Assembly (NCBI GenBank): GCA_963662465.1
Contig: OY759599.1
Coordinates: forward strand, 3,296,001-3,360,000
Origin: Desulfatiglandales bacterium
Lineage (GTDB): Bacteria > Desulfobacterota > DSM-4660 > Desulfatiglandales > Desulfatiglandaceae
Direction: 5' to 3'
Length of the DNA stretch: 64,000 nucleotides
Shown piece by piece: positions 1 to 64,000 of the stretch. The stretch's first letter is position 1; the number at the start of each line of letters is the position of its first letter. The position numbers and the translations under genes were made by a program. The notes under the pieces were generated by a model. The model worked only from the letters and a program-made list of their open reading frames with translations. It searched no databases and was not told where the DNA came from.

Positions 1-1
1 C

Positions 2-799
2 TTTCGCGGAGCGAACGACGGTCTGGTGCCAATTCAGTCGGTGCGGGGTTCCTTTATTGCCTATGCAACATCGCCCGGATCGGTTGCGCAGGACGGCAGT
101 GGTCGAAATGGTCTGTATACGTCGCACCTGCTACAAAACATCAAGAAGCCCGGTTTGACGGTGGAAGAAGTGTTCCGGGAAGTCCGAAGGAGCGTCGCTG
201 AAAAATCGAATTTTAAACAAATCCCCTGGGACAGCTCTTCGCTGATGGGAGCTTTCTACATTGCGGGAGCAGGTGGCGGCAATGACGATGACCGCCGCCG
301 TTTTGAGGAAGACCAGGCGCGACTGGAAAGACAGCGCCGGGAGTTTGAGCAGGCGAAAGCTGAATTTGAACGGAAGCAACTGGAAGCAAAACAACAAACG
401 GTGGAAGTGGCAAGCTTACCTCAACGGCCGTCCTATTCACATAAAGAAGATACAGATGAATTACAGTTTCTTAAAAAATTAAAAGGTGTTTGGGAGGGGG
501 AGGGCAAACAATACAACAATAAGAGTTCCTGGACTATCAAAATGAAAATAGCACCAGACGATTATAAAATTGATTATCCCTCATTAAATTGTGGCGGAAA
601 TCTTATACTTTTATCCCAAACGAATGACCATATTGAATTTAGAGAAAAATTAACTTATGGCCGAAATCGTTGTACGGATAATGGCAAAATTATTATTTCG
701 AAGTCTGAGAAACACAAGTTAAAATGGCTATGGTATTATTCAAATGGAAAACTTGGCGCTGATAGTGTGTTAACTAATTCAACGATCAGCGCGCCATGA
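2..799 (+). CDS. Caspase-like (peptidase C14) domain protein, C-terminal part; 5' end lies outside the window
   Basis: FIAYATSPGSVAQDGSGRNGLYT...VEEVFREVR...QIPW motif, followed by a coiled coil and a small beta domain; the frame is open to the window edge. Confidence 0.8.
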   Translation, partial: FRGANDGLVPIQSVRGSFIAYATSPGSVAQDGSGRNGLYTSHLLQNIKKPGLTVEEVFREVRRSVAEKSNFKQIPWDSSSLMGAFYIAGAGGGNDDDRRRFEEDQARLERQRREFEQAKAEFERKQLEAKQQTVEVASLPQRPSYSHKEDTDELQFLKKLKGVWEGEGKQYNNKSSWTIKMKIAPDDYKIDYPSLNCGGNLILLSQTNDHIEFREKLTYGRNRCTDNGKIIISKSEKHKLKWLWYYSNGKLGADSVLTNSTISAP

Positions 800-1080
800 G
801 CGCGGGTCGGCAGCCATGAATTCCAGGGACAGCATGTGGGGGTTGGGGTCGGACCAACAAAATGTCGAATTTTCAGCAAGTTGAGTTGTAAAACATGGTG
901 TTTTTAGCCTTTAGAAGCACCTTTTGGCCCCCAAAACATGCTTCTAAGGATTTAGAGTATCAAAGGATGTCAGGCATACACTAAGGAAAACAGGACATGA
1001 CAGGCGTAGGCCACTTTACGGCTTCATAAGTCGAGATCTGGAATCGAAAAGGAGGCACTGTTCAAATAACCAGTTGGAAT

Positions 1081-1166
1081 CGCGAACCAAACGCTCCACC
1101 GGACCCCTGGACGCGGAGGGGTAATCTCGAAGTCCTGTGCGGGGGGCCGGTGAGCTTGTCGTTCGC
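1081..1166 (+). repeat. attC-like site (family 1), intron inserted in R'
   Basis: cgcgAAC caaacgctccaccgg...ccggtgagcttgtc GTTcgc imperfect hairpin. Confidence 0.85.
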
Positions 1167-3393
1167 GTGCGACGTGATGTCGCGTAAGTAGCTGTTTTGT
1201 ATATCAATATAAACCATATAACAAAACCCTGTTTTCTGCAACAGGTATTCTACCGGGACATGCGTCCGGAGTAATCCGGGGGTGTGAAGCTCTCGGGACA
1301 ATGAAGCCCGCGGAATTTTCCGGGAGAGGAAACCGTGAGGGGACCTCAACTCTGCAAGCATCATGCGGTAAGGGAGCTAGAATTGAGCAGTACGGTTAAC
1401 ACATGTGAATCGCTGCAGCGTCGTCACGAGAACAAGCCTAAGATGCTGAAAGGCTTGGACCAAAAAAGGTACGTGGCCAGGAACGGAGGCTGCGAACTCC
1501 TCCGTCGCGGATGTTGTGCCACCGGCGTAAAGGCGGAACCTAACCTGCTCTGGTACTTACGCGGAACATGGTAAGCCCGTAATCCTCCCCACGGGGAAAG
1601 CGAACCGCAAGGTGAGCCCATGGGGTTGCGGGTAAAGGATGTCAGAAAAAGCGAATGCCTCGTTGTAATGATGGGGATACGGATTGAAGGTGTAACTACC
1701 TACATGATCCGGCTCGAAAGAGAGCAGACTTCTGACCGGTGTTCCATTGCGAGATAATCTGTCGAATCTTTAAACAGGGGAAAGCAAATGACGGTGGCCG
1801 TTTTGGCGACTGGTGCACCTTTGGACGGAACAAACTGGTGGAAATCCATAAACTGGAAAACCGTCGGCGAGCACGTTAGAAGACTGCAGGTGCGTATCGC
1901 AAAGGCTGTGAAGGAAAAGCGATGGGGAAAAGTCAAGGTGATACAGTGGCTTTTGACTCATTCGTTTTATGCCAAGTTGTTGGCTATCAAGCGCGTTACT
2001 TCCAACCGGGGTAAACGCACACCGGGAGTGGATAAAGTCATATGGTCCACCCACATTGACAAAATGCAGGCGGTAAACGACCTGCGCCGAAGAGCCTACC
2101 GACCCAAACCGCTGCGCCGAATTTACATACCCAAGAAAAACGGCAAGAAACGCCCATTGGGCATTCCCACAATGAAGGACAGAGCCATGCAGGCGTTGTA
2201 CAAATTGGCGCTTGATCCGGTGGCGGAAACCACCGCCGATCCGAACTCTTACGGGTTCAGACCCTATCGGGGATGTGCGGATGCCATCGGTCAGTGTTTT
2301 ATTTCTCTGGCCAAGCGCCACTCACCCGTATGGATTCTGGAGGGAGATATAAAGGCCTGTTTTGATGAAATCAGCCATCAATGGATGCTCGAAAATATCC
2401 CTATGGATAAACGGACGCTTCAGAAATGGCTGAAATCCGGTTATGTGGAAGGAGGCAAGCTCTATCCAACTTACAGAGGAACCCCGCAAGGCGGGATTAT
2501 CTCTCCAACATTGGCTAATATGGTCCTGGATGGTCTGGAAGCGGCAGCCAAAAGTACCGCCCCGATAAGAATCCAGGGCAATATACGGTCCAAGATAAAC
2601 GTAATCCGTTACGCTGATGATTTCATCATCACCGGGAATTCCAGAGAGATGCTAAATGAGATCAAGCTGGAAATTGAAGCATTTATGGAGCGAAGAGGAC
2701 TTTCGCTTTCAGCGGAAAAGACGTTGATCACAAGGATAGAAGAAGGATTTGATTTTCTCGGACAGAATCCACGCAAATACCAGGGGAAGCTCTTGATAAA
2801 GCCCTCTCGCAAAAACGTGAAAGCCTTTTTAGGCAATATCCGGCAAACAATCCGAAAGCATGCGGCATCAAGAGCCGACATTCTGATTAAAGTACTCAAT
2901 CCCAAAATCAGGGGGTGGGCCAATTACCACAGGCATGTGGTTTCCGGTAGAACTTTCGGGCTTGTAGATCACCGTATCTACAGCTATATTTGGCAATGGA
3001 TGAGGAGGAAACATTCGGGCAAGAGTAAGAGTTGGCTGGTGGATAAATACTGGTCAAAAGGATCTCGCCCGTGGTCCTTTTCAGCGGTGATCAAGGACGG
3101 CTATGCGAAATCCGCCAGAATTGAACTTGAGAAAGCTTACGACGTCAAGATAAAACGCCATGTCAAAATTCGAGGGGATGCGAACCCCTTCGATCCGAAA
3201 TATGAACAATATTTCAGGAAACGATATGCCCAACGCAGTCAGCAGAAGGCAGACAGGCGTAAAGAGCATAAAACGTCACAACCGGGTAGCCCCGAAAGGG
3301 CTTGCCTTTGGAATGCTTGAGCCGTGTGCGTTTAACGGCGCACGCACGGTTCTTAGAGGGCTGGGGGATGGTGACATCCCCTGGCTACTCGAC
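1167..3393 (+). mobile_element. Group II intron A1 (CL1-type IIB), intact
   Basis: Starts GTGCG; D5 gagccgtgtgcg...cgcacggttc; D6 ends ctactcgAC; contains the RT ORF. Confidence 0.95.
1788..3320 (+). CDS. ltrA: Group II intron reverse transcriptase/maturase, no En domain
   Basis: INW..V..LQ.RIAKA N-terminus, RPLGIP, GTPQGG, RYADD, NPKIRGWANY maturase motif; 510 aa. Confidence 0.95.
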   Translation: MTVAVLATGAPLDGTNWWKSINWKTVGEHVRRLQVRIAKAVKEKRWGKVKVIQWLLTHSFYAKLLAIKRVTSNRGKRTPGVDKVIWSTHIDKMQAVNDLRRRAYRPKPLRRIYIPKKNGKKRPLGIPTMKDRAMQALYKLALDPVAETTADPNSYGFRPYRGCADAIGQCFISLAKRHSPVWILEGDIKACFDEISHQWMLENIPMDKRTLQKWLKSGYVEGGKLYPTYRGTPQGGIISPTLANMVLDGLEAAAKSTAPIRIQGNIRSKINVIRYADDFIITGNSREMLNEIKLEIEAFMERRGLSLSAEKTLITRIEEGFDFLGQNPRKYQGKLLIKPSRKNVKAFLGNIRQTIRKHAASRADILIKVLNPKIRGWANYHRHVVSGRTFGLVDHRIYSYIWQWMRRKHSGKSKSWLVDKYWSKGSRPWSFSAVIKDGYAKSARIELEKAYDVKIKRHVKIRGDANPFDPKYEQYFRKRYAQRSQQKADRRKEHKTSQPGSPERACLWNA

Positions 3394-3876
3394 CGGAAAG
3401 CGCAGTCAGCGGCAGGTCAAGAGTCGGAAAGCGCAGTCAGCGGCAGGTCAAGAGTTCCTTTTGTTGGCTACATTGTCTTTTTGGGAGCCAAAACGAAGCA
3501 GAATGGGAGGCGCTTTTTTGGAGTACGTAAGGCTTATCTCAGGTTTTGGGTATCCCAAAATCTTTGAGGCATCCAAAAGGTACCATATTGTATCCTGAAA
3601 GAATCCGTGAGGATTGACGAAATGGATCATTTGGCTGGTTTTCACTGCCTTGTCGTTTACGGTTTCACTTGGCAAGATGGAATGAGTTGGTGTACTTGAG
3701 CGCCATAATGCACGTTGTTCTTTCCTGCATCAGGTTATCTGGCGAATTAATCGCCTCCTTTTATTCTGTGCTTATGTTTGACAGTCATAGCCAAAACATA
3801 AGAAAACCAAATACCACAAAGTTGGCCGGTTGCCATTGACGTCACTGCGAACATTTATCAAGAGAAAGGAGCAATT

Positions 3877-5910
3877 ATGAGATTGAAAAAGGTCATCATC
3901 AAGATTCGGCAAAGTTCTTATTGGCTTGGTGTACTTGCTTTCGGGTTATTCTTGACAACTTGTTCTTCCGATAGCACTTCCAATTTAAAGCAACAGGATG
4001 AGGATTCGCAACTTGACTCCGTCGCTTTCTTTGGCTGGTCCAATGATAACCAATGGGCATTTACACAGCACGTTCGAGGTGGTGGCACCTTGGGCGAAAC
4101 GCTCATGTCAGGCGAATGGCAGGACGATTGGCAGAGCATGGCCCGTTTCAATACCGCAAGCGGACAGTTTATCATGGGGATGAGGCAAACTGAAACTCTG
4201 CACGGTGAGTGGTTCATTCAGACATTGCTGCCCACCAGTGATCTAGGACGGAGCTCAACCGGTACATTTGAACACTACTATGAAACCCTTGTGGGATTTC
4301 GAGTCCCCGGGGGCGGCACATTTATCTTTGGGCAGACCTCCGGAGATGACAATCGCTGGTTTATCCAGGCCATCAATGAAGACGGAACCCTTGGTGCCAC
4401 AACAGACAGCGGGCACTGGGCTCGTTTTTATGCCAATATCACGCCTGTAATCGTTGGATCCTCCCTCTATCTCTTTGGCCAGTCACAGGATGACGACAAT
4501 CGCTGGTTTCTGCAACATGTTCACCCCGACGGTCATTTGGGGGGCGAGACAGATTCCGGGCACTGGCACCACATTTTTACCACCACGCTCGCCGTTCAAA
4601 AGGACGGCAGGACCTATCTCTTCGGCCAGACCTGCAATGAAGATGAGGACAATGACAAATACTACTGGTTTCTGCAAGAGGTACATTCCAATGGGAAGAT
4701 GGGATCGCAAACCGATGCCGGATACTGGGAGCATTACTATCCAACCATGACGACCTTCGCCACGGGTGGCGAAACCTTTATTTTCGGCCAGACAATGAGT
4801 TCAGAACACCGCTGGTTCATCCAGAAAATCGACAGCGGAGGAAGAATGGGCAGCACAACAGACAGCGGACACTGGCGATATTACTATAATTTTGTATTTC
4901 CATATAGTTTTGAAGGATCATACATGTCGCCGTTGCACTGGATGACCAATGACTGGGACGTCATTAAAGACAGGACTTTGAAGGAACTGTCCTTTCCAGG
5001 CGCTCATGACGCCGGAATGTCTACGCATCAAAAATGCTATTGCGGCAATGCTTGCGATACGGTCGCTCAAACCTCGTCCATCAAAGGTCAGTTGGAAGAC
5101 GGGGCTAGATATTTCGACATTCGGCCCATAAGATATCACCCCACTTCCACAGATTGGGGAACACTTTATACAGGGCATTTTGCTTTGTCAAATAGTATGC
5201 TTTACGGTTGTTGCGGTGTATCATTGGAAGATGTGATTACCGATGTGCGGGATTTTTTAAACAATTCGGACAATGCTCACGAACTGGTCATGTTGAACCT
5301 GTCACACTGCTACGTCTATAACGAGGGTTCGTCTGGCTGTGATTGCGATTACGATACGTTCAGTGATGTGCTCGACATCCTTTCAGACGATCTGAGTGAT
5401 TTTATTTTCAAATGTGACGGATGCAATTTACTGGATCTGAAACTCAGCGATATACTCCCGCAAACAGGAGGAGCTGTTATTGTGTTTGCAACAAAAAGCT
5501 TTGCCGATCCGTCAGCCGGCATTTTTAATGGAAACGGGAGTGAAGGTTTAATCTATAACAACTACTCCCATAGCAATGATCTGGACTATATGGAAAATGA
5601 CCAAAAATCCAAGCTTACCACTAAAGCCAATCATGAAGACAAGCTCTTCTTATTGTCGTTTACTCTGACCCTGTCGAATGATCAGGTTGTGAATTGTGCG
5701 GTGGCTCCCGATATGTCGACCAGCATATTGGATTTGGCCAGTTTGGCGGATCCCAAACTGATCAAAATGCTGGATTCGTGGATGTATTACAGCAAGCCGA
5801 TCACACAAATTTGCTTTCCAAACATCCTATATGTGGATGATTTTCGTCCATTCGCAACCCGGGGTGCAAGGTACATGAACAGCCAGTACGGCAATTTGGA
5901 TCCGTCGTAA
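3877..5910 (+). CDS. Lipoprotein with N-terminal ~50-aa repeats (propeller-like) and C-terminal PI-PLC X-like domain
   Basis: Lipobox-like FLTTC; repeats FGQ...RWFIQ...TDSGHW; LKELSFPGAHDAG...QLEDGARYFDIRP; AGGAG RBS. Confidence 0.75.
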   Translation: MRLKKVIIKIRQSSYWLGVLAFGLFLTTCSSDSTSNLKQQDEDSQLDSVAFFGWSNDNQWAFTQHVRGGGTLGETLMSGEWQDDWQSMARFNTASGQFIMGMRQTETLHGEWFIQTLLPTSDLGRSSTGTFEHYYETLVGFRVPGGGTFIFGQTSGDDNRWFIQAINEDGTLGATTDSGHWARFYANITPVIVGSSLYLFGQSQDDDNRWFLQHVHPDGHLGGETDSGHWHHIFTTTLAVQKDGRTYLFGQTCNEDEDNDKYYWFLQEVHSNGKMGSQTDAGYWEHYYPTMTTFATGGETFIFGQTMSSEHRWFIQKIDSGGRMGSTTDSGHWRYYYNFVFPYSFEGSYMSPLHWMTNDWDVIKDRTLKELSFPGAHDAGMSTHQKCYCGNACDTVAQTSSIKGQLEDGARYFDIRPIRYHPTSTDWGTLYTGHFALSNSMLYGCCGVSLEDVITDVRDFLNNSDNAHELVMLNLSHCYVYNEGSSGCDCDYDTFSDVLDILSDDLSDFIFKCDGCNLLDLKLSDILPQTGGAVIVFATKSFADPSAGIFNGNGSEGLIYNNYSHSNDLDYMENDQKSKLTTKANHEDKLFLLSFTLTLSNDQVVNCAVAPDMSTSILDLASLADPKLIKMLDSWMYYSKPITQICFPNILYVDDFRPFATRGARYMNSQYGNLDPS

Positions 5911-6093
5911 AGAAAGGGCTTGGAGGTTGGAAGCGCCTGAAATTTGTTGGCATTTTGTGAAAGGTGAAGGCAAAATGCCTACCAAACGCCGAAATCTAAG
6001 CGATATATGGCCCAAAAGAGCCCGTAACCCTTTACCATGAAAATACAATTCATTGATATAGCGAAGACCCTTGCCAGAAATGAAGACGGAGTT

Positions 6094-6179
6094 GGCGAAC
6101 CAAACGCTCCACCAGACGCCTGAAAGTCCTGCAGTCCCAGCGGGGGCCGGTGGAGGCGCTGGTGAGCTCGTCGTTCGCT
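6094..6179 (+). repeat. attC-like site (family 1), empty
   Basis: ggcgAAC...GTTcgct; same arms as the intron-occupied sites. Confidence 0.85.
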
Positions 6180-6408
6180 GCCAATATTCATGGCTGGAAG
6201 GAGGCATGTTTTGAAACGCATACTTGTTTTGTCGGTTCAAGTTGTATGCTTTATCTTCTTACTCGTTTCCACAGCATATGCCCAATCTCAAGCCCCGAGT
6301 ACTAGAAATATTGGTGGTCCCCTTTTTGGAGCGGCAATCGCGGCGTTAATCTGTTATCGAGTACGAAAACGAGCAATAGGTGATTGGCTTTTATATTATT
6401 ATATCCAG

Positions 6409-8414
6409 CGCATAAGTCTAAATGTTGTGGGGTTGTATAACCCATCAAAATTAAAAGGCGTTTTCGGTAAACAAGAATGCATTATGAACATTCATAACTT
6501 GAATCCAAGGTAAGTCAAATGTTTGGCCGTTGGCTAATTCAAAGGGACTTTTATGAGCATTTTTTGCGCCAGGTAAAAATGGGACAAAATTCCTGATAGT
6601 CGCATGTGCTCGAAAGAAAAGACTTGCCCATTTCTTATCTCGAAAACTCTCAATTTGTTTTAGTTTACGTTTGATTCCTTTTAAATAATTGTCAACAATG
6701 GAGGTTGTTTGTTTTATCCCATTTCTATTTTTATGAGAGGTATAATGAGTGGCATTTTCTTTTAATTCTACTACCCTCTTTTTTAGTAATGGATGAGAAA
6801 ATGCATCGTCATCTAATGCCTTAATCTTTACTTCCAAGTTAACTTTAGATGTGGATGTTTTCAAAACTTTCTTAAATTTTTTATAAAGCTTGTCCACTTC
6901 TTGGTCGGTACATTTTGATTCTTTTTGATATTTTGATAGTGCATCGTAGAAGTTTTTCAAACAATGACGATGGCAATATCCGACCCAAATGTTATGGAAT
7001 ACGGTCTTGATAGCATTGGTTGAGGCTTTCCACTTATCTTTTGTTACACCAAGGATTTTGAAGTCGATTTTTTGCAAAAAATCCTCAAATGAACCGCACA
7101 GGTTTTCTTCATCAACATGATCAACATAATCGGAGTGCCATACTAATAAATTTTCAGGATCGACCATAACTACAGAATAAGTTCTTAAATTTGGTTCTTT
7201 TTCAAAGCCCTCATCTTCCTGTAGATATCCTGAGCCTTTCACTCCTGCTCTTGTTAGTATTGTTGCAGGATGAAGTGTTCCTGCCCATCGATTCCAGTTC
7301 AAGATGGTTTGTTTGCTTTTGACACTTTTTTTGCCAATAATTTTAAGGCTTTCGATGGCTCCTTGAATGCTCGCATTAAAACGGTACATATTCCGAAATA
7401 CGTGCCCAATAATCTCTATACCAAAATTCTTTTCCCTTGGGAGAAAGCTGGGAACAAGAGAGAACTTTTGTTTGCACTTCCGGCATTGTATCATGCGGAT
7501 TGGGAATGTCTGTTGTTCTCCTCCATTCATTATTGTTTTTCGAGGATTCCCGCGGAAACCAGATAAAATATATTCTTTAGGTCCAGAACATGTTGAATTA
7601 TGGCCTGTGTGGTGATCATATTTATCGAGTTTATCTAATACTTCAATGCGAAACTTCTTACTATCTTTTACGAGAGCATGATAGCTTTCGGTGTTATTAT
7701 AAGGAAAGATATATGTTTGATTTCCTCGTTTAGAAACAAGGTCTTCCATTTTCTTTTTTACATTTTCGATTATGGATTTATCAAAAGATTTTAACATCCC
7801 TATCTCAAATGCAATACTTATTGTACTATCACGACTTTTTACATTATTCAATTTTTTAGTAATATTACTTATCATTGAACGAATTGAATAAAAGATTCTA
7901 ATTTTCTGTCGATCCCGTTGTGTTTTTGGAATGCTTTTTTTCCCTTTTATTGGCTTACAAATATCCCATAATTGACTTATTAACCTACCAAGTTCATCAA
8001 TAAGAGCAGACAATGTTACATAAAAATATTGCAATGATTGAAACATCTCCCTTTCATTGATCCATGATCTGATGGCATTAATGCATTTCTCAATTTCAAA
8101 GAAAATCTCAGGATACTGTTTTGGATCGTAATAACATTGTCTTGCAAGTCTGTTTTGAGCTTTGTCCAACATTGTCAAAGCTCTCTTAATATTATTAATC
8201 ATGTGCAACCTCTCTAATTTAACATAGACTGTTGCACTATGATTATGCACACTTATCAAAAAAAGTCCCTAACTTTTTTCCGCTAAGGCGAATTCAGGAA
8301 AAAATGTTTGGCCTCACGAAATGCGCTTTGATTAGGATATTGATTCGGAACCGTTTAACAGATGAAATAATTTCAATATGTTAGAGTAAACCCCACAACA
8401 TTTAGACTTATGCG
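6409..8414 (-). mobile_element. 2006-bp insertion sequence (IS256/MULE-like, unclassified), copy 1
   Basis: 26-bp TIR cgcataagtctaaatgttgtggggtt; 8-bp TSD atatccag; near-identical copy at 46733. Confidence 0.9.
6451..8259 (-). CDS. Putative DDE transposase, 602 aa
   Basis: Only long ORF inside the TIRs; QEDEG, TKDK, CHRH (CxxH) motifs. Confidence 0.8.
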   Translation of the reverse strand: MISVHNHSATVYVKLERLHMINNIKRALTMLDKAQNRLARQCYYDPKQYPEIFFEIEKCINAIRSWINEREMFQSLQYFYVTLSALIDELGRLISQLWDICKPIKGKKSIPKTQRDRQKIRIFYSIRSMISNITKKLNNVKSRDSTISIAFEIGMLKSFDKSIIENVKKKMEDLVSKRGNQTYIFPYNNTESYHALVKDSKKFRIEVLDKLDKYDHHTGHNSTCSGPKEYILSGFRGNPRKTIMNGGEQQTFPIRMIQCRKCKQKFSLVPSFLPREKNFGIEIIGHVFRNMYRFNASIQGAIESLKIIGKKSVKSKQTILNWNRWAGTLHPATILTRAGVKGSGYLQEDEGFEKEPNLRTYSVVMVDPENLLVWHSDYVDHVDEENLCGSFEDFLQKIDFKILGVTKDKWKASTNAIKTVFHNIWVGYCHRHCLKNFYDALSKYQKESKCTDQEVDKLYKKFKKVLKTSTSKVNLEVKIKALDDDAFSHPLLKKRVVELKENATHYTSHKNRNGIKQTTSIVDNYLKGIKRKLKQIESFRDKKWASLFFRAHATIRNFVPFLPGAKNAHKSPFELANGQTFDLPWIQVMNVHNAFLFTENAF

Positions 8415-9171
8415 ATATCCAGCTATATGGCGGAGCATTAATTATTGGAATTATGACTCTTGCCTCCTTAAGCAATTATTACCCTCAAAATTGGGCTGAC
8501 AAACCTCTTTATACCCTCTTCCTTTTATCAACAATCCCCACTTATATAACGAATATTTTTGAAATTACGGTGGCCAGCTTTCTCCTAAGCAAGCGTTTTA
8601 GAAATTCCTCAGCAGTAAATATTTTAAGGATTGTCTTCGTTTTTGCGTTCATTTTCTCAATAGTCGGTATATTCATCGATTTAGCGCATTGGAAAGAAAG
8701 CGTTCCCTTTGATATTTTGGGCCTACTATGGTCGGCTATCTGGTTATTTTATTTCACATTTTCAAAAAGAGTTGATTCAGTGTTTAGGAGAATTGATTGG
8801 GATTATTCATCATTTTCAACTCAAGACCAATTTACTGGTAAAATGGATCAGGTTAAATTTATATTGACACCTGAACAAGTAAAAAAATACCGAAAAAAAG
8901 CCACCTTATACATTGTCATAAGCATCATCGTACTAATTTTCGGTACTCTATTAATATCCCGGCTTGATCAGTCTCTCAAAGGGCTTCAAACGATAGCGGC
9001 AATAATTGTGATGGCTTGGGGTATGGGATGGTATTCAATCAGCAAGGGATACAGCAGGAGTCTGGGTTTATTGTTAGGTCTTTTAAGCTGGATAGGATTG
9101 ATCATTTTGTATTTTTTGGAAAACAAGAATAAACCTGTAACAACATAAAACTTTAACTTTAAGGGTGAGAT

Positions 9172-9654
9172 GTGATCGATAAACAAAGGGAGTACCAACT
9201 CAGGCTGATAGATAAATATAAAGAATCTATCAATGTTTATTGGGGTGCTCTTCTTACGATAAATGGGCTATTGCTTACATTCTTTTCTATAGATTCACTT
9301 TCTTCAAGCGAGCAATGGATAATATTGAATTACTTGCTTGTTGGGTCATGTGTTTTATCTCTATGGCTCCTTGTCTGGAATTTCAAAACAATCAAGAAAA
9401 ACTACCAACATCTTGGATCATATACCATTGATGATTTGCCAGATGTACCTGCGGATATTCTTGAGACGGCAAAAAATGAAGATGAGATGCGAGAATTAGT
9501 GTCCGAGCATACAGCAAAGTCGAGAAAAGACGATTTAAAAAAGGCTGTAAGACATCAGAAAAATATGATGATTAGAGAGAAAATTATTGAATGGCTGTTA
9601 ATAGCGGAAACATTATTAGTTGTGTCGATTATTTTGACAAGAAAATGCAGCTAA
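9172..9654 (+). CDS. Hypothetical membrane protein (cassette gene)
   Basis: 160-aa AT-rich ORF whose stop codon overlaps the attC R'' box. Confidence 0.7.
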   Translation: MIDKQREYQLRLIDKYKESINVYWGALLTINGLLLTFFSIDSLSSSEQWIILNYLLVGSCVLSLWLLVWNFKTIKKNYQHLGSYTIDDLPDVPADILETAKNEDEMRELVSEHTAKSRKDDLKKAVRHQKNMMIREKIIEWLLIAETLLVVSIILTRKCS

Positions 9655-9712
9655 CAACGGCACTGAGAACAACGCGCAAAAAAACGCACGCCTCGCATGC
9701 CGGGCGTTAGCT
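9649..9712 (+). repeat. attC site (short type)
   Basis: agctAAC...GTTagct perfectly complementary, 64 bp. Confidence 0.8.
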
Positions 9713-9743
9713 ACCATGAATTACTTATCGTAGAAGGGAAGCA

Positions 9744-10073
9744 ATGGGTTCGTCAAAGCTAGAATTTATTATAGAAATGGCAATCATGTTAGCAATAATC
9801 TTTGTCATTTTCTTCTTGGACAAGCCACCACCTATTTTTCGTTTTATCGCTAGAGGCCTGGTTTCACTAATATGTTGGATCATAGCTTTCTATGCTACCT
9901 TTATTCATGAGGATTATAGTGATTGGGATTTTGAAATTTCTGATTATATTTGGCTTAACAAGATATTTGAATATACAGTAAAGTTTCTTTCGATGATTTT
10001 CTGGACTATTATCCTCTATCTTTTTGCAGTTTACGGCATTGGAGGACAAGGAGGTCCTTGGGAAAATGTATGA
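9744..10073 (+). CDS. Hypothetical membrane protein (cassette gene)
   Basis: 109-aa hydrophobic ORF directly after an attC. Confidence 0.65.
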   Translation: MGSSKLEFIIEMAIMLAIIFVIFFLDKPPPIFRFIARGLVSLICWIIAFYATFIHEDYSDWDFEISDYIWLNKIFEYTVKFLSMIFWTIILYLFAVYGIGGQGGPWENV

Positions 10074-10348
10074 TTCTCTCATGCTTTTATTATTTTAGGG
10101 ATCGGGGTCGCCCACAAAAATAGCTAAGAATTCCATTGGTTGAGTCATAAAACACAGTGTTTTTGACCCTTATAAGCGCCTTTTGGCCCCCAAAAACATG
10201 CTTTTAAGGAATCGTAGTAGTATCGAAGCAGTCAGGCGTACACTTGAGGCGTACCTGAGATGACAGGCGTAGTCCACTTTACGGGTTCATAACACGATTT
10301 TTGGCGTGAAATGATAAGCCCGGCACTACGAAATCAACGCATTGGAAC

Positions 10349-10434
10349 CGCGAACCAAGCGCTGCACCAGACGCCTGATAATTGGGCGGTCCCAGCGGGG
10401 GCCGGAGGAGGCGCTGGTGAGCTTAACGTTCGAG
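10349..10434 (+). repeat. attC-like site (family 1), followed by an intron
   Basis: cgcgAAC caagcgctgcaccag...ctggtgagcttaac GTTcgag. Confidence 0.85.
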
Positions 10435-11399
10435 TTGCGACACGAAGTCGCTTTAAATATATGTTTTCACAGAAGAATCGTGGAAACCCGGTGTTCCTCC
10501 ACCGGCATCCTAGGGAGGCATGCTGCCGTTGCGCTGATGACGGGGTGTGAAGCCCTCCCGACAATGTACCGAGGACCTTTGAAGTTGGAAAGTCGGGACA
10601 GAAAGCGTGAGTGGACTGTTCCTCTGGAAGCCTCATCCGGATTAGGGCTGGGATTGACTGATATGGTCAGTATATTCAAACACCTGCAGTATCGTAAACA
10701 GCAACAAGCCAAAGAGGCCGATAGGCTTGGACCAAACGGTGTGCGGCCAGGTCGGGAGTCTCGAACGTACGCCCGGCGCGGATGTTGTGCCGCCGGTATA
10801 GGGGGTGGACCTAAGTCAGTTAACAGTATTTATTGCGGAACGTGGTAAGCTCGTAACATCGCCATAAAGTTTTGTGGCAAGCCAACCGTGAGGCAGGCCG
10901 CTGGTGTTGCGGGTGCAAAACGCCTTACCAAGCCAATGCCCTCCTGAATGGGTGGGATACGGAGTTATCTCCGGCCCGAAAGGGAGCTGAATTTTGGCGG
11001 GTGCTCATGCGTGAGATAATTTGAAGAACCTTCTGATGGGAGAATAGCAAATGAGGGGTCTTCGTGACTGGTACACTTCCACAACAAGCTCCAAACTGGC
11101 AACTCATTAACTGGGATGTCGTCAAGAGTAACGTGAAAAGGCTTCAAATGCGTATTGCGCAGGCGGTTAAGGCGCAAAGATGGAAAAAGTGAAGGCTCTA
11201 CAGTGGCTTCTCTCCCATTCCTTCTCTGCGAAGTTATTGGCAAAAAAGGCCAAGAATGTTCGCCTTGCTTAGCCAATAACAACCGCCGGACTCTTCTGAT
11301 GAGAAAGGGTCTTACTGAGGGCTTGAGCCGTATGCTGGGAAACTCGCGTCTACGGTTCTGAGGAGGGAAGGAGGCCGGATGGCCTCCGACCTATCCGGT
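10435..11399 (+). mobile_element. Group II intron (third CL1-type lineage) with internally deleted RT ORF
   Basis: Starts TTGCGACACG; retains RT N-terminal codons (NWQLINWDVVKSNVKRLQMRIAQAVK) fused to the ORF end; D5/D6 at ~11325-11399; 3' end approximate. Confidence 0.85.
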
Positions 11400-11732
11400 C
11401 GGTGGGGCATCAGTAGCATCCTCAAAAGGAAAGGTGAAAGGCAGTATGTAACGGCAAGCAATTGGAACCACTATAGTTCTTCGCAAATGAAGTGAAACAA
11501 AGAATTCTTAGCAACCACATGATATTGAAATGAAATTGAAATAAAAACAAATCCAAAACTGGTGTCATTCCATTCGCGAGGCACTACAATAAGGAAGAAG
11601 AGTTATTTTGAAACTGCACTGTAAAAAGTCCGTTCGACCCTATAGCATTCTGCCGGATGGGCCAAATAAGGACTGAATCTGCAAAGGAAATATGACGTCA
11701 TTTACGTGGGAAGAAAATATGAACTTAGCGCG

Positions 11733-11963
11733 CTAACGCGCGGGCTTTCTACCTTGCGCATATTTCATTGTTTCTCGATTGCACTGAGGGCAACCGAGAA
11801 TGGGCATAAAGCCTTCCACATTCCTTCCTTCATATTCTGCTTTTGCAATCTCGACGTCTATTATCGCTTCATTTACCTTCATTTCATGCCGGCAATGGGA
11901 ACAACGGTAAGGATATTCCTCCGGAGGAGGGCCGAACGGGAAGTCCTCGCCTTCCACCCCCGC
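11733..11963 (-). CDS. Small Zn-finger-like protein downstream of the IS91 transposase
   Basis: CSHC...CPQC motifs; start codon uncertain. Confidence 0.45.
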   Translation of the reverse strand, partial: AGVEGEDFPFGPPPEEYPYRCSHCRHEMKVNEAIIDVEIAKAEYEGRNVEGFMPILGCPQCNRETMKYAQGRKPAR

Positions 11964-13332
11964 TGTCATTTTGTCCTGTAACCGTGCCGTACCTGTCGTT
12001 TTTGATGTTTTCATATTCGTCATATAAAACTCCATATTTTGGATGCCATATCTTCCATAGCACCATTTCATGGCCACAATAACGACACAAAAAAGGATCT
12101 TGAGAGCTGATCTCCTTATAACGTTCTCGATATCTTTTCGCTTTTACGACTTGATACGTTCCTTTAATCCCACGCCCCAAAGCCTTCATCCCTTTCCGTA
12201 TTACTTCCGACCATTTCTTAAAAGTTTTCGTAGCCTGTAGCCCATAATAACGAACCCGCTGGAACCCTTTGGGCATTATGTGTTGAACCATTCGACCGAT
12301 AAAAACATCCACTTCCACGGTTTCAACCTTCCTGGATTTTGTCATGTGATCATTGTACCAATAGGTAACATATTGGCCATCATAACTGATTATCCGTCTC
12401 AGAGCTATCGGAGGAGATGCAACATATTTCGCCAAATATCGCGCCAGACCCCCACATGTCTCAGGAACATTACCCTTGCTCACATTGGCTACCAAACCTT
12501 TAGGGTATTTTTTCCACAGCTCATCAATAAGTTTATCGACCGCACTGCTGTTAAAATGGGACTTGAGCATTCTGAATAGATGATACTGCCATTTCTTATG
12601 TATAATCTCATACTTGAAGAACCTTAAATCAAACCAACCGCACAGATCTTCATTTATCCCACCGCTTGTCATGATGATATGCAAATGCGGATTATAATGA
12701 CCGGATCGACCATGCGTTTGAACAACGACGATCGTTCCTATTTTCAGTTTCCGCCGAAGAACCGTTCCGACAACATCCTCCAAACATTCGTACCCGCATC
12801 TCATAAAAGCCGATAACAAACGTCCATCATTTCGAGCCTTATAAAAAACGATTCTCAGTTGCTCGGGAATTGTCAAAACAATGTGACGGTAATTCATGCC
12901 CCCATGAAGCACCCACGGTGAATTTGTTCTAACGCTAATCCATTGATTTGTTTGAATTGATGTGTCCTTCATAAGGTTTTGATATCAAAGGTTTACAAAT
13001 AGAACAAATTTGCCCTGATGAAGCACCCTACTCACTTGACTGACAAAATCGTCAACATATTTCTTGGCGCAGGATAAACAAAAACAGCTCTTGCAACTAA
13101 AACCTATCCGGCGAACATCACCACCGCAATAAACACACCGGTGCTCGCTATATCCGGCGCTTTCCTTGCCGCAACCAAGCATTTTCTGAACCGGATCTTC
13201 ATATTGCGAATTATCATACCCTGGATGATGCTCTTTGAATGATTCCCAATGATCAATAAAAATCGTCCGGAAAGTCTCCTTATCAATTTTTTGGTTTGAT
13301 GGCATATGCATAATGTGCTTTTTTTGACACAT
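11884..13332 (-). pseudogene. IS91-family (Y2/HUH) transposase split by a MITE
   Basis: SCKSCFCLSC Zn domain, QTHG...NPHLH HUH motif, YLAKY; ori-like attcagtccttat on the - strand near 11666. Confidence 0.85.
12914..13017 (-). mobile_element. 104-bp MITE, copy 1
   Basis: Imperfect 18-bp TIR (cacggtgaatttgttcta / tagaacaaatttgccctg); 10-bp TSD atgaagcacc. Confidence 0.9.
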
Positions 13333-13376
13333 TTAATGCCATCACTGCAACAACTATTTGATATGCCAAATCAAAA

Positions 13377-13649
13377 ATGGAAATTCCTATGCTTTTGAAT
13401 TACTTTGCAAGCCTTTCATTCTGGGATTGCTATAGAAAACTGCCGAGAGATATTCAAGAACTGGCAGATGAGAATTTCAAACTGCTAAAACGAAACCCGA
13501 GACATCCATCCTTACATTTAAAGAAGGTTGGCAGGTATTGGTCTGCAAGAGTCGGGAGGAGATATCGAACTGTGGCTGTTGAAGTTGAGGAGGGCTTGGT
13601 CTGGTTTTGGATTGGTATACATGCCGAATATGATAAGCTAATTCAGTAA
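13377..13649 (+). CDS. ParE/RelE-like toxin (no adjacent antitoxin seen)
   Basis: LPRDIQELA...NPRHPSLHLKKV..YWSARVG..YR...WFWIG.HAEYD. Confidence 0.7.
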   Translation: MEIPMLLNYFASLSFWDCYRKLPRDIQELADENFKLLKRNPRHPSLHLKKVGRYWSARVGRRYRTVAVEVEEGLVWFWIGIHAEYDKLIQ

Positions 13650-13754
13650 TTACCTAACCAAACGCGTCACGAAAGAGCAAAATAAGGCGTTATCAATGTC
13701 GAACGGTGCTGAACTGTTTCCATAAAATTCCGTACACTTGAGACCTTCAGAAGC

Positions 13755-13840
13755 GGCGAACCAAACGCTGCACCAGACGCCTGATACTTCGGCGGTTTCG
13801 GCGGGGGCCGGAGGAGGCGCTGGTGACCTTAACGTTGTGC
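13755..13840 (+). repeat. attC-like site (family 1), empty
   Basis: ggcgAAC...GTTgtgc. Confidence 0.85.
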
Positions 13841-13979
13841 GTGCGTTGCTCCGAGCGAATAAGGACTGCCGGTAAAGATAATACAATTGAAAAAGGGAAG
13901 CATGATATGAAACACAATTTACCCCCCCCCCCCCGAAAATCCAGATCGGGAAAAGGATGCGGAAACGCGCCTTGCCCGA

Positions 13980-14759
13980 ATGCTCAGAAAACGGATTCGG
14001 ATCAATGAAGCGGGGTTGCACGGTGCGGTTTTCAAGATCGCGGATAGCATTGAAGAACTGGCGGGGTCATATAGGCTGGTTCATGACGCCTATGTGCATA
14101 AGGGGTATATGGACCCGGCACCTTCAGGGATGCGGGTGACCGAATTCACATTGAGCCCGCGCACCACCACCTTTATCGGAAGGCAAAACGGCGACATCAT
14201 CTCCACCATATCCCTTTTCGAGGATTCCAAAGCAGGACTGGCCATGGATGGCATTTACCAGGAGGAGCTGGATAAATTGAGAGAACAGGGGCGTAAGATC
14301 GCTGAGGTGGGGAGCCTGGCTGCTTCACCCGCCAACTGGAACGGAAGGCCTGATGCCACGTTTCACATGTTTAAGATCATGCTCAATTACGCCATGGACT
14401 ATCTCAATCTGGACGATCTGGTGATTGCCGTCAATCCCAGCCAGAAGCATTTTTATGTTTGGGCGCTGCTTTTTGACGAGATCGGCGGGCTGAAATCCTA
14501 TGAATACGTCAAATCCAACCCGGCTGTGGCCATGCGGATGCCTCTGGAAAAGTGTCAATACCGATACCTTGAAGCATACCAAGACCAAACCCTTAATAAA
14601 AATCTTCACCACTTTCTGTTTAAAATACAAAGCCCCCTGGTCCAACTGCCCGATGAAAAGAAACCGCACAGGGTGATGACCCCGCAAACAGCGGAATGGT
14701 TTTGTAAACGCTATGGCGTTGGCCATGAGCCGGAAAAGGCGGTTCAAAATGAACCATAA
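13980..14759 (+). CDS. FeeM-like N-acyl amino acid synthase (GNAT fold)
   Basis: FKIAD..EEL...YRLVHDAY..KGY, IAEVGSLA, LVIAVNP...FY; the ATG at 13907 would be in frame if the C13 tract were C12. Confidence 0.75.
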   Translation: MLRKRIRINEAGLHGAVFKIADSIEELAGSYRLVHDAYVHKGYMDPAPSGMRVTEFTLSPRTTTFIGRQNGDIISTISLFEDSKAGLAMDGIYQEELDKLREQGRKIAEVGSLAASPANWNGRPDATFHMFKIMLNYAMDYLNLDDLVIAVNPSQKHFYVWALLFDEIGGLKSYEYVKSNPAVAMRMPLEKCQYRYLEAYQDQTLNKNLHHFLFKIQSPLVQLPDEKKPHRVMTPQTAEWFCKRYGVGHEPEKAVQNEP

Positions 14760-16260
14760 CACCGTCCAGCTTTTCATGGACGTCCTAGGGACTTCAAATG
14801 TCGTGTTGGACCCCAAGCGGCTGTCTGAAGCCCTGCGCAACACCCTCGGCGTAAGCCGAGAGGTTCCGGGCATCCTGTACCCGTCTTCCGTGTCCCAGGT
14901 GGCAGAGATTGTTGCCATCGCCAATGAACACAAAATACCCCTTTATCCCATCAGCACCGGGCGTAACATGGGCTATGGAGACAAGGCCCCGGTTTTGGAC
15001 GGGAATGTCATTGTGGATTTGAGCAAGATGGATGGTATCCGTGATTTCGACCGGACCCTGGGTAATATCACCCTGGAACCCGGCGTCACCCAGACGGCGC
15101 TTCACGCCTTCCTTACGGAAAACAATGCCCCTTTCTGGATGGACGCGACCGGGTCCGGTTATGATTCCAGTATTGTGGGCAATGCGTTGGACGGCGGTTT
15201 CGGCCACACCCCCAAAGGGAACAAACGGGAGAGCATCTTTGATCTTGAAATCGTCTGCGGAAACGGAACAATACTCAAAACCGGCGACCTTCAAGGCTTC
15301 GGACCGGGCCTGAGGGGGCTCTTTGTTCAATCCAATTTCGGAATCGTCACATCCCTTAAAACCGAGCTGATGCCCATCCCCCAACGATACGAATCCTTTG
15401 TGCTCAAGGTGCCGGAAGACCGGCAGTTGGAGGCATTGATCGATACCGTTCGAATTCTCAGGCAAAACGGGGCACTCACGTCGCTGGTACACATCGCCAA
15501 CGCCACCCGCTCCCTTATGACCACCCATGACATACCCAAGGGGTACGGGAACCGGCTCGTAACCTGTGAGGATGCCATGCGGATCATGTCTTCGCCCATC
15601 CTGAAGGTCGGGTACTGGACGGCCATCGGAGGGCTTTATGGAGCCGTACGGGAAGTTGGCGCAAAAAAGAAGGTCTTGAAGGAAGCCGTCAACGGGATAG
15701 GGAAAATCGCTTTTTTCAGCGATGACAAAATCCGGAAAATAAGTCGGTTGAAGTTTCTGGGTCGGGGCATGGCCAAAAGCATTGATTCCCTGACCTATAT
15801 CCACGGCCTGGGAAAAGGCGTGCCCAACGACATGCAGGTGCGAAACATCAAATGGCGGGTGCAAAACCCCGAGGACATGGGGCTCCTGTTTTTTGCCCCC
15901 AATGTGCCGGCCGAAAGCAAAGCCGTCCGGGACATGGTCAGAACGGCCAAAAGCCTTTACCGAAAACACGGATTCGAGTTTGCCATCACCATCACCTATA
16001 TTCGGCCGGAACAGGTGGCGGGACTCATGAACATCGGATTTGATCAAAGAGACCATACCGAAAGAGCAAGGGCCTTTGAGCTTTACAACAGCCTGAAAGA
16101 GACTTTTTCCGGAAAAGGCATTCATCCCTACCGCCATCATGTCGCGGCCATGGCGGACATTCGGTACGAGCCAGGCAAACGCGAAATGCTGACGGCCCTG
16201 AAAAAAGCCTTTGATCCCAACAACATCATTGCGCCGGGAAGGTACGGTATAGAAAGCTGA
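14713..16260 (+). CDS. FAD-binding oxidoreductase (vanillyl-alcohol oxidase/p-cresol methylhydroxylase-like)
   Basis: PISTGRNMGYG, EPGVTQ, QSNFGIVT, FDPNNIIAPGRYG. Confidence 0.85.
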   Translation: MALAMSRKRRFKMNHNTVQLFMDVLGTSNVVLDPKRLSEALRNTLGVSREVPGILYPSSVSQVAEIVAIANEHKIPLYPISTGRNMGYGDKAPVLDGNVIVDLSKMDGIRDFDRTLGNITLEPGVTQTALHAFLTENNAPFWMDATGSGYDSSIVGNALDGGFGHTPKGNKRESIFDLEIVCGNGTILKTGDLQGFGPGLRGLFVQSNFGIVTSLKTELMPIPQRYESFVLKVPEDRQLEALIDTVRILRQNGALTSLVHIANATRSLMTTHDIPKGYGNRLVTCEDAMRIMSSPILKVGYWTAIGGLYGAVREVGAKKKVLKEAVNGIGKIAFFSDDKIRKISRLKFLGRGMAKSIDSLTYIHGLGKGVPNDMQVRNIKWRVQNPEDMGLLFFAPNVPAESKAVRDMVRTAKSLYRKHGFEFAITITYIRPEQVAGLMNIGFDQRDHTERARAFELYNSLKETFSGKGIHPYRHHVAAMADIRYEPGKREMLTALKKAFDPNNIIAPGRYGIES

Positions 16261-16293
16261 ACCGTAGGAGATGTTTTGCAGCGTTAACAGGAG

Positions 16294-17079
16294 ATGCTCT
16301 ATATGAAGAAGCTGTTTATGAAACTCCCCGACCCCATCAAGGGTCCCATCCTGCGTAAACGCGTGTGGATCGATGAAAGCAAACTGGACAGGACCACCTT
16401 CAAGATCGCGGATACCGTCGAGGAGCTGGAAAGTGCCTACCGCCTGGTGCATGATGTGTATGTGAAGGAGGGGTACATGGACCCCCACCCTTCCAAAATG
16501 CGCATCACAAAATACAACCTGCTTTCTAAATCCACCACGTTTGTGGGGAAGCACGACGGTCGCGTGGTACTCACCATGTCGCTGATTCCGGATTCGGAAC
16601 ACGGGCTCCCCATGGATTCCCTGTTCAAGAGCGAACTGGATCAAATGCGGAATCGGGGGCGATATATCGCCGAGGTGGGAAATCTGGCCAGTGATCCGAA
16701 TTTCAGAAACCGTAACCAGAATGTGCCCACAGGTATCTGAATATTCATGATCTGGTGATCGCCATCAACCCCAGACATAAATGGTTTTACAGGAATATTC
16801 TCATGTTCAAAAAGATTTCCGGGAAACGGAATTATGATTATGTCAAAGGAGCTCCGGCTGTAGCGATGACTTTGGATCTTGTAACTGCCGAGAATCGATA
16901 TAAACAGACTTATGGAAATTCTACAGGCTACCCCCCCCCCCCCCCGAAACCTTCATCATTTCTTTTTCATGGAAAAAAGCCTTTCAATCCATCTGCCCAG
17001 GGAAACAAAACCCCACATTACCATGAAACCGGAAATCGTCTCCCATTTCAAAAAACATATTTCACAAAACCGCTCGTGA
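16294..17079 (+). pseudogene. Second FeeM-like acyltransferase, broken
   Basis: Paralogous to 13980; break at ~16730 and frameshift at the C15 tract (NLHHFFF is out of frame). Confidence 0.7.
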
Positions 17080-17104
17080 CCCCGGCGGGCGCTGGAGAAT
17101 ACCA

Positions 17105-17845
17105 ATGGAACGTATCCTGGAACCTGAAATCATGGCGGATAAAGGTGAGGCCGAGGCTTACGACCAGCTAGTTTCGGACCCGCAGGGGGAAATGCTGGAT
17201 ACCTGCTTTGCCCTTTCCGTTTTGGATGCGGCGCCTGCTCACGGCGTCATTCTGGATTTGGGCGTGGGCACTGCCAGAATCCCCATAAACATTCGGCGGT
17301 TTTCCGACCGGCATACCATCTGTGCTTTGGATATCTCCCAGAGCATGCTGGAAATCGCCGCCAAAAATATTGAGACTGGAGAGGCATTGGATATTCACTG
17401 TGTCCGCGCCGACATGAAACGTCTCCCCTTTCCGGATGCCTCCGTCGATATGGTCGTCAGTCATGTGGCCATGCATCATCTTCCGGAGCCCACCCGAATG
17501 CTCAAAGAGGCGGCAAGGGTTCTCAAGCATGAAGGGGCCTTTCTTATCAGAGACCTCAAAAGGCCGCCTAACCGCATAGCCCTTGCTCTGTATGTTCAGA
17601 TTTTCGGGGGGGGGGGGTACAATACGATTCAGAAAAAACTCTACCGGGATTCCCTCATGGCTGGTTTTACCGTACACGAACTGAGGCGAATGGCCGAAGA
17701 TGCGGGCCTCGAAAGATTTACCGTAAAGAAATACTTCATCACCCATGTGGGGATCGAAAGAAAGGCACCGGGAGCCAAACCGGGACCAAAGTTTGAGAAA
17801 AAGGGCGGCAAAGAAAAGTTAATGCAGCGACTTTACAGACGCTAA
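17105..17845 (+). CDS. Class I SAM-dependent methyltransferase
   Basis: ERILEPEIM, ILDLGVGTA, LPFPDASVD; in-frame G12 tract. Confidence 0.85.
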   Translation: MERILEPEIMADKGEAEAYDQLVSDPQGEMLDTCFALSVLDAAPAHGVILDLGVGTARIPINIRRFSDRHTICALDISQSMLEIAAKNIETGEALDIHCVRADMKRLPFPDASVDMVVSHVAMHHLPEPTRMLKEAARVLKHEGAFLIRDLKRPPNRIALALYVQIFGGGGYNTIQKKLYRDSLMAGFTVHELRRMAEDAGLERFTVKKYFITHVGIERKAPGAKPGPKFEKKGGKEKLMQRLYRR

Positions 17846-17891
17846 CGCGCAGCATGCCGGGAAGATGGTCAAAAAAACGTTTGCGGAGATG

Positions 17892-17920
17892 TTGACCGAC
17901 AATAACATATTTGTTATATT
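17892..17920 (+). promoter_or_regulatory. Sigma70-like promoter with palindromic operator for the TA operon
   Basis: TTGACC-17-TATATT overlapping ataacatatttgttat. Confidence 0.5.
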
Positions 17921-17926
17921 CTAAAT

Positions 17927-18262
17927 ATGAAATGGAACATTAAATATTTCAGCTCAAAACTGGAAGAGGAAATTCTTGCCCTCCCGGATGGATTGCTGGC
18001 GCGGTACTTACGATTAACCGATTTGATGGTTGAGTTTGGTCCAAACCTGGGTCCCCCTCATACAAAGTCATTTGGAAATGCTCTTTTTGAATTACGGATC
18101 AAAAGCAAGGAAGGGATCGCCCGCGTTTTCTTCTGCACAAAAACCGGCAGGAAAATCATCATGCTGCATGTTTTCATAAAGAAAACCCAAAAGACGCCAA
18201 AAAAAGAGATAAACATCGCAAGGACCCGAATGAATGAGGTAACGCAAGATGGATCATTCTGA
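17927..18262 (+). CDS. RelE/HigB-family toxin
   Basis: GPNLGPPHTK...LFELRIK..EGIARVF...LH.FIKKTQKTP. Confidence 0.85.
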   Translation: MKWNIKYFSSKLEEEILALPDGLLARYLRLTDLMVEFGPNLGPPHTKSFGNALFELRIKSKEGIARVFFCTKTGRKIIMLHVFIKKTQKTPKKEINIARTRMNEVTQDGSF

Positions 18263-18551
18263 ATTGAAGGAAAAGGCGTTAAAGAGAAAAAGTGTTAAAG
18301 CTGCCTATGAGGCCCTCGAAACTGAATTCTCACTGCTCCGTGAACTGCTGAAAGCACGCCAGAATGCGGGCCTGACCCAGGCGGAGATTGCGGAGCGTAT
18401 GGGAACGAAAGCCCCCGCCGTTACAAGACTCGAATCGTCATTAAGCAGCGGAAAGCATTCGCCTTCTATTGCAACCCTTAAGAAGTATGCACAGGCATTG
18501 GGGTGCCGTCTGGAAATAAAGGTTGTCGCCGATAATAACCCATCGCCTTGA
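18249..18551 (+). CDS. XRE-family HTH antitoxin (HigA-like)
   Basis: ARQNAGLTQAEIAERMGT..AVTRLE. Confidence 0.85.
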   Translation: MDHSELKEKALKRKSVKAAYEALETEFSLLRELLKARQNAGLTQAEIAERMGTKAPAVTRLESSLSSGKHSPSIATLKKYAQALGCRLEIKVVADNNPSP

Positions 18552-18597
18552 TATCTGTAGAAATAATCACAACGATATCAAATAATTACCTTGAATC

Positions 18598-18682
18598 GCA
18601 CAACCAAACGCTGCACCGGACCCCTAGACGCAACGGGGTAATGGGGACGTTGGGTGCAGGGGCCGGTGAGCTTGTCGTTGGA
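18598..18682 (+). repeat. attC-like site (family 1), intron inserted in R'
   Basis: gcacAAC...GTTgga; R'' complements the upstream R' GTTGTGC. Confidence 0.85.
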
Positions 18683-19935
18683 TTGCGACACGATGTCGCA
18701 TAGTTTGAGTGTATTCATGTAGTTACATGTAGTACCCGGTATGTTCCTACCGGACCCTACGCAGGCATGCTGCCGTTGCGCTGATGACGGGGTGTGAAGC
18801 CCTGCGGACAACGTACCGAATCGGGTTCAAATGGCGACAGGAGAACCCCTCCGGGAATCCTCCCGGTTAAGGGCTAGGGTCGGATGATATGGTGAAGGTA
18901 TCTGAATGTCTTTAAGCGTCGATTACAAGCGAAGGGCCTACGAGGATTAATAGGTCTTATGCCGCTGCCCAGTGTCAGCGGATGTGGTCAGGTTGCAGGT
19001 CTGCTAACGGCCTGCACGGAACTGTTGTACCACCGGCGTAGAGGGCGCACCTAAGTCATCCACAGGATCAACTATGTGGAACGTGGAAACCCGTTCCCGT
19101 CGCCCCCTTTGGGGGCAGGCTAACGTAAGGCATGCTGTTGGCGGGCCGGAGTAGGAGGCTGAAAAAAGCGAATGCCGGGCTGTAATGGTCCGGATACCGG
19201 GTGAAACATTCCCGGCTCCGTAAGGAGGCAGACGTTCAGCGCGGTGCCCGATTACGTGAACACCGGAGGAATCAGATGAAAGCGGGGAAAGCAGCCAGTG
19301 AAACGGGCGAATGACGGCCCTTGAGGCTGGTGCGCCCCGTATGCCTTTGGCTACTCTGACAACCGGCCTGTAACGTGAAGTGGATGCAAATCCGCGGGAA
19401 TCCCCACCAGGGAAACCTTTTCGGGGGCTTGAGCCACGTGAGGTGAAAGCCTCATGCGTGGTTCTGAGGGTAATAGCGGCATAATACACACCTCCGTACG
19501 TTATTGAAAATTAAAGACTTGTTGTTTTGAGTTTCTTGAAAGCGGGCTCTTTGGAAACCCGGAATGAGCTGCCTTTTTTATCACTTCAGATTCAAGGTCC
19601 TTTTTTGAAATGATCCATGGAGCACCGGAACATACTCGCTTGGCGGGTAGAATCTCATGTTGTATAAGTCTCCAAACTTTGGTGCTGCCAATACCCAGCC
19701 TTTCGCTTGCTTCAGCTACCGTATATTCTTCTCGTCGCTGCCTCTCTCCTTCATGATATACAGGGATATTATGCCTATTTCGAAATGAACGCAACCTTAC
19801 CGGATTCCAGGTATATCCCTTTGTAGTCTTTGTACCCACACGGTTGAGAAAGGCCACGATGTGTTTATCAGGCATAATTCTAGCCAAATCGGCTAAAGCG
19901 TCATTATACGGTTGGATCCATCAGCAGCTTTAGCC

Positions 19936-21798
19936 TCACTGCAATGTGCGAGGAGCACGGCTACTGGCTGCTTTCTTGATGCGATGATTCATCTGATCCG
20001 TCCTAACCAAACGTCTATCTGCTGTCGATAGAGATGCTGTAGAAAGCTGAAGCTCTTTTTTAAGATTCACAATTTCTTGGGAAGGCAGCCATTTATTCTT
20101 CCTATTCCGGTTTTCCATATCTAATTGCGCGAATGCAAGAGGAAGCTGATCGATCGATCCACAAACTATATTGACGTAATCGGCGTGTTCCAGATTATAT
20201 GCCAGAGCCGCTTCTGCCGGTAGATGTTCCAGATCCTGACCAAGATTTTTCCGTCCACTGCGCCGTCGTTCTCCATGCTTCATTGTTCCAAAGAAGTTTT
20301 CGAGCAGTTCGTTGGTTCGACTCATAAGCCGTATGCCGCCGCCTGTTCTTTCCGGCAAACATATGCTGTGCCCCCAAAGACTATCACCATGCGTGTCAAT
20401 ATGTTTGATTATAATATCAATAGCTTCCCGAATATCTTTTCCCGGGCCTCGTTTTGGCCGGCGATCTTTAAGGGCAGTCGTCCATGTTTCAAACTGATAC
20501 CGCATCTCGTTAAGGTCTTCTATTGATTCCTTATCCGGGAGTTCTTTTGCCAACCGCAATTGATTTCGCAGCTCATCGAATAAAGCAGCACGGCGGTGCA
20601 ACTGTTTGACAGTTTGACGAAAGGGCACTTCACAAGAAACCTTCGAAGCGATCCTCCTAAGCCGACGAATCATGCGCACAACATGCTTATCATTCGGAGG
20701 AATGCGAAGAAATGCATCTATTGCTCGCAGAGCAACCATACACCTGTTGAAAAAACTCAAATACGGTCTGTCAAAAGGAAAATCCAGGCCTGAAAGATCT
20801 GCCTTATAGTCGATTATCCACTGTGCTATGTTTCGTACAACGGCAAGGCCATCTCGTCCCGGTGGGAGACGATAGTCATCCCTCTCTTGCCAATCCAGAA
20901 CCGCCTGCCGTGTTTCATTGATCTCAAAGCCTATCTCTCGCCCGATCTCACGGACTAAGTTATTGATTTTAGGTCGTACTTTTGTACGCCGGAAATGGTC
21001 CCGCAAAGCGGAATGGTCAGGTTTTATAAGGTCTTTACCAATGTCGGCAAGAAAGTGTTGATGGCAAGCTAACACGGGTATATCCAATTGCATCTCAGAT
21101 ACGAGTTCGTCGATGGCCGGCGATACCGCGCGTCCCAAGTCGCGCATGGCTCCGCAAGGCGGGCCGAATCGACTGACCGTATCCCGCATGCAGGGTAACA
21201 AAAGATCGGCTCGTTCAGTTGAAATTTTCCAGGCGCCAAGCACCCATTTTCTCCAACCAGCCATCACAACAAATAGGGTCCCTCGACCGGCTTCTCCAGT
21301 GGCATCCACTTGCATCGGCCAACCCCCATCCGCCTCCAGGACCCCTTTCAATTGCTCAGCCCGCACGTGATGAAGTCTGAGCAAGTATTCCAAAAAGTAT
21401 CGTGTCAGATTGCTAACCTCACCGCAAGACAATTTGATGCCGTGCCTTTCCTTTAATTCTGCTTTTATTTCCTCTCTCTGTTTATAGCCGAGCAGCCTAT
21501 TGAGACCCACATAAACCATTACGTCATAACCGACAATGCCGTTTGGCATAATGGTCCGAACGACCGATTCTGCTCTCTTGGTAAACAATGTCCCATCATC
21601 ATTACGGCACCGCTCCGAACATACATGTACCGTTTCCCTAACATTAAACGTACCATGCTCGATGGTCCGTCCTTCATGCACAAACGTTTTTTGTACACGC
21701 ATCGGTCCATTGCAGAGTTCACATACCCCAACCTCATCCTTAGCAGATACAACGATATCCGCTAACCCGACCACTTGTTTAAAACAACTATCATTCAA
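19936..21798 (-). CDS. Putative DDE transposase (CxxH-type), 620 aa
   Basis: VDATG, MRDLG, CHQH, RTNELLENFF motifs; inside the TIRs. Confidence 0.7.
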   Translation of the reverse strand: MNDSCFKQVVGLADIVVSAKDEVGVCELCNGPMRVQKTFVHEGRTIEHGTFNVRETVHVCSERCRNDDGTLFTKRAESVVRTIMPNGIVGYDVMVYVGLNRLLGYKQREEIKAELKERHGIKLSCGEVSNLTRYFLEYLLRLHHVRAEQLKGVLEADGGWPMQVDATGEAGRGTLFVVMAGWRKWVLGAWKISTERADLLLPCMRDTVSRFGPPCGAMRDLGRAVSPAIDELVSEMQLDIPVLACHQHFLADIGKDLIKPDHSALRDHFRRTKVRPKINNLVREIGREIGFEINETRQAVLDWQERDDYRLPPGRDGLAVVRNIAQWIIDYKADLSGLDFPFDRPYLSFFNRCMVALRAIDAFLRIPPNDKHVVRMIRRLRRIASKVSCEVPFRQTVKQLHRRAALFDELRNQLRLAKELPDKESIEDLNEMRYQFETWTTALKDRRPKRGPGKDIREAIDIIIKHIDTHGDSLWGHSICLPERTGGGIRLMSRTNELLENFFGTMKHGERRRSGRKNLGQDLEHLPAEAALAYNLEHADYVNIVCGSIDQLPLAFAQLDMENRNRKNKWLPSQEIVNLKKELQLSTASLSTADRRLVRTDQMNHRIKKAASSRAPRTLQ

Positions 21799-21833
21799 AC
21801 GATGCGCCTGATGCCTTAGGTAGACCAGCGTTT

Positions 21834-22526
21834 TCAGCGGAATCTTGACGTTTTTTTTTCTGCTTGAATGCCATGTTCTGAAAAAATCCGGTTCACCTGA
21901 TCGACAGTGACGGCCAATCCCCGAACGGCGAGGCGGGTTGCTATTTCAGATTGAGATACAATAACTTGGCCCGCCTTCAGCGCTTCCACAAGAACAGCAA
22001 TGGTCGTTTCCATTGGGACCGGCCCGACAATTTGAACCCCTTCTTGTATATGTACGCGACGCGCCGCTATTTGCACTTTTCCTTTATCCGGATCTCCATT
22101 GGTATATAAGGAAAGCCCTTCGGATCGGTGCCGACTTATCTGCTGGGATTGAACCAGCCCATGAAGCGTGTTGTGCAACGTGTTGGGAATCCGAATCTTC
22201 AACAAATGCAACAGCTCTTTCGGTGTCATTCCGGCATTCGATAAATGCACAATTTCCACCACAGTCGCTTTTAGCGTGCCGGCCTTTGAAAAGCCGATTC
22301 CCCGATAAAACCACAAACCCCAAGAATCAAACGAAGGAATATCCTCAAGGGTGTAGTAACGACCGGCATCCGTAAAGCTTGTCAAGTATCCGATAAGTTT
22401 AAGCCTCCGGAATACACTCATCCGAGAACTTGTTTTCAGTACATGGAAGAGCTGATTGAGATCTGCGATGTATTTCTTCCTAAACCATTTATGTAAAGCC
22501 TTTTTGGAGTCTTCAGGAGATAACAT
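21834..22526 (-). CDS. IS accessory protein, probably DNA binding
   Basis: 230-aa ORF upstream of the transposase, inside the TIRs. Confidence 0.6.
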   Translation of the reverse strand: MLSPEDSKKALHKWFRKKYIADLNQLFHVLKTSSRMSVFRRLKLIGYLTSFTDAGRYYTLEDIPSFDSWGLWFYRGIGFSKAGTLKATVVEIVHLSNAGMTPKELLHLLKIRIPNTLHNTLHGLVQSQQISRHRSEGLSLYTNGDPDKGKVQIAARRVHIQEGVQIVGPVPMETTIAVLVEALKAGQVIVSQSEIATRLAVRGLAVTVDQVNRIFSEHGIQAEKKTSRFR

Positions 22527-24610
22527 GTGACCTCTGATACATTTATTTGTTTTCTGTGGCTATTTCCAAATAAATGTATCAAAATGCCAATTGCTTGTCA
22601 ATCCTCCAATTCAATAAAATCAAGTGGTTACTGAAATATAAGGTTTGTTTCCCAGCGTTTGTGTGGTACAATTATGAAAAAAATATCAAAGATAATACCG
22701 TTAATTCAATGGCTTATTGAATCCAACCGTATCCTGACGCTGTAGCAAATCGGATATTATCTTTTTTGTATCAACATCGGTTTTCAATGGGTAACTGGAA
22801 GACTTATTCTTCAGTACCTCCAATTCCGTATGCTCACCCCCTTCCCAGTGAATGATTAATTTGATCTTTTGCTCTTCCAAATAAACAACGATCTCTTTGA
22901 TAACCGTCCGGATTATACGCTTCTTTAAATCCAAAGAGCAACACGGATTATTCCATACACGAGGTAAATCTTGTGACAGATCTCTGATCTCGGTCTCTTC
23001 CTCAGGGGAAAGCGAAGGGGTGTTCGACCCCATAGCGGTAATCTCATTCTCCAACCTTGCTACCTTAACAAGAGCGTCATTCCAATCCTTCTCCAATGTA
23101 GATGCTACCAAACGATTATCAGGGTCCACTGCATTGTATTGACGTTTTGCCCGTAAAGCTTCATAACGCGCTTGTTCCAACTCCAGTTCCCGTTGCCGTT
23201 TCACTGAATCCGATTCATGGTTGATTTTCTTTATCGCCTCTAAAGAAGCTTCTAATCCTATCGGTGATAATACTTTCAAAAGAAAATCCGTAACAGCCCG
23301 GTCAACACGGAATCCACCAAATGATATACACGCCTTTCCTGTCTCGTTACCTCGTTTGCGGCTACACTCATAACGTTTATGAGTTCCATTACGGCCTTGG
23401 TATCGTACAATTAACTTTCTGCCGCAATGACCGCATCTTAACAAACCTCCAAGCAATGCCTTTCCTCCGCGAACAGCTCCTCTCACCACCGGCCTTTTCT
23501 TATTTGTATTTTGAGTTAGTATCTCCATGTTATACTGGTACTCTTCCCATGTGATGTAACCTTCATGGTGATCCAATATTAAAACGTCCCAATCCTTTTG
23601 TTCCTTACGAATACCCTTCCTCAGTCGCTTGCGCCCATTTTCAAAAGTTACCTCTGTTTTAGTCCGGCCATAGACGTAGGCGCCGGCGTAAATTGGGTTG
23701 TTCACTATATGCGACAAGGTATGAGCAGACGGTAGTTTCCACTCTATCCTACGTTCCCCTTTACCGCTGGAAACAACAGCAATCTCAATCTGTTCATCTA
23801 AAAACCAATGATACACCCGACGAAGAGTACCATATTCCTTGAATTTCGTGAATACCAAATCAATGACTTCTTGAATTCGTTTGTCAGGATTCTTTTTCAG
23901 CTTATTATCCCTAGTCTTTATATAGGCTGCCGGTACAGTAAGATATAATTCTCCCCGCTTCGCTTTTTGTTGTATTGCCGCCTGAGAACGCTCCTTTAAT
24001 AGGCTCAATTCCATTGCACTCATTTCTCCCTTTAAGCCCAGGAGCAAACGATCATTTGACACGTTTAGGTCATAAACAGCTCCTTGATCTACAAGAACCG
24101 TTTTTTTAAGTGCACAGATCTCAAGCAACGTATGCCACTCTCGACCGTTGCGGGCCAACCTCGATGATTCAATCGAGAAAATACCCCCTATTCTTCCTTC
24201 ACACACAGATGAAAGAAGATTCTGGAATCCTTTTCTGTCAACGCATCCCGATGCAGTTATTCCCAAATCACTATCTATCATCCATATGTTTTTCTCGTTC
24301 CATCCTAATTCTTTTGCCCTTTCTACCAAGCCATATTGTAAAAGTTGGCTTTCACGATGCTGTAGAACTTGGCCCGGTGTTGACTGACGGATATATATAC
24401 ATGCTTCCCGACTAATATGTTCAGCATTGATTTTATTGCTCATGCTCATTTCCACCTTTCTTTTCTCGAAATGTCAACCGAAAATTGACCTCTTGCGACA
24501 ACCGAATTTTGCCCCCACATGAGTAATTGTAACCTGCGACGCGGTCATAGAAGGCTCCGGTGGCTCCTGCCGAAATATCCATTAAAAGAGCGACCATAAC
24601 CGCACCTTAG

Positions 24611-24817
24611 TCAGCTTCCGACCAGATAATCATCTGGTAAGTCGAGAAAACCCTTTTTCGTCGCTAATTCGAGTTCAATCAAATACCCTATCTCGCCTTT
24701 CATTTTGATCTGTGAAACCATCCACTTCGGTAACCGAATCGTGACGGGGATACGCCTCAGATGTTCAGGACTCCTTTTTCGACCAGCGCCTTTTCGACTC
24801 CCACCTCTCATTTTCAT
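24611..24817 (-). CDS. Small basic protein in the recombinase element
   Basis: RGGSRKGAGRK motif; identical in both copies. Confidence 0.5.
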   Translation of the reverse strand: MKMRGGSRKGAGRKRSPEHLRRIPVTIRLPKWMVSQIKMKGEIGYLIELELATKKGFLDLPDDYLVGS

Positions 24818-25095
24818 CGCTCCTTTTCACCTTCAAATTCGTCCAATATTTTTGAATACCGCGTACGTTTTTCAATTAAACACCTATTTCTATCGGAAAA
24901 TAAGGTATTTATGATTTATAGTTACGATTTTTCTGAGTCGGATTAAGCTGCTTGCTTCAACAACTCCAGTCTCTTGACTGCTTCCAATATCAGACCGCGA
25001 TTTTACGTTAGTGAAACTACTTCTCTTTTCTATTTCTGTTACCCTCAGAATTTTGCCAGAAACCTGACAGAAGCTCTGCAAGGAAATCAATCAAT

Positions 25096-25497
25096 CTATT
25101 TCGTGTTTCTATTGGAATTTCGATCGGTGATGGTAAATAATCCCAAAGCCGAAGTTGATGATATTTTTGTTTCGTCATCTTTCCTCCTTGTTTTCGAATT
25201 GACTTCATCAGGAGGAAACGGTATTTTTCTATTCACTATTAAGCAATATAAATTCTTAAGCGCCCTGATTTCGATAGCGGGTTTTGAGCCGAGGGATATC
25301 TTTTCATACTTTGGATTGGTCATCCACGCAGGTATCAATTCATGGCGACCATCAGGTTTCTTTGTTACAAAACAAGTTTCTCCACGATGGTTTCTGGTAC
25401 CTACCACATAAATTTCTTCACCGGTTCTTGGGTGAAATGGGTAATATACCCGAGTTATAAACTGGTTTTGATGGGCATTATATAGTGGTTCTGAGGG
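25096..25497 (-). CDS. DUF5372/Y4bD-like protein; start codon lies at the other element end
   Basis: YPFHPRTGE...PDG..IPAWMT. Confidence 0.6.
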   Translation of the reverse strand, partial: PSEPLYNAHQNQFITRVYYPFHPRTGEEIYVVGTRNHRGETCFVTKKPDGRHELIPAWMTNPKYEKISLGSKPAIEIRALKNLYCLIVNRKIPFPPDEVNSKTRRKDDETKISSTSALGLFTITDRNSNRNTK

Positions 25498-25559
25498 GGC
25501 TCGGGGATGGCAACATCCCCCGGCTACCCGGCCCCCCCCTCAAAATCCAACGATTTACC

Positions 25560-25587
25560 TTGACAAACAGTCTTACTGTTGTACAAT
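25560..25587 (+). promoter_or_regulatory. Sigma70-like promoter of the TA cassette
   Basis: TTGACA-16-TACAAT with internal palindrome aacagt-ctt-actgtt. Confidence 0.55.
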
Positions 25588-25618
25588 TGTCCAAAAAGCA
25601 TTTAGATGAAGGTAAAAT

Positions 25619-26011
25619 ATGGACATTGTAATTGACACATCAGCACTGATTGCGGTGATCGTTGGTGAACCACAACGTACCAAAATAATAGAAATAACGT
25701 CAGGAAATACACTGATTGGTCCAGGATCTATTCCGTGGGAAATTGGTAACGCATTTTCGGCTATGTTCAAGCGAAAAAGGCTGTCACTTGAGGAAGCGAA
25801 AAAAGGGTTTTCAATCTTCGATAGCATCCCCATTCGATACATTGAGACTGATTTTATAAGTGTTCTAAACATATCAAAACGAGCAGCTATGTATGCATAC
25901 GATGCCTATTTTTTGGATTGTGCATCAAGGCAAAAAGCTCCTCTATTAACATTGGATCGAAGGTTAAAAGCCTCTGCCCAAGATTTTAAAATTGATACCA
26001 TGGAGGTTTAA
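25619..26011 (+). CDS. VapC/PIN toxin
   Basis: VIDTSALIA...YAYDAYF...LLTLDRRL. Confidence 0.85.
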   Translation: MDIVIDTSALIAVIVGEPQRTKIIEITSGNTLIGPGSIPWEIGNAFSAMFKRKRLSLEEAKKGFSIFDSIPIRYIETDFISVLNISKRAAMYAYDAYFLDCASRQKAPLLTLDRRLKASAQDFKIDTMEV

Positions 26012-26012
26012 A

Positions 26013-26231
26013 ATGCAAGTTTATACATATTCAGAAGCTCGTCAAAAGCTTGCTACGGTTCTTGAGCAGGCTGAAAATACAGGTAAAGTGATAATTCGAA
26101 GGAAAGATGGGAGAACGTTCTCCTTGGTTCCGGAAAAAGCTGCTACATCACCACTAAATGTTCCAACAATAAAAGCAAATATAACAACACAAGAAATAGT
26201 TGACATCATTCGCGAAGGAAGGGAAAGGTAG
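26013..26231 (+). CDS. Phd/YefM-family antitoxin
   Basis: MQVYTYSEARQKLATVL...VIIRRKDG; stop codon abuts the attC. Confidence 0.8.
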   Translation: MQVYTYSEARQKLATVLEQAENTGKVIIRRKDGRTFSLVPEKAATSPLNVPTIKANITTQEIVDIIREGRER

Positions 26232-26312
26232 AACCAAACGCTGCACCAGACGCCTGATACTTGGGCGGTTCCAGCGGGGGCCGGCAGAGGCGCTGGTGAG
26301 CTAGACGTTAGC
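26228..26312 (+). repeat. attC-like site (family 1), intron inserted in R'
   Basis: gtagAAC...GTTagc. Confidence 0.85.
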
Positions 26313-27115
26313 TTGCGACACGATGTCGCATAGTTTGAGTGTATTCATGTAGTTACATGTAGCACCCGGTATGTTCCTACCGGACCCTACGCAGGCATGC
26401 TGCCGTTGCGCTGATGACGGGGTGTGAAGCCCTGCGGACAACGTACCGAATCGGGTTCAAATGGCGACAGGAGAACCCCTCCGGGAATCCTCCCCGGTTA
26501 AGGGCTAGGGTCGGATGATATGGTGAAGGTATCTGAATGTCTTTAAGCGTCGATTACAAGCGAAGAGCCTACGAGGATTAATAGGTCTTATGCCGCTGCC
26601 CAGTGTCAGCGGATGTGGTCAGGTTGCAGGTCTGCTAACGGCCTGCACGGAACTGTTGTACCACCGGCGTAGAGGGCGCACCTAAGTCATCCACAGGATC
26701 AACTATGTGGAACGTGGAAACCCGGTCCCGTCGCCCCTTTTGGGGCAGGCTAACCGCAAGGCATGCTGTTGGCGGGCCGGAGTAGGAGGCTGAAAAAAGC
26801 GAATGCCGGGCTGTAATGGTCCGGATACCGGGTGAAACATTCCCGGCTCCGTAAGGAGGCAGACGTTCAGCGCGGTGCCCGATCACGTGAACACCGGAGG
26901 AATCAGATGAAAGCGGGGAAAGCAAATGACGGCCCTTGAGGCTGGTGCGCCCCGTGCGCCTTTGGCTATTCTGACAGCTGGCCTGTAACGTGAAGTGGAT
27001 GCAAATCTGCGGGAATCCCCACCAGGGAAACCTTTTCGGGGGCTTGAGCCACGTGAGGTGAAAGTCTCATGCGTGGTTCTGAGGGTAATAGCGGCATAAT
27101 ACACACCTCCGTACG

Positions 27116-29209
27116 TTATTGAAAATTAAAGACTTGTTGTTTTGAGTTTCTTGAAAGCGGGCTCTTTGGAAGCCCGGAATGAGCTGCCTTTTTTATCACT
27201 TCAGATTCAAGGTCCTTTTTTGAAATGATCCATGGAGCACCGGAACATACTCGCTTGGCGGGTAGAATCTCATGTTGTATAAGTCTCCAAACTTTGGTGC
27301 TGCCAATACCCAGCCTTTCGCTTGCTTCAGCTACCGTATATTCTTCTCGTCGCTGCCTCTCTCCTTCATGATATACAGGGATATTATGCCTATTTCGAAA
27401 TGAACGCAACCTTACCGGATTCCAGGTATATCCCTTTGTAGTCTTTGTACCCACACGGTTGAGAAAGGCCACGATGTGTTTATCAGGCATAATTCTAGCC
27501 AAATCGGATATTATCTTTTTTGTATCAACATCGGTTTTCAATGGGTAACTGGAAGACTTATTCTTCAATACCTCCAATTCCGTATGCTCACCCCCTTCCC
27601 AGTGAATGATTAATTTGATCTTTTGATCTTCCAAATAAACAACGATCTCTTTGATAACCGTCCGGATTATACGCTTCTTTAAATCCAAAGAGCAAAACGG
27701 ATCATTCCATACACGAGGTAAATCTTTTGATAGATCTCTGATCTCAGTCTCCTCCTCAGGGGAAAGCGAAGGGGTGTTCGATCCCATGGCGTCAACCTCA
27801 TTCTCCAATCTTGCTACCTTAACAAGAGCGTCATTCCAATCCTTCTCCAATGTAGATGCTACCAAACGATTATCAGGGTCTACTGCATTGTATTGACGTT
27901 TTGCCCGTAAAGCTTCATAACGCGCTTGTTCCAACTCCAGTTCCCGTTGCCGTTTCACTGAATCCGATTCATGGTTGATTTTCTTTATCGCCTCTAAAGA
28001 AGCTTCTAATCCTATCGGTGATAATACTTTCAAAAGAAAATCCGTAACAGCCCGGTCAACACGAAATCCACCAAATGATATACACGCCTTTCCTGTCTCG
28101 GTACCTCGTTTGCGGCTACACTCATAACGTTTATGAGTTCCATTACGGCCTTGGTATCGTACAATTAACTTTCTGCCGCAATGACCGCATCTTAACAAAC
28201 CTCCAAGCAATGCCTTTCCTCCGCGAACAGATCCTCTCACCACCGGCCTTTTCTTATTTGTATTTTGAGTTAGTATCTCCATGTTATACTGGTACTCTTC
28301 CCATGTGATGTAACCTTCATGGTGATCCAATATTAAAACGTCCCAATCCTTTTGTTCCTTACGAATACCCTTCCTCAGTCGCTTGCGCCCATTTTCAAAA
28401 GTTACCTCTGTTTTAGTCCGGCCATAGGCGTAGGCACCGGCGTAAATTGGGTTGTTCACTATATGCGAGAAGGTATGAGCAGACGGTAGTTTCCACTCTA
28501 TCCTACGTTCCCCTTTACCGCTGGAAACAACAGCAATCTCAATCTGTTTATCTAAAAACCAATGATACACCCGACGAAGGGTACCATATTCCTTGAATTT
28601 CGTGAATACCAAATCAATGACTTCTTGAATTCGTTTGTCAGGATTCTTTTTCAGCTTATTATCCCTGGTCTTTATATAGGCTGCCGGTACAGTAAGATAT
28701 AATTCTCCCCGCTTCGCTTTTTGTTGTATTGCCGCCTGAGAACGTTCCTTTAATAGGCTCAATTCCATTGCACTCATTTCTCCCTTTAAGCCCAGGAGCA
28801 AACGATCATTTGACACGTTTAGGTCATAAACAGCTCCTTGGTCTACAAGAACCGTTTTTTTAAGTGCACAGATCTCAAGCAACGTATGCCACTCTCGACC
28901 GTTGCGGGCCAACCTCGATGATTCAATCGAGAAAATACCCCCTATTCTTCCTTCACACACAGATGAAAGAAGATTCTGGAATCCTTTTCTGTCAACGCAT
29001 CCCGATGCAGTTATTCCCAAATCACTATCTATCATCCATATGTTTTTCTCGTTCCATCCTAATTCTTTTGCCCTTTCTACCAAGCCATATTGTAAAAGTT
29101 GGCTTTCACGATGCTGTAGAACTTGGCCCGGTGTTGACTGACGGATATATATACATGCTTCCCGACTAATATGTTCAGCATTGATTTTATTGCTCATGCT
29201 CATTTCCAC
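27116..29209 (-). CDS. Large serine recombinase, 697 aa
   Basis: YIRQST catalytic Ser, SRLARN, recombinase domain, CGHCG Zn ribbon, C-terminal HTH. Confidence 0.92.
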   Translation of the reverse strand: MEMSMSNKINAEHISREACIYIRQSTPGQVLQHRESQLLQYGLVERAKELGWNEKNIWMIDSDLGITASGCVDRKGFQNLLSSVCEGRIGGIFSIESSRLARNGREWHTLLEICALKKTVLVDQGAVYDLNVSNDRLLLGLKGEMSAMELSLLKERSQAAIQQKAKRGELYLTVPAAYIKTRDNKLKKNPDKRIQEVIDLVFTKFKEYGTLRRVYHWFLDKQIEIAVVSSGKGERRIEWKLPSAHTFSHIVNNPIYAGAYAYGRTKTEVTFENGRKRLRKGIRKEQKDWDVLILDHHEGYITWEEYQYNMEILTQNTNKKRPVVRGSVRGGKALLGGLLRCGHCGRKLIVRYQGRNGTHKRYECSRKRGTETGKACISFGGFRVDRAVTDFLLKVLSPIGLEASLEAIKKINHESDSVKRQRELELEQARYEALRAKRQYNAVDPDNRLVASTLEKDWNDALVKVARLENEVDAMGSNTPSLSPEEETEIRDLSKDLPRVWNDPFCSLDLKKRIIRTVIKEIVVYLEDQKIKLIIHWEGGEHTELEVLKNKSSSYPLKTDVDTKKIISDLARIMPDKHIVAFLNRVGTKTTKGYTWNPVRLRSFRNRHNIPVYHEGERQRREEYTVAEASERLGIGSTKVWRLIQHEILPAKRVCSGAPWIISKKDLESEVIKKAAHSGLPKSPLSRNSKQQVFNFQ

Positions 29210-29365
29210 CTTTCTTTTCTCGAAATGTCAACCGAAAATTGACCTCTTGCGACAACCGAATTTTGACCCCCATATGAGTAATTGTAAGCTGCGACGAAGT
29301 CATAGAAGGCTCCGGTGGCTCCTGCCGAAATATCCATTAAAAGAGCGACCATAACCGCACCTTAG

Positions 29366-29572
29366 TCAGCTTCCGACCAGATAATCATCTGGTAAGTCGA
29401 GAAAACCCTTTTTCGTCGCTAATTCGAGTTCAATCAAATACCCTATCTCGCCTTTCATTTTGATCTGTGAAACCATCCACTTCGGTAACCGAATCGTGAC
29501 GGGGATACGCCTCAGATGTTCAGGACTCCTTTTTCGACCAGCGCCTTTTCGACTCCCACCTCTCATTTTCAT
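29366..29572 (-). CDS. Small basic protein in the recombinase element
   Basis: Identical to 24611-24817. Confidence 0.5.
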   Translation of the reverse strand: MKMRGGSRKGAGRKRSPEHLRRIPVTIRLPKWMVSQIKMKGEIGYLIELELATKKGFLDLPDDYLVGS

Positions 29573-29850
29573 CGCTCCTTTTCACCTTCAAATTCGTCCA
29601 ATATTTTTGAATACCGTGTACGTTTTTCAGTTAAACACCTATTTCTATCGGAAAATAAGCTATTTATGATTTATCGTTACGATTTTTCTGAGTCGGATTA
29701 AGCTGCTTGCTTCAACAACTCCAGTCTCTTGACTGCTTCCAATATCAGACCGCGATTTTACGTTAGTGAAACTACTTCTCTTTTCTATTTCTGTTACCCT
29801 CAGAATTTTGCCAGAAACCTGACAGAAGCTCTGCAAGGAAATCAATCAAT

Positions 29851-30252
29851 CTATTTCGTGTTTCTATTGGAATTTCGATCGGTGATGGTAAATAATCCCA
29901 AAGCCGAAGTTGATGATATTTTTGTTTCGTCATCTTTCCTCCTTGTTTTCGAATTGACTTCATCAGGAGGAAACGGTATTTTTCTATTCACTATTAAGCA
30001 ATATAAATTCTTAAGCGCCCTGATTTCGATAGCGGGTTTTGAGCCGAGGGATATCTTTTCATACTTTGGATTGGTCATCCACGCAGGTATCAATTCATGG
30101 CGACCATCAGGTTTCTTTGTTACAAAACAAGTTTCTCCACGATGCTTTCTGGTACCTACCACATAAATTTCTTCACCGGTTCTTGGGTGAAATGGGTAAT
30201 ATACCCGAGTTATAAACTGGTTTTGATGGGCATTATATAGTGGTTCTGAGGG
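29851..30252 (-). CDS. DUF5372/Y4bD-like protein; start codon lies at the other element end
   Basis: PSEPLYNAHQ...YPFHPRTGE...IPAWMT; the frame runs through the 13-bp core. Confidence 0.6.
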   Translation of the reverse strand, partial: PSEPLYNAHQNQFITRVYYPFHPRTGEEIYVVGTRKHRGETCFVTKKPDGRHELIPAWMTNPKYEKISLGSKPAIEIRALKNLYCLIVNRKIPFPPDEVNSKTRRKDDETKISSTSALGLFTITDRNSNRNTK

Positions 30253-30325
30253 GGCTCGGGGATGGCAACATCCCCCGGCTACCCGGCGTATTCTTTTAAG
30301 TGTGTCGAGAGATGGAGGAAAAACA

Positions 30326-30697
30326 ATGGGATTGCTCGATTTTATAGGCGGAAAGAATTTTAGGCAATACAAGGTTGCTCTAAATTGTCTCATGGCAAAA
30401 GCAACTTTTGCACAAGCAGATGATGATATGCGGTCTGCTGCGGTTTTTCGTTCATGGCGTGTTCTTGAGAAAATGGGTTTCAGTGACCCGACAAAGAGTT
30501 TTGAAGAAATGTCGGAAAAAGAGAAATGTGCTACCCTTGCTTTTGCTTTCGCGGAAATGGACACTCCACCTCCTTTTGAAAAAGAATCTTGGCAGTATGT
30601 AGCTCGACCTTTCGTGAATATTCTTAATTCAGATATTGCATTTACAGCAGCACAGCGTCATTTAAAAAAAACATATGGTGTTGAGATAGGATTTTGA
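30326..30697 (+). CDS. Hypothetical cassette protein
   Basis: GGAGG RBS; stop codon abuts the attC. Confidence 0.7.
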   Translation: MGLLDFIGGKNFRQYKVALNCLMAKATFAQADDDMRSAAVFRSWRVLEKMGFSDPTKSFEEMSEKEKCATLAFAFAEMDTPPPFEKESWQYVARPFVNILNSDIAFTAAQRHLKKTYGVEIGF

Positions 30698-30823
30698 GCT
30701 AACCATGTGTTGCAGTGGATCGGGCGACAGCGCGCCTTCGTTAACCGCTGTCTTTTAACAATCTTTTTCGTTTTCTGGTCGGCTGCCTCGATTCGACGCC
30801 CGCCCACTAACACTACGTTATGG
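30697..30823 (+). repeat. attC site
   Basis: agctAAC catgtgttgcagtgg...ccactaacactac GTTatgg. Confidence 0.8.
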
Positions 30824-31437
30824 CCAATACAAAAATGAATACTATTGATATAATAAATTCATTACGACTATTTAACGAAAAGGCGGAAAAGCTTGAGCGG
30901 TTGAGTTTCGTTGAAACAATTCGCAAATATAACAGTGGCTTTTCTATCGAAATTAGCAAAAGAAAGGATGGCCTTTACGACCTTATACAAGAAAGGAGAG
31001 GGCCTCTTGAAGAAGCTATTGATGCCTTTGTTTTAACGATAAGATTTTTCATTCAAGATAACGAAGCAATTTCCTTTAAAAATATAGCGTCGTTATATGA
31101 ATGTACTCCTGTAAATAACAAAATCAAAACTGACTTCAATAATATCAGAAAACAACTCAATGATTATCTTGATTCGAATTCAGGAATGGCAATTACCATC
31201 AATGATGAAACTTTAAATCACAGAAATATACTAGATATAATCACTTATGGTAACCTCTCACACGCAAATCCTCAAAAAAAAGAAAAATTTAACTTTTGGG
31301 TTAGAAGTCCTTTAAAAGCTATGTTAGAAAATGATTTCGTGTCTTCATTAACTGTTTTATTTTCAGCAATAAAGTCAATATACAAATTGAACACAATTGT
31401 TATTGATATCCTAGAGGAATCAAAGGATGTTCCGTAG
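30820..31437 (+). CDS. Hypothetical cassette protein
   Basis: 205-aa AT-rich ORF after an attC. Confidence 0.7.
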   Translation: MANTKMNTIDIINSLRLFNEKAEKLERLSFVETIRKYNSGFSIEISKRKDGLYDLIQERRGPLEEAIDAFVLTIRFFIQDNEAISFKNIASLYECTPVNNKIKTDFNNIRKQLNDYLDSNSGMAITINDETLNHRNILDIITYGNLSHANPQKKEKFNFWVRSPLKAMLENDFVSSLTVLFSAIKSIYKLNTIVIDILEESKDVP

Positions 31438-31440
31438 CAT

Positions 31441-32103
31441 TTGGCATCGCTACGAATGATCTGGAGCGACCAGAGTAGTGGAGGATTCAAGATGCCCAGA
31501 GCAGGTGAAACCAACCGATGGCCGCCCAAAACTAACGAAATGCCAAACCTTTTAAGGCCAGACACGAAACTATCCCTCAACGTCGCGTTTAACGCAACTT
31601 TTCGTGCGGCTGGGCCGCTCAATCGTAAAGCCAGAGCACTTTGGATCAATTACGTTCGGTTAGTTGATCAATTGATTTGGGAATACGAGGCTGCCCGTGA
31701 TGCACTACAAGACTATGTGGACACACCTAACACAACGCTGAGCCCATTGTTTCGAGCCATTGCCCATATGGAAACTTTGGTCAACACGATGCGGAGAGCA
31801 ATTCTTTTCGCGCGCAGAATGCGACGTCATAAAGACAGCCCACAAATCGAAAAACTAAACGTCCTGAGCGGAAATGCTGGGGATCGAATTGTAGAAATTC
31901 GCAACGCAATTGAACATCTCGAAAATAAGATTCTGGAGGGCAAGATTACCCAAGGTGAACCAACTACATTATTGGTCCAAAGCGACCGAATTGAATTGCT
32001 TGCGCATGAGATATTCTACAGAGAATTGGCCGATTGGGCAATCGAATTGCATGACCTCGCAATTCAATTGTCAGACTACCAAGATCCAAATCGATCAACA
32101 TAA
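31441..32103 (+). CDS. Hypothetical cassette protein (R-X4-H motif, possibly HEPN-like)
   Basis: IRNAIEH motif; stop codon overlaps the attC; start uncertain. Confidence 0.6.
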   Translation: MASLRMIWSDQSSGGFKMPRAGETNRWPPKTNEMPNLLRPDTKLSLNVAFNATFRAAGPLNRKARALWINYVRLVDQLIWEYEAARDALQDYVDTPNTTLSPLFRAIAHMETLVNTMRRAILFARRMRRHKDSPQIEKLNVLSGNAGDRIVEIRNAIEHLENKILEGKITQGEPTTLLVQSDRIELLAHEIFYRELADWAIELHDLAIQLSDYQDPNRST

Positions 32104-32157
32104 CCTTACCACTTCAGCCAACGCCAATCAAAGGCGCGGCTGACTGGCCCGTTAGCC
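32098..32157 (+). repeat. attC site (short type)
   Basis: acatAAC...tcagcc...ggctga...GTTagcc. Confidence 0.75.
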
Positions 32158-32195
32158 CCTTAACCTTAATTCTTAAATTGTAAAGGAGAAATAAA

Positions 32196-32588
32196 ATGGG
32201 GTAAGGTTTTTGTTTTATTGGCAATGGTCAATATGGTGTTGTCTTTTCCTGTTTTCGCTAAAACACCTTGTAAAATTTTATCTGAAATGAATAAACCCTA
32301 TGAAAAAGGTGAACGTCAAAAGGTAATAGATATAGGAAAAAAATTGAAGGCATAAACAGATTTGGAAAAGATAAATGTACAAGATCTGTCTATGCCACAA
32401 TTGCCACTTGTTACATGCTAATGGGTATTGATGAAAATAAAGCTGGTAATTTCAAAAAAGCGACAGAATATTTTAAATACGCATCGAAGTATAATCGTGC
32501 GTTTGCGCTATCAATAGATTGCTTTGAAACCGGAGATTGCACAAAATCTAAAGAACTTTGGTCAAAATATTTGTGGATGTATGAATAA
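32196..32588 (+). pseudogene. Frameshifted secreted-protein cassette gene
   Basis: AGGAG+ATG and a signal-peptide-like start, premature stop at ~32355; lies between two attC sites. Confidence 0.45.
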
Positions 32589-32607
32589 AACCAAATAGTT
32601 AAAATGG

Positions 32608-32731
32608 GGCTAACCCGGCGCTCAAGCAGATTTGCGGGGTCTCCTTTTCGTTCCGCCCCCTCCACCCTGCAAACCGCTGAGCCCTATAGCCCTCTGTACA
32701 ACTACCGCACAGGGAAAGATAGCCGTTATCA
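32608..32731 (+). repeat. attC site (family 2) with a small insertion
   Basis: ggctAAC complements the upstream GTTagcc; homologous to the 33447 site. Confidence 0.7.
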
Positions 32732-32805
32732 TGAGCATAAAGAAAATTTTATGCGGTAGGATCAGAGATAAAAAGGAGACTTCAATCAGATTGAAGAAAT
32801 AAAAA

Positions 32806-33246
32806 ATGCGAATATATTTAGATAATTGCTGTTTTAACAGACCTTATGACAACCAAACATATGAAATAATAAGACTTGAAACCGAAGCGAAAATATTTGT
32901 TCAGAATTGTATCAAAGACAACCGAATAGAACTTGTTTGGTCTTTTATTTTAGATTTTGAAAATTCAGCAAACCCGTACAGGGAAAGAAGAGAATCAATA
33001 AAAGAATGGCGGTCAATATCTGCTGAAGATATTAAAGCCACAGAAAAGATAAGAAATTATGCAAATGAACTGCAAAATTTATACGGAATAAAGCCGAAAG
33101 ACTCTCTCCATTTAGCGTGTGCAATTGTGGCAAAAAGTGAATATTTTCTTACAACCGACAAAATTCTTATAAAAAAATCAAAGCATTTAAAAGAAATCAG
33201 AGTAATAAATCCGTTGGAATTTATTACTCTGCTGGAGGAAAAATGA
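32806..33246 (+). CDS. PIN-domain toxin
   Basis: IYLDNCCFNRPYD...KDSLHLACA...FLTTD. Confidence 0.85.
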   Translation: MRIYLDNCCFNRPYDNQTYEIIRLETEAKIFVQNCIKDNRIELVWSFILDFENSANPYRERRESIKEWRSISAEDIKATEKIRNYANELQNLYGIKPKDSLHLACAIVAKSEYFLTTDKILIKKSKHLKEIRVINPLEFITLLEEK

Positions 33247-33452
33247 GAACAGATACTATAATAATGTATGAAGGTATGAAAGCTCTCCGTGGGAAACTTG
33301 ATATCATTGAAACAGAAAAATTTATAAGTCTGATTTTGAGAGAAAATTTTGACTATACAGAATGGCAACGGAATCTTTGGAAAGATAAAACTGTTGATGA
33401 AATTTTTTATGCTGCAAAAAACTATGATGAAAATATAAACAAAGAGGGCTAA
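33243..33452 (+). CDS. Putative antitoxin partner of the PIN gene
   Basis: Translationally coupled 69 aa; EKFI...FDYTEW. Confidence 0.7.
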   Translation: MRTDTIIMYEGMKALRGKLDIIETEKFISLILRENFDYTEWQRNLWKDKTVDEIFYAAKNYDENINKEG

Positions 33453-33530
33453 CCTGGCGCTCAAGCGGATTTGCGGGGTTCCGGTCGCTCCGCTCCCTCC
33501 ACCCCGCAAACCGCTTAGCTTAGCGTTGGC
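33447..33530 (+). repeat. attC site (family 2) followed by three stacked introns
   Basis: ggctAAC...aagcggatttgcgggg...ccccgcaaaccgctt...GTTggc. Confidence 0.85.
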
Positions 33531-35756
33531 GTGCGACGTGATGTCGCGTAAGTAGCTGTTTTGTATATTGATATAAACCATATAACAAAACCCTGTTTTC
33601 TGCAACAGGTATTCTACCGGGACATGCGTCCGGAGTAATCCGGGGGTGTGAAGCTCTCGGGACAATGAAGCCCGCGGAATCTTCCGGGAGAGGGAACCGT
33701 GAGGAGACCTCAACTCTGCAAGCATCATGCGGTAAGGGAGCTAGAATTGAGCAGTATGGTTAACACATGTGAATCGCTGCAGCGTCGTCACGAGAACAAG
33801 CCTAAGATGCTGAAAGGCTTGGACCAAACGGTATGTGGCCAGGTATGGGGGCTGCGAACTCCTCCATCGCGGATGTCGTGCCACCGGCGTACGGGCGGAA
33901 CCTAACCTGCTCGGGTACTTACGCGGAACATGGTAAGCCCGTAATCCTCCCCACGGGGAAAGCGAACCGCAAGGTGAGCCCATGGGGTTGCGGGTAAAGG
34001 ATGTCAGAAAAAAGCAAATGCCCCGTTGTAATGATGGGGATACGGATTGACGGTGTAATCACCTACATGATCCGGCTCGAAAGAGAGCAGACTTCTGACC
34101 GGTGTTCCATTGCGAGATAATTTGTAGAATCTTCAAACAGGGGAAAGCAAATGACGGTGGCCATTTTGGCGACTGGTGCACCTTTGGACGGAACAAACTG
34201 GTGGAAATCCATAAACTGGAGAACCGCCGGCGAGCACGTTAGAAGACTGCAGGTGCGTATCGCAAAGGCTGTGAAGGAAAAGCGATGGGGAAAGGTTAAG
34301 GCAATACAATGGCTTTTGACCCATTCGTTTTATGCCAAGTTGTTGGCCATCAAGCGCGTTACTTCCAACCGAGGTAAACGCACGCCGGGAGTGGATAAAG
34401 TTATATGGTCCACCCACATTGACAAAATGCAGGCGGCAAAAGACCTGCACCGAAGAACTTACCGACCCAAACCGCTGCGCCGAATTTACATACCCAAGAA
34501 AAACGGCAAGAAACGCCCATTGGGCATTCCCACCATGAAAGACAGAGCCATGCAGGCGTTGCACAAACTGGCCCTTGATCCGGTGGCGGAAACCACCGCC
34601 GATCCGAACTCTTATGGGTTCAGAGCCTATCGAGGATGTGCGGATGCCATCGGTCATTGTTTTATTTCTCTGGCCAAGAGCTACTCACCCGCATGGATTT
34701 TGGAGGGAGACATAAAGGCCTGTTTTGACGAAATCAGCCATCAATGGATGCTCGAAAATATCCCCATGGATAAACGGACGCTTCAGAAATGGCTGAAATC
34801 CGGTTATGTGGAAGGAGGCAAGCTCTATCCGACTTACAGAGGAACCCCGCAAGGCGGGATTATCTCTCCAACATTGGCTAATATGGTCCTGGATGGTCTG
34901 GAAGCGGCAGCCAAAAGTACCGCCCCGATAAGAATCCAGGGCAATATACGGTCCAAGATAAACGTAATCCGTTACGCTGATGATTTCATCATCACCGGGA
35001 ATTCCAGAGAGATGCTAAATGAGATCAAGCTGGAAATTGAAGCATTTATGGAGCGAAGAGGACTTTCGCTTTCAGCGGAAAAGACGTTGATCACAAGGAT
35101 AGAAGAAGGATTTGATTTTCTCGGACAGAATCCACGCAAATACCAGGGGAAGCTCTTGATAAAGCCCTCTCGTAAAAACGTGAAAGCCTTCTTAGGCAAT
35201 ATCCGGCAAACGATCCGAAAGCATGCGGCATCAAGAGCCGACACCCTGATTAAAGTGCTCAATCCCAAAATCAGGGGATGGGCCAATTACCACAGGCATG
35301 TGGTTTCCGGTAGAACTTTCGGGCTTGTAGATCACCGTATCTACAGCTATATTTGGCAATGGATGAGGAGGAAACATTCGGGCAAGAGTAAGAGTTGGCT
35401 GGTGGATAAATACTGGTCAAAAGGATCTCGTCCGTGGTCCTTTTCAGCGGTGATCAAGGACGGCTATGCGAAATCCGCTAGAATTGAACTTGAGAAAGCT
35501 TACGACGTCAAGATAAAACGCCATGTCAAAATTCGAGGGGATGCGAACCCCTTCGATCCGAAATATGAACACTATTTCAGGAAACGATATGCCCAACGCA
35601 GTCAGCAGAAGGCAGACAGGCGTAAAGAGCATAAAACGTCACAACCGGGTAGCCCCGAAAGGGCTTGCCTTTGGAATGCTTGAGCCGTGTGCGTTTAACG
35701 GCGCACGCACGGTTCTTAGAGGGCTGGGGGATGGCAACATCCCCTGGCTACTCGAC
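33531..35756 (+). mobile_element. Group II intron A2, intact
   Basis: GTGCG...ctcgAC; variant of A1. Confidence 0.95.
34151..35683 (+). CDS. ltrA: Group II intron RT/maturase
   Basis: 510 aa, YADD. Confidence 0.95.
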   Translation: MTVAILATGAPLDGTNWWKSINWRTAGEHVRRLQVRIAKAVKEKRWGKVKAIQWLLTHSFYAKLLAIKRVTSNRGKRTPGVDKVIWSTHIDKMQAAKDLHRRTYRPKPLRRIYIPKKNGKKRPLGIPTMKDRAMQALHKLALDPVAETTADPNSYGFRAYRGCADAIGHCFISLAKSYSPAWILEGDIKACFDEISHQWMLENIPMDKRTLQKWLKSGYVEGGKLYPTYRGTPQGGIISPTLANMVLDGLEAAAKSTAPIRIQGNIRSKINVIRYADDFIITGNSREMLNEIKLEIEAFMERRGLSLSAEKTLITRIEEGFDFLGQNPRKYQGKLLIKPSRKNVKAFLGNIRQTIRKHAASRADTLIKVLNPKIRGWANYHRHVVSGRTFGLVDHRIYSYIWQWMRRKHSGKSKSWLVDKYWSKGSRPWSFSAVIKDGYAKSARIELEKAYDVKIKRHVKIRGDANPFDPKYEHYFRKRYAQRSQQKADRRKEHKTSQPGSPERACLWNA

Positions 35757-37981
35757 GTGCGACGTGATGTCGCGTAAGTAGCTGTTTTGTATATCAATAT
35801 AAACCATATAACAAAACCCTGTTTTCTGCAACAGGTATTCTACCGGGACATGCGTCCGGAGTAATCCGGGGGTGTGAAGCTCTCGGGACAATGAAGCCCG
35901 CGGAATTTTCCGGGAGAGGAAACCGTGAGGGGACCTCAACTCTGCAAGCATCATGCGGTAAGGGAGCTAGAATTGAGCAGTACGGTTAACACATGTGAAT
36001 CGCTGCAGCGTCGTCACGAGAACAAGCCTAAGATGCTGAAAGGCTTGGACCAAAAGGTACGTGGCCAGGAACGGAGGCTGCGAACTCCTCCGTCGCGGAT
36101 GTTGTGCCACCGGCGTAAAGGCGGAACCTAACCTGCTCTGGTACTTACGCGGAACATGGTAAGCCCGTAATCCTCCCCACGGGGAAAGCGAACCGCAAGG
36201 TGAGCCCATGGGGTTGCGGGTAAAGGATGTCAGAAAAAGCGAATGCCTCGTTGTAATGATGGGGATACGGATTGAAGGTGTAACTACCTACATGATCCGG
36301 CTCGAAAGAGAGCAGACTTCTGACCGGTGTTCCATTGCGAGATAATCTGTCGAATCTTTAAACAGGGGAAAGCAAATGACGGTGGCCGTTTTGGCGACTG
36401 GTGCACCTTTGGACGGAACAAACTGGTGGAAATCCATAAACTGGAAAACCGTCGGCGAGCACGTTAGAAGACTGCAGGTGCGTATCGCAAAGGCTGTGAA
36501 GGAAAAGCGATGGGGAAAAGTCAAGGTGATACAGTGGCTTTTGACTCATTCGTTTTATGCCAAGTTGTTGGCTATCAAGCGCGTTACTTCCAACCGGGGT
36601 AAACGCACACCGGGAGTGGATAAAGTCATATGGTCCACCCACATTGACAAAATGCAGGCGGTAAACGACCTGCGCCGAAGAGCCTACCGACCCAAACCGC
36701 TGCGCCGAATTTACATACCCAAGAAAAACGGCAAGAAACGCCCATTGGGCATTCCCACAATGAAGGACAGAGCCATGCAGGCGTTGTACAAATTGGCGCT
36801 TGATCCGGTGGCGGAAACCACCGCCGATCCGAACTCTTACGGGTTCAGACCCTATCGGGGATGTGCGGATGCCATCGGTCAGTGTTTTATTTCTCTGGCC
36901 AAGCGCCACTCACCCGTATGGATTCTGGAGGGAGATATAAAGGCCTGTTTTGATGAAATCAGCCATCAATGGATGCTCGAAAATATCCCTATGGATAAAC
37001 GGACGCTTCAGAAATGGCTGAAATCCGGTTATGTGGAAGGAGGCAAGCTCTATCCAACTTACAGAGGAACCCCGCAAGGCGGGATTATCTCTCCAACATT
37101 GGCTAATATGGTCCTGGATGGTCTGGAAGCGGCAGCCAAAAGTACCGCCCCGATAAGAATCCAGGGCAATATACGGTCCAAGATAAACGTAATCCGTTAC
37201 GCTGATGATTTCATCATCACCGGGAATTCCAGAGAGATGCTAAATGAGATCAAGCTGGAAATTGAAGCATTTATGGAGCGAAGAGGACTTTCGCTTTCAG
37301 CGGAAAAGACGTTGATCACAAGGATAGAAGAAGGATTTGATTTTCTCGGACAGAATCCACGCAAATACCAGGGGAAGCTCTTGATAAAGCCCTCTCGCAA
37401 AAACGTGAAAGCCTTTTTAGGCAATATCCGGCAAACAATCCGAAAGCATGCGGCATCAAGAGCCGACATTCTGATTAAAGTACTCAATCCCAAAATCAGG
37501 GGGTGGGCCAATTACCACAGGCATGTGGTTTCCGGTAGAACTTTCGGGCTTGTAGATCACCGTATCTACAGCTATATTTGGCAATGGATGAGGAGGAAAC
37601 ATTCGGGCAAGAGTAAGAGTTGGCTGGTGGATAAATACTGGTCAAAAGGATCTCGCCCGTGGTCCTTTTCAGCGGTGATCAAGGACGGCTATGCGAAATC
37701 CGCCAGAATTGAACTTGAGAAAGCTTACGACGTCAAGATAAAACGCCATGTCAAAATTCGAGGGGATGCGAACCCCTTCGATCCGAAATATGAACAATAT
37801 TTCAGGAAACGATATGCCCAACGCAGTCAGCAGAAGGCAGACAGGCGTAAAGAGCATAAAACGTCACAACCGGGTAGCCCCGAAAGGGCTTGCCTTTGGA
37901 ATGCTTGAGCCGTGTGCGTTTAACGGCGCACGCACGGTTCTTAGAGGGCTGGGGGATGGTGACATCCCCTGGCTACTCGAC
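35757..37981 (+). mobile_element. Group II intron A3, intact
   Basis: Directly abuts A2; nearly identical to A1. Confidence 0.95.
36376..37908 (+). CDS. ltrA: Group II intron RT/maturase
   Basis: Same protein as 1788-3320. Confidence 0.95.
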   Translation: MTVAVLATGAPLDGTNWWKSINWKTVGEHVRRLQVRIAKAVKEKRWGKVKVIQWLLTHSFYAKLLAIKRVTSNRGKRTPGVDKVIWSTHIDKMQAVNDLRRRAYRPKPLRRIYIPKKNGKKRPLGIPTMKDRAMQALYKLALDPVAETTADPNSYGFRPYRGCADAIGQCFISLAKRHSPVWILEGDIKACFDEISHQWMLENIPMDKRTLQKWLKSGYVEGGKLYPTYRGTPQGGIISPTLANMVLDGLEAAAKSTAPIRIQGNIRSKINVIRYADDFIITGNSREMLNEIKLEIEAFMERRGLSLSAEKTLITRIEEGFDFLGQNPRKYQGKLLIKPSRKNVKAFLGNIRQTIRKHAASRADILIKVLNPKIRGWANYHRHVVSGRTFGLVDHRIYSYIWQWMRRKHSGKSKSWLVDKYWSKGSRPWSFSAVIKDGYAKSARIELEKAYDVKIKRHVKIRGDANPFDPKYEQYFRKRYAQRSQQKADRRKEHKTSQPGSPERACLWNA

Positions 37982-38806
37982 TTGCGACACGAAGTCGCAT
38001 AGTTTGAGTGTATTCATGTAGTTAAATGTAGTACCCGGTATGTTCCTACCGGACCCTACGCAGGCATGCTGCCGTTGCGCTAATGACGGGGTGTGAAGCC
38101 CTGCGGACAACGTACCGAATTGGGTTTGAATGGTGACAGGAGAACCCCTCCGGGAATCCTCCCCGGTTAAGGGCCAGGGTCGGATGATATGGTGAAATTA
38201 ATTGAATGTCTTTAAGCGCCGATTACAAGCGACGGACCTACGAGGATTAATAGGTCTTATGCCGCTGCCCAGTGTCAGCGGATGTGGTCAGGTTGCAGGT
38301 CTGTCAACTGCCTGCACGGAACTGTTGTACCACCGGCGTAGAGGGCGCACCTAAGTCATCCATTGGATCAACTATGTGGAACGTGGAAACCCGGTCCCGT
38401 CGCCCCTTTTGGGGGCAGGCTAACCGCAAGGCATGCTGTTGGCGGGCCGGAATAGGAGGCTGAAAGAAGCGAATGCCGGGCTGTAATGGTCCGGATACCG
38501 GGTGAAACATTCCCGACTCCGTAAGGAGGCAGACGTTCAGCGTGGTGCCCGATCACGTGAACACCGGAGGAATCAGATGAAAGCCGGGAAAACAGCCAGT
38601 GAAACGGGCGAATGACGGCCCTTGAGGCTGGTGCGCCCCGCGCGCCTTTGGCTACTCTGACAGCCGGCTTGTAACGTGAAGTGGATGCAAATCCGCGGGA
38701 ATCCCAACCAGGGAAACCTTTTCGGGGGCTTGAGCCACGTGAGGTGAAAGTCTCATGCGTGGTTCTGAGGGGACTCGGAGATGGCAACATCCCCCGGCTA
38801 CCCGGC
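37982..38806 (+). mobile_element. ORF-less group II intron B3, uninterrupted (825 nt)
   Basis: TTGCG start; D5 gagccacgtgag...catgcgtggttc; D6 ends ctacccggc. Confidence 0.9.
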
Positions 38807-38840
38807 CGGAGACATCATCAGGCATATACGGAGGTTAAAT

Positions 38841-39963
38841 ATGACGGAAGTCAGCAGTGAATTTTTTCGTGCATATGCTTTGCTGGAACAAGACTATGTG
38901 GATTGTAGGAATGAAATCGAAGCAACTGTGGTAGATGATCCTGAAAAGGAGAACGTTCTGAACAAACTGGTCGCAAAATATGAACCGATACGGCAAACAC
39001 GCATGCAGGGACTGGGCGAAATGATGGCTGGATTTTCAGAAGCGGAAAAAGCATTGCACCAACAGTGGATAAAAGAGACCGGCCACTGGAAAAACATACA
39101 GGAAGCCCCATTCTGCTGGCGGATTATTAACAAACCCGAGGGATACCCAGGCGACTACAAACTCATGGAGATGATTTATGACCAGCGCCAGGAAGGAAAA
39201 ACCGATTGGGAAAAATTTATTCACAAGCAGGCAGTTGATTCAGTAGCCTGTCAGGCTGTTCGAAACCGGAAAGAATTACTTCGCGACCAGATACTGCAAT
39301 TGAACGTGCGGGGGGGGGGGGGGGGGGGGTAAAATATTGTCACTGGCAGCTGGACCGGTAAGGGAGATAGAAGAGGTACTCAACATCGATACAAAGAACA
39401 GTAAGCCCCGTTTTCTGGCCCTGGACCATGATATCAGCTCGCTCCGACATGTGACATCAAGGTTCGCTGATAATCGCCTCACGTACGGCATTGCCAATGC
39501 CTTTCAGATGATCAAAAAGAACTATAGGGTGGCTTATCCGCGAAAATACGCTCTGTCGCACTGCAATCCCAGAACCGATTTCAAAGGGTTTAGAAAATTT
39601 CTGGCGCCGTTGCGGTACCAGGTGGAGGACCTGGCCAACCAAAGATTTGATTTGATCTATTCCGCCGGGTTGTATGACTATCTTCGCGATAAGGGGGCCA
39701 GGAGACTCACGAAGAACCTCTTTGATCTTTTAAACCCTGGTGGAACCTTAATCATCGGAAATTTCAGCCCCAATAATCCTCCTGACATGCGATTCGCCAT
39801 GGAGTACCTCTACGACTGGATGCTCATTTACAGGGACGAAAGCGAGATGTACCAGCTGGCGGACGGTATCCCGGAATCGGATATTGAACAAATGACGCTG
39901 CTTCAGGAACCGCGTGGCATCAACTACTTTCTGAAGATCGTGAAGCGGGGCTATACACATTGA
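38841..39963 (+). pseudogene. PhcB-like class I SAM methyltransferase, frameshifted at a G20 tract
   Basis: KPEGYPGDY, AVRNRK, KILSLAAGP, FDLIYSAGLYDYL; removing one G restores a single ORF. Confidence 0.75.
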
Positions 39964-40162
39964 TGAACAGTTTAAAAACTTTGGATTCAAGAGGGCAGCA
40001 GATTGAATGCTTGCTAAATAGTGGAATTGTGGATAATCTAAATGAAAATAAGAGAGGTAGTTGATTGTCGTTCAGATACCATTTGATATCTTCAAAACTG
40101 TAGGGTAAAGACCGAGTCGTGGAAGCACGATCTAATCGACGCGTACACGAAAAGGAGGAACC

Positions 40163-40411
40163 ATGCAATCCATTGCAATAAAAAAAACCGCCCTAAGAAA
40201 CTGTATCCTTCGCCTTCCCGACCAGGAAATCGATGCAGTGGAAAAGTTCATAACTAAACTTCTTGCCCAAAGGTTGGTGAAAAAACCCAGGCCGATCAGT
40301 CTGGAAGGTATCTGGAAGAACAAGGGATTTGAGAAGCTGAAGGACCTTGAATCAGAAATTGGGCAAATCAGGGCTGAAATTGGCAATTCGATCTTGAGAA
40401 GAGAATTCTGA
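40163..40411 (+). CDS. Putative antitoxin
   Basis: 82 aa, coupled to the PIN gene; SLEGIWK motif. Confidence 0.7.
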   Translation: MQSIAIKKTALRNCILRLPDQEIDAVEKFITKLLAQRLVKKPRPISLEGIWKNKGFEKLKDLESEIGQIRAEIGNSILRREF

Positions 40412-40791
40412 TGCAATACCTGCTTGATACTGTCACAATTGTTCGCCATTTTTCCGCCATGGGCAGAATCGGGGAAAAGGCCCGTGAAATACTGAACAGT
40501 TCCGAAAACTCATTTATTATTTCCGTTATCAGTCTCATGGAAATCATGTATTTGTCAGAGAAGAACCGCATAGGTATTTCATTGACAGACACATTTGCCG
40601 AAATTGAATCATCATCCCTTTACAGCATCATTGACTTGACACCTGAGATTTTGAAGATCGCCGAAGTTACAGCCTTCAGAGAATTACATGATAGACTCAT
40701 TCTTTCGACTGCAAAATGGCTGGATATACCTCTTATTTCTAGCGACAAAAGCTTCCAGGGGATTGAGGGGATACAACTGATTTGGAATTAA
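40411..40791 (+). CDS. VapC/PIN toxin
   Basis: YLLDT...SVISLMEI...ELHDRLI...LISSD. Confidence 0.85.
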   Translation: MQYLLDTVTIVRHFSAMGRIGEKAREILNSSENSFIISVISLMEIMYLSEKNRIGISLTDTFAEIESSSLYSIIDLTPEILKIAEVTAFRELHDRLILSTAKWLDIPLISSDKSFQGIEGIQLIWN

Positions 40792-41049
40792 AACATTGGC
40801 CTTTGTTTTTTTTTGGGCTAATCTGCGCCACAACATCTAGTTTTGCACACCCATACATGGGAAGATTTTTCGTTAAAGGAATATACTTTTTTTTAGCATA
40901 GCTGTGCGAAGTCCATATTGTTTAATGAGATTTCGGAGATGAATCGGACAAATTCGGGCCGAGCCTGCTATGCAAATAAGCGGAAATTTGCGTGACAAGA
41001 CGAAAGCATTTTATGCAATCATTCAGAGCAATTAGCATTGTCCGAGAGC

Positions 41050-41134
41050 GGTTAACCAAACGCTGCACCAGACGCCTGATACTTGGGCGGTTCCGGCGGG
41101 GGCAGGTGGAGGCGCTGGTGAGCTTGTCGTTGGC
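41050..41134 (+). repeat. attC-like site (family 1), intron inserted in R'
   Basis: ggttAAC...GTTggc. Confidence 0.85.
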
Positions 41135-41767
41135 ATGCGACGTGATGTCGCGTAAGTAGCAGTTTTATATATTGATATAAACCATATAACAAAACCCTGT
41201 TTTCTGCAACAGGCATTCTACCGGGACATGCGTCCGGAGTAATCCGGGGGTGTGAAGCTCTCGGGACAATGAAGCCCGCGGAATTTTCCGGAAGAGGGAA
41301 CCGTGAGGGGACCTCAACTCTGCAAGCATCATGCGGTGAGGGAGCTAGAATTGAGCAGTACGGTTAACACATGTGAATCGCTGCAGCGTCGTCACGAGAA
41401 CAAGCCTAAGATGCTGAAAGGCTTGGACCAAAAGGTACGTGGCCAGGAACGGAGGCTGCGAACTCCTCCGTCGCAGATGTCGTGCCACCGGCGTAGGGGC
41501 GGAACCTAACCTGCTCGGGTACTTACGCGGAACATGGTAAGCCCGTAATCCTCCCCACGGGGAAAGCGAACCGCAAGGTGAGCCCATGGGGTTGCGGGTA
41601 AAAGATGTCAGAAAAAGCGAATGCCTTGTTGTAATGATGGGGATACGGATTGATGGTAATCACCGACATGATCCGGCTCGAAAGAGAGCAGACTTCTGAC
41701 CGGTGTTCCATTGCGAGATAATCTGTAGAATCTTCAAACAGGGGAAAGCAGCCAGTGAAACGGGCGA

Positions 41768-43626
41768 ATGACGGTGGCCGTTCTGGCGACTGGTGCACCT
41801 TTGGACGGAACAAACTGGTGGAAATCCATAAACTGGAAAACCGCCGGGGAGCATGTTAGAAGACTGCAGGTGCGTATCGCAAAGGCTGTGAAGGAAAAGC
41901 GATGGGGAAAAGTCAAGGTGATACAGTGGCTTTTGACTCATTCGTTTTATGCCAAGTTGTTGGCTATCAAGCGCGTTACTTCCAACCGGGGTAAACGCAC
42001 ACCGGGAGTGGATAAAGTCATATGGTCCACCCACATTGACAAAATGCAAGCGGTAAACGACCTGCGCCGAAGAGCCTACCGACCCAAACCGCTGCGCCGA
42101 ATTTACATACCCAAGAAAAACGGCAAGAAACGCCCATTGGGCATTCCCACAATGAAGGACAGAGCCATGCAGGCATTGTACAAATTGGCGCTTGATCCGG
42201 TGGCGGAAACCACCGCCGATCCGAACTCTTACGGGTTCAGACCCTATCGGGGATGTGCAGATGCCATCGGTCAGTGTTTTATTTCTCTGGCCAAGCGCTA
42301 CTCACCCGTATGGATTCTGGAGGGAGATATAAAGGCCTGTTTTGATGAAATCAGCCATCAGTGGATACTCGAAAATATCCCGATGGATAAACGGACGCTT
42401 CAGAAATGGCTGAAAGCCGGGTATGTAGAAGGAGGCAAGCTCTATCCGACATACAGAGGAACCCCGCAAGGCGGCTTATGCAAAGCTTTGCATAACCCGC
42501 CTTATGCCAAGTTGCCGATTATGCAAAGTAAACCGCTAAAGCTACCAGATTTCCAACACGTTCACTGAGTTTACTTTGCATAATATCACGGGTACCTCAA
42601 ACTTGAAATCCAATTAAACGATGCAGCATCCTTGGTTTATTTTGGATAAAATGATCTGGTTTTTTCCGACAAACGATTTTGTGAGCTTTTCGCTCAGTCA
42701 TCATTAGCAAAGATTATGCTAAGTAAATCAAAAAGAAACCCTTGAATTACAATGCGTTTTATGGCTTACTTTGCATAATTACTTTCTTTGCATAAGGCGG
42801 GATTATCTCTCCAACATTGGCTAATATGGTCCTGGATGGTCTGGAAGCGGCAGCCAAAAGCACCGCCCCGATAAGAATTCAGGGAAATATACGGTCCAAG
42901 ATAAACGTAATCCGCTACGCTGATGATTTTATCATCACCGGGAATTCCAGAGAGATGCTAAATGAGATCAAGCTGGAAATTGAAGCATTTATGGAGCGAA
43001 GAGGTCTTTCGCTTTCAGCGGAAAAGACGTTGATCACAAGGATAGAAGAAGGATTTGATTTTCTCGGACAAAGTTCACGCAAATACGGAGGAAAACTTTT
43101 GATAAAGCCCTCTCGCAAAAACGTGAAAGCCTTTTTAGGCAATATCCGGAAAACAATCCGAAAGCATGCGGCATCAAGAGCCGACATTCTGATTAAAGTA
43201 CTCAATCCCAAAATCAGGGGGTGGGCCAATTACCACAGGCATGTGGTTTCCGGTAGAACTTTCGGGCTTGTAGATCACCGTATCTACAGCTATATTTGGC
43301 AATGGATGAGGAGGAAACATTCGGGCAAGAGTAAGAGTTGGCTGGTGGATAAATACTGGTCAAAAGGATCTCGCCCGTGGTCCTTTTCAGCGGTGATCAA
43401 GGACGGCTATGCGAAATCCGCCAGAATTGAACTTGAGAAGGCTTACGACGTCAAGATAAAACGCCATGTCAAAATTCGAGGGGATGCGAACCCCTTCAAT
43501 CCGAAATATGAACAATATTTCAGGAAACGATATGCCCAACGCAGTCAGCAGAAGGCAGACAGGCGTAAAGAGCATAAAACGTCACAACCGGGTAGCCCCG
43601 AAAGGGCTTGCCTTTGGAATGCTTGA
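41768..43626 (+). pseudogene. ltrA: RT/maturase interrupted at PQGG
   Basis: Two halves match the intact RT. Confidence 0.9.
42476..42801. mobile_element. Non-coding element with dif/RIT-like sites, orientation 1
   Basis: ttatgcaaag/ctttgcataa arms flanking 6-bp spacers. Confidence 0.8.
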
Positions 43627-43737
43627 GCCGTGTGCGTTTAACGGCGCACGCACGGTTCTTAGAGGGCTGGGGGATGGCAACATCCCCTGGCTACTCGACC
43701 AGACCCGCTGGACAGCGGGGGAACTTAACGTCGAAAA

Positions 43738-44937
43738 TTGGTAGAAATAGGTAAAATCGCAGTGGAAACGACGATTCAGGGCATCTTTCTTCTTGGCTAT
43801 GCCCTCTATAATCAGACGCATTGTCTTCCGGAACATATTCGTGAGGCGGCTCATCGTCTGATGTCCTGCCGCACGTCCATTCTGGGGAGGCACGTCCAGG
43901 CATGTCCGGATGGTCACTTCCAGAGGGTCTGGTATAACTCGTGTAAACACCGTATGTGCCCACTCTGCGCCTTCACCCAGGTTGAGCGGTGGCTGGCAAA
44001 ACAAAAGGCCCGACTCCTGAGTGCCGAGCATTTCCACGTTATTTTCACCATCTCCGATGAATTGCATGACTTATGGCGGCTGAACCGTAAAGTCATGGCC
44101 AATCTGCTGTTCAAAAGCACGACCGAGACCCTTTCCGAACTCCTTGGAGACCCGAAGCATTTGGGGGCCAAAGTCGGCATCATTGCCTCGTTGCATACCT
44201 GGAGCCGAAAATTGGATTTTCATCCCCATTTGCATTGTTTGGTGACGGCCGGTGGTCTGTCCGCCGGCGAGTGGATTGCTTCATCAAAAACGTTTCTTCT
44301 GCCGTTTGGCATTGTCCGGGCGGTTTTTCGAGGAAAATATCTCCACTATTTGAGAAAAGCCCTTGCCCGTGAAGAACTGATTCTGCCCGAAGGCATGGGA
44401 CCGCAGCAGGCGCGAAACCTGTTTAATAAGTTGGGGCGCCGTAAGAAGTGGAACGTTAAACTCAAGGAGACCTATTCATACGGAGAAGGGGTCTTAATTT
44501 ACCTGGCCCGGTATCTGAGAGGCGGACCGATCTCAAATAAACGCATCTTCCGCATTGAAAACGGAAACGTCACCTTCAATTACGGTCGTGAGCGGATAAG
44601 ACTCATTACTTTGCCGATTCAAACCTTTATCGGCCGCTACCTGCAACACGTTCCCCTGGCGAATTCCATGATGGTGCGTTCATACGGCCTTTACCATCAC
44701 AACGCAAAAAAAGAACTGGCACGCTGCCGGGAAATACTGGGACAACCGGCACTTGAAGATACGGAATTTCTGGACTGGCAGAGTCTGTGGCAGCAGCGAA
44801 GCGACGAGCAACCGGATTGTTGCCCAGTTTGCGGGAAACGTCTTATTACGTTGAAAATAGTTGCACCGGTAAGAAAGTCAAAAAGTCTTCCGAGGTTCAA
44901 TAAGGACCCGGATACGGTATATGCACAGGCAGCGTAA
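43738..44937 (+). CDS. IS91-family transposase
   Basis: SCKHRMCPLC, HTW...FHPHLH, YLARY; ori-like caatctccatag at ~45120. Confidence 0.9.
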   Translation: MVEIGKIAVETTIQGIFLLGYALYNQTHCLPEHIREAAHRLMSCRTSILGRHVQACPDGHFQRVWYNSCKHRMCPLCAFTQVERWLAKQKARLLSAEHFHVIFTISDELHDLWRLNRKVMANLLFKSTTETLSELLGDPKHLGAKVGIIASLHTWSRKLDFHPHLHCLVTAGGLSAGEWIASSKTFLLPFGIVRAVFRGKYLHYLRKALAREELILPEGMGPQQARNLFNKLGRRKKWNVKLKETYSYGEGVLIYLARYLRGGPISNKRIFRIENGNVTFNYGRERIRLITLPIQTFIGRYLQHVPLANSMMVRSYGLYHHNAKKELARCREILGQPALEDTEFLDWQSLWQQRSDEQPDCCPVCGKRLITLKIVAPVRKSKSLPRFNKDPDTVYAQAA

Positions 44938-45178
44938 AACGATAATAAACATGAGCATATTCAAAAAGGCACTTGAATGGCGAGACGTTTGGTAAAGGGA
45001 TAAATAACGCGATATTTCAGGGTTTTTGACGGATCATGCAATTGAAAGCAGGAATTTTATCATCCTTAACCGGCCATGACGGGTTAAAAAAAGGTCACGC
45101 GACAGCTGAGAAGCTCCCTCAATCTCCATAGCCGATCTCCTGCTTCCGGCAAAGTATGTGCTGATGACCCGCAGCTCT

Positions 45179-45309
45179 GTCCAACACCCCGTTGAACTGG
45201 AAAACTGGTATTGGGAGATAAACCGAAATGCGTTGGTTCCTACGAAGTCACCAGCTGGAATGATAATATATTTTTTTGAACCCGTTTTCCAGTTAACTAA
45301 ACGATGGTT
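45179..45309 (+). repeat. attC-like site with degenerate R'
   Basis: gtccAAC...ttgaactggaaaac pairs with gttttccagttaa; R' reads gatggtt. Confidence 0.6.
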
Positions 45310-45650
45310 GCAGTGGAAACACGCCGTGCTATTCAAATCTACAAAATGCTATAAATGCAGTTGAAAGTGGTGGAACGATCAGGGTAGGTAGGGGCTCTTT
45401 TACTGAGCCATACACCCTAAACAATCAAAAATCCATAAACGTGTATGGCGGATGGAATGAGACCTTTTCAATTCAAAGCCCGAATACAACTTTCCTGGTA
45501 ACGCCAAGAGTATCCAACGGTGGATTGAAGTTCGGGTGCGTCACCTTTAAACCGTAAGGCTTTTTAGTTGCCGTCGTCTAAAGACGACTTTCGGCCATTA
45601 CATGTAGTTCGTTTGGGCAAAATGAGAAGATTTTGGGAATGTAAATTATA

Positions 45651-45887
45651 ATGAGTGAATTCGAGGTCATTGGAGAGATAGGTGCCGTCGAGTTGATCGC
45701 TAGAGGCCCTGGTATCCGCGACATAACCCGATTGAACCGTCAATACGGAAAGGGGAAATGGAGAAAACTTAAGGGATACGCCCCTGTTCGTTTAAGAACA
45801 GGCCGCGTCCGAATGGCTGAGCTTCATTGGTATGAGGCCCATGGAATTGGCAAAAGAGAAATGAAACGAAAGCGGTATGTGGAATAA
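45651..45887 (+). CDS. Small conserved-looking protein, putative toxin
   Basis: WRKLKG...AELHWYEAHGIG; first gene of a two-gene module. Confidence 0.6.
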   Translation: MSEFEVIGEIGAVELIARGPGIRDITRLNRQYGKGKWRKLKGYAPVRLRTGRVRMAELHWYEAHGIGKREMKRKRYVE

Positions 45888-45889
45888 TC

Positions 45890-46126
45890 ATGAAAGAATC
45901 CTTCGAAAAACAATATATATATGTCGTGTGTATCGATAACACCGACTATCCGACATCCCTAGAGCGGCACAAGATCTACAAAGTTGTTCCAGACGAGGAT
46001 GCAGCGGCAGATGGCGACATTAGAGTCATTGATGAAAGCGGAGAAGATTACCTCTACTCGTCAGAGAGGTTCGTTCCAATCCGTGTACCTGCTGCTGTAA
46101 GGAAATCGCTGGAGATGCTTGCTTAG
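45890..46126 (+). CDS. Small acidic protein, putative antitoxin
   Basis: VCIDN.DYP.SLE..KIY...IRVIDESGEDYLY. Confidence 0.6.
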   Translation: MKESFEKQYIYVVCIDNTDYPTSLERHKIYKVVPDEDAAADGDIRVIDESGEDYLYSSERFVPIRVPAAVRKSLEMLA

Positions 46127-46732
46127 AGAAAGGCCGGGCTTGCTAATTTGGCCGATCAGGTGCGCCAATGCTAAGTTCAGGTTTTCGCACTGGGGTAGCT
46201 TTGGCGTGGATTATCCGGTTCTATGCCTTTGTTACGTCTGTATGCGTAGGGATTCGAATGTACAAAGGAATAAGTCGTCATGTTTTATGAAAGTGAGGCC
46301 TAATTACTCCGTGATCCCGTGTAGTTAAAAACTTCGAGATCGGTTATGGGGATAGGGAGGAGCCTCACAGCTCCCCCCTCCCACACCACCGTACATACGG
46401 GTCCGTATACGGCGATTCGGCTGGTCAGAGCAGGCAAGGATAAAACAGGTTCCGCCCTACCGGGTTTTCCAGAATGCGACGTTATCGACCTTTCAGCTAC
46501 TGCTGCATTAGACCAATAAGTACACGTTCTTTGACAACCACAACCATTTACCCCTGCCATTCGGCAGGTGGCACCGTTCGGGCCTTCACCGGAGTGAGGC
46601 CTCCCTTTATTCAGGGCTCGTTTCTCCGGCTTAATATGCCCTCTGCTGACTCCCGTTACGCGGTGGGCTCCCCTTTCGGTTCGCTCACTCGTAGTTTCCG
46701 CAATCTGTCGAGTCCATTTGTTTGTGTTTCCC

Positions 46733-48738
46733 CGCATAAGTCTAAATGTTGTGGGGTTGTATAACCCATCAAAATTAAAAGGCGTTTTCGGTAAACAAGA
46801 ATGCATTATGAACCTTCATAACTTGAATCCAAGGTAAGTCAAATGTTTGGCCGTTGGCTAATTCAAAGGGACTTTTATGAGCATTTTTTGCGCCAGGTAA
46901 AAATGGGACAAAATTCCTGATAGTCGCATGTGCTCGAAAGAAAAGACTTGCCCATTTCTTATCTCGAAAACTCTCAATTTGTTTTAGTTTACGTTTGATT
47001 CCTTTTAAATAATTGTCAACAATGGAGGTTGTTTGTTTTATCCCATTTCTATTTTTATGAGAGGTATAATGAGTGGCATTTTCTTTTAATTCTACTACCC
47101 TCTTTTTTAGTAATGGATGAGAAAATGCATCGTCATCTAATGCCTTAATCTTTACTTCCAAGTTAACTTTAGATGTGGATGTTTTCAAAACTTTCTTAAA
47201 TTTTTTATAAAGCTTGTCCACTTCTTGGTCGGTACATTTTGATTCTTTTTGATATTTTGATAGTGCATCGTAGAAGTTTTTCAAACAATGACGATGGCAA
47301 TATCCGACCCAAATGTTATGGAATACGGTCTTGATAGCATTGGTTGAGGCTTTCCACTTATCTTTTGTTACACCAAGGATTTTGAAGTCGATTTTTTGCA
47401 AAAAATCCTCAAATGAACCGCACAGGTTTTCTTCATCAACATGATCAACATAATCGGAGTGCCATACTAATAAATTTTCAGGATCGACCATAACTACAGA
47501 ATAAGTTCTTAAATTTGGTTCTTTTTCAAAGCCCTCATCTTCCTGTAGATATCCTGAGCCTTTCACTCCTGCTCTTGTTAGTATTGTTGCAGGATGAAGT
47601 GTTCCTGCCCATCGATTCCAGTTCAAGATGGTCTGTTTGCTTTTGACACTTTTTTTGCCAATAATTTTAAGGCTTTCGATGGCTCCTTGAATGCTCGCAT
47701 TAAAACGGTACATATTCCGAAATACGTGCCCAATAATCTCTATACCAAAATTCTTTTCCCTTGGGAGAAAGCTGGGAACAAGAGAGAACTTTTGTTTGCA
47801 CTTCCGGCATTGTATCATGCGGATTGGGAATGTCTGTTGTTCTCCTCCATTCATTATTGTTTTTCGAGGATTCCCGCGGAAACCAGATAAAATATATTCT
47901 TTAGGTCCAGAACATGTTGAATTATGGCCTGTGTGGTGATCATATTTATCGAGTTTATCTAATACTTCAATGCGAAACTTCTTACTATCTTTTACGAGAG
48001 CATGATAGCTTTCGGTGTTATTATAAGGAAAGATATATGTTTGATTTCCTCGTTTAGAAACAAGGTCTTCCATTTTCTTTTTTACATTTTCGATTATGGA
48101 TTTATCAAAAGATTTTAACATCCCTATCTCAAATGCAATACTGATTGTACTATCACGACTTTTTACATTATTCAATTTTTTAGTAATATTACTTATCATT
48201 GAACGAATTGAATAAAAGATTCTAATTTTCTGTCGATCCCGTTGTGTTTTTGGAATGCTTTTTTTCCCTTTTATTGGCTTACAAATATCCCATAATTGAC
48301 TTATTAACCTACCAAGTTCATCAATAAGAGCAGACAATGTTACATAAAAATATTGCAATGATTGAAACATCTCCCTTTCATTGATCCATGATCTGATGGC
48401 ATTAATGCATTTCTCAATTTCAAAGAAAATCTCAGGATACTGTTTTGGATCGTAATAACATTGTCTTGCAAGTCTGTTTTGAGCTTTGTCCAACATTGTC
48501 AAAGCTCTCTTAATATTATTAATCATGTGCAACCTCTCTAATTTAACATAGACTGTTGCACTATGATTATGCACACTTATCAAAAAAAGTCCCTAACTTT
48601 TTTCCGCTAAGGCGAATTCAGGAAAAAATGTTTGGCCTCACGAAATGCGCTTTGATTAGGATATTGATTCTGAACCGTTTAACAGATGAAATAATTTCAA
48701 TATGTTAGAGTAAACCCCACAACATTTAGACTTATGCG
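46733..48738 (-). mobile_element. 2006-bp IS, copy 2
   Basis: Same TIRs as copy 1; 8-bp TSD tgtttccc. Confidence 0.9.
46775..48583 (-). CDS. Putative DDE transposase, 602 aa
   Basis: Near-identical to 6451-8259. Confidence 0.8.
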   Translation of the reverse strand: MISVHNHSATVYVKLERLHMINNIKRALTMLDKAQNRLARQCYYDPKQYPEIFFEIEKCINAIRSWINEREMFQSLQYFYVTLSALIDELGRLISQLWDICKPIKGKKSIPKTQRDRQKIRIFYSIRSMISNITKKLNNVKSRDSTISIAFEIGMLKSFDKSIIENVKKKMEDLVSKRGNQTYIFPYNNTESYHALVKDSKKFRIEVLDKLDKYDHHTGHNSTCSGPKEYILSGFRGNPRKTIMNGGEQQTFPIRMIQCRKCKQKFSLVPSFLPREKNFGIEIIGHVFRNMYRFNASIQGAIESLKIIGKKSVKSKQTILNWNRWAGTLHPATILTRAGVKGSGYLQEDEGFEKEPNLRTYSVVMVDPENLLVWHSDYVDHVDEENLCGSFEDFLQKIDFKILGVTKDKWKASTNAIKTVFHNIWVGYCHRHCLKNFYDALSKYQKESKCTDQEVDKLYKKFKKVLKTSTSKVNLEVKIKALDDDAFSHPLLKKRVVELKENATHYTSHKNRNGIKQTTSIVDNYLKGIKRKLKQIESFRDKKWASLFFRAHATIRNFVPFLPGAKNAHKSPFELANGQTFDLPWIQVMKVHNAFLFTENAF

Positions 48739-49186
48739 TGTTTCCCGACCAATAGGCCGGGCTCGTCAGGGCTATGACTCGAAATGTTCCTGACGCCAGG
48801 GTTTTGTTTTACCGGTTTTCCCTTATATTCCGGTAGATTTCAGTTGCAGTTCCCTACGAGACGCAACGGGCCTCCCGGGGTAAACACGTGTCTTTCCGCA
48901 CACGAGCGCCGACAACGTGCCTGGCCTATAGTAGTTAGAGGACTTTGTTCTGTGTTGCGGACTCGTCCCACCAGACCCGCCTCACTCGATTTCTGTTCGT
49001 CGCCCCGTGCGTTTGCGGTGCCCTGCCGCAGCAAGGCCACTGCCTCTCCAGGCCCGTTACCGGGTACCCGGTTGTGATACCGCTACACCCTTCGCCACTA
49101 CCTGGCTGGGTCTGGGACTTGCGTAAAATATCGGAAGCATGGTACATTGCGCGCACCCTTAAGAACACGTGCCGTGCCCGGCACAC

Positions 49187-49270
49187 AACCAAACGCTCCA
49201 CCAGACGCCTGACAGTCCTGCGGTCCTGGCAGGGGCCGAAGGAGGAGGCGCTGGTGAGCTTGTCGTTGGC
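49187..49270 (+). repeat. attC-like site with an intron at each end
   Basis: ggtt|AAC split by C1; GTTggc| followed by A5. Confidence 0.85.
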
Positions 49271-49903
49271 ATGCGACGTGATGTCGCGTAAGTAGCTGTT
49301 TTATATATTGATATAAACCATATAACAAAACCCTGTTTTCTGCAACAGGCATTCTACCGGGACATGCGTCCGGAGTAATCCGGGGGTGTGAAGCTCTCGG
49401 GACAATGAAGCCCGCGGAATTTTCCGGAAGAGGGAACCGTGAGGGGACCTCAACTCTGCAAGCATCATGCGGTGAGGGAGCTAGAATTGAGCAGTACGGT
49501 TAACACATGTGAATCGCTGCAGCGTCGTCACGAGAACAAGCCTAAGATGCTGAAAGGCTTGGACCAAAAGGTACGTGGCCAGGAACGGAGGCTGCGAACT
49601 CCTCCGTCGCAGATGTCGTGCCACCGGCGTAGGGGCGGAACCTAACCTGCTCGGGTACTTACGCGGAACATGGTAAGCCCGTAACCCTCCCCACGGGGAA
49701 AGCGAACCGCAAGGTGAGCCCATGGGGTTGCGGGTAAAGGATGTCAGAAAAAGCGAATGCCTCGTTGTAATGATGGGGATACGGATTGATGGTAATCACC
49801 GACATGATCCGGCTCGAAAGAGAGCAGACTTCTGACCGGTGTTCCATTGCGAGATAATCTGTAGAATCTTCAAACAGGGGAAAGCAGCCAGTGAAACGGG
49901 CGA

Positions 49904-51761
49904 ATGACGGTGGCCGTTTTGGCGACTGGTGCACCTTTGGACGGAACAAACTGGTGGAAATCCATAAACTGGAAAACCGCCGGGGAGCATGTTAGAAGAC
50001 TGCAGGTGCGTATCGCAAAGGCTGTGAAGGAAAAGCGATGGGGAAAAGTCAAGGTGATACAGTGGCTTTTGACTCATTCGTTTTATGCCAAGTTGTTGGC
50101 TATCAAGCGCGTTACTTCCAACCGGGGTAAACGCACACCGGGAGTGGATAAAGTCATATGGTCCACCCACATTGACAAAATGCAAGCGGTAAACGACCTG
50201 CGCCGAAGAGCCTACCGACCCAAACCGCTGCGCCGAATTTACATACCCAAGAAAAACGGCAAGAAACGCCCATTGGGCATTCCCACAATGAAGGACAGAG
50301 CCATGCAGGCATTGTACAAATTGGCGCTTGATCCGGTGGCGGAAACCACCGCCGATCCGAACTCTTACGGGTTCAGACCCTATCGGGGATGTGCGGATGC
50401 CATCGGTCAGTGTTTTATTTCTCTGGCCAAGCGCTACTCACCCGTATCGATTCTGGAGGGAGATATAAAGGCCTGTTTTGATGAAATCAGCCATCAATGG
50501 ATGCTCGAAAATATCCCGATGGATAAACGGACGCTTCAGAAATGGCTGAAAGCCGGGTATGTAGAAGGAGGCAAGCTCTATCCGACATACAGAGGAACCC
50601 CGCAAAGCGGGTTATGCAAAGCTTTGCATAACCCGCCTTATGCAAAGAAAGTAATTATGCAAAGTAAACCGTAAAAGCCATAATAATTCAAGAGATTCTT
50701 GTTGATTTGCTTAGCATAATCTCCACTTATGGTGAATGAGAAAAAGTTCAAAAAATCATTAGACAAAACAAAGGAGCTATTTTTATCCAAAACAAACGAA
50801 GAATGCTGCATCATTTACTTGGCTTTCAAGTCTGAAGTAGTCGTGATATTATGCAAAGTAAATTCAGTGCATATGCTTGAAATATTGCACCTTAACTGAT
50901 TTACTTTGCATAATCGTTAACTTTGCATAAGGCGGGATTATCTCTCCAACATTGGCTAATATGGTCCTGGATGGTCTGGAAGCGGCAGCCAAAAGCACCG
51001 CCCCGATAAGAATTCAGGGAAATATACGATCCAAAATAAACGTAATCCGCTACGCTGATGATTTTATCATCACCGGGAATTCCAGAGAGATGCTAAATGA
51101 GATCAAGCTGGAAATTGAAGCATTTATGGAGCGAAGAGGTCTTTCGCTTTCAGCGGAAAAGACGTTGATCACAAGGATAGAAGAAGGATTTGATTTTCTC
51201 GGACAAAGTTCACGCAAATACGGAGGAAAACTTTTGATAAAGCCCTCTCGCAAAAACGTGAAAGCCTTTTTAGGCAATATCCGGAAAACAATCCGAAAGC
51301 ATGCGGCATCAAGAGCCGACATTCTGATTAAAGTACTCAATCCCAAAATCAGGGGGTGGGCCAATTACCACAGGCATGTGGTTTCCGGTAGAACTTTCGG
51401 GCTTGTAGATCACCGTATCTACAGCTATATTTGGCAATGGATGAGGAGGAAACATTCGGGCAAGAGTAAGAGTTGGCTGGTGGATAAATACTGGTCAAAA
51501 GGATCTCGCCCGTGGTCCTTTTCAGCGGTGATCAAGGACGGCTATGCGAAATCCGCCAGAATTGAACTTGAGAAGGCTTACGACGTCAAGATAAAACGCC
51601 ATGTCAAAATTCGAGGGGATGCGAACCCCTTCGATCCGAAATATGAACAATATTTCAGGAAACGATATGCCCAACGCAGTCAGCAGAAGGCAGACAGGCG
51701 TAAAGAGCATAAAACGTCACAACCGGGTAGCCCCGAAAGGGCTTGCCTTTGGAATGCTTGA
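49904..51761 (+). pseudogene. ltrA: RT/maturase interrupted at the PQGG motif
   Basis: Two halves match the intact RT. Confidence 0.9.
50612..50936. mobile_element. Non-coding dif/RIT-like element, orientation 2
   Basis: Interior is a diverged reverse complement of the 42476 copy. Confidence 0.8.
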
Positions 51762-51979
51762 GCCGTGTGCGTTTAACGGCGCACGCACGGTTCTTAGAGG
51801 GCTGGGGGATGGCAACATCCCCTGGCTACTCGACTTGATGAGCTTCTGCAAAGGAGAAGGAAGATGTTAAGCGTGTATTTGCCGGTAATTGGAAACATCA
51901 ATAAGAGGCCTCGTATCTCGGACTTCGCTTCAGCGCGTTAGCCACTTGAAAATCAGCCTGTAAAGGAGAATGCTTAGCT

Positions 51980-52225
51980 ATGCCAGTAGTCTTCAGGTAC
52001 AAGGGATATCGTTTTTTCTTTTTCTCAAATGAAGGAGATCCACCTGAACCGATTCACATACATGTGCGACGTGGTGAGGCTACAGCAAAGTTCTGGATGT
52101 CACCTCAGATCAGCCTTGCGGAATCATACAATATGAACTCTTCTGAACTCCGCGAACTCATGCGAGTGGCTGAAAAAAACAGGAAACTCATTGAAAGGTA
52201 TTGGGATGAACACTTTAGCATTTAA
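51980..52225 (+). CDS. DUF4160-family protein (TA-like)
   Basis: GYRFFFFSNEGDPPEPIHIHV...AKFW. Confidence 0.8.
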   Translation: MPVVFRYKGYRFFFFSNEGDPPEPIHIHVRRGEATAKFWMSPQISLAESYNMNSSELRELMRVAEKNRKLIERYWDEHFSI

Positions 52226-52475
52226 ACCACGTGCCAAAAAAGTGACTTTTGACTCGGACAACATGTGGGTAGCACTCACCGATGGACGTCAGCTCGGTGT
52301 TCCTATTGCTTACTTCCCACGACTCCTCAATGCAACTGAAGCTCAAAGAGATGATTACATCATCAGCGGCGGAGGTAGTGGCCTGCATTGGGAGGAACTC
52401 GACGAGGACATTTCTGTTAAAGGCCTTTTATTGGGAATTGGTGATAGGACTCGACCTGACAGAAAGGCGGCATGA
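52206..52475 (+). CDS. DUF2442-family protein (TA-like)
   Basis: LTDGR.LGVP...PRLLNAT...GLHWEELDEDISV. Confidence 0.8.
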   Translation: MNTLAFKPRAKKVTFDSDNMWVALTDGRQLGVPIAYFPRLLNATEAQRDDYIISGGGSGLHWEELDEDISVKGLLLGIGDRTRPDRKAA

Positions 52476-52869
52476 CTGCTTTCAGCCACTTCCTTGCTAA
52501 CAGTAACTACAGCAGACAGTCAGAGCGCTGGCGTAGTTGGCAGATAAGCGTGATTCGAAATTGAAATTGATCTTTTTATTCCAAGATGCGCGAGCACTGG
52601 TCGTTGCTCAATATGGCGTTAATCGCAACCCGTCATTAGCATTTTTGAAGGGGAAAGAAACTGTTCAGCGCTCATTCGCCGATAACGGGGATAACGAATA
52701 AGGAAGAAGATCATTTTTTAAAGGCGAGTTGTGCAATGTCCATTTATTTCTATCATATTCCGCTGAATGTGCCAATAGCCATCGAATGTGAAAAAAATAA
52801 GTGATATGCTTATAGCTAGGTCCAAGCTTTTTTGTCATATAATTCCGTGGGGTTAAGAAAATCTATGAG

Positions 52870-52954
52870 CGCCAACCAAACGCTCCAGCGGACCCCTGAA
52901 AGTCTGTCGGTTCTAGCGGGGACCGGTGGAGGGGCCGCTGAACTTGTCGTTCGC
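52870..52954 (+). repeat. attC-like site (family 1), intron inserted in R'
   Basis: cgccAAC...cagcgg...ccgctg...GTTcgc. Confidence 0.85.
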
Positions 52955-53587
52955 GTGCGACGTGATGTCGCGTAAGTAGCTGTTTTATATATTGATATAA
53001 ACCATACAACAAAACCCTGTTTTCTGCAACAGGTATTCTACCGGGACATGCGTCCGGAGTAATCCGGGGGTGTGAAGCTCTCGGGACAATGAAGCCCGCG
53101 GAATTTTCCGGAAGAGGGAACCGTGAGGGGACCTCAACTCTGCAAGCATCATGCGGTGAGGGAGCTAGAATTGAGCAGTACGGTTAACACATGTGAATCG
53201 CTGCAGCGTCGTCACGAGAACAAGCCTAAGATGCTGAAAGGCTTGGACCAAAAGGTACGTGGCCAGGAACGGAGGCTGCGAACTCCTCCGTCGCAGATGT
53301 CGTGCCACCGGCGTAGGGGCGGAACCTAACCTGCTCGGGTACTTACGCGGAACATGGTAAGCCCGTAATCCTCCCCACGGGGAAAGCGAACCGCAAGGTG
53401 AGCCCATGGGGTTGCGGGTAGAGGATGTCAGAAAAAGCGAATGCTCCGTTGTAATGATGGGGATACGGATTGATGGTAATCACCGACATGATCCGGCTCG
53501 AAAGAGAGCAGACTTCTGACCGGTGTTCCATTGCGAGATAATCTGTAGAATCTTCAAACAGGGGAAAGCAGCCAGTGAAACGGGCGA

Positions 53588-55445
53588 ATGACGGTGGCCG
53601 TTCTGGCGACTGGTGCACCTTTGGACGGAACAAACTGGTGGAAATCCATAAACTGGAAAACCGCCGGGGAGCATGTTAGAAGACTGCAGGTGCGTATCGC
53701 AAAGGCTGTGAAGGAAAAGCGATGGGGAAAAGTCAAGGTGATACAGTGGCTTTTGACTCATTCGTTTTATGCCAAGTTGTTGGCTATCAAGCGCGTTACT
53801 TCCAACCGGGGTAAACGCACACCGGGAGTGGATAAAGTCATATGGTCCACCCACATTGACAAAATGCAAACGGTAAACGACCTGCGCCGAAGAGCCTACC
53901 GACCCAAACCGCTGCGCCGAATTTACATACCCAAGAAAAACGGCAAGAAACGCCCATTGGGCATTCCCACAATGAAGGACAGAGCCATGCAGGCATTGTA
54001 CAAATTGGCGCTTGATCCGGTAGCGGAAACCACCGCCGATCCGAACTCTTACGGGTTCAGACCCTATCGGGGATGTGCGGATGCCATCGGTCAGTGTTTT
54101 ATTTCTCTGGCCAAGCGCTACTCACCCGTATGGATTCTGGAGGGAGATATAAAGGCCTGTTTTGATGAAATCAGCCATCAATGGATGCTCGAAAATATCC
54201 CGATGGATAAACGGACGCTTCAGAAATGGCTGAAAGCCGGGTATGTAGAAGGAGGCAAGCTCTATCCGACATACAGAGGAACCCCGCAAGGCGGGTTATG
54301 CAAAGCTTTGCATAACCCGCCTTATGCAAAGAAAGTAATTATGCAAAGTAAACCGTAAAAGCCATAATAATTCAAGAGATTCTTGTTGATTTGCTTAGCA
54401 TAATCTCCACTTATGGTGAATGAGAAAAAGTTCAAAAAATCATTAGACAAAACAAAGGAGCTATTTTTATCCAAAACAAACGAAGAATGCTGCATCATTT
54501 ACTTGGCTTTCAAGTCTGAAGTAGTCGTGATATTATGCAAAGTAAATTCAGTGCATATGCTTGAAATATTGCACCTTAACTGATTTACTTTGCATAATCG
54601 TTAACTTTGCATAAGGCGGGATTATCTCTCCAACATTGGCTAATATGGTCCTGGATGGTCTGGAAGCGGCAGCCAAAAGCACCGCCCCGATAAGAATTCA
54701 GGGAAATATACGGTCCAAGATAAACGTAATCCGCTACGCTGATGATTTTATCATCACCGGGAATTCCAGAGAGATGCTAAATGAGATCAAGCTGGAAATT
54801 GAAGCATTTATGGAGCGAAGAGGTCTTTCGCTTTCAGCGGAAAAGACGTTGATCACAAGGATAGAAGAAGGATTTGATTTTCTCGGACAAAGTTCACGCA
54901 AATACGGAGGAAAACTTTTGATAAAGCCCTCTCGCAAAAACGTGAAAGCCTTTTTAGGCAATATCCGGAAAACAATCCGAAAGCATGCGGCATCAAGAGC
55001 CGACATTCTGATTAAAGTACTCAATCCCAAAATCAGGGGGTGGGCCAATTACCACAGGCATGTGGTTTCCGGTAGAACTTTCGGGCTTGTAGATCACCGT
55101 ATCTACAGCTATATTTGGCAATGGATGAGGAGGAAACATTCGGGCAAGAGTAAGAGTTGGCTGGTGGATAAATACTGGTCAAAAGGATCTCGCCCGTGGT
55201 CCTTTTCAGCGGTGATCAAGGACGGCTATGCGAAATCCGCCAGAATTGAACTTGAGAAGGCTTACGACGTCAAGATAAAACGCCATGTCAAAATTCGAGG
55301 GGATGCGAACCCCTTCGATCCGAAATATGAACAATATTTCAGGAAACGATATGCCCAACGCAGTCAGCAGAAGGCAGACAGGCGTAAAGAGCATAAAACG
55401 TCACAACCGGGTAGCCCCGAAAGGGCTTGCCTTTGGAATGCTTGA
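53588..55445 (+). pseudogene. ltrA: RT/maturase interrupted at PQGG
   Basis: Two halves match the intact RT. Confidence 0.9.
54296..54620. mobile_element. Non-coding dif/RIT-like element, orientation 2
   Basis: Perfect ggcggg direct repeats at 54290-54295 and 54615-54620. Confidence 0.8.
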
Positions 55446-55607
55446 GCCGTGTGCGTTTAACGGCGCACGCACGGTTCTTAGAGGGCTGGGGGATGGTGAC
55501 ATCCCCGGCTACTCGACCCAGAATATTGGCTACAACTGGATCGCAGTGGCGACCAAATAAGTACACAGTGAAGTGTATAAAGATCCATATCCGAGGGCCG
55601 AAAATAG

Positions 55608-55988
55608 ATGGTAAATATTGACAAACATATTTTGTATTGGAAAAGCGGCGCAGAAGAAGATTTTCAAGTGGCAGATCAGCTTATCAGGTCCGGCAAAACC
55701 CGTCACGGACTTTTCTTTCTTCATCTAACACTTGAGAAAATTCTCAAAGCCCATGTTTGCCGCAACAGTAGGGATATCGCTCCAAGACTACACAATCTTG
55801 CAAGACTTTCAGAATTGACTGGAATTGTCTTCAAACAGGAAGATTCGGATTTTCTTGCAGAAATGAATCCGTTCAACATTGAGGGACGTTATCCCGAAAT
55901 GTGGGGACCTGTTCCGTCCCGCGAGGAAGCGGACACGCTACTGCTAAAATCAGGAGGGATATTCGAATGGCTCAAGAATCAATTATAA
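55608..55988 (+). CDS. HEPN-domain protein
   Basis: LFFLHLTLEKILKA...HNLARL...EGRYP. Confidence 0.85.
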   Translation: MVNIDKHILYWKSGAEEDFQVADQLIRSGKTRHGLFFLHLTLEKILKAHVCRNSRDIAPRLHNLARLSELTGIVFKQEDSDFLAEMNPFNIEGRYPEMWGPVPSREEADTLLLKSGGIFEWLKNQL

Positions 55989-56290
55989 AATCAATCAGGA
56001 AATATCTGAACGAACTTCAACGGCTTGGCGTCCCAATCAAATTCGGCATTTTGTTCGGTTCACACGCTCGCAAAGACACAAACAAATGGAGTGACATAGA
56101 TTTGTTAGTAGTGTCACCTCGATATGATGAATCTTACAACCGAGAAGATATCAATATGCTTTGGCGGACCGCAGCCCGCACAGACAACCGGATAGAACCC
56201 GTCCCCGTAGGTCTTCACCGGTGGGAAACGGACGACGAAAGTACAATCATCGAAGCAGCACGACGCGAGGGAATACTGGTAAACGCATAA
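55967..56290 (+). CDS. Minimal nucleotidyltransferase (MNT)
   Basis: LFGSHAR...WSDIDLLVVS. Confidence 0.85.
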   Translation: MAQESIIKSIRKYLNELQRLGVPIKFGILFGSHARKDTNKWSDIDLLVVSPRYDESYNREDINMLWRTAARTDNRIEPVPVGLHRWETDDESTIIEAARREGILVNA

Positions 56291-56350
56291 GATATGACAA
56301 AAAACCACATGCTATTGAAAATAAGCATCCAAACTTACCCTATAGCGGTT

Positions 56351-57176
56351 ATAGGGATAGGGAGGAGCCTCACAGCTCCCCCCTCCCACCACCGTACATA
56401 CGGGTCCGTATACGGCGATTCGGCTGGTCAGAGCAGGCAAGGATAAAACAGGTTCCGCCCTACCGGGTTTTCCAGAATGCGACGTTATCGACCTTTCAGC
56501 TACTGCTGCATTAGACCAATAAGTACACGTTCTTTGACAACCACAACCATTTACCCCTGCCATTCGGCAGGTGGCACCGTTCGGGCCTTCACCGGAGTGA
56601 GGCCTCCCTTTATTCAGGGCTCGTTTCTCCGGCTTAATATGCCCTCTGCTGACTCCCGTTACGCGGTGGGCTCCCCTTTCGGTTCGCTCACTCGTAGTTT
56701 CCGCAATCTGTCGAGTCCATTTGTTTGTGTTTCCCGACCAATAGGCCGGGCTCGTCAGGGCTATGACTCGAAATGTTCCTGACGCCAGGGTTTTGTTTTA
56801 CCGGTTTTCCCTTATATTCCGGTAGATTTCAGTTGCAGTTCCCTACGAGACGCAACGGGCCTCCCGGGGTAAACACGTGTCTTTCCGCACACGAGCGCCG
56901 ACAACGTGCCTGGCCTATAGTAGTTAGAGGACTTTGTTCTGTGTTGCGGACTCGTCCCACCAGACCCGCCTCACTCGATTTCTGTTCGTCGCCCCGTGCG
57001 TTCGCGGTACCCTGCCGAAGCAAGGTCACTGCCTTCCCAGGCACCGTTACCGAATACCCGGTTGTGATACCGCTACACCCTTCGCCACTACCTGGCTGGG
57101 TCTGGGACTTGCGTAACATATCGGAAGCATGATATATTACGCGCACCCTTAAGAACACGTGCCGTGCCCGGCACAC
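56351..57176 (-). mobile_element. ORF-less group IIC-attC intron C2 (826 nt)
   Basis: Uninterrupted copy of C1; removing it restores ggtt|aaccaaacg. Confidence 0.9.
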
Positions 57177-57257
57177 AACCAAACGCTCCACCAGACGCCT
57201 GATAGTCCGGCGGTTCCGGCGAGGGCTGGCAGAGGCGCTGGTGAGCTTACCGTTGGC
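57177..57257 (+). repeat. attC-like site with an intron at each end
   Basis: AACcaaacgctccaccag...ctggtgagcttacc GTTggc. Confidence 0.85.
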
Positions 57258-58082
57258 TTGCGACACGGAGTCGCATAGTTTAAGTGTATTCATGTAGTTA
57301 CATGTATTACCCGGTATGTCCCTACCGGACCCTACGCAGGCATGCTGCCGTTGCGCTGATGACGGGGTGTGAAGCCCTGCGGACAACGTACCGAATTGGG
57401 TTTGAATGGCGACAGGAGAACCCCTCCGGGAATCCTCCCCGGTTAAGGGCCAGGGTCAGATGATATGGTGAAGGTATCTGAATGTCTTTAAGCGTCGATC
57501 ACAAGCGAAGGGCCTACGAGGATTAACAGGTCTTATGCCGCTGCCCAGTGTCAGCGGATGTGGTCAGGTTGCAGGTCTGCTAACTGCCTGCACGGAACTG
57601 TTGTACCACCGGCGTAGAGGGCGCACCTAAGTCATCCATTGGATCAACTATGTGGAACGTGGAAACCCGGTCCCGCCGCCCCTTTTGGGGGCAGGCTAAC
57701 CGTAAGGCATGCTGTTGGCGGGCCGGAGTAGGAGGCTGAAAAAAGCGAATGCCGGGCTGTAATGGTCCGGATACCGGGTGAAACATTCCCGGCTCCGTAA
57801 GGAGGCAAACGTTCAGCGTGGTGCCCGATCACGTGAACACCGGAGGAATCAGATGAAAGCGGGGAAAGCAGCCAGTGAAACGGGCGAATGACGGCCCTTG
57901 AGGCTGGTGCGCCCCGCGCGCCTTTGGCTACTCTGACAGCCGGCTTGTAACGTGAAGTAGATGCAAATCCGCGGGAATCCCAACCAGGGAAACCTTTTCG
58001 GGGGCTTGAGCCACGTGAGGTGAAAGTCTCATGCGTGGTTCTGAGGGGGGAATGGGACTGAGAGGTCCCTGACCTACCCGAT
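57258..58082 (+). mobile_element. ORF-less group II intron B4 with an alternative D6
   Basis: TTGCG start; ends gacctacccgAT. Confidence 0.9.
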
Positions 58083-58143
58083 CAGACCCGCTGGACAGCG
58101 GGGGAACTAACGTCGTAACTCCCAGTAAATAAAGGAGGTTTCA

Positions 58144-59319
58144 GTGGAAGCGACGATTCAGAGCATCTTTCTTATAGGCTATGCCCTCTATGATCAGACC
58201 CATCTTCTTCCGGAACATATTCGTGAAGCGGCACACCGTCTGATGAGTTGCCGCACATCTGCTCTGGGGGGTCACGTGCAGGCGTGCCCGGACGGTCACT
58301 TCAAAAGGCACTGGTACAACTCGTGTAAACATCGCATGTGCCCCCTCTGCGCTTTTACCCAGGTGAAACGTTGGCTGGCAAAACAAAAGGCTCGCATCTT
58401 AAACACCGAACATTTCCATGTTATTTTCACCATCTCCGATGAATTGCACGACTTATGGCGGTTGAACCGCAAGCTTATGGGCAATCTGCTGTTCAAAAGC
58501 GCCACTGAAACCCTTTCCGAACTCCTTGGAGATCCGAAGCATTTGGGGGGCAAAGTCGGCATCATCGCCTCACTGCATACCTGGAGCCGAAAACTGGACT
58601 TTCATCCGCATCTGCATTGTCTGGTAACGGCCGGTGGGCTGATCGCCGGCGAGTGGATCGCTTCATCAAAAAAATTCCTTTTGCCCTTTGGCATCGTCCG
58701 GGCGGTATTTCGAGGCAAGTACCTCTACTATTTGAGAAAAGCCCTGGATCGGAACGAACTGGTTCTGCCCGAGGGCATGGGGCCTCAGCAGGCCCGGAAC
58801 CTCTTCAATAAACTGGGCCGCCGCAAAAAATGGAACGTCAAGCTCAAAGAGACCTATTCATACGGTGAAGGCGTGTTGATTTACCTGGCGCGTTACTTGA
58901 GAGGCGGAGCAATTTCAAACAAACGCATCTACAGCATTGAAAACGGGAACGTGACCTTCAATTACGGTCGTGAGAAGGTAAAACTCATCTCCCTGCCGAT
59001 TCAAACCTTTATCAGCCGCTATCTGCAACACGTCCCCCTAGCAAATACCGTGATGGTGCGTTCATACGAACTCTATCATCACAGCTCAAAAGAAGAACTG
59101 GCACTCTGCCGGGAAATACTGGGTCAACCGCCTCTTGAAGATACGGAATTTCTGGATTGGCAGACCTTGTGGCAACAGCGAAGCGATGAGCAACCGGACC
59201 GTTGCCCTGTTTGTGGGAAGTGCCTCATAACTCTGGAAATATTGACGCCGGTCAAAAAGTTAAGAGAGCTTCCGAGGTTCAATAAAGTCCATGACATGAT
59301 ACATGCCCAAGCAGCATAG
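58144..59319 (+). CDS. IS91-family transposase
   Basis: Diverged paralogue of 43738; same motifs; GGAGG RBS. Confidence 0.9.
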   Translation: MEATIQSIFLIGYALYDQTHLLPEHIREAAHRLMSCRTSALGGHVQACPDGHFKRHWYNSCKHRMCPLCAFTQVKRWLAKQKARILNTEHFHVIFTISDELHDLWRLNRKLMGNLLFKSATETLSELLGDPKHLGGKVGIIASLHTWSRKLDFHPHLHCLVTAGGLIAGEWIASSKKFLLPFGIVRAVFRGKYLYYLRKALDRNELVLPEGMGPQQARNLFNKLGRRKKWNVKLKETYSYGEGVLIYLARYLRGGAISNKRIYSIENGNVTFNYGREKVKLISLPIQTFISRYLQHVPLANTVMVRSYELYHHSSKEELALCREILGQPPLEDTEFLDWQTLWQQRSDEQPDRCPVCGKCLITLEILTPVKKLRELPRFNKVHDMIHAQAA

Positions 59320-59342
59320 ATTAAGCATGCGCAGTCGAAAGG

Positions 59343-59446
59343 CAGGGCAAATTTGTTCTATTTGTAAACCTTTGATATCAAAACCTTATGAAGGACACAT
59401 CAATTCAAACAAATCAATGGATTAGCGTTAGAACAAATTCACCGTG
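59343..59446 (+). mobile_element. 104-bp MITE, copy 2
   Basis: Reverse complement of 12914-13017; 10-bp TSD agtcgaaagg. Confidence 0.9.
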
Positions 59447-60105
59447 AGTCGAAAGGTCTTTAGTCGAGTGAAAGGTTTTTGATGTCGAGGTGTTTGGTAA
59501 ACTGCCTAATAACACGATATTTTGGCATTTTTAGCGGGACCATGCGATCAAAAAAAGAAATTTTATCATTTTTAACTGGCTTAGACCGGAATGATGGGTC
59601 AAAAAGAAGTCATGCGGTAGCTGCAAAGATCGTTTAATCTCCATAGCGGCGATCCTGCTCCCATTAACCTATGTGCGTGTGACTCGCGGGTCTGTCCAAC
59701 CAGCCGTTGAACGAAGCTTCGCAAACGCCAAAGCGGTAAAAAGTTTAGTGCTAACAAACCAGTTAAGTTGTTGCGGTTATTGGCATTATGTTGCTAAATC
59801 CAAAAAAAACAGCGGAAAGCAATCTCTAACAGCAAGTAGTGTGCCAAAACGACAACCATGTTCAACCAATGGTTCAAGTCTGATATTTTTCGTCCCAAAA
59901 ATTGCATTTGAGATTTTGTCGCCGTTTTTTACGTTGGGAGGGCAGCAATTTTTGGGCCGAAAAATTACAGCTTAACTCAATGTTATGCCTCCCCAAAAAT
60001 CAGTAAGGAGTTGAAACGAAATGCAAAATCGGGGAGCTGAATAGAAAAGCGGTTTGGGGCTATTTCGGCGACAATCTAAACGAATATTTTTGAGGAGAAA
60101 ATAAA

Positions 60106-60561
60106 ATGCAAATAAGAATCAAACTTTTTTGTTTTATGATGGCGATGTTTGCATCTATGAGTTTTATCGTTTTGACGTCAGCATTAGCAGATTCGACTAC
60201 TGTCACAAGCACTGGCATTAAATTTCCCGATGGGACAACACAAACGACCGCAGCCTCTGGAGGAGCTTCATCATTCTGGTCGCAATCAGGCAGCAATATT
60301 TACTATAACAGCGGCAACGTAGGCATCGGCACGACGAGTCCGGAAACAATGATGCATATTAAAGACGAAATAAATAATCCGATTGTTTTTGTTGATGCTC
60401 GGCCGAGTGGGAGCAATGATGCAATGATTACATTTCACACTGGCGGTCGTGCTGTATCTATGGGGCTTGAAGATGGGGGCGAGGGTGAGACCTTATTTCA
60501 TATAACTAATGGCGATAGAAATTTGGATAATGATGTATTCTTGTTAACTATTTGTCAATGA
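60106..60561 (+). CDS. Secreted fibre/surface protein, probably truncated
   Basis: Signal peptide; GIKFPDGTTQTTA and GNVGIGTTSP motifs. Confidence 0.55.
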   Translation: MQIRIKLFCFMMAMFASMSFIVLTSALADSTTVTSTGIKFPDGTTQTTAASGGASSFWSQSGSNIYYNSGNVGIGTTSPETMMHIKDEINNPIVFVDARPSGSNDAMITFHTGGRAVSMGLEDGGEGETLFHITNGDRNLDNDVFLLTICQ

Positions 60562-61831
60562 AGTTGAAGAGGACCTCTGCCTGGGCCGTCACATCCATAT
60601 AGCAGTACCAGTAGGCCGTATCGTTATGGACTTTCATACGGCCTTCTTCATCCAGCGAGAATTCAACCATCGGCATGAGTGGCCTTGAAAAGGCCTCCAG
60701 GGAACCATCATAGTCTACAGGGTTTTTCAGCATGGTCGCTGAAATCGGAAACATAATAATGCCTTCAGGTGTAAAGCCTCTTCGTGCAAGAATTTATGGA
60801 CCAGGAATCGGTGGATTCGGCCGTTGCCGTCTTCAAAAGGGTGCAAAAAAAACAAATCCATAGGCGATGGCAGCGGCATGGATAACCGGGGACACATCGC
60901 CTGTATCCATCCGCTGATGGCCGACAATCAGACCGTCCATCAGGTCTGGGAAATCTTCAGGCTTCGGACAAACAAAATGAATTCTTTCGTTTTGCCATGC
61001 AACCGTTTCGCCGACATAGTTCTGTGTTACACGGTAATCGGGATCCTGAAACCGAGGGTCCGCGATCCGGTTTTGAACCTCAATCAGTTTCGGTTTCTCG
61101 CAGAAGTCTTCACGCTCAGCCGATTGAAGCAGTGCCACAAAGCGCTCGGTCCGCTGCGGCGTGGGCTTGGCATGTTCGATTTCAAAAGAGGATTTTGTCT
61201 CCTTTGTGTAGAGATAGCCAAGTGCCCGTCTTAGTAATTGGGGGGAGTATCCCGAGATCACCTGGCTTCATCGGCCGGACAGATCGTTCCTTTCGAACTC
61301 CCACAAAGTATAACTGCGCCTGACCATGGGGCAGAACCGGCGATTGCCCAACAAATTATCGTTTATCCTCTGCCGTCGAACCTGGCGGGCCGGTGCAACC
61401 GTGTAGTATTCATCTGCTTCGAGCAGATTGATGTAGTTGCCGCGCTTCAGGTCGCTCAGTGGCAATTTCTTCCCTGTAAGGAATTCGTACAGATACCAGA
61501 CTCGCCTGGCATACTTTCCGGTCGGCTTGGACCGAACATAATCAAGGATATCCTCTTCCGGAATGTTTTGAAACAAAGTGGCCAGTATCGCGAGGTTTGT
61601 AGCATCGTATTTGAATGCAAATTCAAGATGATGGCCGGTTTTGTCCCCGGGCCAGTATCTGGGCGGGTAAATCTCTATAACGACACCCGCTCTCGATTCG
61701 ACACGGTGAATCCCGCTGGCCGTCACCAGGGATCTGTGCCGGTTCGGGATAACATCCAGGTTGTAATCCTCAATGAGGGCGGCATAGCCCGCAAGTCTGT
61801 AGGTGGTTATATTTCCGGCGGTATCGGACAT
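60548..61831 (-). pseudogene. Fic-family protein, frameshifted and truncated
   Basis: HPFEDGNGRIHR motif; the gene is split over four ORF fragments. Confidence 0.8.
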
Positions 61832-61945
61832 GGCCCCTTCTGGAAAAACGATGATGGTCCTGGATTTTCTATTATTTTTGAGAGAGCGTCAAGCAAAACA
61901 GTTACACATCTGGCGATTTGCTTACACCGGGAACAGAGTTCCTGA

Positions 61946-63550
61946 TCATTTATGACGCCCACGGCCAAACATGGCGGCAACCGCTGAAATTTCCCGGCAT
62001 CCCAAAACACGGGCAACCAAAAAATACACCACAATTCCAATGATCACAAGGGCTGAAAGGCTTGTAATTTTTTCTGAAAGGCCGCTCGCGGCAGTTGTGT
62101 AAAACCATTGGGCGCGGCAATAAAAAAGAATCAGCCCCATCACCAGGCTGGCTGAAACCGATTTTAAGAAGGACTTTAAAACGGGTGCAAGATTATTTAG
62201 AAATTTCTTTTTTCTGAGAAAAACGACCAAACACACAAATTGAACGGTCGATGCTATCGATAACGCCAATGCAAGTCCCGCATGTTTCAAGGGACCCATG
62301 AGCAGCAGACTCGAAATCACGTTCACGCCCAGCGCAATAAAGGCGACCTTGACCGGTGTTTTCGTATCCTGGAGGGCGTAAAATGCGGAGAGTAACACCC
62401 GCATGCCGGAAAAGGCCCAGAGGCCCGCGGTGTAACAAGCCAGGGCATCCGTTGTCATGGCCGAAGATTCAGCGCCAAAGGCGCCCCGTTGAAACAGCAG
62501 CTCGACAATGGGCCTTCCCAATATGAGCAGACCGACCGTAGACGGCAGCGTAATGAAAAACACAAGACATAAGGCGTGGTTCAGCGTTCCCTGAAACTGA
62601 GGATGGTTTTTCAAGGCCGCATCGGCGGCAAGAGATGGCAGGGCGGCCGTGGCGATGGCAATGGCAAAAATGCCCAAAGGGAACTGAACCAGCCGGTCCG
62701 CGTAATAGAGCCAGGAAATACTCCCTTCCGGAAGAAATGAGGCCAGGAGGGTTCCCACAAACTGGTTGAGCTGATACACGGCCGACCCAAAAACAGCCGG
62801 GAGCATTAACCGCCCTATTCGTCTTACCGCCGGATGAAGCGGTTTCCATTTTGGAAAAAGCCTCAAACCCGCGCCAAAAATCCATGGCAGCTGCAATGCC
62901 GCCTGCAGAGCGCCTCCCAGGATAACCCCCATTGCTACCCCGACAATGGGTTCAACACAGTGGGGAGAAATAAAACAGGCAGCGCCGATAATGCCCACAT
63001 TCAAAAAAATGGGCGCGGCGGCGGGGGCTGCAAAATGCCTCAGAGAATTGAGTACCCCCATAAAAAAAGCCACAATGCCGATAAAAAAAATGTAGGGGAA
63101 CGTAATTTGGGTGAGTAGAACCGTCAAATCATACTTGATGCCGGAACTTCCAAAACCAAAGGCCTGAATTTTTACAATCCACGGCGCAAACAGGATCCCT
63201 AAGATCGTGACAACCACCAGGATCAGGGAAAGAACCGTGAACACAATTCTGGCCAGTTCAAAAGCATCCGCCTTGCTTTTTAACGTTAAGTATTCCGTAA
63301 AAACAGGAATGAACGCAATGGTCAGGGATCCTTCCGCAAAAAGACGCCTCAACAGATTTGGAATGCGAAGGGCCACAAAGAAAGCATCGGCCGCCATACC
63401 CGACCCAAAAAAAGAGGCAAGCACCATATCGCGAACAAGCCCCAGGATTCGGCTCATGAGCGTAAAGAGCCCAATGACGCCGGCTGTGCCGCTGAGTGTT
63501 TTTGTCTGCAATTTATGCGATTGAGCTGACATCAAAAACCCTGAATGCAA
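61946..63550 (-). CDS. murJ: Lipid II flippase MurJ (MviN)
   Basis: SRILGLVRD, PNLLRRLFAEG, YADRLVQFPLG, FYALQDTKTP. Confidence 0.95.
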   Translation of the reverse strand: MHSGFLMSAQSHKLQTKTLSGTAGVIGLFTLMSRILGLVRDMVLASFFGSGMAADAFFVALRIPNLLRRLFAEGSLTIAFIPVFTEYLTLKSKADAFELARIVFTVLSLILVVVTILGILFAPWIVKIQAFGFGSSGIKYDLTVLLTQITFPYIFFIGIVAFFMGVLNSLRHFAAPAAAPIFLNVGIIGAACFISPHCVEPIVGVAMGVILGGALQAALQLPWIFGAGLRLFPKWKPLHPAVRRIGRLMLPAVFGSAVYQLNQFVGTLLASFLPEGSISWLYYADRLVQFPLGIFAIAIATAALPSLAADAALKNHPQFQGTLNHALCLVFFITLPSTVGLLILGRPIVELLFQRGAFGAESSAMTTDALACYTAGLWAFSGMRVLLSAFYALQDTKTPVKVAFIALGVNVISSLLLMGPLKHAGLALALSIASTVQFVCLVVFLRKKKFLNNLAPVLKSFLKSVSASLVMGLILFYCRAQWFYTTAASGLSEKITSLSALVIIGIVVYFLVARVLGCREISAVAAMFGRGRHK

Positions 63551-63557
63551 AAAAACC

Positions 63558-63585
63558 TTGACATATATAATAAATTTGCTATTAT
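63558..63585 (+). promoter_or_regulatory. Putative sigma70 promoter of rpsT
   Basis: TTGACA-16-TATTAT. Confidence 0.5.
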
Positions 63586-63673
63586 TTTTAGTTCAAAATA
63601 AACAGTTTGTTGTGAGTAAAAAAAATAAAAACCAACATCCTTTACCCCAAAAAACATTTCAAGGAGACTCAGC

Positions 63674-63949
63674 TTGGCGAACCATAAATCTGCCCTGAAG
63701 AGGGCGAAACAAAACGAAGTTCAGAGAATTCAGAACAAAGGGTACAAAACCAAGGTTAAAAAAGCTGTTAAAGAGGTCAGAACCGCTATCACTGAAAGCA
63801 CACCGACCCAAGCTGGAGAGACGCTTATCAAGGCCGTTTCCATTATCCAGAAAGCCGCTTCAAAGGGCGTTATTCACAAAAATCAGGCTGCGAGAAGAGT
63901 CTCCAGGCTAACACTTCAGGTCAACAAGCTGTCTGCCTCGGAATCCTGA
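63674..63949 (+). CDS. rpsT: 30S ribosomal protein S20
   Basis: MANHKSALKR...KGVIHKNQAARRVSRL; TTG start after AAGGAG. Confidence 0.97.
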   Translation: MANHKSALKRAKQNEVQRIQNKGYKTKVKKAVKEVRTAITESTPTQAGETLIKAVSIIQKAASKGVIHKNQAARRVSRLTLQVNKLSASES

Positions 63950-64000
63950 TTGGCGGGATTATAACGACAACACGAAATTTTCAAGAATCAGATGCGCCTG

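Follow-up and report, generated by a model that had tools for sequence, protein, structure and literature searches.

Analysis of the window, a stretch of 64,000 nucleotides from Desulfatiglandales bacterium GCA_963662465.1 (OY759599.1:3296001-3360000), revealed an integron cassette array that contains numerous group II introns. An integron integrase precedes the array in divergent orientation; it is encoded on the minus strand 7.4 kb before the window and was identified with the TIGR02249 model (444 bits; cutoff, 265) in agreement with Pfam. Nine of the 11 attC sites in the window are occupied by plus-strand introns (Table 1).

The repeats that a sequence-only reading had taken for attC sites carry the defining attC features and have an intI upstream; their identity was judged by these features together with the position downstream of intI. 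They are imperfect inverted repeats (R"-L"...L'-R') that include unpaired bases and a variable center and measure 73 to 81 nt from AAC to GTT, and their bottom strands fold with paired R boxes and bulged arms. An attC scan tuned to these repeats, which is blind to strand, gave 16 candidates at a score of 18, compared to a background of 3 to 4 per shuffled window. An Rfam search with an empty attC returned no hits at E values of up to 1, and no attC family. The R" box was scored against the TTnnn opening its own cassette for the I1, I4, and I9 cassettes, since further elements break up the other cassettes; complementarity was 7/7 for the I1 cassette and 6/7 for the I4 and I9 cassettes. For the I9 cassette, the box concerned is R" GCCAAC of the attC at the I10 site, which complements the initial TTGGC. 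Removal of I1 generates the junction GTTCGC/C, the reverse complement of GGCGAAC in the R" box of the next attC (6094-6100), as the sequence-only reading had noted. The attC holding the I5-I6-I7 tandem belongs to another sequence family, in line with the two unrelated attC families of the sequence-only reading. The main-family attC sites are grouped in arrays.

Table 1 Features of the cassette array (the first coordinate of each of I1 to I11 is its exact 5' end; a slash marks a junction)
Feature	Position	Strand	Details
attC, main family, occupied by I1	1085-1166	+	R" GCGAAC 1081-1086; R' GTTCGC 1161-1166
I1, lineage A	1167-3393	+	Intact 510-aa RT 1788-3320, YADD, without En domain
attC, main family, empty	6098-6178	+	R' GTTCGC/T
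attC occupied by I2	10353-10434	+	R' GTTCGAG
I2, lineage C, ORF-less	10435-11399	+	Ends 5' TTGCG, 3' GGT
attC, main family, empty	13759-13839	+	GTTGTG/C
attC occupied by I3	18602-18682	+	GTTGGA
I3, lineage B	18683-25532	+	EBS1 GCTAAC 19003-19008
attC occupied by I4	26232-26312	+	GTTAGC
I4, lineage B	26313-30287	+	EBS1 GCTAAC 26634-26639, 6/6 complementary to exon
attC, second sequence family, holds tandem I5-I6-I7	33451-33530	+	GTTGGC
I5, lineage A	33531-35756	+	Intact RT 34151-35683
I6, lineage A	35757-37981	+	RT identical to I1 RT
I7, lineage B, ORF-less	37982-38806	+	EBS1 GTCAAC 38303-38308
attC occupied by I8	41054-41134	+	GTTGGC
I8, lineage A	41135-43699	+	Begins ATGCG
Class C intron	46346-49184	-	Behind bottom-strand ...GGTTGT, R" of attC at 49187
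attC, both sides occupied	49187-49270	+	Class C intron at R", I9 at R'
I9, lineage A	49271-51834	+	Begins ATGCG; broken RT
attC occupied by I10	52874-52954	+	GTTCGC
I10, lineage A	52955-55517	+	Broken RT
Class C intron, ORF-less	56351-57174	-	Behind bottom-strand ...GGTTGT, R" of attC at 57177
attC, both sides occupied	57177-57257	+	Class C intron at R", I11 at R'
I11, lineage B, ORF-less	57258-58082	+	EBS1 GCTAAC 57579-57584

Eleven plus-strand introns at nine attC sites

Searches with Rfam models detected 11 group II introns on the plus strand, each as an RF02012 hit (75 to 124 bits; gathering score, 34) paired with an RF00029 hit (45 to 67 bits; gathering score, 40). These hits and the exact 5' ends reproduced the list of the sequence-only reading, which had placed all 11 introns on the top strand of nine attC sites. 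The 3' ends of I3 and I4 need correction; they do not coincide with the D5/6 hits of these two introns, as a serine-recombinase element sits just after D5. This element splits I3 at 19471-25497, with a further insertion inside the element at 19893-22742, and occupies 27086-30252 in I4, so that the true ends are 25532 and 30287.

The 5' exons at the nine sites are GTTCGC (twice), GTTGGC (four times), GTTGGA, GTTAGC, and GTTCGAG. Ten introns begin directly behind GTTnnn or a resident intron, and I2 begins behind GTTCGAG. The first base of I6 directly adjoins the last base of I5. The EBS1 of I7 pairs with the original GTTGGC of the site (one G-U pair), not with the end of I6. Open 510-aa RT frames with YADD were found in I1, I5, and I6 and in none of I2, I3, I4, I7, and I11; the RT ORF of I8 is disrupted by a small insert (42475-42793; about 319 bp) whose ends are inverted. 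I8 and I9, at two different attC sites, have a common first base A instead of G and broken RTs. The flanks are mosaic: I9 and I11 share an upstream block, and I8 and I11 share an IS91-like element that lies directly 3' of each.

Ribozyme and reverse transcriptase class

Searching the Protein Data Bank (PDB) with the plus-strand RT revealed T.el4h (PDB entry 6ME0) as the closest solved RT, with 570.7 bits versus 149 for LtrA and 99 to 121 for class C RTs. The T.el4h intron belongs to IIB1 and its RT to CL1 (PMC8643678). The alignment spans residues 7 to 485 of 510, YADD included, and the plus-strand RT ends near the end of the alignment (T.el4h residue 484 of 562), which therefore leaves no room for an En domain. 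Pfam analysis of I1 identified RVT_N, RVT_1, and GIIM and no HNH domain in the RT. A plasmid search with the RT yielded relatives of about 55% identity, which carry no class labels; the CL1 assignment combines the PDB search scores with the class labels of PMC8643678. Judged by sequence, the plus-strand introns are group IIB1 introns with a CL1-type RT and are predicted to be endonuclease-less. The RT groups with T.el4h and is thus of the CL1 type rather than class C, as had been claimed.

Complementarity of EBS1 and the R' box

Loops complementary to the R' box were found where the sequence-only reading had located them, namely, GCGAAC at 1492-1497 in I1 and GCTAAC in I3. The third-lineage loop, CTCGAAC at 10760-10766 in I2, fits its own GTTCGAG exon at 7/7 positions. 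In the hairpin stem under the loop, 7/7 pairs change on both sides and 93.9% of cells pair; the covariation score of the stem was reached in 0/500 shuffles. In relatives outside attC sites, the loop at this position complements the relative's own exon (6/6 in L029 and 5/6 in L009). Because the stem covaries and these two relatives match their own, different exons, the loop was identified as EBS1, which also acts as such in outgroup introns.

At the three variable EBS1 positions, 66/84 cells pair compared to a permuted mean of 51.1, and 0/20000 permutations reached this value. When each combination was counted once, 39/54 paired (P = 0.0015). Poorly paired sites occur at 6734663 (0/3 variable positions) and at 6379417 and 441432 (1/3 each). 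Across lineages and species, EBS1 varies in step with the distal bases of R', which bears out the proposal that EBS1 covaries with its target.

The attC motif GCTTGT (positions -13 to -8) is complementary at 6/6 positions to the intron motif ACAAGC at main-family attC. ACAAGC is invariant in the clade and the outgroup L009 and is without a partner in other attC families. In lineages A and C, part of the motif falls within a conserved hairpin; in lineage B it occupies the slot where L009, L015, and L028 have EBS2. An EBS2 consistent across the attC families was sought and not found. The first base 3' of the intron, the IBS3 position, is C in 11/19 non-tandem copies, as tallied from the flanks.

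Genome-wide distribution and relatives

The tabulated 5' exons of homologues in the genome agree with the proposed targeting: all 29 5' ends coincide with an integron-type or a tandem junction. Main-family attC accounts for 19 of them, other attC-like repeats account for 3, attI-type junctions for 4, and tandem positions for 3, with none elsewhere. Irregular junctions are GTTCG/ and GTTGTGC/ at attI-type sites and ...GTCG/TTGCG at 2371487. Genome-wide, 16/49 main-family attC sites are occupied. R' types matching EBS1 are occupied in 12/20 cases and other R' types in 4/29 (Fisher P = 0.0015). In 6/10 cases, lineage A is located at GTTCG[CT], versus 0/10 cases for lineage B (P = 0.011). The attI-type junctions, at which no obvious hairpin is seen, are occupied in 4/9 cases. 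Since these junctions are also hit, the target appears to be the integron core site in general. The 3' exons seen are all different, except for one IS91-like pair.

In other genomes, the related introns L014, L016, L019, L020, L025, L026, and L028 lie behind GTTnnn of attC-like repeats of other families. The EBS1 of the attC-associated relatives reads CCTAAC, TTTAAC, CTTAAC, or GCTAAC. The L016 intron has the irregular junction GTT-TTAAA/ and is located 5 nt past GTT, at a sequence with which its EBS1 forms 5/6 pairs. The RT trees have only 12 rows, each selected for its similarity to the RT of lineage A; in these trees, the attC-associated rows group as a single clade with a support of 95/98 (94/96 with the lineage B RT added). 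One relative's genome carries a near-identical repeat at seven scattered places, with an intI near one of them; therefore, this repeat is only a putative attC.

A search of 30 related genomes did not find the I1 cassette; only its attC was matched. The 5' part of lineage A was not found in four of five same-genus genomes; the fifth has one 69% match. In four public runs, one metatranscriptome included, no contig over window positions 1-10400 joins 1166 to 3394, and neither a spliced form nor a lariat nor an empty site was observed; the contigs break at repeats and are silent on splicing, and the contig joints listed have short sides (21 to 42 letters), compatible with repeats.

Comparison with known introns

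The sequence-only reading named class IIC as the class of the known attC-targeting introns; a IIB1/CL1 intron has to be added to these. UHB.I2, an integron-associated IIB1/CL1 intron from a soda-lake metagenome, has already been placed "immediately after an attC" (Sonbol and Siam 2021, PMC7923331); the attC called by IntegronFinder overlaps the intron start by 2 nt. UHB.I2 resembles the plus-strand introns in this position, in its CL1 intron-encoded protein (IEP) of about 500 aa, and in its cassette orientation. Compared by description, its ends, 5'-UUGCG...GU-3', are those of lineage C (I2), and lineage B also has 5' UUGCG. UHB.I2 is a single copy at a contig edge, whereas 29 copies of three lineages, including attI-type and tandem junctions, are present here. 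Its authors reported poor exon conservation and did not propose EBS1-R' pairing; here, EBS1 covariation and a clade of relatives were found.

Group IIC-attC introns of the S.ma.I2 type have a class C RT, a IIC ribozyme, and no endonuclease (PMC7923331, PMC4424553). Like the plus-strand introns, they are attC-specialized retroelements without an endonuclease. However, at R" (TTGT/T) they enter the bottom strand, run antisense to the cassettes, and rely on the hairpin together with a short EBS1, whereas the plus-strand introns follow R' GTTNNN on the top strand, read in the cassette direction, and carry an EBS1 of 6 to 7 nt.

TeI3/TeI4 of Thermosynechococcus elongatus (PMC2882425) resemble the introns described here as IIB1 elements that proliferated within one genome, with mostly ORF-less copies mobilized in trans, lineages with diverged EBS, and insertion into other mobile elements. 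The TeI4h IEP has an En domain, in contrast to the RT described here. TeI3/TeI4 target diverse homing sites and form nested twintrons, whereas integron recombination sites are targeted here and head-to-tail tandems form at one preserved 5' exon.

Mode of insertion and spread

The plus-strand introns are probably retrohoming, endonuclease-less IIB1/CL1 introns whose homing site is the top-strand integron core, with EBS1 pairing to R'. EBS1, reading NNNAAC like the attC R" box, would pair with GTTNNN of R', and reverse splicing would place the intron exactly behind the sixth core base. The RT would come from the intact lineage A copies and from a single intact copy of lineage B located outside the window, with the ORF-less lineage B and C copies presumably mobilized in trans. 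As an endonuclease is absent, cDNA priming would have to come from the replication fork. Because insertion preserves the 5' exon, the site stays open to a second intron before the resident one, which gives tandem arrays. A cassette-oriented intron should splice out of array transcripts. The RT class, EBS1 mapping, site counts, and EBS1-R' covariation all support the independent, sequence-guided IIB route to attC put forward earlier, with the amendments that attI-type junctions are hit too and that IntI may share in the spread.

The insertion point is located 5 nt beyond the G/TT IntI crossover, on the cassette side. The intron therefore heads the downstream cassette and should also move with it under IntI, which can thus account for part of the intron spread. 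Such movement would explain the attI-type copies and the mosaic flanks. The common defect of I8 and I9 at two attC sites is hard to explain by retrohoming alone. All these observations would also fit introns that are passive passengers, derived from one or a few ancestral cassette-start insertions and spread by IntI and inter-copy recombination, with the EBS1 match as a relic: attI-type junctions are the natural cassette entry point, and I8 and I9 have the same probable splice-site defect. We nevertheless consider this origin improbable. The 3' exons differ at nearly every copy, which implies that the intron-cassette junction was made many times; the three tandem junctions are beyond the ability of IntI; different R' variants are met by corresponding EBS1 variants, both inside the genome and between species; and R' types that complement EBS1 are preferentially occupied.

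Guidance by structure, as in class C, was likewise given little weight. Here, the RNP would read the top-strand attC hairpin and a short EBS1 core (AAC/GTT), with the variable bases of minor importance, an idea raised by the authors of PMC7923331. Insertions occur in at least five unrelated attC-like families without a shared IBS2 or a convincing EBS2, and the inverted repeat ends right at GTT at every non-tandem, non-attI site, as this model would have it. However, it does not account for the occupied attI-type junctions, the variable EBS1 bases track the target, and L016 follows EBS1 pairing rather than a fixed distance from the hairpin. Survivorship, i.e., wide insertion with retention only at neutral attC junctions, is highly improbable; cassette junctions are noncoding and a sense-strand intron can be spliced out, but the position is exact to the base, none of the 29 copies lies in intergenic DNA of another kind, and EBS1 complements the site.

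Retrohoming guided by EBS1-R' pairing is of interest since attC targeting has hitherto been treated as a speciality of class C introns, acting via DNA structure on the bottom strand. A IIB1/CL1 lineage would arrive at this recombination site on the opposite strand by base pairing, which presents a testable case of convergent target choice and a possible natural, programmable targetron for integron core sites. An extent such as this, about one-third of one attC family in one genome and 9/11 attC sites in the window, is not known from earlier reports. Retroelement and integron are linked in that the intron rides inside cassettes and should splice from cassette transcripts. For annotation, it follows that introns rather than cassettes make up large parts of some chromosomal cassette arrays.

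A wider reading, which we regard as possible but rather unlikely, holds that the whole endonuclease-less CL1 clade is an integron specialist, with an EBS1 that mimics R" and invades the core of attC or attI, an EBS2 largely given up for the attC hairpin, and two mobility systems, its own retrohoming and IntI-driven cassette traffic. Such specialization would mean that a IIB scaffold had converged on the class C mode, and landing 5 nt inside the next cassette would leave 6/7 R' bases intact. If it is true, cassettes would be a vehicle for the horizontal spread of introns, and chromosomal cassette arrays would regularly include introns as a silent component.

Class C introns on the minus strand

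Two introns of the true group IIC-attC type, absent from the sequence-only list, are also present in the window on the minus strand. The first of them holds a 2006-bp IS-like insert (46733-48738). The RT of this family scored 335.6 bits to GsI-IIC and 107 bits to T.el4h. Genome-wide, 10/10 5' ends of the family follow TTGT, and six of them are located in main-family attC.

Group II introns at attC sites of a chromosomal cassette array

Analysis of the window with Rfam revealed 13 group II introns, 11 on the plus strand (I1 to I11; RF02012 with RF00029) and two on the minus strand (RF02001 with RF00029). The genome is a single 8.16-Mb contig. On the minus strand, 7.4 kb ahead of the window, lies the gene for an integron integrase (TIGR02249, 444 bits; cut-off, 265); the plus strand is accordingly the top strand, reading in cassette sense, of a chromosomal cassette array. 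At least four further integron integrases are encoded elsewhere in the genome. The repeats preceding the introns are AAC...GTT inverted repeats of 73 to 81 nt with bulged arms and variable centres, arranged in arrays behind intI. The TTnnn at a cassette start is complemented by R'' (the AAC-side core box) of the cassette's own attC (I1, 7/7; I4, 6/7; I9, 6/7). Judged by these sequence features (inverted repeat, array, and R'' complementarity), the repeats are attC sites; Rfam contains no attC family.

Nine introns start directly after the R' core box, on the cassette side of the crossover (GTTCGC, n = 2; GTTGGC, n = 4; GTTGGA, GTTAGC, and GTTCGAG, one each), and 9 of the 11 recognisable attC sites in the window are occupied. 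A stretch at 13837-13850 (GTGCGTTGC...), behind the empty attC at 13759, resembles a group II 5' end and has no Rfam match. The main attC sequence family is present in 8 of 10 same-genus genomes.

The first bases of I6 and I7 lie next to the last base of the preceding intron. EBS1 of I7, the loop expected to pair with the 5' exon, pairs with the GTTGGC of the site and not with the end of I6. The tandem I5-I6-I7 is consistent with repeated entry at a 5' exon that stays preserved.

Features of the window and related copies
Feature	Position	Strand	Remark
Intron I1	1167 (start)	+	
Intron I2	10435 (start)	+	
Intron I3	18683 (start)	+	
Intron I4	26313 (start)	+	
Intron I5	33531 (start)	+	
Intron I6	35757 (start)	+	
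Intron I7	37982 (start)	+	
Intron I8	41135 (start)	+	ATGCG start
Intron I9	49271 (start)	+	ATGCG start
Intron I10	52955 (start)	+	
Intron I11	57258 (start)	+	
Class C introns	46346-49184, 56351-57174	-	behind bottom-strand ...GGTTGT of R''
Small insert, inverted ends (CTTATGCAAAG...)	42475-42793 (I8), 50616-50928 (I9)		313-319 bp; same place in I10
Serine-recombinase element	19471-25497, 27086-30252		four more genomic copies
IS91-like elements	43700-44937, 58083-59319; extracted locus L022, about 2835-4066		Y2_Tnp, Zn_Tnp_IS91
2006-bp repeat	6409-8414, 46733-48738		copies 99.8% identical
Empty attC	6098-6178		no intron
Empty attC	about 13759-13839		no intron

The plus-strand intron reverse transcriptases belong to the CL1/IIB class

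The I1 protein (510 aa) contains RVT_N, RVT_1, and GIIM domains; a domain search found no HNH domain. The I6 protein is identical to it, and that of I5 matches at 495 of 511 aligned positions (stop included). Comparison of the I1 reverse transcriptase (RT) with all solved structures gave 570.7 bits for the T.el4h RT, 149 for LtrA, and 99 to 121 for class C RTs. T.el4h and EcI5 are described as IIB1 introns with CL1 RTs (PMC8643678). The plus-strand introns are thus of the CL1/IIB class, as the sequence-only reading had assigned them, and not of class C. The minus-strand intron family showed the opposite pattern: its copy with a partial ORF scored 335.6 bits with GsI-IIC and 107 with T.el4h. 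The I1 alignment ends at residue 485 of 510, corresponding to T.el4h residue 484 of 562, which leaves no room for an En domain. An En domain is present in the TeI4h IEP (PMC2882425).

A full-length lineage B intron is located elsewhere on the contig (448698-450963, minus strand, 2266 nt) and has an open 497-aa RT frame with YADD. This RT is identical to the lineage A RT at 263 of 486 residues and could drive the ORF-less B copies.

EBS1 is complementary to the R' box

The proposed EBS1 loops were located at the positions assigned to them from sequence alone. Each loop caps a hairpin that lies between two conserved strands. Across 11 aligned divergent copies and relatives, both sides of the stem change in 7/7 pairs and 93.9% of cells pair; slid and shuffled controls did not come close. 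Two relatives away from attC, with exons quite unlike core-site exons, carry the same loop: in L029 the loop CTCCCA complements its own exon TGGGAG at 6/6 positions, and in L009 the match is 5/6. Since the loop complements these different exons, it is EBS1, as had been claimed.

Over all 28 regular junctions, 66 of 84 cells pair at the three variable EBS1 positions, against a permuted mean of 51.1; 0 of 20000 permutations reached this value. With each EBS1/IBS1 combination counted once, 39 of 54 pair (p = 0.0015). EBS1 thus covaries with its target, in line with the earlier proposal. Against the model, some copies pair poorly with their exons at EBS1, and four junctions are irregular.

The candidate EBS2 motif ACAAGC is complementary to GCTTGT, located at -13 to -8 of the main attC family. 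In lineage B it occupies the slot where the relatives L009, L015, and L028 have EBS2. The motif does not vary, found no partner in the other attC families, and in lineages A and C overlaps in part with a conserved hairpin.

Genome-wide occupancy follows the pairing rule

Lineages A, B, and C together have 29 5' ends in the genome, located at main-family attC sites (19), other attC-like repeats (3), attI-type sequences (4), and tandem junctions (3). None of the 29 lies outside such junctions. At about nine places, a conserved block close to intI forms the attI-type sequence; four of them are occupied. A fifth attI-type junction (near 3200391) retains no more than the first 9 nt of a lineage A intron, and at the attC at 2371487 a lineage B intron directly follows ...GTCG, with the TTnnn bases absent. 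Secondary deletion or recombination at the core seems to account for both. With the exception of one IS91-like pair, the 3' exons seen are different at each copy.

A sequence pattern defines 49 main-family attC sites, of which 16 (17 if I2 is counted) have an intron immediately after GTTnnn. Occupancy was 12/20 for R' types that pair with known EBS1 variants and 4/29 for all others (p = 0.0015). Lineage A (GCGAAC) is located at GTTCG[CT] in 6/10 cases and lineage B (GCTAAC or GTCAAC) in 0/10 (p = 0.011). According to GC skew (replication origin near 5.74 Mb, terminus near 1.78 Mb), 27 of the 29 copies are on the leading-strand template, a bias inseparable from array orientation.

Relatives in other genomes

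Other genomes and metagenomes contain relatives with 55 to 85% RT identity. Seven (L014, L016, L019, L020, L025, L026, and L028) are located behind GTTnnn of attC-like repeats from other sequence families, with CCTAAC, TTTAAC, CTTAAC, or GCTAAC as EBS1; that of L028 matches its own exon 6/6. The L016 insertion lies 5 nt behind GTT, the exact place where its EBS1 pairs. L014 is 14.6 kb downstream of a divergent intI. In the L016 genome, a near-identical repeat occurs at seven scattered places, three of them occupied and only one near intI; in that genome, the repeat is treated as attC-like only.

In an RT tree of 12 rows, a small sample picked by likeness to the query, the attC-associated rows and L027 (5' exon missing; EBS1 CCTAAC) form one clade (support, 95/98). 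Support was 94/96 in a tree that included this genome's intact lineage B RT and omitted the partial L016. The non-attC rows L009, L011, L015, and L029 fall outside. Of five same-genus genomes searched (G003, G004, G005, G009, and G010), one contained the 5' part of the lineage A intron, at 69% identity. The introns seem to have expanded specifically in the lineage of this genome.

Proposed mechanism and relation to known introns

The association noticed in the sequence-only reading is real. Directly established are the class, the position on the cassette side, the order in tandem, and the complementarity and covariation of EBS1. We propose that the introns retrohome into the top strand through EBS1-IBS1 pairing. 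Because the RT lacks an En domain, cDNA synthesis would be primed at replication forks. ORF-less B and C copies would be mobilised in trans, as in T. elongatus; the introns would be spliced out of cassette transcripts and hitch-hike with cassettes under IntI. Public read contigs yielded no RNA or empty-site evidence.

I8 and I9, at two different attC sites, start with ATGCG in place of GTGCG, a change that probably inactivates the 5' splice site. The small insert breaks the RT ORF in I8, I9, and I10, with its orientation reversed in I8; the total length of 2565 nt is also found in two other genomic lineage A copies. That I8 and I9 both start with A and have RTs broken by the same insert, yet occupy different attC sites, does not fit the model.

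A 2015 review ascribes attC targeting to class C only (PMC4424553). The IIB1/CL1-attC association is already known from one case: PMC7923331 describes a single IIB1/CL1 intron, UHB.I2, immediately after attC in cassette orientation (IEP of 500 aa; ends 5'-UUGCG...GU-3'). The authors of that paper found the exons to be poorly conserved and raised a possible role of the hairpin. In contrast to this one copy, the present genome has 29 copies with a base-pairing rule. The independent, sequence-guided IIB route to attC proposed earlier is supported by the class and EBS1 data, and its novelty is reduced by UHB.I2. The open full-text literature searched contains no report of the pairing rule or the clade, of this scale, of junctions at attI-type sites or in tandem, or of the position on the cassette side.

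Other elements at the same sites

The class C introns share attC sites with I9 and I11, which are at R'; both sites are occupied at both ends. Genome-wide, 10/10 5' ends of this family follow TTGT, six of them in main-family attC. The 5' end is tentative because a small hairpin opens the conserved unit, 28 nt ahead of the GTGCG motif.

The IS91-like elements start with the same hairpin sequence right after GTTnnn (behind I8 and I11, and at the attI of the window's own integron, GTTGGA) and are therefore a third kind of element at this insertion point. A similar hairpin sequence follows GTTGAA at the attI-type site 2362643.

An element of about 3.17 kb, coding for a large serine recombinase (Resolvase, Recombinase, and Zn_ribbon_recom domains), is found in six lineage B/C introns that lack an ORF, always at one and the same position immediately behind domain 5. 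Both ends of the element carry the 13-base core GTGGTTCTGAGGG, which occurs once in the intact I7 and I11. The element looks site-specific, with the intron as its attachment site.

The 2006-bp repeat encodes a 602-aa protein with a weak, below-threshold match to DUF6431. One copy lies within a class C intron; the second follows an empty attC at a distance of about 230 bp. The repeat probably represents an undescribed kind of insertion sequence.

What the first reader, a model, noticed from the sequence alone, without database searches (positions are those of the whole stretch)
27086..30252. Gene that is completed only when the recombinase element circularises
Seen: the DUF5372-like ORF at the right end has no start inside the element and its frame runs through the 13-bp core. 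At the left end, just after the recombinase stop, the - strand reads GGAGG-tgtgtatt-ATG CCG CTA TTA (ATG at 27097; 19482 in copy 1). Joining the ends gives ATG CCG CTA TTA CCC TCA GAA CCA CTA TAT AAT GCC CAT, i.e. MPLLPSEPLYNAH..., exactly in frame. Inference: attP lies inside the gene, so excision switches on the protein directly downstream of the recombinase, possibly as a directionality or replication factor.
Basis: partly seen in the sequence, partly recalled or inferred. Interest (0 to 1): 0.85.

Follow-up and report, generated by a model that had tools for sequence, protein, structure and literature searches.

The report
Gene completed when mobile element circularises
A small recombinase-driven mobile element carries a gene whose ribosome-binding site and start codon sit at the element's opposite end, so the gene can be read whole only after the element has cut itself out as a circle, which looks like a built-in sensor of whether the element is inserted or free.

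Summary
Window 27086-30252 is one 3167-bp unit of a large-serine-recombinase (LSR) element. It has 7 copies in this genome. It is bounded by a 13-bp core and inserted at the domain V/VI junction of a group II intron; an intact copy of that intron in the window serves as the empty site.

The first gene, a distant DUF5372 relative, has no conserved start codon in the integrated form. An SD (GGAGG), an ATG and four codons lie 18 nt after the LSR stop at the other end. They are in frame across the core.

The same split was found in 12 of 12 related metagenome loci that hold both ends. It was also found in 6 of 6 proteobacterial plasmid elements that hold both ends. These share only 28.9-39.5% protein identity; five sit in IS21 istB and one lies between two host genes.

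The body of the gene is under purifying selection (median dN/dS 0.33). Some distant database homologues carry the "junction" N-terminus contiguously.

A complex model places the protein on the LSR zinc-ribbon and coiled-coil base, where directionality factors bind (score 0.64, best control 0.00).

Three gaps remain: no circle junction was found in reads or contigs, the ATG is also part of the dyad-symmetric attP, and the direction of the factor's effect is not known.

The parts
27073..27085 (.). 13-bp core, left copy (attL side), GTGGTTCTGAGGG = 3' end of intron domain V and start of domain VI
30240..30252 (.). 13-bp core, right copy (attR side)
27086..27115 (-). Left-end arm of attP: SD GGAGG (27110-27106), ATG (27097-27095) and four codons (27094-27083 run into the core). 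The ATTATG is also the outer hexamer of the dyad-symmetric site.
27116..29209 (-). Large serine recombinase, 697 aa (Resolvase + Recombinase + Zn_ribbon_recom + C-terminal HTH_17)
29366..29572 (-). 68-aa ORF with no family hit. It matched by tblastn only in L016 among the 30 related loci, which have the LSR start next to the 63-aa ORF.
29772..29963 (-). Small conserved ORF (63 aa as listed; likely start at the second Met, 29933, behind AAGGAGG). It overlaps the 3' end of the DUF5372-like ORF in another frame and, in relatives, abuts the LSR start. Candidate second cofactor.
   Evidence: positional equivalents are annotated in plasmids
29851..30252 (-). Body of the DUF5372-like gene (133 codons plus stop). 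It has no canonical start before residue 31. Residues about 10-65 form an SH3/Tudor-like barrel, 77-88 a helix, and the tail is disordered. The first about 17 codons double as the right arm of attP (TATAAT/CATAAT mirror of ATTATG).
26313..27085 (+). 5' part (domains I-V) of the ORF-less group II intron that serves as attB
30253..30287 (+). Displaced domain VI and 3' end of the same intron
19471..25497 (-). Copy 1 of the element (cores at 19458-19470 and 25485-25497) in a second copy of the intron. Its LSR gene is broken by a 2.85-kb IS-like insertion at about 19893-22742.
38730..38806 (+). Unoccupied attB: domain V/VI of an intact copy of the same intron (a second free copy is at 58006-58082)

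Best explanation
This is a compact (2.7-3.2 kb), IS-like integrative element driven by a large serine recombinase. Its attP lies inside the first about 17 codons of an accessory gene. Integration by a crossover at the centre of attP leaves the gene body at one end of the element. It leaves the Shine-Dalgarno sequence, ATG and four codons at the other end, 18 nt behind the LSR stop codon. Integrated copies therefore cannot start translation of this protein at its own start (shown by sequence). Only the excised circle joins SD-ATG to the body, directly downstream of the LSR and probably translationally coupled to it (inferred). [quoted passage not shown] My reading is that the element reports its own state (inserted or free) through the presence of this cofactor, which then sets the recombinase's preferred direction. 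By analogy with the circle-specific promoters of Tn4451, ICEclc and ICEKp1, I lean to a role in the circle phase: favouring integration or countering an excision factor, possibly the small overlapping ORF. The sign of the effect is not shown. Confidence is about 0.75 for 'gene complete only in the circle' and about 0.5 for 'LSR-bound directionality-type cofactor'.
For: (1) Boundaries and empty site.
(2) Seven copies at 98.7-100% identity, all with the ORF intact, so the element was active recently.
(3) Family alignment: similarity between homologues begins at the core. Upstream N-terminal extensions are all unrelated flank, several of them antisense intron domain VI.
(4) In all 14 related loci that hold the LSR 3' end, the stop is followed at 18 nt by (G/A)GAGG-N8-ATG plus 4 codons. 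In the 12 that also hold the other end, the reading is in phase with the ORF.
(5) A deep branch on proteobacterial plasmids (protein identity 28.9-39.5%, LSR 39-48%) has the same layout in all 6 elements with both ends. Five sit in the IstB P-loop coding region and one between ubiX and a DUF542 gene; the latter was checked against an empty site.
(6) The AGGTG of the SD is kept on the left arm in all these elements, but the mirror position on the right arm is not conserved between branches. The SD-ATG spacing and the stop-ATG distance each vary once while the frame is kept.
(7) There is no conserved alternative start. Of 34 integrated copies, 17 have no in-frame ATG/GTG/TTG between the upstream stop or contig end and the core. 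The other 17 have starts at unrelated positions in unrelated flanks. Only 2 of 34 have an internal start before the conserved motif.
(8) The protein is under selection: median dN/dS 0.33 over 146 usable pairs, and variable sites by codon position are 44/32/57 of 79.
(9) PGAP mostly lists no gene under the plasmid ORF, although that table omits pseudogenes.
(10) Distant homologues called on contiguous DNA begin with Met 8-11 residues before the H-[NTS]-A motif, as the junction reading predicts. P0035 matches the window's junction reading in 10 of its first 13 residues, and P0076 mirrors the L047 junction.
(11) Complex model of LSR + protein residues 1-96: score 0.64, best of 3 controls 0.00. 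The mark was reached by 116 of 157 solved complexes and 2 of 215 mismatched pairs; these counts hold only roughly because my own alignments were used. Runs agree in at least 76% of contacts and partner pLDDT is at least 69. The interface covers LSR 335, 340-345 (CGHCG zinc ribbon), 393-406, 480-498, 508-521 and 532-542. [quoted passage not shown]
Against: No attP junction was seen. There was no 'go back' joint in Logan contigs of 4 runs (2 probably DNA, 2 RNA-library), none in the genome or in the fetched loci, and 0 hits in viral contigs; contigs drop rare forms. No junction transcript or peptide was seen.

The ATG is part of the outer hexamer of a dyad-symmetric attP (ATTATG ... CATAAT, 24 bp apart in every element read). 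Its invariance therefore has a second possible cause. Both arms are conserved for about 32 nt in the Desulfobacterota-type family, which takes in the SD.

All elements are homologous, so the in-frame cases are not independent trials. 17 of 34 integrated copies have some in-frame upstream start (one, in copy 2, with a good SD 104 codons upstream), so flank fusions are not excluded.

A neighbouring, different LSR element with a PGAP-annotated DUF5372 protein does not show the split. I could not see the DNA that encodes P0035 or P0076.

The complex is a model. LSR-RDF complexes have been solved, so the hotspot may partly be recalled by the model. If the protein were a classical RDF, a circle-only supply would block re-integration, so the logic is unresolved.
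Confidence: 0.7

Rival explanations
1. The left-end SD-ATG look-alike is only the outer part of the recombinase's attP arm. The DUF5372-like protein would then be made from integrated copies by another route: a start supplied by the flank, a non-canonical start, or read-through fusion.
For: ATTATG/CATAAT dyad with constant 24-bp spacing, and about 32 nt conserved on both arms. 17 of 34 integrated copies have an in-frame upstream start somewhere. An RNA-library contig crosses attR from the flank.
Against: Flank starts sit at unrelated positions, and 17 of 34 copies have none. The antisense of intron domain VI has no in-frame start. AGGTG is kept only on the left arm across branches whose right arms differ. 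The frame is kept despite changes in spacing. Contiguous homologues start with Met at the predicted distance. Near-cognate codons inside the element are not conserved and lack an SD.
Confidence: 0.12
2. The gene is completed by circularisation, but its product is not a directionality cofactor. It might instead be a DNA-binding regulator of the operon, a circle-maintenance factor or an anti-host factor.
For: The fold is a generic SH3/Tudor-like barrel with no significant structural match. The direction of any effect on recombination is unknown. The small overlapping ORF could be the real RDF.
Against: The complex model places the protein on the known RDF hotspot with controls at 0.00. It is encoded 18 nt behind the LSR stop in the circle. 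Every relative with enough sequence has it next to an LSR: 24 of 30 loci, and the plasmid elements.
Confidence: 0.15
3. The right-end ORF is a decaying remnant, an N-terminally truncated pseudogene, and the in-frame junction is inherited by chance.
For: No start in the integrated form, and mostly no gene listed by PGAP.
Against: The ORF is intact in 34 of 34 copies examined. Median dN/dS is 0.33 with third-position bias. It is conserved from Desulfobacterota-type MAGs to Alpha- and Betaproteobacteria. 608 representative clusters match at E<=1e-3.
Confidence: 0.03

Closest known systems
SSV-type 'suicidal' tyrosine integrases of archaeal viruses and plasmids (PMC7253208, abstract read)
   Same: The recombination site lies inside an ORF of the element, so integration splits the gene and only the circular form carries it whole.
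   Different: There the split gene is the tyrosine integrase itself, cut into two pseudogenes. Here the recombinase is a serine enzyme and stays intact, and the split gene is an accessory protein that loses only its SD, ATG and four codons.
Circle-specific promoters: Tn4451/Tn4453 TnpX (Lyras & Rood 2000, seen only as a reference-list title in PMC13023037); ICEclc Pcirc and ICEKp1 P3'end (passage in PMC13023037); Tn916 transcription across the joint (passage)
   Same: Joining the two ends of the excised element switches on a gene that acts in the circle phase. Tn4451 also uses a large serine recombinase.
   Different: Those act at the level of transcription: a promoter is formed at the joint or brought next to the gene. 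Here a translation start and the first codons are joined to the gene body. A promoter scan found nothing above chance.
Recombination directionality factors of large serine integrases (SPbeta, TG1, Bxb1, phiC31 gp3; PMC11722253 passages, PMC11795197 abstract, PMC5814800 title in a search listing)
   Same: A small, structurally idiosyncratic protein encoded by the element, modelled on the DBD2/coiled-coil-base hotspot of its LSR.
   Different: No sequence or fold relation to known RDFs. Activity and direction are untested. Known RDFs are supplied by phage regulatory circuits, not by the topology of the element.
Integration-dependent immunity of mycobacteriophages and the Mx8 intP/intX change (recalled from memory, no call)
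   Same: attP lies within a gene, so integration changes the protein that is made.
   Different: Those alter the 3' end or C-terminus of a repressor or integrase. Here the 5' end and the start of translation are removed.
Pfam DUF5372 (PF17342)
   Same: HPFHP-type motif at the start of a small beta-rich domain, and an LSR neighbour. One relative (P0073) is named DUF5372 by its source. A PGAP 'DUF5372 family protein' lies upstream of another LSR, with an HTH protein gene between them.
   Different: The score is below Pfam's cutoff (19.9 against 25 bits; 4 of 20 members hit). The one canonical DUF5372 element examined lacks the split start.

Membership tests
Large serine recombinase integrative element | Recombinase with Resolvase catalytic domain + Recombinase domain + zinc ribbon (and coiled coil) | tested here: met
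   Pfam PF00239 7e-19, PF07508 5.4e-12, PF13408 7.2e-8, plus HTH_17. The coiled coil is inferred from the sequence.
Large serine recombinase integrative element | Defined ends with a short common core; the empty site equals left flank + core + right flank | tested here: met
   Intact intron at 38730-38806. 7 copies share the ends. Empty site for the Paracoccus relative.
Large serine recombinase integrative element | attP with imperfect dyad symmetry around the crossover | tested here: met
   ATTATG and CATAAT-type hexamers 24 bp apart in every element read. Copies 3 and 7 place the crossover near the centre.
Large serine recombinase integrative element | Excised circular form (attP junction) exists | tested here: inconclusive
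   Not found in contigs of 4 runs, the genome, the fetched loci or viral contigs. Contigs drop rare forms.
Pfam DUF5372 (PF17342) | Score at or above the gathering cutoff (25 bits) | tested here: not met
   19.9 bits, E 7.8e-4. 4 of 20 members hit, best E 5.8e-4. A distant relation remains likely.
Recombination directionality factor (LSR cofactor) | Binds its LSR at DBD2 / base of the coiled coil | tested here: inconclusive
   Model only: score 0.64 against best control 0.00; contacts at the zinc ribbon and both flanks of the coiled coil.
Recombination directionality factor (LSR cofactor) | Changes the direction of recombination (attL x attR against attP x attB) | not testable with these tools
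   Needs in vitro or in vivo recombination assays.
att-site-inside-a-gene elements (SSV-type) | The recombination core lies inside an ORF of the element | tested here: met
   The core occupies codons 5-9 of the joined reading.
att-site-inside-a-gene elements (SSV-type) | The split gene is the recombinase itself | tested here: not met
   The LSR ORF is whole in copy 2 and in relatives.
Junction-promoter elements (Tn4451, IS911 type) | A promoter is formed or repositioned by joining the ends | tested here: inconclusive
   7 sigma-70-like sites against 7.0 +/- 2.5 in shuffles, and none spans the joint convincingly. The host's promoter types are not covered.

The most novel reading that the evidence does not exclude
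This is a widespread family of minimal serine-recombinase transposons, found from Desulfobacterota-type genomes to rhizobial plasmids. It homes into conserved motifs of other mobile elements: the group II intron domain V/VI junction and the IstB P-loop codons. It controls its own directionality by topology. The cofactor gene is translatable only from the excised circle, and the cofactor occupies the RDF hotspot of the LSR to switch it to integration mode, as an 'inverse RDF' or anti-RDF against the small overlapping ORF. The result would be a complete excise-then-insert cycle without host signals.
Probability: 0.3. Interest if true: 0.85.

Novelty: new variant of a known kind. Interest (0 to 1): 0.72.

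Why it matters
Directionality of large serine recombinases is normally set by when a phage expresses its RDF. An element that ties the cofactor's translation start to its own excised or integrated state would be a new and very compact control principle. It would be directly testable with two att constructs and three small proteins, and of practical interest because LSRs and their RDFs are used as genome-engineering tools.

The finding also explains why annotation pipelines mostly list no gene for this ORF on the rhizobial plasmids examined. It gives a first functional lead for DUF5372-type proteins; a full-text search for 'DUF5372' found 0 papers. Finally, it shows a family of elements that specialises in inserting into other mobile elements.

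Tried and rejected
Searches for the circle junction all came back empty:
- Read laying on 4 runs, all Logan contigs, gave only 'skips 3167' joints from empty introns and no go-back joint.
- A regex for the joined arms in the genome and in all loci found none.
- The same pattern in viral contigs gave 0 hits.
- No fetched contig has an LSR directly upstream of the gene.

None of these results argues against a circle, because contigs drop rare forms.

Other steps that led nowhere:
- tblastn against phages: no match.
- Promoter and terminator scan: at chance level.
- Foldseek against the PDB: no hit at E<=1e-3, only generic Tudor/SH3 barrels.
- Phylum sample of 401 genomes: 1 weak hit besides the own genome.
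- Literature searches found no description of this element type, of DUF5372, or of a translation start split by an att site in a serine-recombinase element. This covers only the held open-access library.

Rejected readings:
- 'The Rfam domain V/VI hit at 27044-27114 means the left end is intron.' The true domain VI is at 30253-30287.
- 'TCGGGGG is the core in the Paracoccus element', which would be out of frame. The empty site shows the core GG(G/C)GATCG, which is in frame.
Full report
WHAT IS THERE

A 13-bp core, GTGGTTCTGAGGG, stands at 27073-27085 and at 30240-30252, so 27086-30252 is exactly one 3167-bp unit. On the - strand the unit reads as follows:
- the core;
- an ORF body of 133 codons (30252-29851);
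- a small overlapping ORF (29963-29772);
- a 68-aa ORF (29572-29366);
- a 697-aa large serine recombinase (29209-27116; Resolvase, Recombinase, Zn_ribbon_recom and a C-terminal HTH_17);
- 18 nt after the LSR stop, GGAGG, an 8-nt spacer, ATG at 27097 and four codons that run into the other copy of the core.

Copy 1 (19471-25497) is the same element at an offset of 7615. Its recombinase gene is broken by a 2.85-kb IS-like insertion.

WHERE IT SITS

Rfam finds 26 group II intron matches in the window: 11 RF02012, 2 RF02001 and 13 RF00029. Both copies of the element lie inside copies of one ORF-less intron, on the strand opposite to the intron. An intact copy of that intron (domain V/VI at 38730-38806) reads left flank + core + right flank. 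The attachment site is therefore the domain V/VI junction, and the element boundaries are proven. The RF00029 hit that runs over the element's left end (27044-27114) is a look-alike; the real domain VI is at 30253-30287.

The complete 8.16-Mb genome holds 7 copies at 98.7-100% identity. Five are in this intron family, one is in another intron and one is in a non-intron site. Copy 3 and copy 7 place the crossover near CCCT|CAGAACC on the gene strand. Of 21 occurrences of the 11-nt core in the genome, 6 are left junctions, 6 are right junctions and 9 are free. Two of the free ones are in the same intron family, and both lie in this window.

IS THE GENE REALLY WITHOUT A START?

Pfam relates the ORF only weakly to DUF5372 (E 7.8e-4, 19.9 bits against a cutoff of 25; 4 of 20 relatives hit). 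A protein search gave 19 relatives at 51-98% identity. In their alignment, similarity begins at the residues encoded by the core. Everything upstream differs from protein to protein, and several of these extensions are the antisense translation of intron domain VI.

I made a census of 34 integrated copies (27 loci and 7 genome copies):
- 17 have no in-frame ATG, GTG or TTG between the nearest upstream stop (or, in 3 cases, the contig end) and the core.
- The other 17 have starts at unrelated places in unrelated flanks.
- Only 2 have an internal start before the conserved YYPFHPR motif.
- The GTG at residue 31 that ORF callers use here occurs only in this element and in one 95% relative.
- 10 loci have no start through residue 45.

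The protein is nevertheless under purifying selection. Median dN/dS is 0.33 over 146 usable pairs for codons 21-96, and variable sites by codon position are 44, 32 and 57 of 79. The ORF is intact in all 34 copies.

IS THE SPLIT CONSERVED?

The search for related loci gave 3 genome and 27 metagenome loci. In 24 of the 30 an LSR (69-84% identical) follows the gene.

All 14 loci that hold the LSR 3' end have, 18 nt after the stop, (G/A)GAGG, 8 nt, ATG and four codons, followed by the antisense 3' end of an intron domain V. In the 12 that also hold the other end, the codon containing the junction falls in the same phase on both sides. The joined reading is therefore open and in frame. These 12 loci represent 9 distinct element variants.

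A tblastn search of plasmids then found 91 records, mostly rhizobial, with a 25.5-39.5% identical ORF that mostly has no annotated gene under it. That gene table omits pseudogenes. I fetched eleven such places. Six hold both ends of an element: M. huakuii, B. betae, Azospirillum, S. medicae, P. sabiae and Paracoccus yeei. All six have the same three-gene layout: the unannotated ORF, a small hypothetical ORF and a 'recombinase family protein' (LSR 39-48% identical). All six have (A/G)AGGTG, 4-6 nt, ATG and 4-6 codons after the LSR stop, in phase with the ORF at the other end.

Five of these sit in the P-loop coding region of IS21 istB. There I derived the phase from the Walker A reading frame, which is an inference. 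The Paracoccus element lies between ubiX and a DUF542 gene, and I checked it against an empty site in a sister plasmid.

One different LSR element next door in S. medicae pMl2 does not show the split. It carries a PGAP 'DUF5372 family protein' called from a CTG, and its joined reading stops after about 15 codons in another frame. The split is therefore a property of this clade, not of every DUF5372 neighbour.

A COMPLICATION

In every element read, the ATG is the end of a hexamer (ATTATG or ATCATG). Its inverted copy (CATAAT, CACAAT, TATAAT and similar) lies exactly 24 bp further on, inside the gene, where it encodes the conserved H-N-A. This is the dyad symmetry expected of a serine-integrase attP, with the crossover at its centre. 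The invariance of the ATG alone is therefore not proof of a start codon.

In the closer family, both arms are also conserved for about 32 nt, which takes in the SD.

Three observations argue that it is a start as well:
- The AGGTG is kept on the left arm in both deep branches, while the mirror positions on the right arm differ between branches.
- The SD-ATG spacing (4 against 6 nt) and the stop-ATG distance (21 against 18 nt) each vary once, and the frame is kept.
- A profile search of 1.84 billion representatives found 608 relatives at E<=1e-3. I fetched 28 of them, chosen because the match began near the protein's N-terminus. Of these, 16 begin with Met 8-11 residues before the H-[NTS]-A motif. 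P0035 matches the window's junction reading in 10 of its first 13 residues, and P0076 mirrors the M. huakuii junction.

These contiguous forms are either unsplit relatives or assembled circles; several come from contigs of 1.0-3.5 kb. I could not see their DNA.

WHAT THE PROTEIN MAY DO

The AlphaFold model (mean pLDDT 64.6; residues about 10-65 score above 85) is an SH3/Tudor-like barrel followed by a helix (77-88) and a disordered tail. Foldseek finds nothing significant.

A complex model of the LSR with residues 1-96 of the protein supports binding:
- Score 0.64; best of 3 controls 0.00.
- The mark was reached by 116 of 157 solved complexes and 2 of 215 mismatched pairs. These counts hold only roughly, because my own alignments were used.
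- The runs agree in at least 76% of contacts, and partner pLDDT is at least 69.
- The contacts are the zinc-ribbon CGHCG (340-345), residues 393-406 and 480-498 on either side of the coiled coil, and 508-542.

[quoted passage not shown] LSR-RDF complexes have been solved, so part of this may be the model's memory of the hotspot. The model does not show binding.

HOW IT MOST LIKELY WORKS

Shown by sequence: integration separates the SD, ATG and four codons from the gene body, and the two halves are in frame across the core in every relative tested.

Inferred: only the circle makes the protein, coupled to LSR translation, and the protein binds the LSR at the directionality hotspot.

Open: the sign of the effect. 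A classical RDF made only by the circle would hinder re-integration. By analogy with circle-specific expression in Tn4451, ICEclc and ICEKp1, I lean to a circle-phase function: favouring integration, or displacing an excision factor such as the small overlapping ORF.

WHAT WAS NOT FOUND

No attP joint was found in Logan contigs of four runs. Only 'skips 3167' joints appeared, which come from empty introns. None was found in the genome or the fetched loci or in viral contigs. RNA-library contigs cover the element and one crosses attR, but contigs cannot show a transcript.

COMPARISON AND NOVELTY

The closest concept is the SSV-type 'suicidal' integrase, whose gene is split by integration (PMC7253208, abstract). 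The closest relatives by function are junction promoters and LSR RDFs.

A translation start split from an accessory gene of a serine-recombinase element was not found in my searches of the held library, and neither was the family's habit of inserting into other mobile elements. I rate it a new variant of a known kind.

Noticed in passing
window 1-64000: The window is packed with group II introns: 26 Rfam matches (11 RF02012, 2 RF02001, 13 RF00029), several of them ORF-less.
   Followed up: partly
window 19893-22742: A 2.85-kb IS-like insertion breaks the recombinase of copy 1. It has two - strand ORFs (620 and 230 aa) with no Pfam hit, imperfect terminal inverted repeats and an apparent 8-bp target duplication. 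One further full-length copy and three more pieces, at about 99.6-100% identity, lie elsewhere in the genome.
   Followed up: partly
window 37905-38049: The free ORF-less intron starts directly after the 3' end of another intron (…CTACTCGAC|TTGCGAC). The other copies share a different conserved upstream stretch. Introns seem to home next to introns.
   Followed up: no
G000:C1:6823236-6826414 (copy 7): This copy is in a non-intron site. Its two junctions keep CCCT and CAGAACC of the core but do not share a clean 2-bp overlap, so it is a secondary site with a mismatch or a later mutation.
   Followed up: partly
L047, L048, L049, L051, L057 (rhizobial, Azospirillum and Paraburkholderia plasmids): The proteobacterial branch of the element family inserts into the Walker A (P-loop) codons of IS21 istB, antisense to it, leaving a truncated 'ATP-binding protein' annotation.
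   Followed up: partly
L055:813-4199 (S. medicae pMl2): A second, different LSR element carries a DUF5372 protein (PGAP, CTG start, truncated), an HTH protein and a 694-aa LSR. SD + ATG overlaps the LSR stop (TGATG), but the joined reading stops after about 15 codons.
   Followed up: partly
window 25619-26231: A PIN toxin and Phd/YefM antitoxin pair lies between the two element copies.
   Followed up: no
window 29933-29772 and relatives: The small ORF has its AAGGAGG SD and start inside the 3' part of the DUF5372-like ORF, in another frame. The conserved 'TRR' of the larger protein is therefore also the SD of the smaller one.
   Followed up: partly
L024:1689-1748: In one metagenome locus the flank on the gene side is groES-like coding sequence, while the other flank is intron domain V. 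This suggests a rearrangement or an intron beside groES.
   Followed up: no
L016 (Desulfatiglandales MAG, 95% identical gene): The element copy has the gene, the small ORF and part of the 68-aa ORF, but no recombinase within 6 kb downstream, so it is a decayed copy.
   Followed up: no

Follow-up and report, generated by a model that had tools for sequence, protein, structure and literature searches.

What has entered the reverse transcriptase (RT) genes of one group II intron family at the same pair of glycine codons, and does it serve the intron or exploit it? The window analysed here is the whole stretch of 64,000 nucleotides. It includes three intron copies, A4, A5 and A6, whose RT is interrupted at the same point, and across this genome the insert interrupts the RT in six of the eleven copies of the family. 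A first, sequence-only reading had proposed a non-autonomous tyrosine-recombinase element with RIT-like ends, which specifically targets the conserved RT motif and may act as an on/off switch of the RT.

Layout of the insert and its target

In A4, the RT gene is divided into a 5' half (41768..42475, forward strand), with RVT_N and positions 1-123 of the RVT_1 profile, and a 3' half (42802..43626, forward strand), with the remainder of RVT_1 and the GIIM maturase domain. An intact RT/maturase ORF of 510 aa from the same intron family (1788..3320, forward strand) was used as the empty-site reference, and further intact copies of this family are located at 34151-35683 and 36376-37908. The insertion point in A4, A5 and A6 lies in the RT motif T-P-Q-G-G|I-I-S-P, after the Gly-Gly codons and before the next codon.

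The three inserts share the organization X-P-X'-a-7-a...a'-7-a'-X, where X is a GGCGGG-like spacer, P is the 20-bp palindrome TTATGCAAAGCTTTGCATAA and a is the arm TTATGCAAAG. At each end an extra copy of a lies 7 bp inside the first, with an inverted partner about 55 bp further in, and each element holds eight a sites, plus two more in P. The palindrome occurs three times in the window (42476, 50612 and 54296), and not a single match arose in 100 shuffles. With at most one mismatch allowed, the 10-mer was counted 33 times, the expectation being 6.4.

In A4, the left spacer X_L (42470..42475, forward strand) is GGCGGC, which encodes Gly-Gly, the native form of the intron family being GGCGGG. 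It is followed by P (42476..42495, unstranded), formed by two back-to-back p arms, by the inner spacer X' (42496..42501, forward strand), whose letters CCCGCC are the reverse complement of the Gly-Gly codons, and by a body of the el4 type (42502..42795, reverse strand). Besides the terminal arm a1, this body has inverted a2/a2' pairs in a subterminal position at each end; its interior is inverted in relation to A5 and A6. The right spacer X_R (42796..42801, forward strand) is GGCGGG, the native target codons. In A5, the forward-strand spacers are AGCGGG (X_L, 50606..50611), CCCGCC (X', 50632..50637) and GGCGGG (X_R, 50931..50936), with P at 50612..50631 and a body of the el5 type at 50638..50930 (forward strand). 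The corresponding spacers of A6 are GGCGGG (54290..54295), CCCGCC (54316..54321) and GGCGGG (54615..54620), with P at 54296..54315 and a body at 54322..54614 (forward strand) identical to that of A5.

The spacers, arms and inverted inner spacer are thus present in the letters as first described, including the perfect outer repeats of A6, with GGCGGG at both ends. The outer spacers had been read as 6-bp direct repeats whose excision would restore the ORF, and this holds in silico: removal of P through X_R takes out 325 bp from A5 and A6 and 326 bp from A4, and leaves ...ACC CCG CAA GGC GGG ATT ATC TCT..., the same letters as in the window's three intact copies. The alignment proposed for the interiors showed that A4 is indeed a diverged reverse complement of A5/A6, with 80.7% identity over 305 bp. 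No ORF is present in the three inserts.

Genomic copies and full-length relatives

The complete 8.16-Mb genome contains eight copies of the insert, in both interior orientations. All seven copies with an intact left side are located between CAA and GGN GGN of an RT gene, and no fewer than three unrelated RT genes have been hit (TPQGG|IISP, |VISP and |IVSP). Near-identical bodies occur in opposite orientations, as in copy c292k compared with A5/A6 (99.7%) and copy c2365k compared with A4; these orientations may result from in situ inversion or from separate insertions. We infer at least five independent insertions, because one intron family contains three body types with 80-85% similarity to one another and two further RT genes are also occupied. 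For A5 and A6 no independent insertion is claimed, their bodies showing 0 differences against 16 in the remaining ~2.2 kb of the intron, where about 2.3 would be expected, a deviation that is not significant.

Neither an excised nor a flipped state was found for copy c4989k in assembled sequencing contigs, which cannot show rare states. One contig of run X21 presented an uninterrupted RT homologue, about 85% alike, with CAA-GGCGGG-GTT-ATT across the insertion point; it was rejected as the empty site of c4989k and is considered a paralogue or orthologue instead.

The exact palindrome was found at a minimum of 117 loci in very diverse bacteria, and since the search used the exact 20-mer, its apparent conservation is partly a selection bias. 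Relatives of about 3.47-3.5 kb present the same P/X/a ends at the same RT target codons and carry three consecutive tyrosine-recombinase genes, which identifies them as recombinase-in-trio (RIT) elements. Three consecutive ORFs were present in all five elements fetched at full length, and the three ORFs of the relative L118 match PF00589. According to Van Houdt 2012 (PMC3414803), Smyshlyaev 2021 (PMC8138268) and Idola 2023 (PMC10214605), RIT elements are ritA-ritB-ritC tyrosine-recombinase transposons, and Smyshlyaev 2021 gives RitA two core-binding domains. The RitA relatives are 419-446 aa long; their N termini are extended by about 130 residues, with a Pfam SAM-like domain at 131-211 in L118 and 42-115 in L079. 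The gene order of the trio relatives, A-B-C, is also that of RIT1, one of this genome's own elements RIT1-3, which has the same end layout in other letters and a different palindrome.

Positions 2-156 of the A5 insert (156 bp) are 86.5% identical to the left end of L118, and positions 194-330 (137 bp) are 80.3% identical to its right end; absent from the insert relative to L118 is about 3.19 kb, ritABC included. The insert has the terminal inverted repeats and palindromic ends of RIT elements, without their three adjacent, overlapping genes ritA-ritB-ritC. All cis sites of the parent are retained: each end still has its subterminal a2/a2' pairs, and P, the inner spacer and the terminal arm a1 are present as well. 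These homologous ends, together with full-length relatives in other genomes that carry three tyrosine-recombinase genes at the same codons, uphold the earlier proposals of a non-autonomous tyrosine-recombinase element, of RIT-like ends and of specific targeting of the RT motif. In addition, the same family is inserted elsewhere in IS66, IS91-like, IS21 and Mu-type transposase genes, and a 52-bp 'empty' form is present in L012 and L088.

A cognate recombinase, which the sequence-only reading had suggested looking for, was not found in the complete genome: the search for the RIT trio gave a best RitA match of 31-35% identity over part of the protein. RitA proteins of RT-targeting elements are 65-75% identical among themselves. 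Because this genome lacks a cognate RIT, the copies are probably stranded in it.

Judged from these sequence comparisons, the insert is very probably a gene-less miniature derivative (MITE) of a RIT transposon, which would have lost ritABC and would insert at the RT Gly-Gly codons via core sites. Homology to full RIT elements, identical target codons, multiple independent insertions, both orientations and the absence of the cognate trio support this directly. As a derivative of a RIT transposon that homes to intron RT codons, the insert is a parasite of a parasite and not a built-in switch, and a recombinase transposon that disables the RT in more than half of the copies of an intron family represents layered parasitism.

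Proposed core sites and spacer exchange, and alternative explanations

The 6-bp spacers pointed out by the first reading behave like crossover regions, and would be inherited from earlier targets, because the reverse complement of X' encodes Gly-Gly in 38 of the 47 PQ-flanked sites and the variation is mostly at wobble positions (44 of the differences between X_L and the inner spacer, X_I, against 21 at other positions). In 39 cases the palindrome immediately follows xPQG[GSA], and in two special cases it immediately precedes the downstream half. An a-like arm is present on exactly one side of P at 81 of 109 sites, and in 56 of these 81 it is unlike the P half, which fits a core site of the two-arm type. 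A4 combines a non-native left spacer with a native right one; an imported outer spacer is unambiguous in only one or two copies (A4, perhaps A5). Copy c3215k was ambiguous as a test of the imported spacer, both of its outer spacers being one base from the GGGGGG of two related intact RT genes. At loci L130 and L137 of G004, a TGGTCG variant takes the place of the right spacer in one case and of the inner spacer in the other, in keeping with spacer inheritance in one direction or the other.

We infer a core-site and crossover model, in which the free form would contain two inverted dif-like core sites (a1'-6 bp-p) sharing the p-p' palindrome, and one of them would recombine with the six nucleotides encoding Gly-Gly in the RT motif. 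The product would be flank-X-P-X'-body-X-flank with a 6-bp duplication, for which reason excision would restore the ORF. The palindrome would always be upstream, and the body could enter in either orientation, since either core site would be usable. The spacers would be swapped with the targets at insertion, so that the element would carry Gly-Gly codons of earlier targets. Against the model stand the flanks of the target, which have almost no similarity to the arms, and the search of this genome, which gave no enzyme source for the copies. As a wider and tentative proposal, somewhat more apt to be wrong than right, RIT elements and their miniature derivatives might be widespread hyperparasitic tyrosine transposons, whose dif-like core site of the two-arm type (a1'-6 bp-p) would occur in two inverted copies flanking a highly conserved palindrome. 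Their 6-bp spacer would be swapped at every hop and record the last targets, different lineages would have switched to conserved codons in the genes for group II intron RT or for IS66, IS91-like, IS21 and Mu-type transposases, and the three recombinases would match three site types (p, a1 and a2).

The explanation preferred here has a variant with the same element identity, in which the pathway runs through a single-strand hairpin and not a double-strand circle. The X-P-X' palindrome, comprising two full core sites in the free form, would fold into one duplex core site, and one strand exchange followed by replication would suffice. One cut of a single-strand circle at a'|X would give exactly the observed order and would invariably place the imported spacer on the left, which is its side in A4, and Nielsen 2017 (PMC5737581) describes RIT DNA as exonuclease-protected and without circle junctions, and proposes hairpin intermediates. 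The insert also has strong predicted folding as ssDNA (z = -6.6), but any inverted-repeat-rich DNA folds well in silico, so this score is not evidence for a single-strand route. The double-strand pathway would give an identical product, and the base of the hairpin would often be mismatched, since X_L and X' are reverse complements at only 16 of the 47 RT-type sites. We therefore regard the hairpin variant as possible but rather unlikely.

It is very improbable that the insert is a programmed reversible switch, by which the host or the intron turns the RT off and on through excision or inversion. The 6-bp direct repeats, whose precise excision restores the ORF, and the near-identical copies in both orientations would suit this idea. 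However, it is unsupported, because both orientations break the ORF and only excision restores it, and the complete genome has no cognate recombinase. An invertible phase-variation switch (fimS-like) has two expression states and a recombinase at hand, and the insert has neither. The presence of the same family in IS66, IS91-like, IS21 and Mu-type transposase genes is a pattern of parasites, and the insert was found in none of 40 related genomes, and hence is not a conserved regulatory feature.

Equally little credence can be given to exploitation of the host Xer system (IMEX-like), with the CATAA-N6-TTATG sites as dif mimics used by the chromosomal XerC/XerD. The element arms are presumably similar to the inner portion of dif arms, two Xer-like genes (321 and 326 aa) are present in the genome, and the RIT recombinases have their best NCBIfam scores against Xer models, yet below the cut-offs. 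On the other hand, the full-length relatives have their own three recombinases, the RT codon target has no dif-like arms, and CATAA-N6-TTATG sites with full arms are confined in this genome to the elements. IMEX elements integrate at the chromosomal dif via XerCD, and all copies of the insert are in RT genes; a chromosomal dif was also rejected as source of the site, no convincing dif-like site with these arms being found outside the elements in this genome. An IS200/IS605-type (HUH) palindrome-associated element, which enters single-stranded DNA on the 3' side of a short target, would likewise be small, choose its target precisely and have subterminal hairpins, but can practically be dismissed, as can a DDE-type transposon, since all 25 element-side ORFs adjoining P in the cluster are tyrosine recombinases, with no HUH enzyme. 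Autonomous partners of IS200/IS605-type elements encode an HUH (Y1) transposase and leave no target duplication, and the 6-bp duplication and target-derived inner spacer of the insert do not fit.

Comparison with known systems

RIT elements are common in bacteria but little understood; to our knowledge, no experiment has yet reproduced their movement, and the literature gives their sites and targets as untested. The miniature derivatives described here offer a complete minimal substrate (325 bp, or the 52-bp 'empty' form), a codon-defined target and natural spacer variants that point to the place of strand exchange, which makes the mechanism directly testable. Moreover, the insertions in IS66, IS91-like and IS21 genes suggest a general way to spread without harming the host. 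Full-text literature searches gave no paper on miniature RIT derivatives, RT targeting or the palindrome P; work by Ricker et al. from 2013, reportedly on RIT elements (Plasmid 70:226), may cover part of this. The available portions of PMC3414803, PMC8138268 and PMC10214605 give no attachment-site anatomy, target specificity ('NT') or non-autonomous derivatives. The insert resembles RIT elements in its ends, homologous to those of A-B-C trio elements, its terminal inverted repeats, its palindromic ends and its multiple copies per genome. It differs in the absence of genes from the window copies, in a target known to codon precision and in spacers that seem to derive from earlier targets.

Like bacterial MITEs, which are non-autonomous relatives of insertion sequences mobilised in trans, the insert is small (~320 bp), has inverted ends, lacks an ORF, is multicopy and represents an internal-deletion derivative of an autonomous element. 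Unlike them, its parent is a tyrosine-recombinase element and not a DDE transposase IS, its 6-bp repeat would be a crossover spacer and not a staggered-cut duplication, and it has an extra palindrome and an inverted spacer at one end.

In coupling sequences of the Tn916/CTnDOT type, the six bases beside the element come from its previous location, and for this reason the left and right spacers can differ. According to PMC10214605, SE and Tn554 elements carry 6 bp from the donor site. The insert also appears to carry six adjoining bases from an earlier location, but Tn916/CTnDOT and Tn554/SE have no internal second core site, no conserved palindrome and no targeting of codons for the enzyme of another mobile element.

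In dif/Xer sites, the core consists of 6 bp between two arms of the ...CATAA / TTATG... kind in inverted order, and in CTX-phage attP(+) and integron attC a pair of inverted sites can fold up as a single duplex site. The insert is similar in its core arms of this kind around 6 bp and in its foldable inverted pair; it differs from these systems in that the enzymes of its family are element-encoded, its target has no dif-like arms and its two sites abut as a perfect palindrome. Finally, IS1111/IS4321 elements target transposon ends or attC sites of other mobile elements. They share with the insert the site-specific parasitism of another mobile element, but belong to a different enzyme class, and the target of the insert is a protein-coding motif of a catalytic domain.

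Anatomy of the insert in the window

The window holds three copies of the 20-bp palindrome P, TTATGCAAAGCTTTGCATAA, at positions 42476, 50612 and 54296, where the reverse transcriptase (RT) gene of the group II intron copies A4, A5 and A6 is split by an insert. Exact P was found in 0 of 100 shuffles of the window sequence, and its 10-bp half, a, occurs at up to one mismatch 33 times against 6.4 expected, grouped in three blocks. These share one layout: ACC CCG CAA is followed by a left 6-bp spacer (X_L), P, an inner spacer (X'), a, 7 bp, a, about 45 bp and a', and then by about 130 bp, a, about 45 bp, a', 7 bp, a', a right spacer (X_R) and ATT ATC TCT CCA. X_L, X' and X_R are, respectively, GGCGGC, CCCGCC and GGCGGG in A4; AGCGGG, CCCGCC and GGCGGG in A5; and GGCGGG, CCCGCC and GGCGGG in A6. 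The sequence-only reading, which had described one common site with direct-repeat outer spacers and an inverted inner spacer, was correct in this respect. Because three intact window copies of the same intron read CCG CAA GGC GGG ATT ATC at the empty site, the inserted unit runs from P to the end of X_R (325 bp; 326 bp in A4), and the 6 bp of the Gly-Gly codons are duplicated. The A4 interior had also been taken for the reverse complement of that of A5 and A6, and alignment confirmed this with 80.7% identity over 305 bp.

The 5' half of the split ORF retains RVT_N and RVT_1 profile positions 1–123, and the 3' half retains the remaining RVT_1 and the maturase domain; RVT_N, full RVT_1 and the maturase domain are all present in the intact 510-aa RT ORF. 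Group II intron domains (Rfam) surround every copy.

Group II introns are unusually dense in the window: Rfam gave 26 matches, 13 to D1-D4 regions and 13 to domain V/VI regions, spread over the two strands and representing two or more subtypes (D1D4-7, D1D4-3). Immediately 3' of intron A4, at 43738–44937 (+), lies a gene for an IS91-like transposase (Y2_Tnp and Zn-binding domain, 399 aa), a family that is targeted near its C-terminal motif by other lineages (L038, L067) of recombinase-in-trio (RIT) transposons.

Relationship to RIT elements and their targets

A scan for exact P in the genomes of 185,579 species returned at least 117 loci; the matches listed include Methylococcales, Desulfobacterota, Clostridia, Bacteroidota, Chloroflexota, Chlamydiota, Acidobacteriota, Bacillota and others. 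Among these listed matches, 109 P sites had sufficient flank for statistics: the 6-bp pair around P is a perfect inverted repeat in 43, and an a-like arm lies on one side only in 81, on both sides in none and on neither in 28. The 28 armless sites include orphan P copies (L025, L028/L048, L094 and others). At L025 and L028/L048, the upstream target half is present twice, head to head, with P in between, as would be expected if one element copy had recombined with another in inverted orientation; at L094, a solo P separates the two RT halves.

Clustering of 248 ORFs of at least 130 aa from the listed loci yielded a family of 25 ORFs (330–446 aa) whose starts lie some 100 bp away from P, on the side that has the arm. 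PF00589 was present in all five members tested and a SAM-like domain in four; they gave their top scores against Xer models, yet under the cut-offs of these. Five loci extended with more DNA proved to be elements of 3.47–3.5 kb, which have three ORFs in a row and, at the opposite end, the arms in mirror image, and in one of them, L118, all three ORFs (423, 341 and 355 aa) match PF00589. The elements L118, L119 and L120 occupy exactly the RT-gene codons of the window's inserts. The A5 insert matches L118 at 86.5% over the left 156 bp and 80.3% over the right 137 bp, and lacks the 3.19 kb between these ends, including ritABC. Since the ends are homologous, ritABC is gone and the RT codons are the same, the window's insert is, judged by its sequence, a non-autonomous, MITE-like derivative of an RT-targeting RIT. 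The earlier guess of a non-autonomous tyrosine-recombinase element aimed at the RT motif thus holds, as relatives carry three PF00589-type genes at the same codons.

In metagenome run X1, a 322-base contig spans a body of the A4 type, el4, with 8 letters different and 1 gap (L128:1481–1803); one or more environmental samples therefore contain a miniature element very like it.

Target-side ORFs next to P, among the matches listed, gave Pfam matches to RVT_1 fragments (break at profile positions 120–125), Y2_Tnp (break near 177/183), IstB_IS21 and the Mu transposase C-terminal domain; some are ordinary genes or belong to no family. A second RT-targeting RIT lineage (L005, L009, L049) has arms TTATAGCAAT or TTATGAAAAG and a spacer moved a few bases along the same RT motif (ACAAGG, not GGNGGN), which looks like convergent targeting of one motif. 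Conserved motifs in the enzymes of other mobile elements thus often serve as RIT targets, alongside targets of other kinds. Two 'empty' elements, L012 (1495–1552) in an RT gene and L088 in a different target, have the form target-X-P-X'-P-X-target, a 52-bp insert of arms and spacers only, which may be a minimal recombination substrate or a deletion product.

Genomic copies, spacers and a proposed mechanism

In the complete genome (one contig, 8.16 Mb), BLAST located eight insert copies: A4, A5, A6, c292k, c6842k, c4989k, c3215k and the truncated c2365k. The seven whose left side is intact are all placed in an RT gene, downstream of CAA and either ahead of or inside GGN GGN. The copies c4989k and c3215k, 98.4% and 97.8% identical to the A4 insert, occupy the motifs TPQGG/VISPVLSN and TPQGG/IVSPVLAN, in RT flanks that are not alignable with the window's intron. 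Three body types (el4, el5 of A5 and A6, and that of c6842k) are mutually 80–85% alike inside a single intron family whose copies are 93–99% alike; from this divergence and the unrelated RT targets we infer that insertion at this codon position happened independently five times or more. A regular expression found 24 uninterrupted RT sites with the motif in the genome, five of them in the window's intron family, in which 6 of 11 members are interrupted. The el4 and el5 body types are both seen in either orientation relative to RT (c292k versus A5/A6, 99.7%; c2365k versus A4), and P is always upstream. Apart from the eight copies, 14 exact a 10-mers are scattered singly. At G000:C1:4723182–4723201 of this genome, a P-like palindrome, TTATGCCGAGCTCGGCATAA, adjoins a short tyrosine-recombinase fragment (Pfam positions 133–169 only) and may be the remnant of another RIT.

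The spacers suggest a role in crossover. In A4, X_L (GGCGGC) differs from the family's native GGCGGG and X_R is native; therefore, at least one spacer was imported with the element. Comparison of 47 P sites that follow x-P-Q codons (40 public, among the matches listed, and 7 from this genome) showed that the element does not have a constant inner spacer: read as the reverse complement, this spacer encodes Gly-Gly in 38 of 47, through many different codon pairs, and equals X_L in 16, while the differences between X_L and X' fall 44 times at wobble positions and 21 times elsewhere (random expectation about one third wobble). Given this coding and bias, the inner spacer must, as far as sequence can tell, formerly have been some target's Gly-Gly codons, so that the site a'-X'-a would itself have been used for crossover. 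The inner spacer of c6842k is the reverse complement of GGGGGT, the right spacer of c3215k; in another genome (G004), TGGTCG is the right spacer of one copy and the inner spacer of another. Among the matches listed, P directly follows xPQG[GSA] in 39 public cases and directly precedes the downstream half in two, a tandem-P 'empty' element and a solo P. Target flanks show hardly any resemblance to the arms.

In the simplest scheme, the outer spacers would act as crossover regions, and recombination between the left hybrid site (flank-X-p, p being an arm of P) and the right one (a1'-X-flank, a1 being the terminal arm) would release a free form with two complete core sites, a1'-X-p and p'-X'-a1, back to back. 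Six target bases could recombine with either core site; spacer asymmetry would set the polarity, keeping P upstream, the body could enter in either orientation, and the core site left unused would become the inner site. Such a scheme would reproduce the observed order exactly, and would account for both orientations and for the spacer 'memory' seen with GGGGGT and TGGTCG. As the spacer-adjacent arm is unlike the P half in 56 of 81 loci among the matches listed, the core site is probably heteromeric, and p, a1 and the subterminal a2 are probably three site types for three recombinases; the putative a1'-X-p core would in this resemble dif, whose core is heteromeric.

The intermediate may be a duplex circle or a folded single strand. 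The latter version predicts that the imported spacer is always the left one, which A4 fits, and Nielsen 2017 (PMC5737581) describes exonuclease-protected RIT DNA with circle junctions absent. The in-silico fold of the insert as a single strand (z = -6.6) is uninformative on the pathway.

Probably stranded copies and known RIT elements

Among three RT-targeting elements of unrelated genomes, the RitA proteins share 65–75% identity, whereas the best match to this cognate RitA in the complete genome reaches just 31–35%, along part of its length. This match comes from RIT1, with four copies outside the window (G000:C1 1582250–1585480, 2491221–2494450, 7140312–7143540 and 4393629–4401589). RIT1 has the architecture of the window's inserts, but other arms (TTATGCCGC type), its own palindrome and the spacer CAGATG; all four copies interrupt an IS66-family transposase gene, whose DDE_Tnp_IS66 match ends at profile position 258/284. 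The insert was not detected in 40 related genomes, of which 10 share the genus, 14 the family and 16 the order. The best reading of the copies is as relics, stranded by a RIT since lost or never complete on arrival; the genome's own RIT1–3 may cross-mobilise them.

It is very improbable that the insert is a programmed on/off switch silencing RT reversibly, as the sequence-only reading had it: excision could restore the ORF, but inversion could not, the ORF being broken in both orientations, the genome holds no cognate enzyme, relatives do not conserve the insert, and the assembled contigs examined, which cannot reveal rare states, contain no excised or flipped form.

The RIT family is already known. 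Idola 2023 (PMC10214605) gives RIT target specificity and movement as not tested and transposition as not reproduced, and a full-text literature search, with Ricker 2013 outside its scope, returned nothing on miniature RIT derivatives, RT targeting or P. To the known family this analysis adds a gene-less RIT derivative, spacer statistics taken over the whole genome and across phyla, and the stranded state of the copies.

What the first reader, a model, noticed from the sequence alone, without database searches (positions are those of the whole stretch)
46342..58082. Single attC sites occupied at both ends by introns of two classes in opposite orientation
Seen: attC 49187-49270 has IIC intron C1 (- strand) splitting R'' (ggtt|aac) and intron A5 (+ strand) in R'. 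attC 57177-57257 has C2 and B4 arranged the same way. The two intron 5' ends point away from an ~80-bp hairpin. Inference: the two classes partition the same target (bottom-strand structure recognition vs top-strand EBS pairing). IntI recombination at these sites is probably disabled, which would freeze the adjacent cassettes.
Basis: partly seen in the sequence, partly recalled or inferred. Interest (0 to 1): 0.8.

Follow-up and report, generated by a model that had tools for sequence, protein, structure and literature searches.

The report
Integron attC sites flanked by two introns
Two recombination hairpins (attC sites) of a large chromosomal integron each carry a class IIC group II intron on one side and a class IIB intron on the other, most likely because two intron lineages home independently to opposite strands and ends of the same site.

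Summary
The window lies in an integron cassette array, with intI 7.4 kb to its left. attC 49187-49270 is flanked by C1 (46346-49186, minus strand) and A5 (49271-51834, plus strand). attC 57177-57257 is flanked by C2 (56351-57176, minus) and B4 (57258-58082, plus).

C1 and C2 are 826-nt ORF-less IIC ribozymes inserted after GTT on the bottom strand of R''. C1 is also broken by a 2006-bp IS. A5 and B4 are chloroplast-like IIB introns inserted after GTTGGC of R' on the top strand. Their EBS1 and EBS2 loops pair with the R' core and the spacer before it. A5's RT gene is split by a ~326-bp MITE.

Double occupancy recurs: 4 of 60 attCs in this genome and 1 in a congener. That is close to chance. A/B introns occupy 9 of the 11 attCs in the window, and genome-wide 1.9 doubles are expected (Fisher p=0.07).

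The "two recognition modes" idea is supported. The "disabled IntI / frozen cassettes" idea is untested. The AAC/GTT triplets survive, and 4 of 6 attI-like sites carry an A/B intron directly after GTT, which argues weakly against it.

The more novel result is an attC-homing IIB lineage. One earlier single case, UHB.I2, is in print.

The parts
46342..46345 (+). Left half of R'' (GGTT) of attC-1, separated from its AAC by C1
   Evidence: Sequence. An uninterrupted GGTTAAC R'' is seen at attC 41046-41136.
46346..49186 (-). C1: ORF-less group IIC intron (826 nt of ribozyme) interrupted by an IS. Its 5' end GTGTGCC abuts AAC of attC-1.
   Evidence: RF02001 at 48884-49066 (81.7 bits) and RF00029 at 46346-46417 (45 bits). 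With the IS removed it matches C2 at 811 of 828 positions.
46733..48738 (-). 2006-bp IS inside C1: 26-bp inverted ends, 8-9 bp target duplication (TGTTTCCC), and a 602-aa ORF (46775-48583) with only a weak DUF6431 hit
   Evidence: The genome holds 22 full-length copies at 99.7-100% (this one and one more in the window, 6409-8414, among them), plus fragments. No NCBIfam hit.
49187..49270 (+). attC-1: AAC...GTTGGC, an imperfect hairpin with unpaired bases on the R''-L'' arm
   Evidence: CM R1 scores 90.7 bits. Alignment and covariation.
49271..51834 (+). A5: chloroplast-like IIB intron. 5' end AUGCGAC, 3' end ...CUACUCGAC. The RT ORF is split into 256 aa (49904-50674) and 269 aa (50952-51761).
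   Evidence: RF02012 (118 bits) and RF00029 (55 bits). Pfam RVT_N, RVT_1 and GIIM. EBS1 GCGAAC pairs with exon GTTGGC at 5 of 6 positions.
50605..50930 (+). ~326-bp hairpin-ended MITE inside A5's RT gene (ends uncertain by about 12 nt)
   Evidence: The gap in the A5-versus-A1 alignment. Seven other near-full-length copies in the genome (80-100% identity) plus one half-length match; five of the seven lie inside A introns, one of them in the opposite orientation (A4).
52866..52954 (+). Neighbouring attC with an A intron only (A6, 52955-55517). It serves as a single-occupancy comparator inside the finding's span.
   Evidence: CM R1 scores 91.8 bits. Flanks.
55608..56290 (+). HEPN and nucleotidyltransferase gene pair. 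This is the body of the cassette whose attC carries C2.
   Evidence: Pfam HEPN (E 1e-15) and NTP_transf_2 (E 1e-9).
56351..57176 (-). C2: intact-length 826-nt ORF-less group IIC intron
   Evidence: RF02001 at 56873-57037 (82.2 bits) and RF00029 at 56351-56420 (42 bits). The genome holds pieces of about 10 copies, six of them full length, counting C1 with its IS removed (94-100% identical).
57177..57257 (+). attC-2, 71 of 84 positions identical to attC-1
   Evidence: CM R1 scores 99.6 bits. Identity.
57258..58082 (+). B4: 825-nt ORF-less IIB intron. 5' end UUGCGAC, 3' end ...CUACCCGAU.
   Evidence: RF02012 (79 bits) and RF00029 (67.5 bits). EBS1 GCTAAC pairs with GTTGGC at 6 of 6 positions, one of them a G-U pair. 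Boundaries are fixed by intron-free copies of the downstream cassette, which read GTTGGA|CAGACCC.
58083..59750 (+). IS91-family transposase gene cassette that follows B4. The same cassette type follows A4 at 43700-45303.
   Evidence: NF033538, 349 bits. Intron-free copies follow attC or attI sites at 16 other places, all reading GTTGGA|CAGACCC. The 1609-bp unit has its own attC. The right end is approximate.

Best explanation
The window is part of a large sedentary chromosomal integron. Its attC sites are homing targets for two unrelated group II intron lineages, which use opposite strands and opposite ends of the site.

(1) A IIC lineage (C) reverse-splices into the bottom strand directly after the GTT that ends the folded attC hairpin, that is, inside R''. 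It reads the hairpin plus a roughly 4-5 nt IBS1 (T[G/T]GTT), as known IIC-attC introns do.

(2) A chloroplast-like IIB lineage reverse-splices into the top strand 3 nt past the GTT of R'. It comprises the RT-encoding A form and ORF-less B derivatives. It reads the site by ordinary base pairing: EBS1 with (C)GTTNNN and EBS2 with GCTTGT of the L'-R' spacer. It needs nothing from the 3' exon.

The two insertion points are about 84 nt apart, lie on different strands and do not destroy each other's determinants. An attC can therefore hold both introns, and double occupancy appears at about the frequency expected from the two occupancy rates.

Shown here: the identities of the elements, their exact junctions, the EBS-IBS complementarity with covariation, and the recurrence. 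Inferred: the order and independence of the insertions, mobilisation of the four non-autonomous copies in trans (intact A RTs exist in the window at 1788-3320, 34151-35683 and 36376-37908), and continued IntI activity at these sites.
For: Element identity.

That the hairpin is attC: intI 7.4 kb to the left; 11 co-oriented copies in the window; 9 of 20 pairs with compensatory changes and unpaired bases on the R''-L'' arm.

C targeting: 10 of 10 copies with a 5' end follow ...GTT| and abut AAC of a hairpin. 6 of these match model R1; the other 4 were judged by eye.

A/B targeting:
- Of 26 5' ends in the genome, 20 follow an attC, 2 follow another intron in tandem and 4 follow an attI-like site.
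- EBS1 sits in a hairpin loop and covaries with the exon. EBS1 GCGAAC goes with exon GTTCG[C/T] at 6 of 10 A sites, against 0 of 10 sites with B-type EBS1 (p=0.011).
- The variant with EBS1 CTCGAACGT pairs with ACGTTCGAG at 9 of 9 positions.
- In other genomes, relatives with 82-85% RT identity also follow attCs, of this and of a different family. Their EBS1 is changed to match (TTTAAC and CTTAAC opposite GTTTTAAA and GTTAAT).
- The tandem run A2|A3|B at one attC shows repeated use of the same 5' exon.

Boundaries: fixed by empty-site comparisons.

Recurrence: four double sites in this genome in different cassettes, and one in another species of the genus with unrelated flanks.

Agreement with chance.

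Strand rule: C lies on the lagging-strand template at 10 of 10 sites, and A/B on the leading-strand template at 24 of 26. Origin (~5.5 Mb) and terminus (~1.7 Mb) were taken from GC skew.
Against: - The odds ratio of 5.2 (p=0.074) leaves room for a real positive association between C and A/B occupancy.
- The census is biased. Model R1 was built from window attCs, 9 of 11 of them next to an intron, and its alignment includes the first 2 intron bases. Only 150 of 2308 first-look candidates were scored. Other attC families are not counted, for example that of the IS91 cassette.
- IBS1 pairing is imperfect at several sites: A5 5 of 6, two B sites 3 of 6, two sites 4 of 6.
- The attI-like sites lack IBS2.
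- At both intron-occupied IS91-cassette starts the base before the intron is C, while all 16 intron-free copies have A. I cannot explain this beyond target choice.
- No intact RT of the C lineage was found. The only ORF-bearing copy is frameshifted, so C mobility today is unproven.
- Public short-read contigs bridge the left flank to C2 and attC-2 to B4. None bridges the C2 5' end to attC-2 by 31 nt or more.
Confidence: 0.65

Rival explanations
1. Coupled occupancy. One insertion favours the other. For example, a IIC intron in R'' could lower IntI excision, so that the site persists and collects further elements. Alternatively it could change how the attC folds, so that the top strand is exposed to the IIB RNP.
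For: 4 of 6 C-bearing R1-family attCs also carry A/B, against 15 of 54 without C (odds ratio 5.2). Both window sites also hold further nested elements: an IS in C1, a MITE in A5 and an IS91 cassette after B4.
Against: p=0.074 on related, non-independent sites. Counting all 10 C copies, only 4 are double. In the window 9 of 11 attCs have A/B regardless of C. The AAC/GTT triplets and both arms are intact. There is no direct evidence on IntI activity.
Confidence: 0.12
2. Double occupancy is assembled by IntI rather than by two homing events at one site. The A/B intron lies downstream of the G|TT crossover and so belongs to the next cassette. IntI could place an intron-led cassette behind a cassette whose attC already holds a IIC intron.
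For: 4 of 6 attI-like sites carry an A/B intron right after GTTNNN although IBS2 is absent there. The IS91 cassette that follows A4 and B4 is itself found at attI sites and in an 8-copy tandem run, so cassettes here have moved recently. The same cassette is seen with different downstream neighbours.
Against: No case was found of one identical unit 'TTNNN + intron + cassette' behind two different attCs. The tandem A2|A3|B run and the EBS1-exon covariation show direct homing at attC. This rival also requires a C-bearing attC to stay recombinogenic, which is untested.
Confidence: 0.2
3. Artefact or misidentification. Either the junctions are assembly joins between repeats, or the hairpin is not an attC but, say, an IS91 end or a terminator.
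For: The region is dense in repeats. Short-read contigs break at the C|attC boundary. IS91-family genes follow A4 and B4.
Against: The genome is one 8.16-Mb contig. The same architecture is found at 4 sites with different flanks, and in an independent assembly of another species. Contigs bridge flank|C2 and attC|B4. attC features and the nearby intI are as expected. The IS91 gene is itself a cassette with its own attC.
Confidence: 0.03

Closest known systems
Group IIC-attC introns (e.g. S.ma.I2 of Serratia marcescens). Read: passages of PMC3001079 and PMC7923331.
   Same: C1 and C2 are IIC ribozymes in the bottom strand, antisense to the cassettes. They lie between the cassette gene and its attC, at R'', directly 3' of the folded hairpin. 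The IBS1 is short and T/G-rich and ends in GTT.
   Different: C1 and C2 are ORF-less (826 nt), and C1 is broken by an IS. The only ORF-bearing sibling has a frameshifted RT. With GUGUG...AU boundaries the junction reads T[G/T]GTT|A. The published consensus is TTGT/T. A T is repeated at both ends, so the site is ambiguous by 1 nt. Membership of the monophyletic IIC-attC RT clade was not tested.
UHB.I2, a IIB1/CL1 intron found directly after an attC in a soda-lake metagenome contig (Sonbol and Siam 2021, PMC7923331; sections 7, 11 and 12 read)
   Same: A IIB intron in the same orientation as the cassettes, immediately after an attC. It has the unusual 5'-UUGCG start (as in B4), a GU 3' end (as in the B copy at 10435-11399), and an RT without an endonuclease domain.
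   Different: That report is a single copy, and its authors saw no conserved flanking exons. Here 20 of 26 copies follow attCs and 4 follow attI-like sites. EBS1 and EBS2 can be assigned to the R' core and the spacer with covariation. Relatives in other genomes do the same. The introns also share attCs with IIC introns. I did not compare sequences with UHB.I2, and its supplementary figures were not read.
[quoted passage not shown]
   Same: [quoted passage not shown]
   Different: That intron is class IIC. A and B are IIB and have an EBS2.
IS1111-attC insertion sequences (Tetu and Holmes 2008; seen only in the reference list of PMC3001079; what they do is recalled)
   Same: Another class of mobile element specialised on attC sites.
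   Different: They are DNA transposons, not retroelements. No member was identified here.

Membership tests
Integron attC site | Inverted core sites: R'' ending in AAC and R' starting with GTT | tested here: met
   AAC and GTT are invariant in all 11 window copies. attC-1 reads GGTT|AAC...GTTGGC, and attC-2 reads the same.
Integron attC site | Imperfect hairpin with extrahelical bases on one arm and a variable central part | tested here: met
   The consensus structure has 20 pairs, 9 of them with compensatory changes. Columns 23 and 30 on the R''-L'' arm are unpaired, and the centre is variable. Single-sequence fold z-scores are weak.
Integron attC site | Co-oriented array downstream of an integron integrase gene | tested here: met
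   TIGR02249 match of 444 bits at genome 3287696-3288643 (minus strand), 7.4 kb left of the window. All 12 strong model hits in the window and the 10 kb to its left are on the plus strand.
Integron attC site | Recombined by IntI | not testable with these tools
   Indirect only. The same cassettes occur with different neighbours, at attI sites, and as an 8-copy tandem run.
Group IIC intron (C1, C2) | Ribozyme domains: D1-D4 and D5-D6 covariance-model matches | tested here: met
   RF02001 at 82 bits over the full model, and RF00029 at 45 and 42 bits (gathering score 40). That RF02001 stands for class C is my assumption, not shown by a tool.
Group IIC intron (C1, C2) | Class C reverse transcriptase | tested here: inconclusive
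   C1 and C2 have no ORF. The sibling copy at genome 443329-445456 holds a frameshifted RT. Its 329-aa N-terminal part best matches GsI-IIC RT (6AR1, E 2e-99) and other IIC RTs.
Group IIC intron (C1, C2) | Inserted just 3' of a stem-loop, with a short IBS1 and no IBS2 | tested here: met
   10 of 10 copies follow ...GTT at the base of an AAC...GTT hairpin. EBS1 inside the ribozyme was not mapped.
Group IIC-attC sub-lineage | Monophyletic RT clade | not tested
   No phylogeny was made. tblastn against plasmids gave at best about 60% identity to assorted group II RTs.
Group IIC-attC sub-lineage | Insertion at the consensus TTGT/T in R'' of the bottom strand | tested here: inconclusive
   Observed: T[G/T]GTT|A. 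This is equally readable as T[G/T]GT|T because a T is repeated at both intron ends. The consensus is taken from PMC7923331.
Group IIB (chloroplast-like) intron (A5, B4) | Ribozyme domains and, for A, an RT with maturase domain | tested here: met
   RF02012 and RF00029. RVT_N, RVT_1 and GIIM, with no endonuclease domain found. TIGR04416 at 366 bits. Best solved relative is 6ME0_C, E 2.6e-170. That 6ME0 is the IIB intron T.el4h is recalled, not shown by a tool.
Group IIB (chloroplast-like) intron (A5, B4) | EBS1-IBS1 and EBS2-IBS2 pairings of about 6 bp with the 5' exon | tested here: met
   EBS1 lies in a hairpin loop. It pairs at 5 or 6 of 6 positions at 15 of the 20 sites scored, and covaries with the exon. 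ACAAGC lies opposite GCTTGT in the aligned EBS2 stretch of A and the B10435 variant; in most B copies the aligned stretch reads differently and ACAAGC was placed by eye. No full D1 structure was built.
Group IIB (chloroplast-like) intron (A5, B4) | Consensus boundaries 5'-GUGYG ... AY-3' | tested here: not met
   A5 starts AUGCG and B4 starts UUGCG. A1, A2, A3 and A6 start GUGCG. The 3' ends are AC (A5) and AU (B4). UHB.I2 shows the same departure (PMC7923331).

The most novel reading that the evidence does not exclude
A and B define an 'IIB-attC' lineage: a chloroplast-like IIB retroelement whose EBS1 has been retuned to read the integron crossover core (GTTRRR) and whose EBS2 reads the adjacent spacer. 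Because it lands just downstream of the G|TT crossover, it becomes the 5' leader of the next cassette and is spread by IntI as well as by retrohoming; hence the introns at 4 of 6 attI-like sites. It enters the leading-strand template (24 of 26 copies), while IIC introns enter the lagging-strand template of the same hairpin (10 of 10). An attC would then be a two-sided landing pad that stays recombinogenic even when both sides are filled.
Probability: 0.35. Interest if true: 0.65.

Novelty: new variant of a known kind. Interest (0 to 1): 0.5.

Why it matters
Integron attC sites were known as targets of one intron lineage, IIC-attC, which recognises them by structure on the bottom strand.

This genome shows a second, unrelated lineage (IIB) that has specialised on the same recombination site. 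It uses plain base pairing to the top-strand R' core, at high density: 9 of 11 attCs in the window.

This gives a natural system for three questions:
- How do endonuclease-less IIB introns enter the leading-strand template?
- Do introns placed next to the crossover point ride along with cassettes?
- How much insertion can an attC tolerate before IntI stops using it?

Double occupancy itself looks like a by-product and not a new mechanism.

Tried and rejected
- Outward promoter. I looked for a sigma-70-type promoter in C2 that could drive B4, as described for IIC-attC introns. None was found in 56300-57400. The scan covers only one promoter type.
- Read support. One call on Logan contigs of four runs. 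The contigs are short and break at repeats, so they neither confirm nor contradict the C2 5'|attC junction. A low-depth joint from 57254 to 58083 (shorter side 21 nt) most likely comes from the intron-free paralogous sites that read GTTGGA|CAGACCC. I do not take it as intron loss.
- tblastn of the C-lineage RT remnant against plasmids gave only ~60% matches to generic group II RTs. It does not help place the lineage in the IIC-attC clade.
- First idea for C1: a IIC intron with a novel 602-aa non-RT ORF. Rejected. The ORF belongs to a 2006-bp IS with inverted ends and a target duplication. The IS occurs about 25 times elsewhere in the genome, outside introns.
- First idea for the sequence after A4 and B4: an IS91 element targeting R'. 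Revised. The IS91-family gene is a 1609-bp integron cassette with its own attC, found at attI sites and in tandem.
- I first took the B copies at 18683 and 26313 for ~800-nt ORF-less introns sharing a downstream cassette. In fact a ~3.17-kb element carrying a serine recombinase gene sits in their domain 6 region.
- A search for one identical 'intron + cassette' unit behind two different attCs found none. This was meant as a direct test of hitch-hiking.
- Literature. Searches found no report of one attC carrying introns on both sides. The library lacks most subscription journals, including the J Bacteriol, Microbiology and J Mol Evol papers on IIC-attC introns.

Full report
**What is at the coordinates**

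Rfam gathering-score searches find 26 group II intron matches in the window. Four elements bracket the two hairpins named in the finding.

- On the minus strand, RF02001 (D1-D4) and RF00029 (D5-D6) define C1 and C2. C1 gives hits at 48884-49066 and 46346-46417. C2 gives hits at 56873-57037 and 56351-56420.
- On the plus strand, RF02012 and RF00029 define A5 and B4. A5 gives hits at 49331-49480 and 51758-51834. B4 gives hits at 57310-57450 and 58006-58082.

Reading the junctions gives:
- ...CGGTT | C1 (46346-49186, minus) | AAC...attC-1 (49187-49270)...GTTGGC | A5 (49271-51834, plus)
- ...GCGGTT | C2 (56351-57176, minus) | AAC...attC-2 (57177-57257)...GTTGGC | B4 (57258-58082, plus)

**The hairpin is an attC**

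- An integron integrase (TIGR02249, 444 bits) lies 7.4 kb left of the window on the minus strand.
- Eleven copies of the hairpin lie in the window, all on the plus strand.
- AAC and GTT are invariant. Of the 20 consensus pairs, 9 show compensatory changes, for example CACCAGACGCC/GGCGCTGGTG against CACCGGACCCC/GGGGCCGGTG. Two bases on the R''-L'' arm stay unpaired, as expected for the extrahelical bases.
- Folding energies of the two single sequences are only weakly better than shuffles (z between -0.9 and -2.6). Covariation carries the argument.
- A covariance model built from the 11 copies finds 60 sites in the 8.16-Mb genome. Only 150 of 2308 first-look candidates were scored.

**What the four introns are**

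- C1 is not a 2.8-kb intron. It equals C2 (826 nt; 811 of 828 positions identical) plus a 2006-bp IS at 46733-48738. The IS has 26-bp inverted ends and an 8-9 bp target duplication. Its 602-aa ORF is not an RT. The IS occurs about 25 times elsewhere in the genome.
- C2 and all but one of the other roughly 10 C copies have no ORF. The one ORF-bearing copy (genome 443329-445456) has a frameshifted RT. Its N-terminal 329 aa best match GsI-IIC RT and other IIC RTs among solved structures.
- A introns encode a 510-aa RT with RVT_N, RVT_1 and GIIM and no endonuclease domain. Its best solved relative is 6ME0_C (E 2.6e-170). By recall this is the IIB intron T.el4h.
- In A5, as in A4 and A6, the RT gene is split by a ~326-bp hairpin-ended MITE.
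- B4 is an 825-nt ORF-less relative.
- All four introns at the two sites are therefore non-autonomous. Intact A RT genes exist nearby in the window at 1788-3320, 34151-35683 and 36376-37908.

**How each class finds the site**

*C lineage.* All 10 C copies with a 5' end follow ...T[G/T]GTT on the bottom strand and abut the AAC of a hairpin. Six of these hairpins match the model and four were judged by eye. This is the known IIC-attC behaviour: bottom strand, antisense to the cassettes, at R'' (PMC3001079 and PMC7923331, passages read). The published consensus is TTGT/T. Here the junction is GTT|A, or GT|T if the repeated T is assigned the other way.

*A/B lineage.*
- Of 26 5' ends in the genome, 20 follow GTTNNN of an attC, 2 follow another intron in tandem, and 4 follow an attI-like sequence.
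- A hairpin loop in D1 carries EBS1. In A it is GCGAAC, which pairs with GTTCGC. In B it is GCTAAC, GTCAAC or CTCAAC, which pair with GTTAGC, GTTGGC or GTTGAG. One variant has CTCGAACGT opposite ACGTTCGAG (9 of 9 pairs).
- About 55 nt upstream of EBS1, ACAAGC faces GCTTGT of the spacer as a candidate EBS2: aligned in A and the B10435 variant, placed by eye in most B copies.
- EBS1 GCGAAC goes with exon GTTCG[C/T] at 6 of 10 A sites, against 0 of 10 sites with B-type EBS1 (p=0.011). Pairing is 5 or 6 of 6 at 15 of the 20 sites scored, 4 of 6 at two and 3 of 6 at two.
- Relatives with 82-85% RT identity in other genomes also sit after attCs. One follows an attC of this family and two follow a different family. 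Their EBS1 is changed accordingly. More distant relatives (50-54% identity) do not follow attCs.
- The run A2|A3|B at one attC shows that only the 5' exon is needed.
- Boundaries are fixed by empty sites. Sixteen intron-free copies of the downstream IS91-family cassette read GTTGGA|CAGACCC, against GTTGGC|A4 or B4|CAGACCC.

**Is double occupancy special?**

It recurs. Four of the 60 model-positive attCs have both introns: the two window sites and genome sites near 294 kb and 2.371 Mb. Each has different flanks, and Rfam hits on both sides. A fifth case lies in another species of the genus, with unrelated flanks.

It is near expectation, however. In the window 9 of 11 attCs carry A/B, so the chance that both C-bearing ones do is 0.65. 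Genome-wide the counts are 4, 2, 15 and 39, with 1.9 doubles expected, an odds ratio of 5.2 and p=0.074. The census is biased toward intron-adjacent attCs and leaves out other attC families.

**Strand rule**

GC skew puts the origin near 5.5 Mb and the terminus near 1.7 Mb. All 10 C copies lie on the lagging-strand template, and 24 of 26 A/B copies lie on the leading-strand template. This follows from the orientation of the arrays. It means the two classes must use different routes to cDNA priming.

**The 'frozen cassette' inference**

Nothing here tests IntI activity. The following argue against a block.
- Both insertions spare AAC, GTT, both arms and the unpaired bases.
- After GTT, the C intron's 5' end supplies GTGTG. 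This resembles natural R' variants such as GTTGTGC.
- The A/B intron lies downstream of the canonical crossover and would travel with the next cassette.
- Four of 6 attI-like sites have an A/B intron after GTTNNN without any IBS2. This fits IntI-mediated insertion of intron-led cassettes.
- Cassettes here have moved recently. The IS91 cassette is found at attI sites and as 8 tandem copies.

I found no identical intron-plus-cassette unit in two contexts, so hitch-hiking remains an inference.

**Comparison with what is known**

IIC-attC introns are well described. A single IIB1/CL1 intron, UHB.I2, was reported in 2021 (PMC7923331). It starts UUGCG, is co-oriented with the cassettes and lies directly after an attC. 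No conserved target was recognised for it. The present case adds a multi-copy lineage with assignable EBS-IBS pairing to the R' core, relatives in other genomes, and co-occupancy with IIC introns. My searches found no report of an attC flanked by introns on both sides. Several key IIC-attC papers are not in the library.

**Verdict**

Double occupancy is best read as a by-product of two independent homing systems in an integron that is a hot spot for elements using single-stranded DNA. The attC-homing IIB lineage is the more interesting result.

Noticed in passing
window 50605-50930 (A5); also about 42470-42800 (A4, opposite orientation, 80% identical) and about 54290-54615 (A6): A ~326-bp MITE with a perfect terminal hairpin and repeated TTATGCAAAG motifs sits at the same hairpin (CCCGCAAGGCGGG) inside the RT gene of A introns, in both orientations. 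Of the other near-full-length copies in the genome, five of seven lie inside A introns. It looks like an element specialised on an intron-encoded gene.
   Followed up: partly
window 19500-25532 and 27115-30287: The B introns starting at 18683 and 26313 carry a nested element of ~3.17 kb (6 kb in the first) in their domain 6 region. It encodes a large serine recombinase on the minus strand (22701-24455, 27116-29209). The same junction recurs at 8 places in the genome, and at five of them (four outside the window) the true intron 3' end lies 3172-3173 bp further on.
   Followed up: partly
window 43700-45303 and 58083-~59750; genome 4413960-4425223: An IS91-family transposase gene is packaged as a 1609-bp integron cassette with its own attC (R'' GTCCAAC, R' GTTGGA). 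It is the first cassette at the attI of the window's own integron (genome 3288828). It also forms 8 tandem copies next to another intI.
   Followed up: partly
window 41130-41135 and 57252-57257, against 16 intron-free copies: The base just before the intron is C (GTTGGC) at both intron-occupied IS91-cassette starts, but A (GTTGGA) in all 16 intron-free copies from two cassette subfamilies. This could reflect target choice for a C that pairs with EBS1, or a change linked to insertion. Unexplained.
   Followed up: no
genome 3200369, 4983304, 5886462, 6844218, 656313, 622969: Six copies of an attI-like sequence (...AAAACCGTATAATCACTGGTT) exist. Four have an A/B intron right after GTTNNN. One (3200369) has only the first ~10 nt of an A intron and then unrelated sequence. 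The genome holds at least 5 integron integrase genes above the family cut-off.
   Followed up: partly
window 33531-38806: Three introns stand head to tail at one attC: A2 33531-35756, A3 35757-37981 and B 37982-38806. This implies repeated homing into the same 5' exon. By that logic the downstream-most intron is the oldest.
   Followed up: partly
window 49271 and 41135 (AUGCGAC); 57258 and other B copies (UUGCGAC): The first intron nucleotide, normally an invariant G, is A in A4 and A5 and U in most B copies. One ORF-bearing B relative (genome 450963) starts with G. Whether these copies can still splice is unknown.
   Followed up: no
window 13980-17845: One long cassette-like interval holds FeeM-type N-acyl amino acid synthase genes (one intact, one split), an FAD-linked oxidase and a methyltransferase. 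This is a small biosynthetic set inside the array.
   Followed up: no
genome-wide: Besides A, B and C, the genome holds at least two more group II RT families in many identical copies: open frames of 439 aa (13 copies) and 435 aa (3 copies). Their targets were not examined.
   Followed up: no
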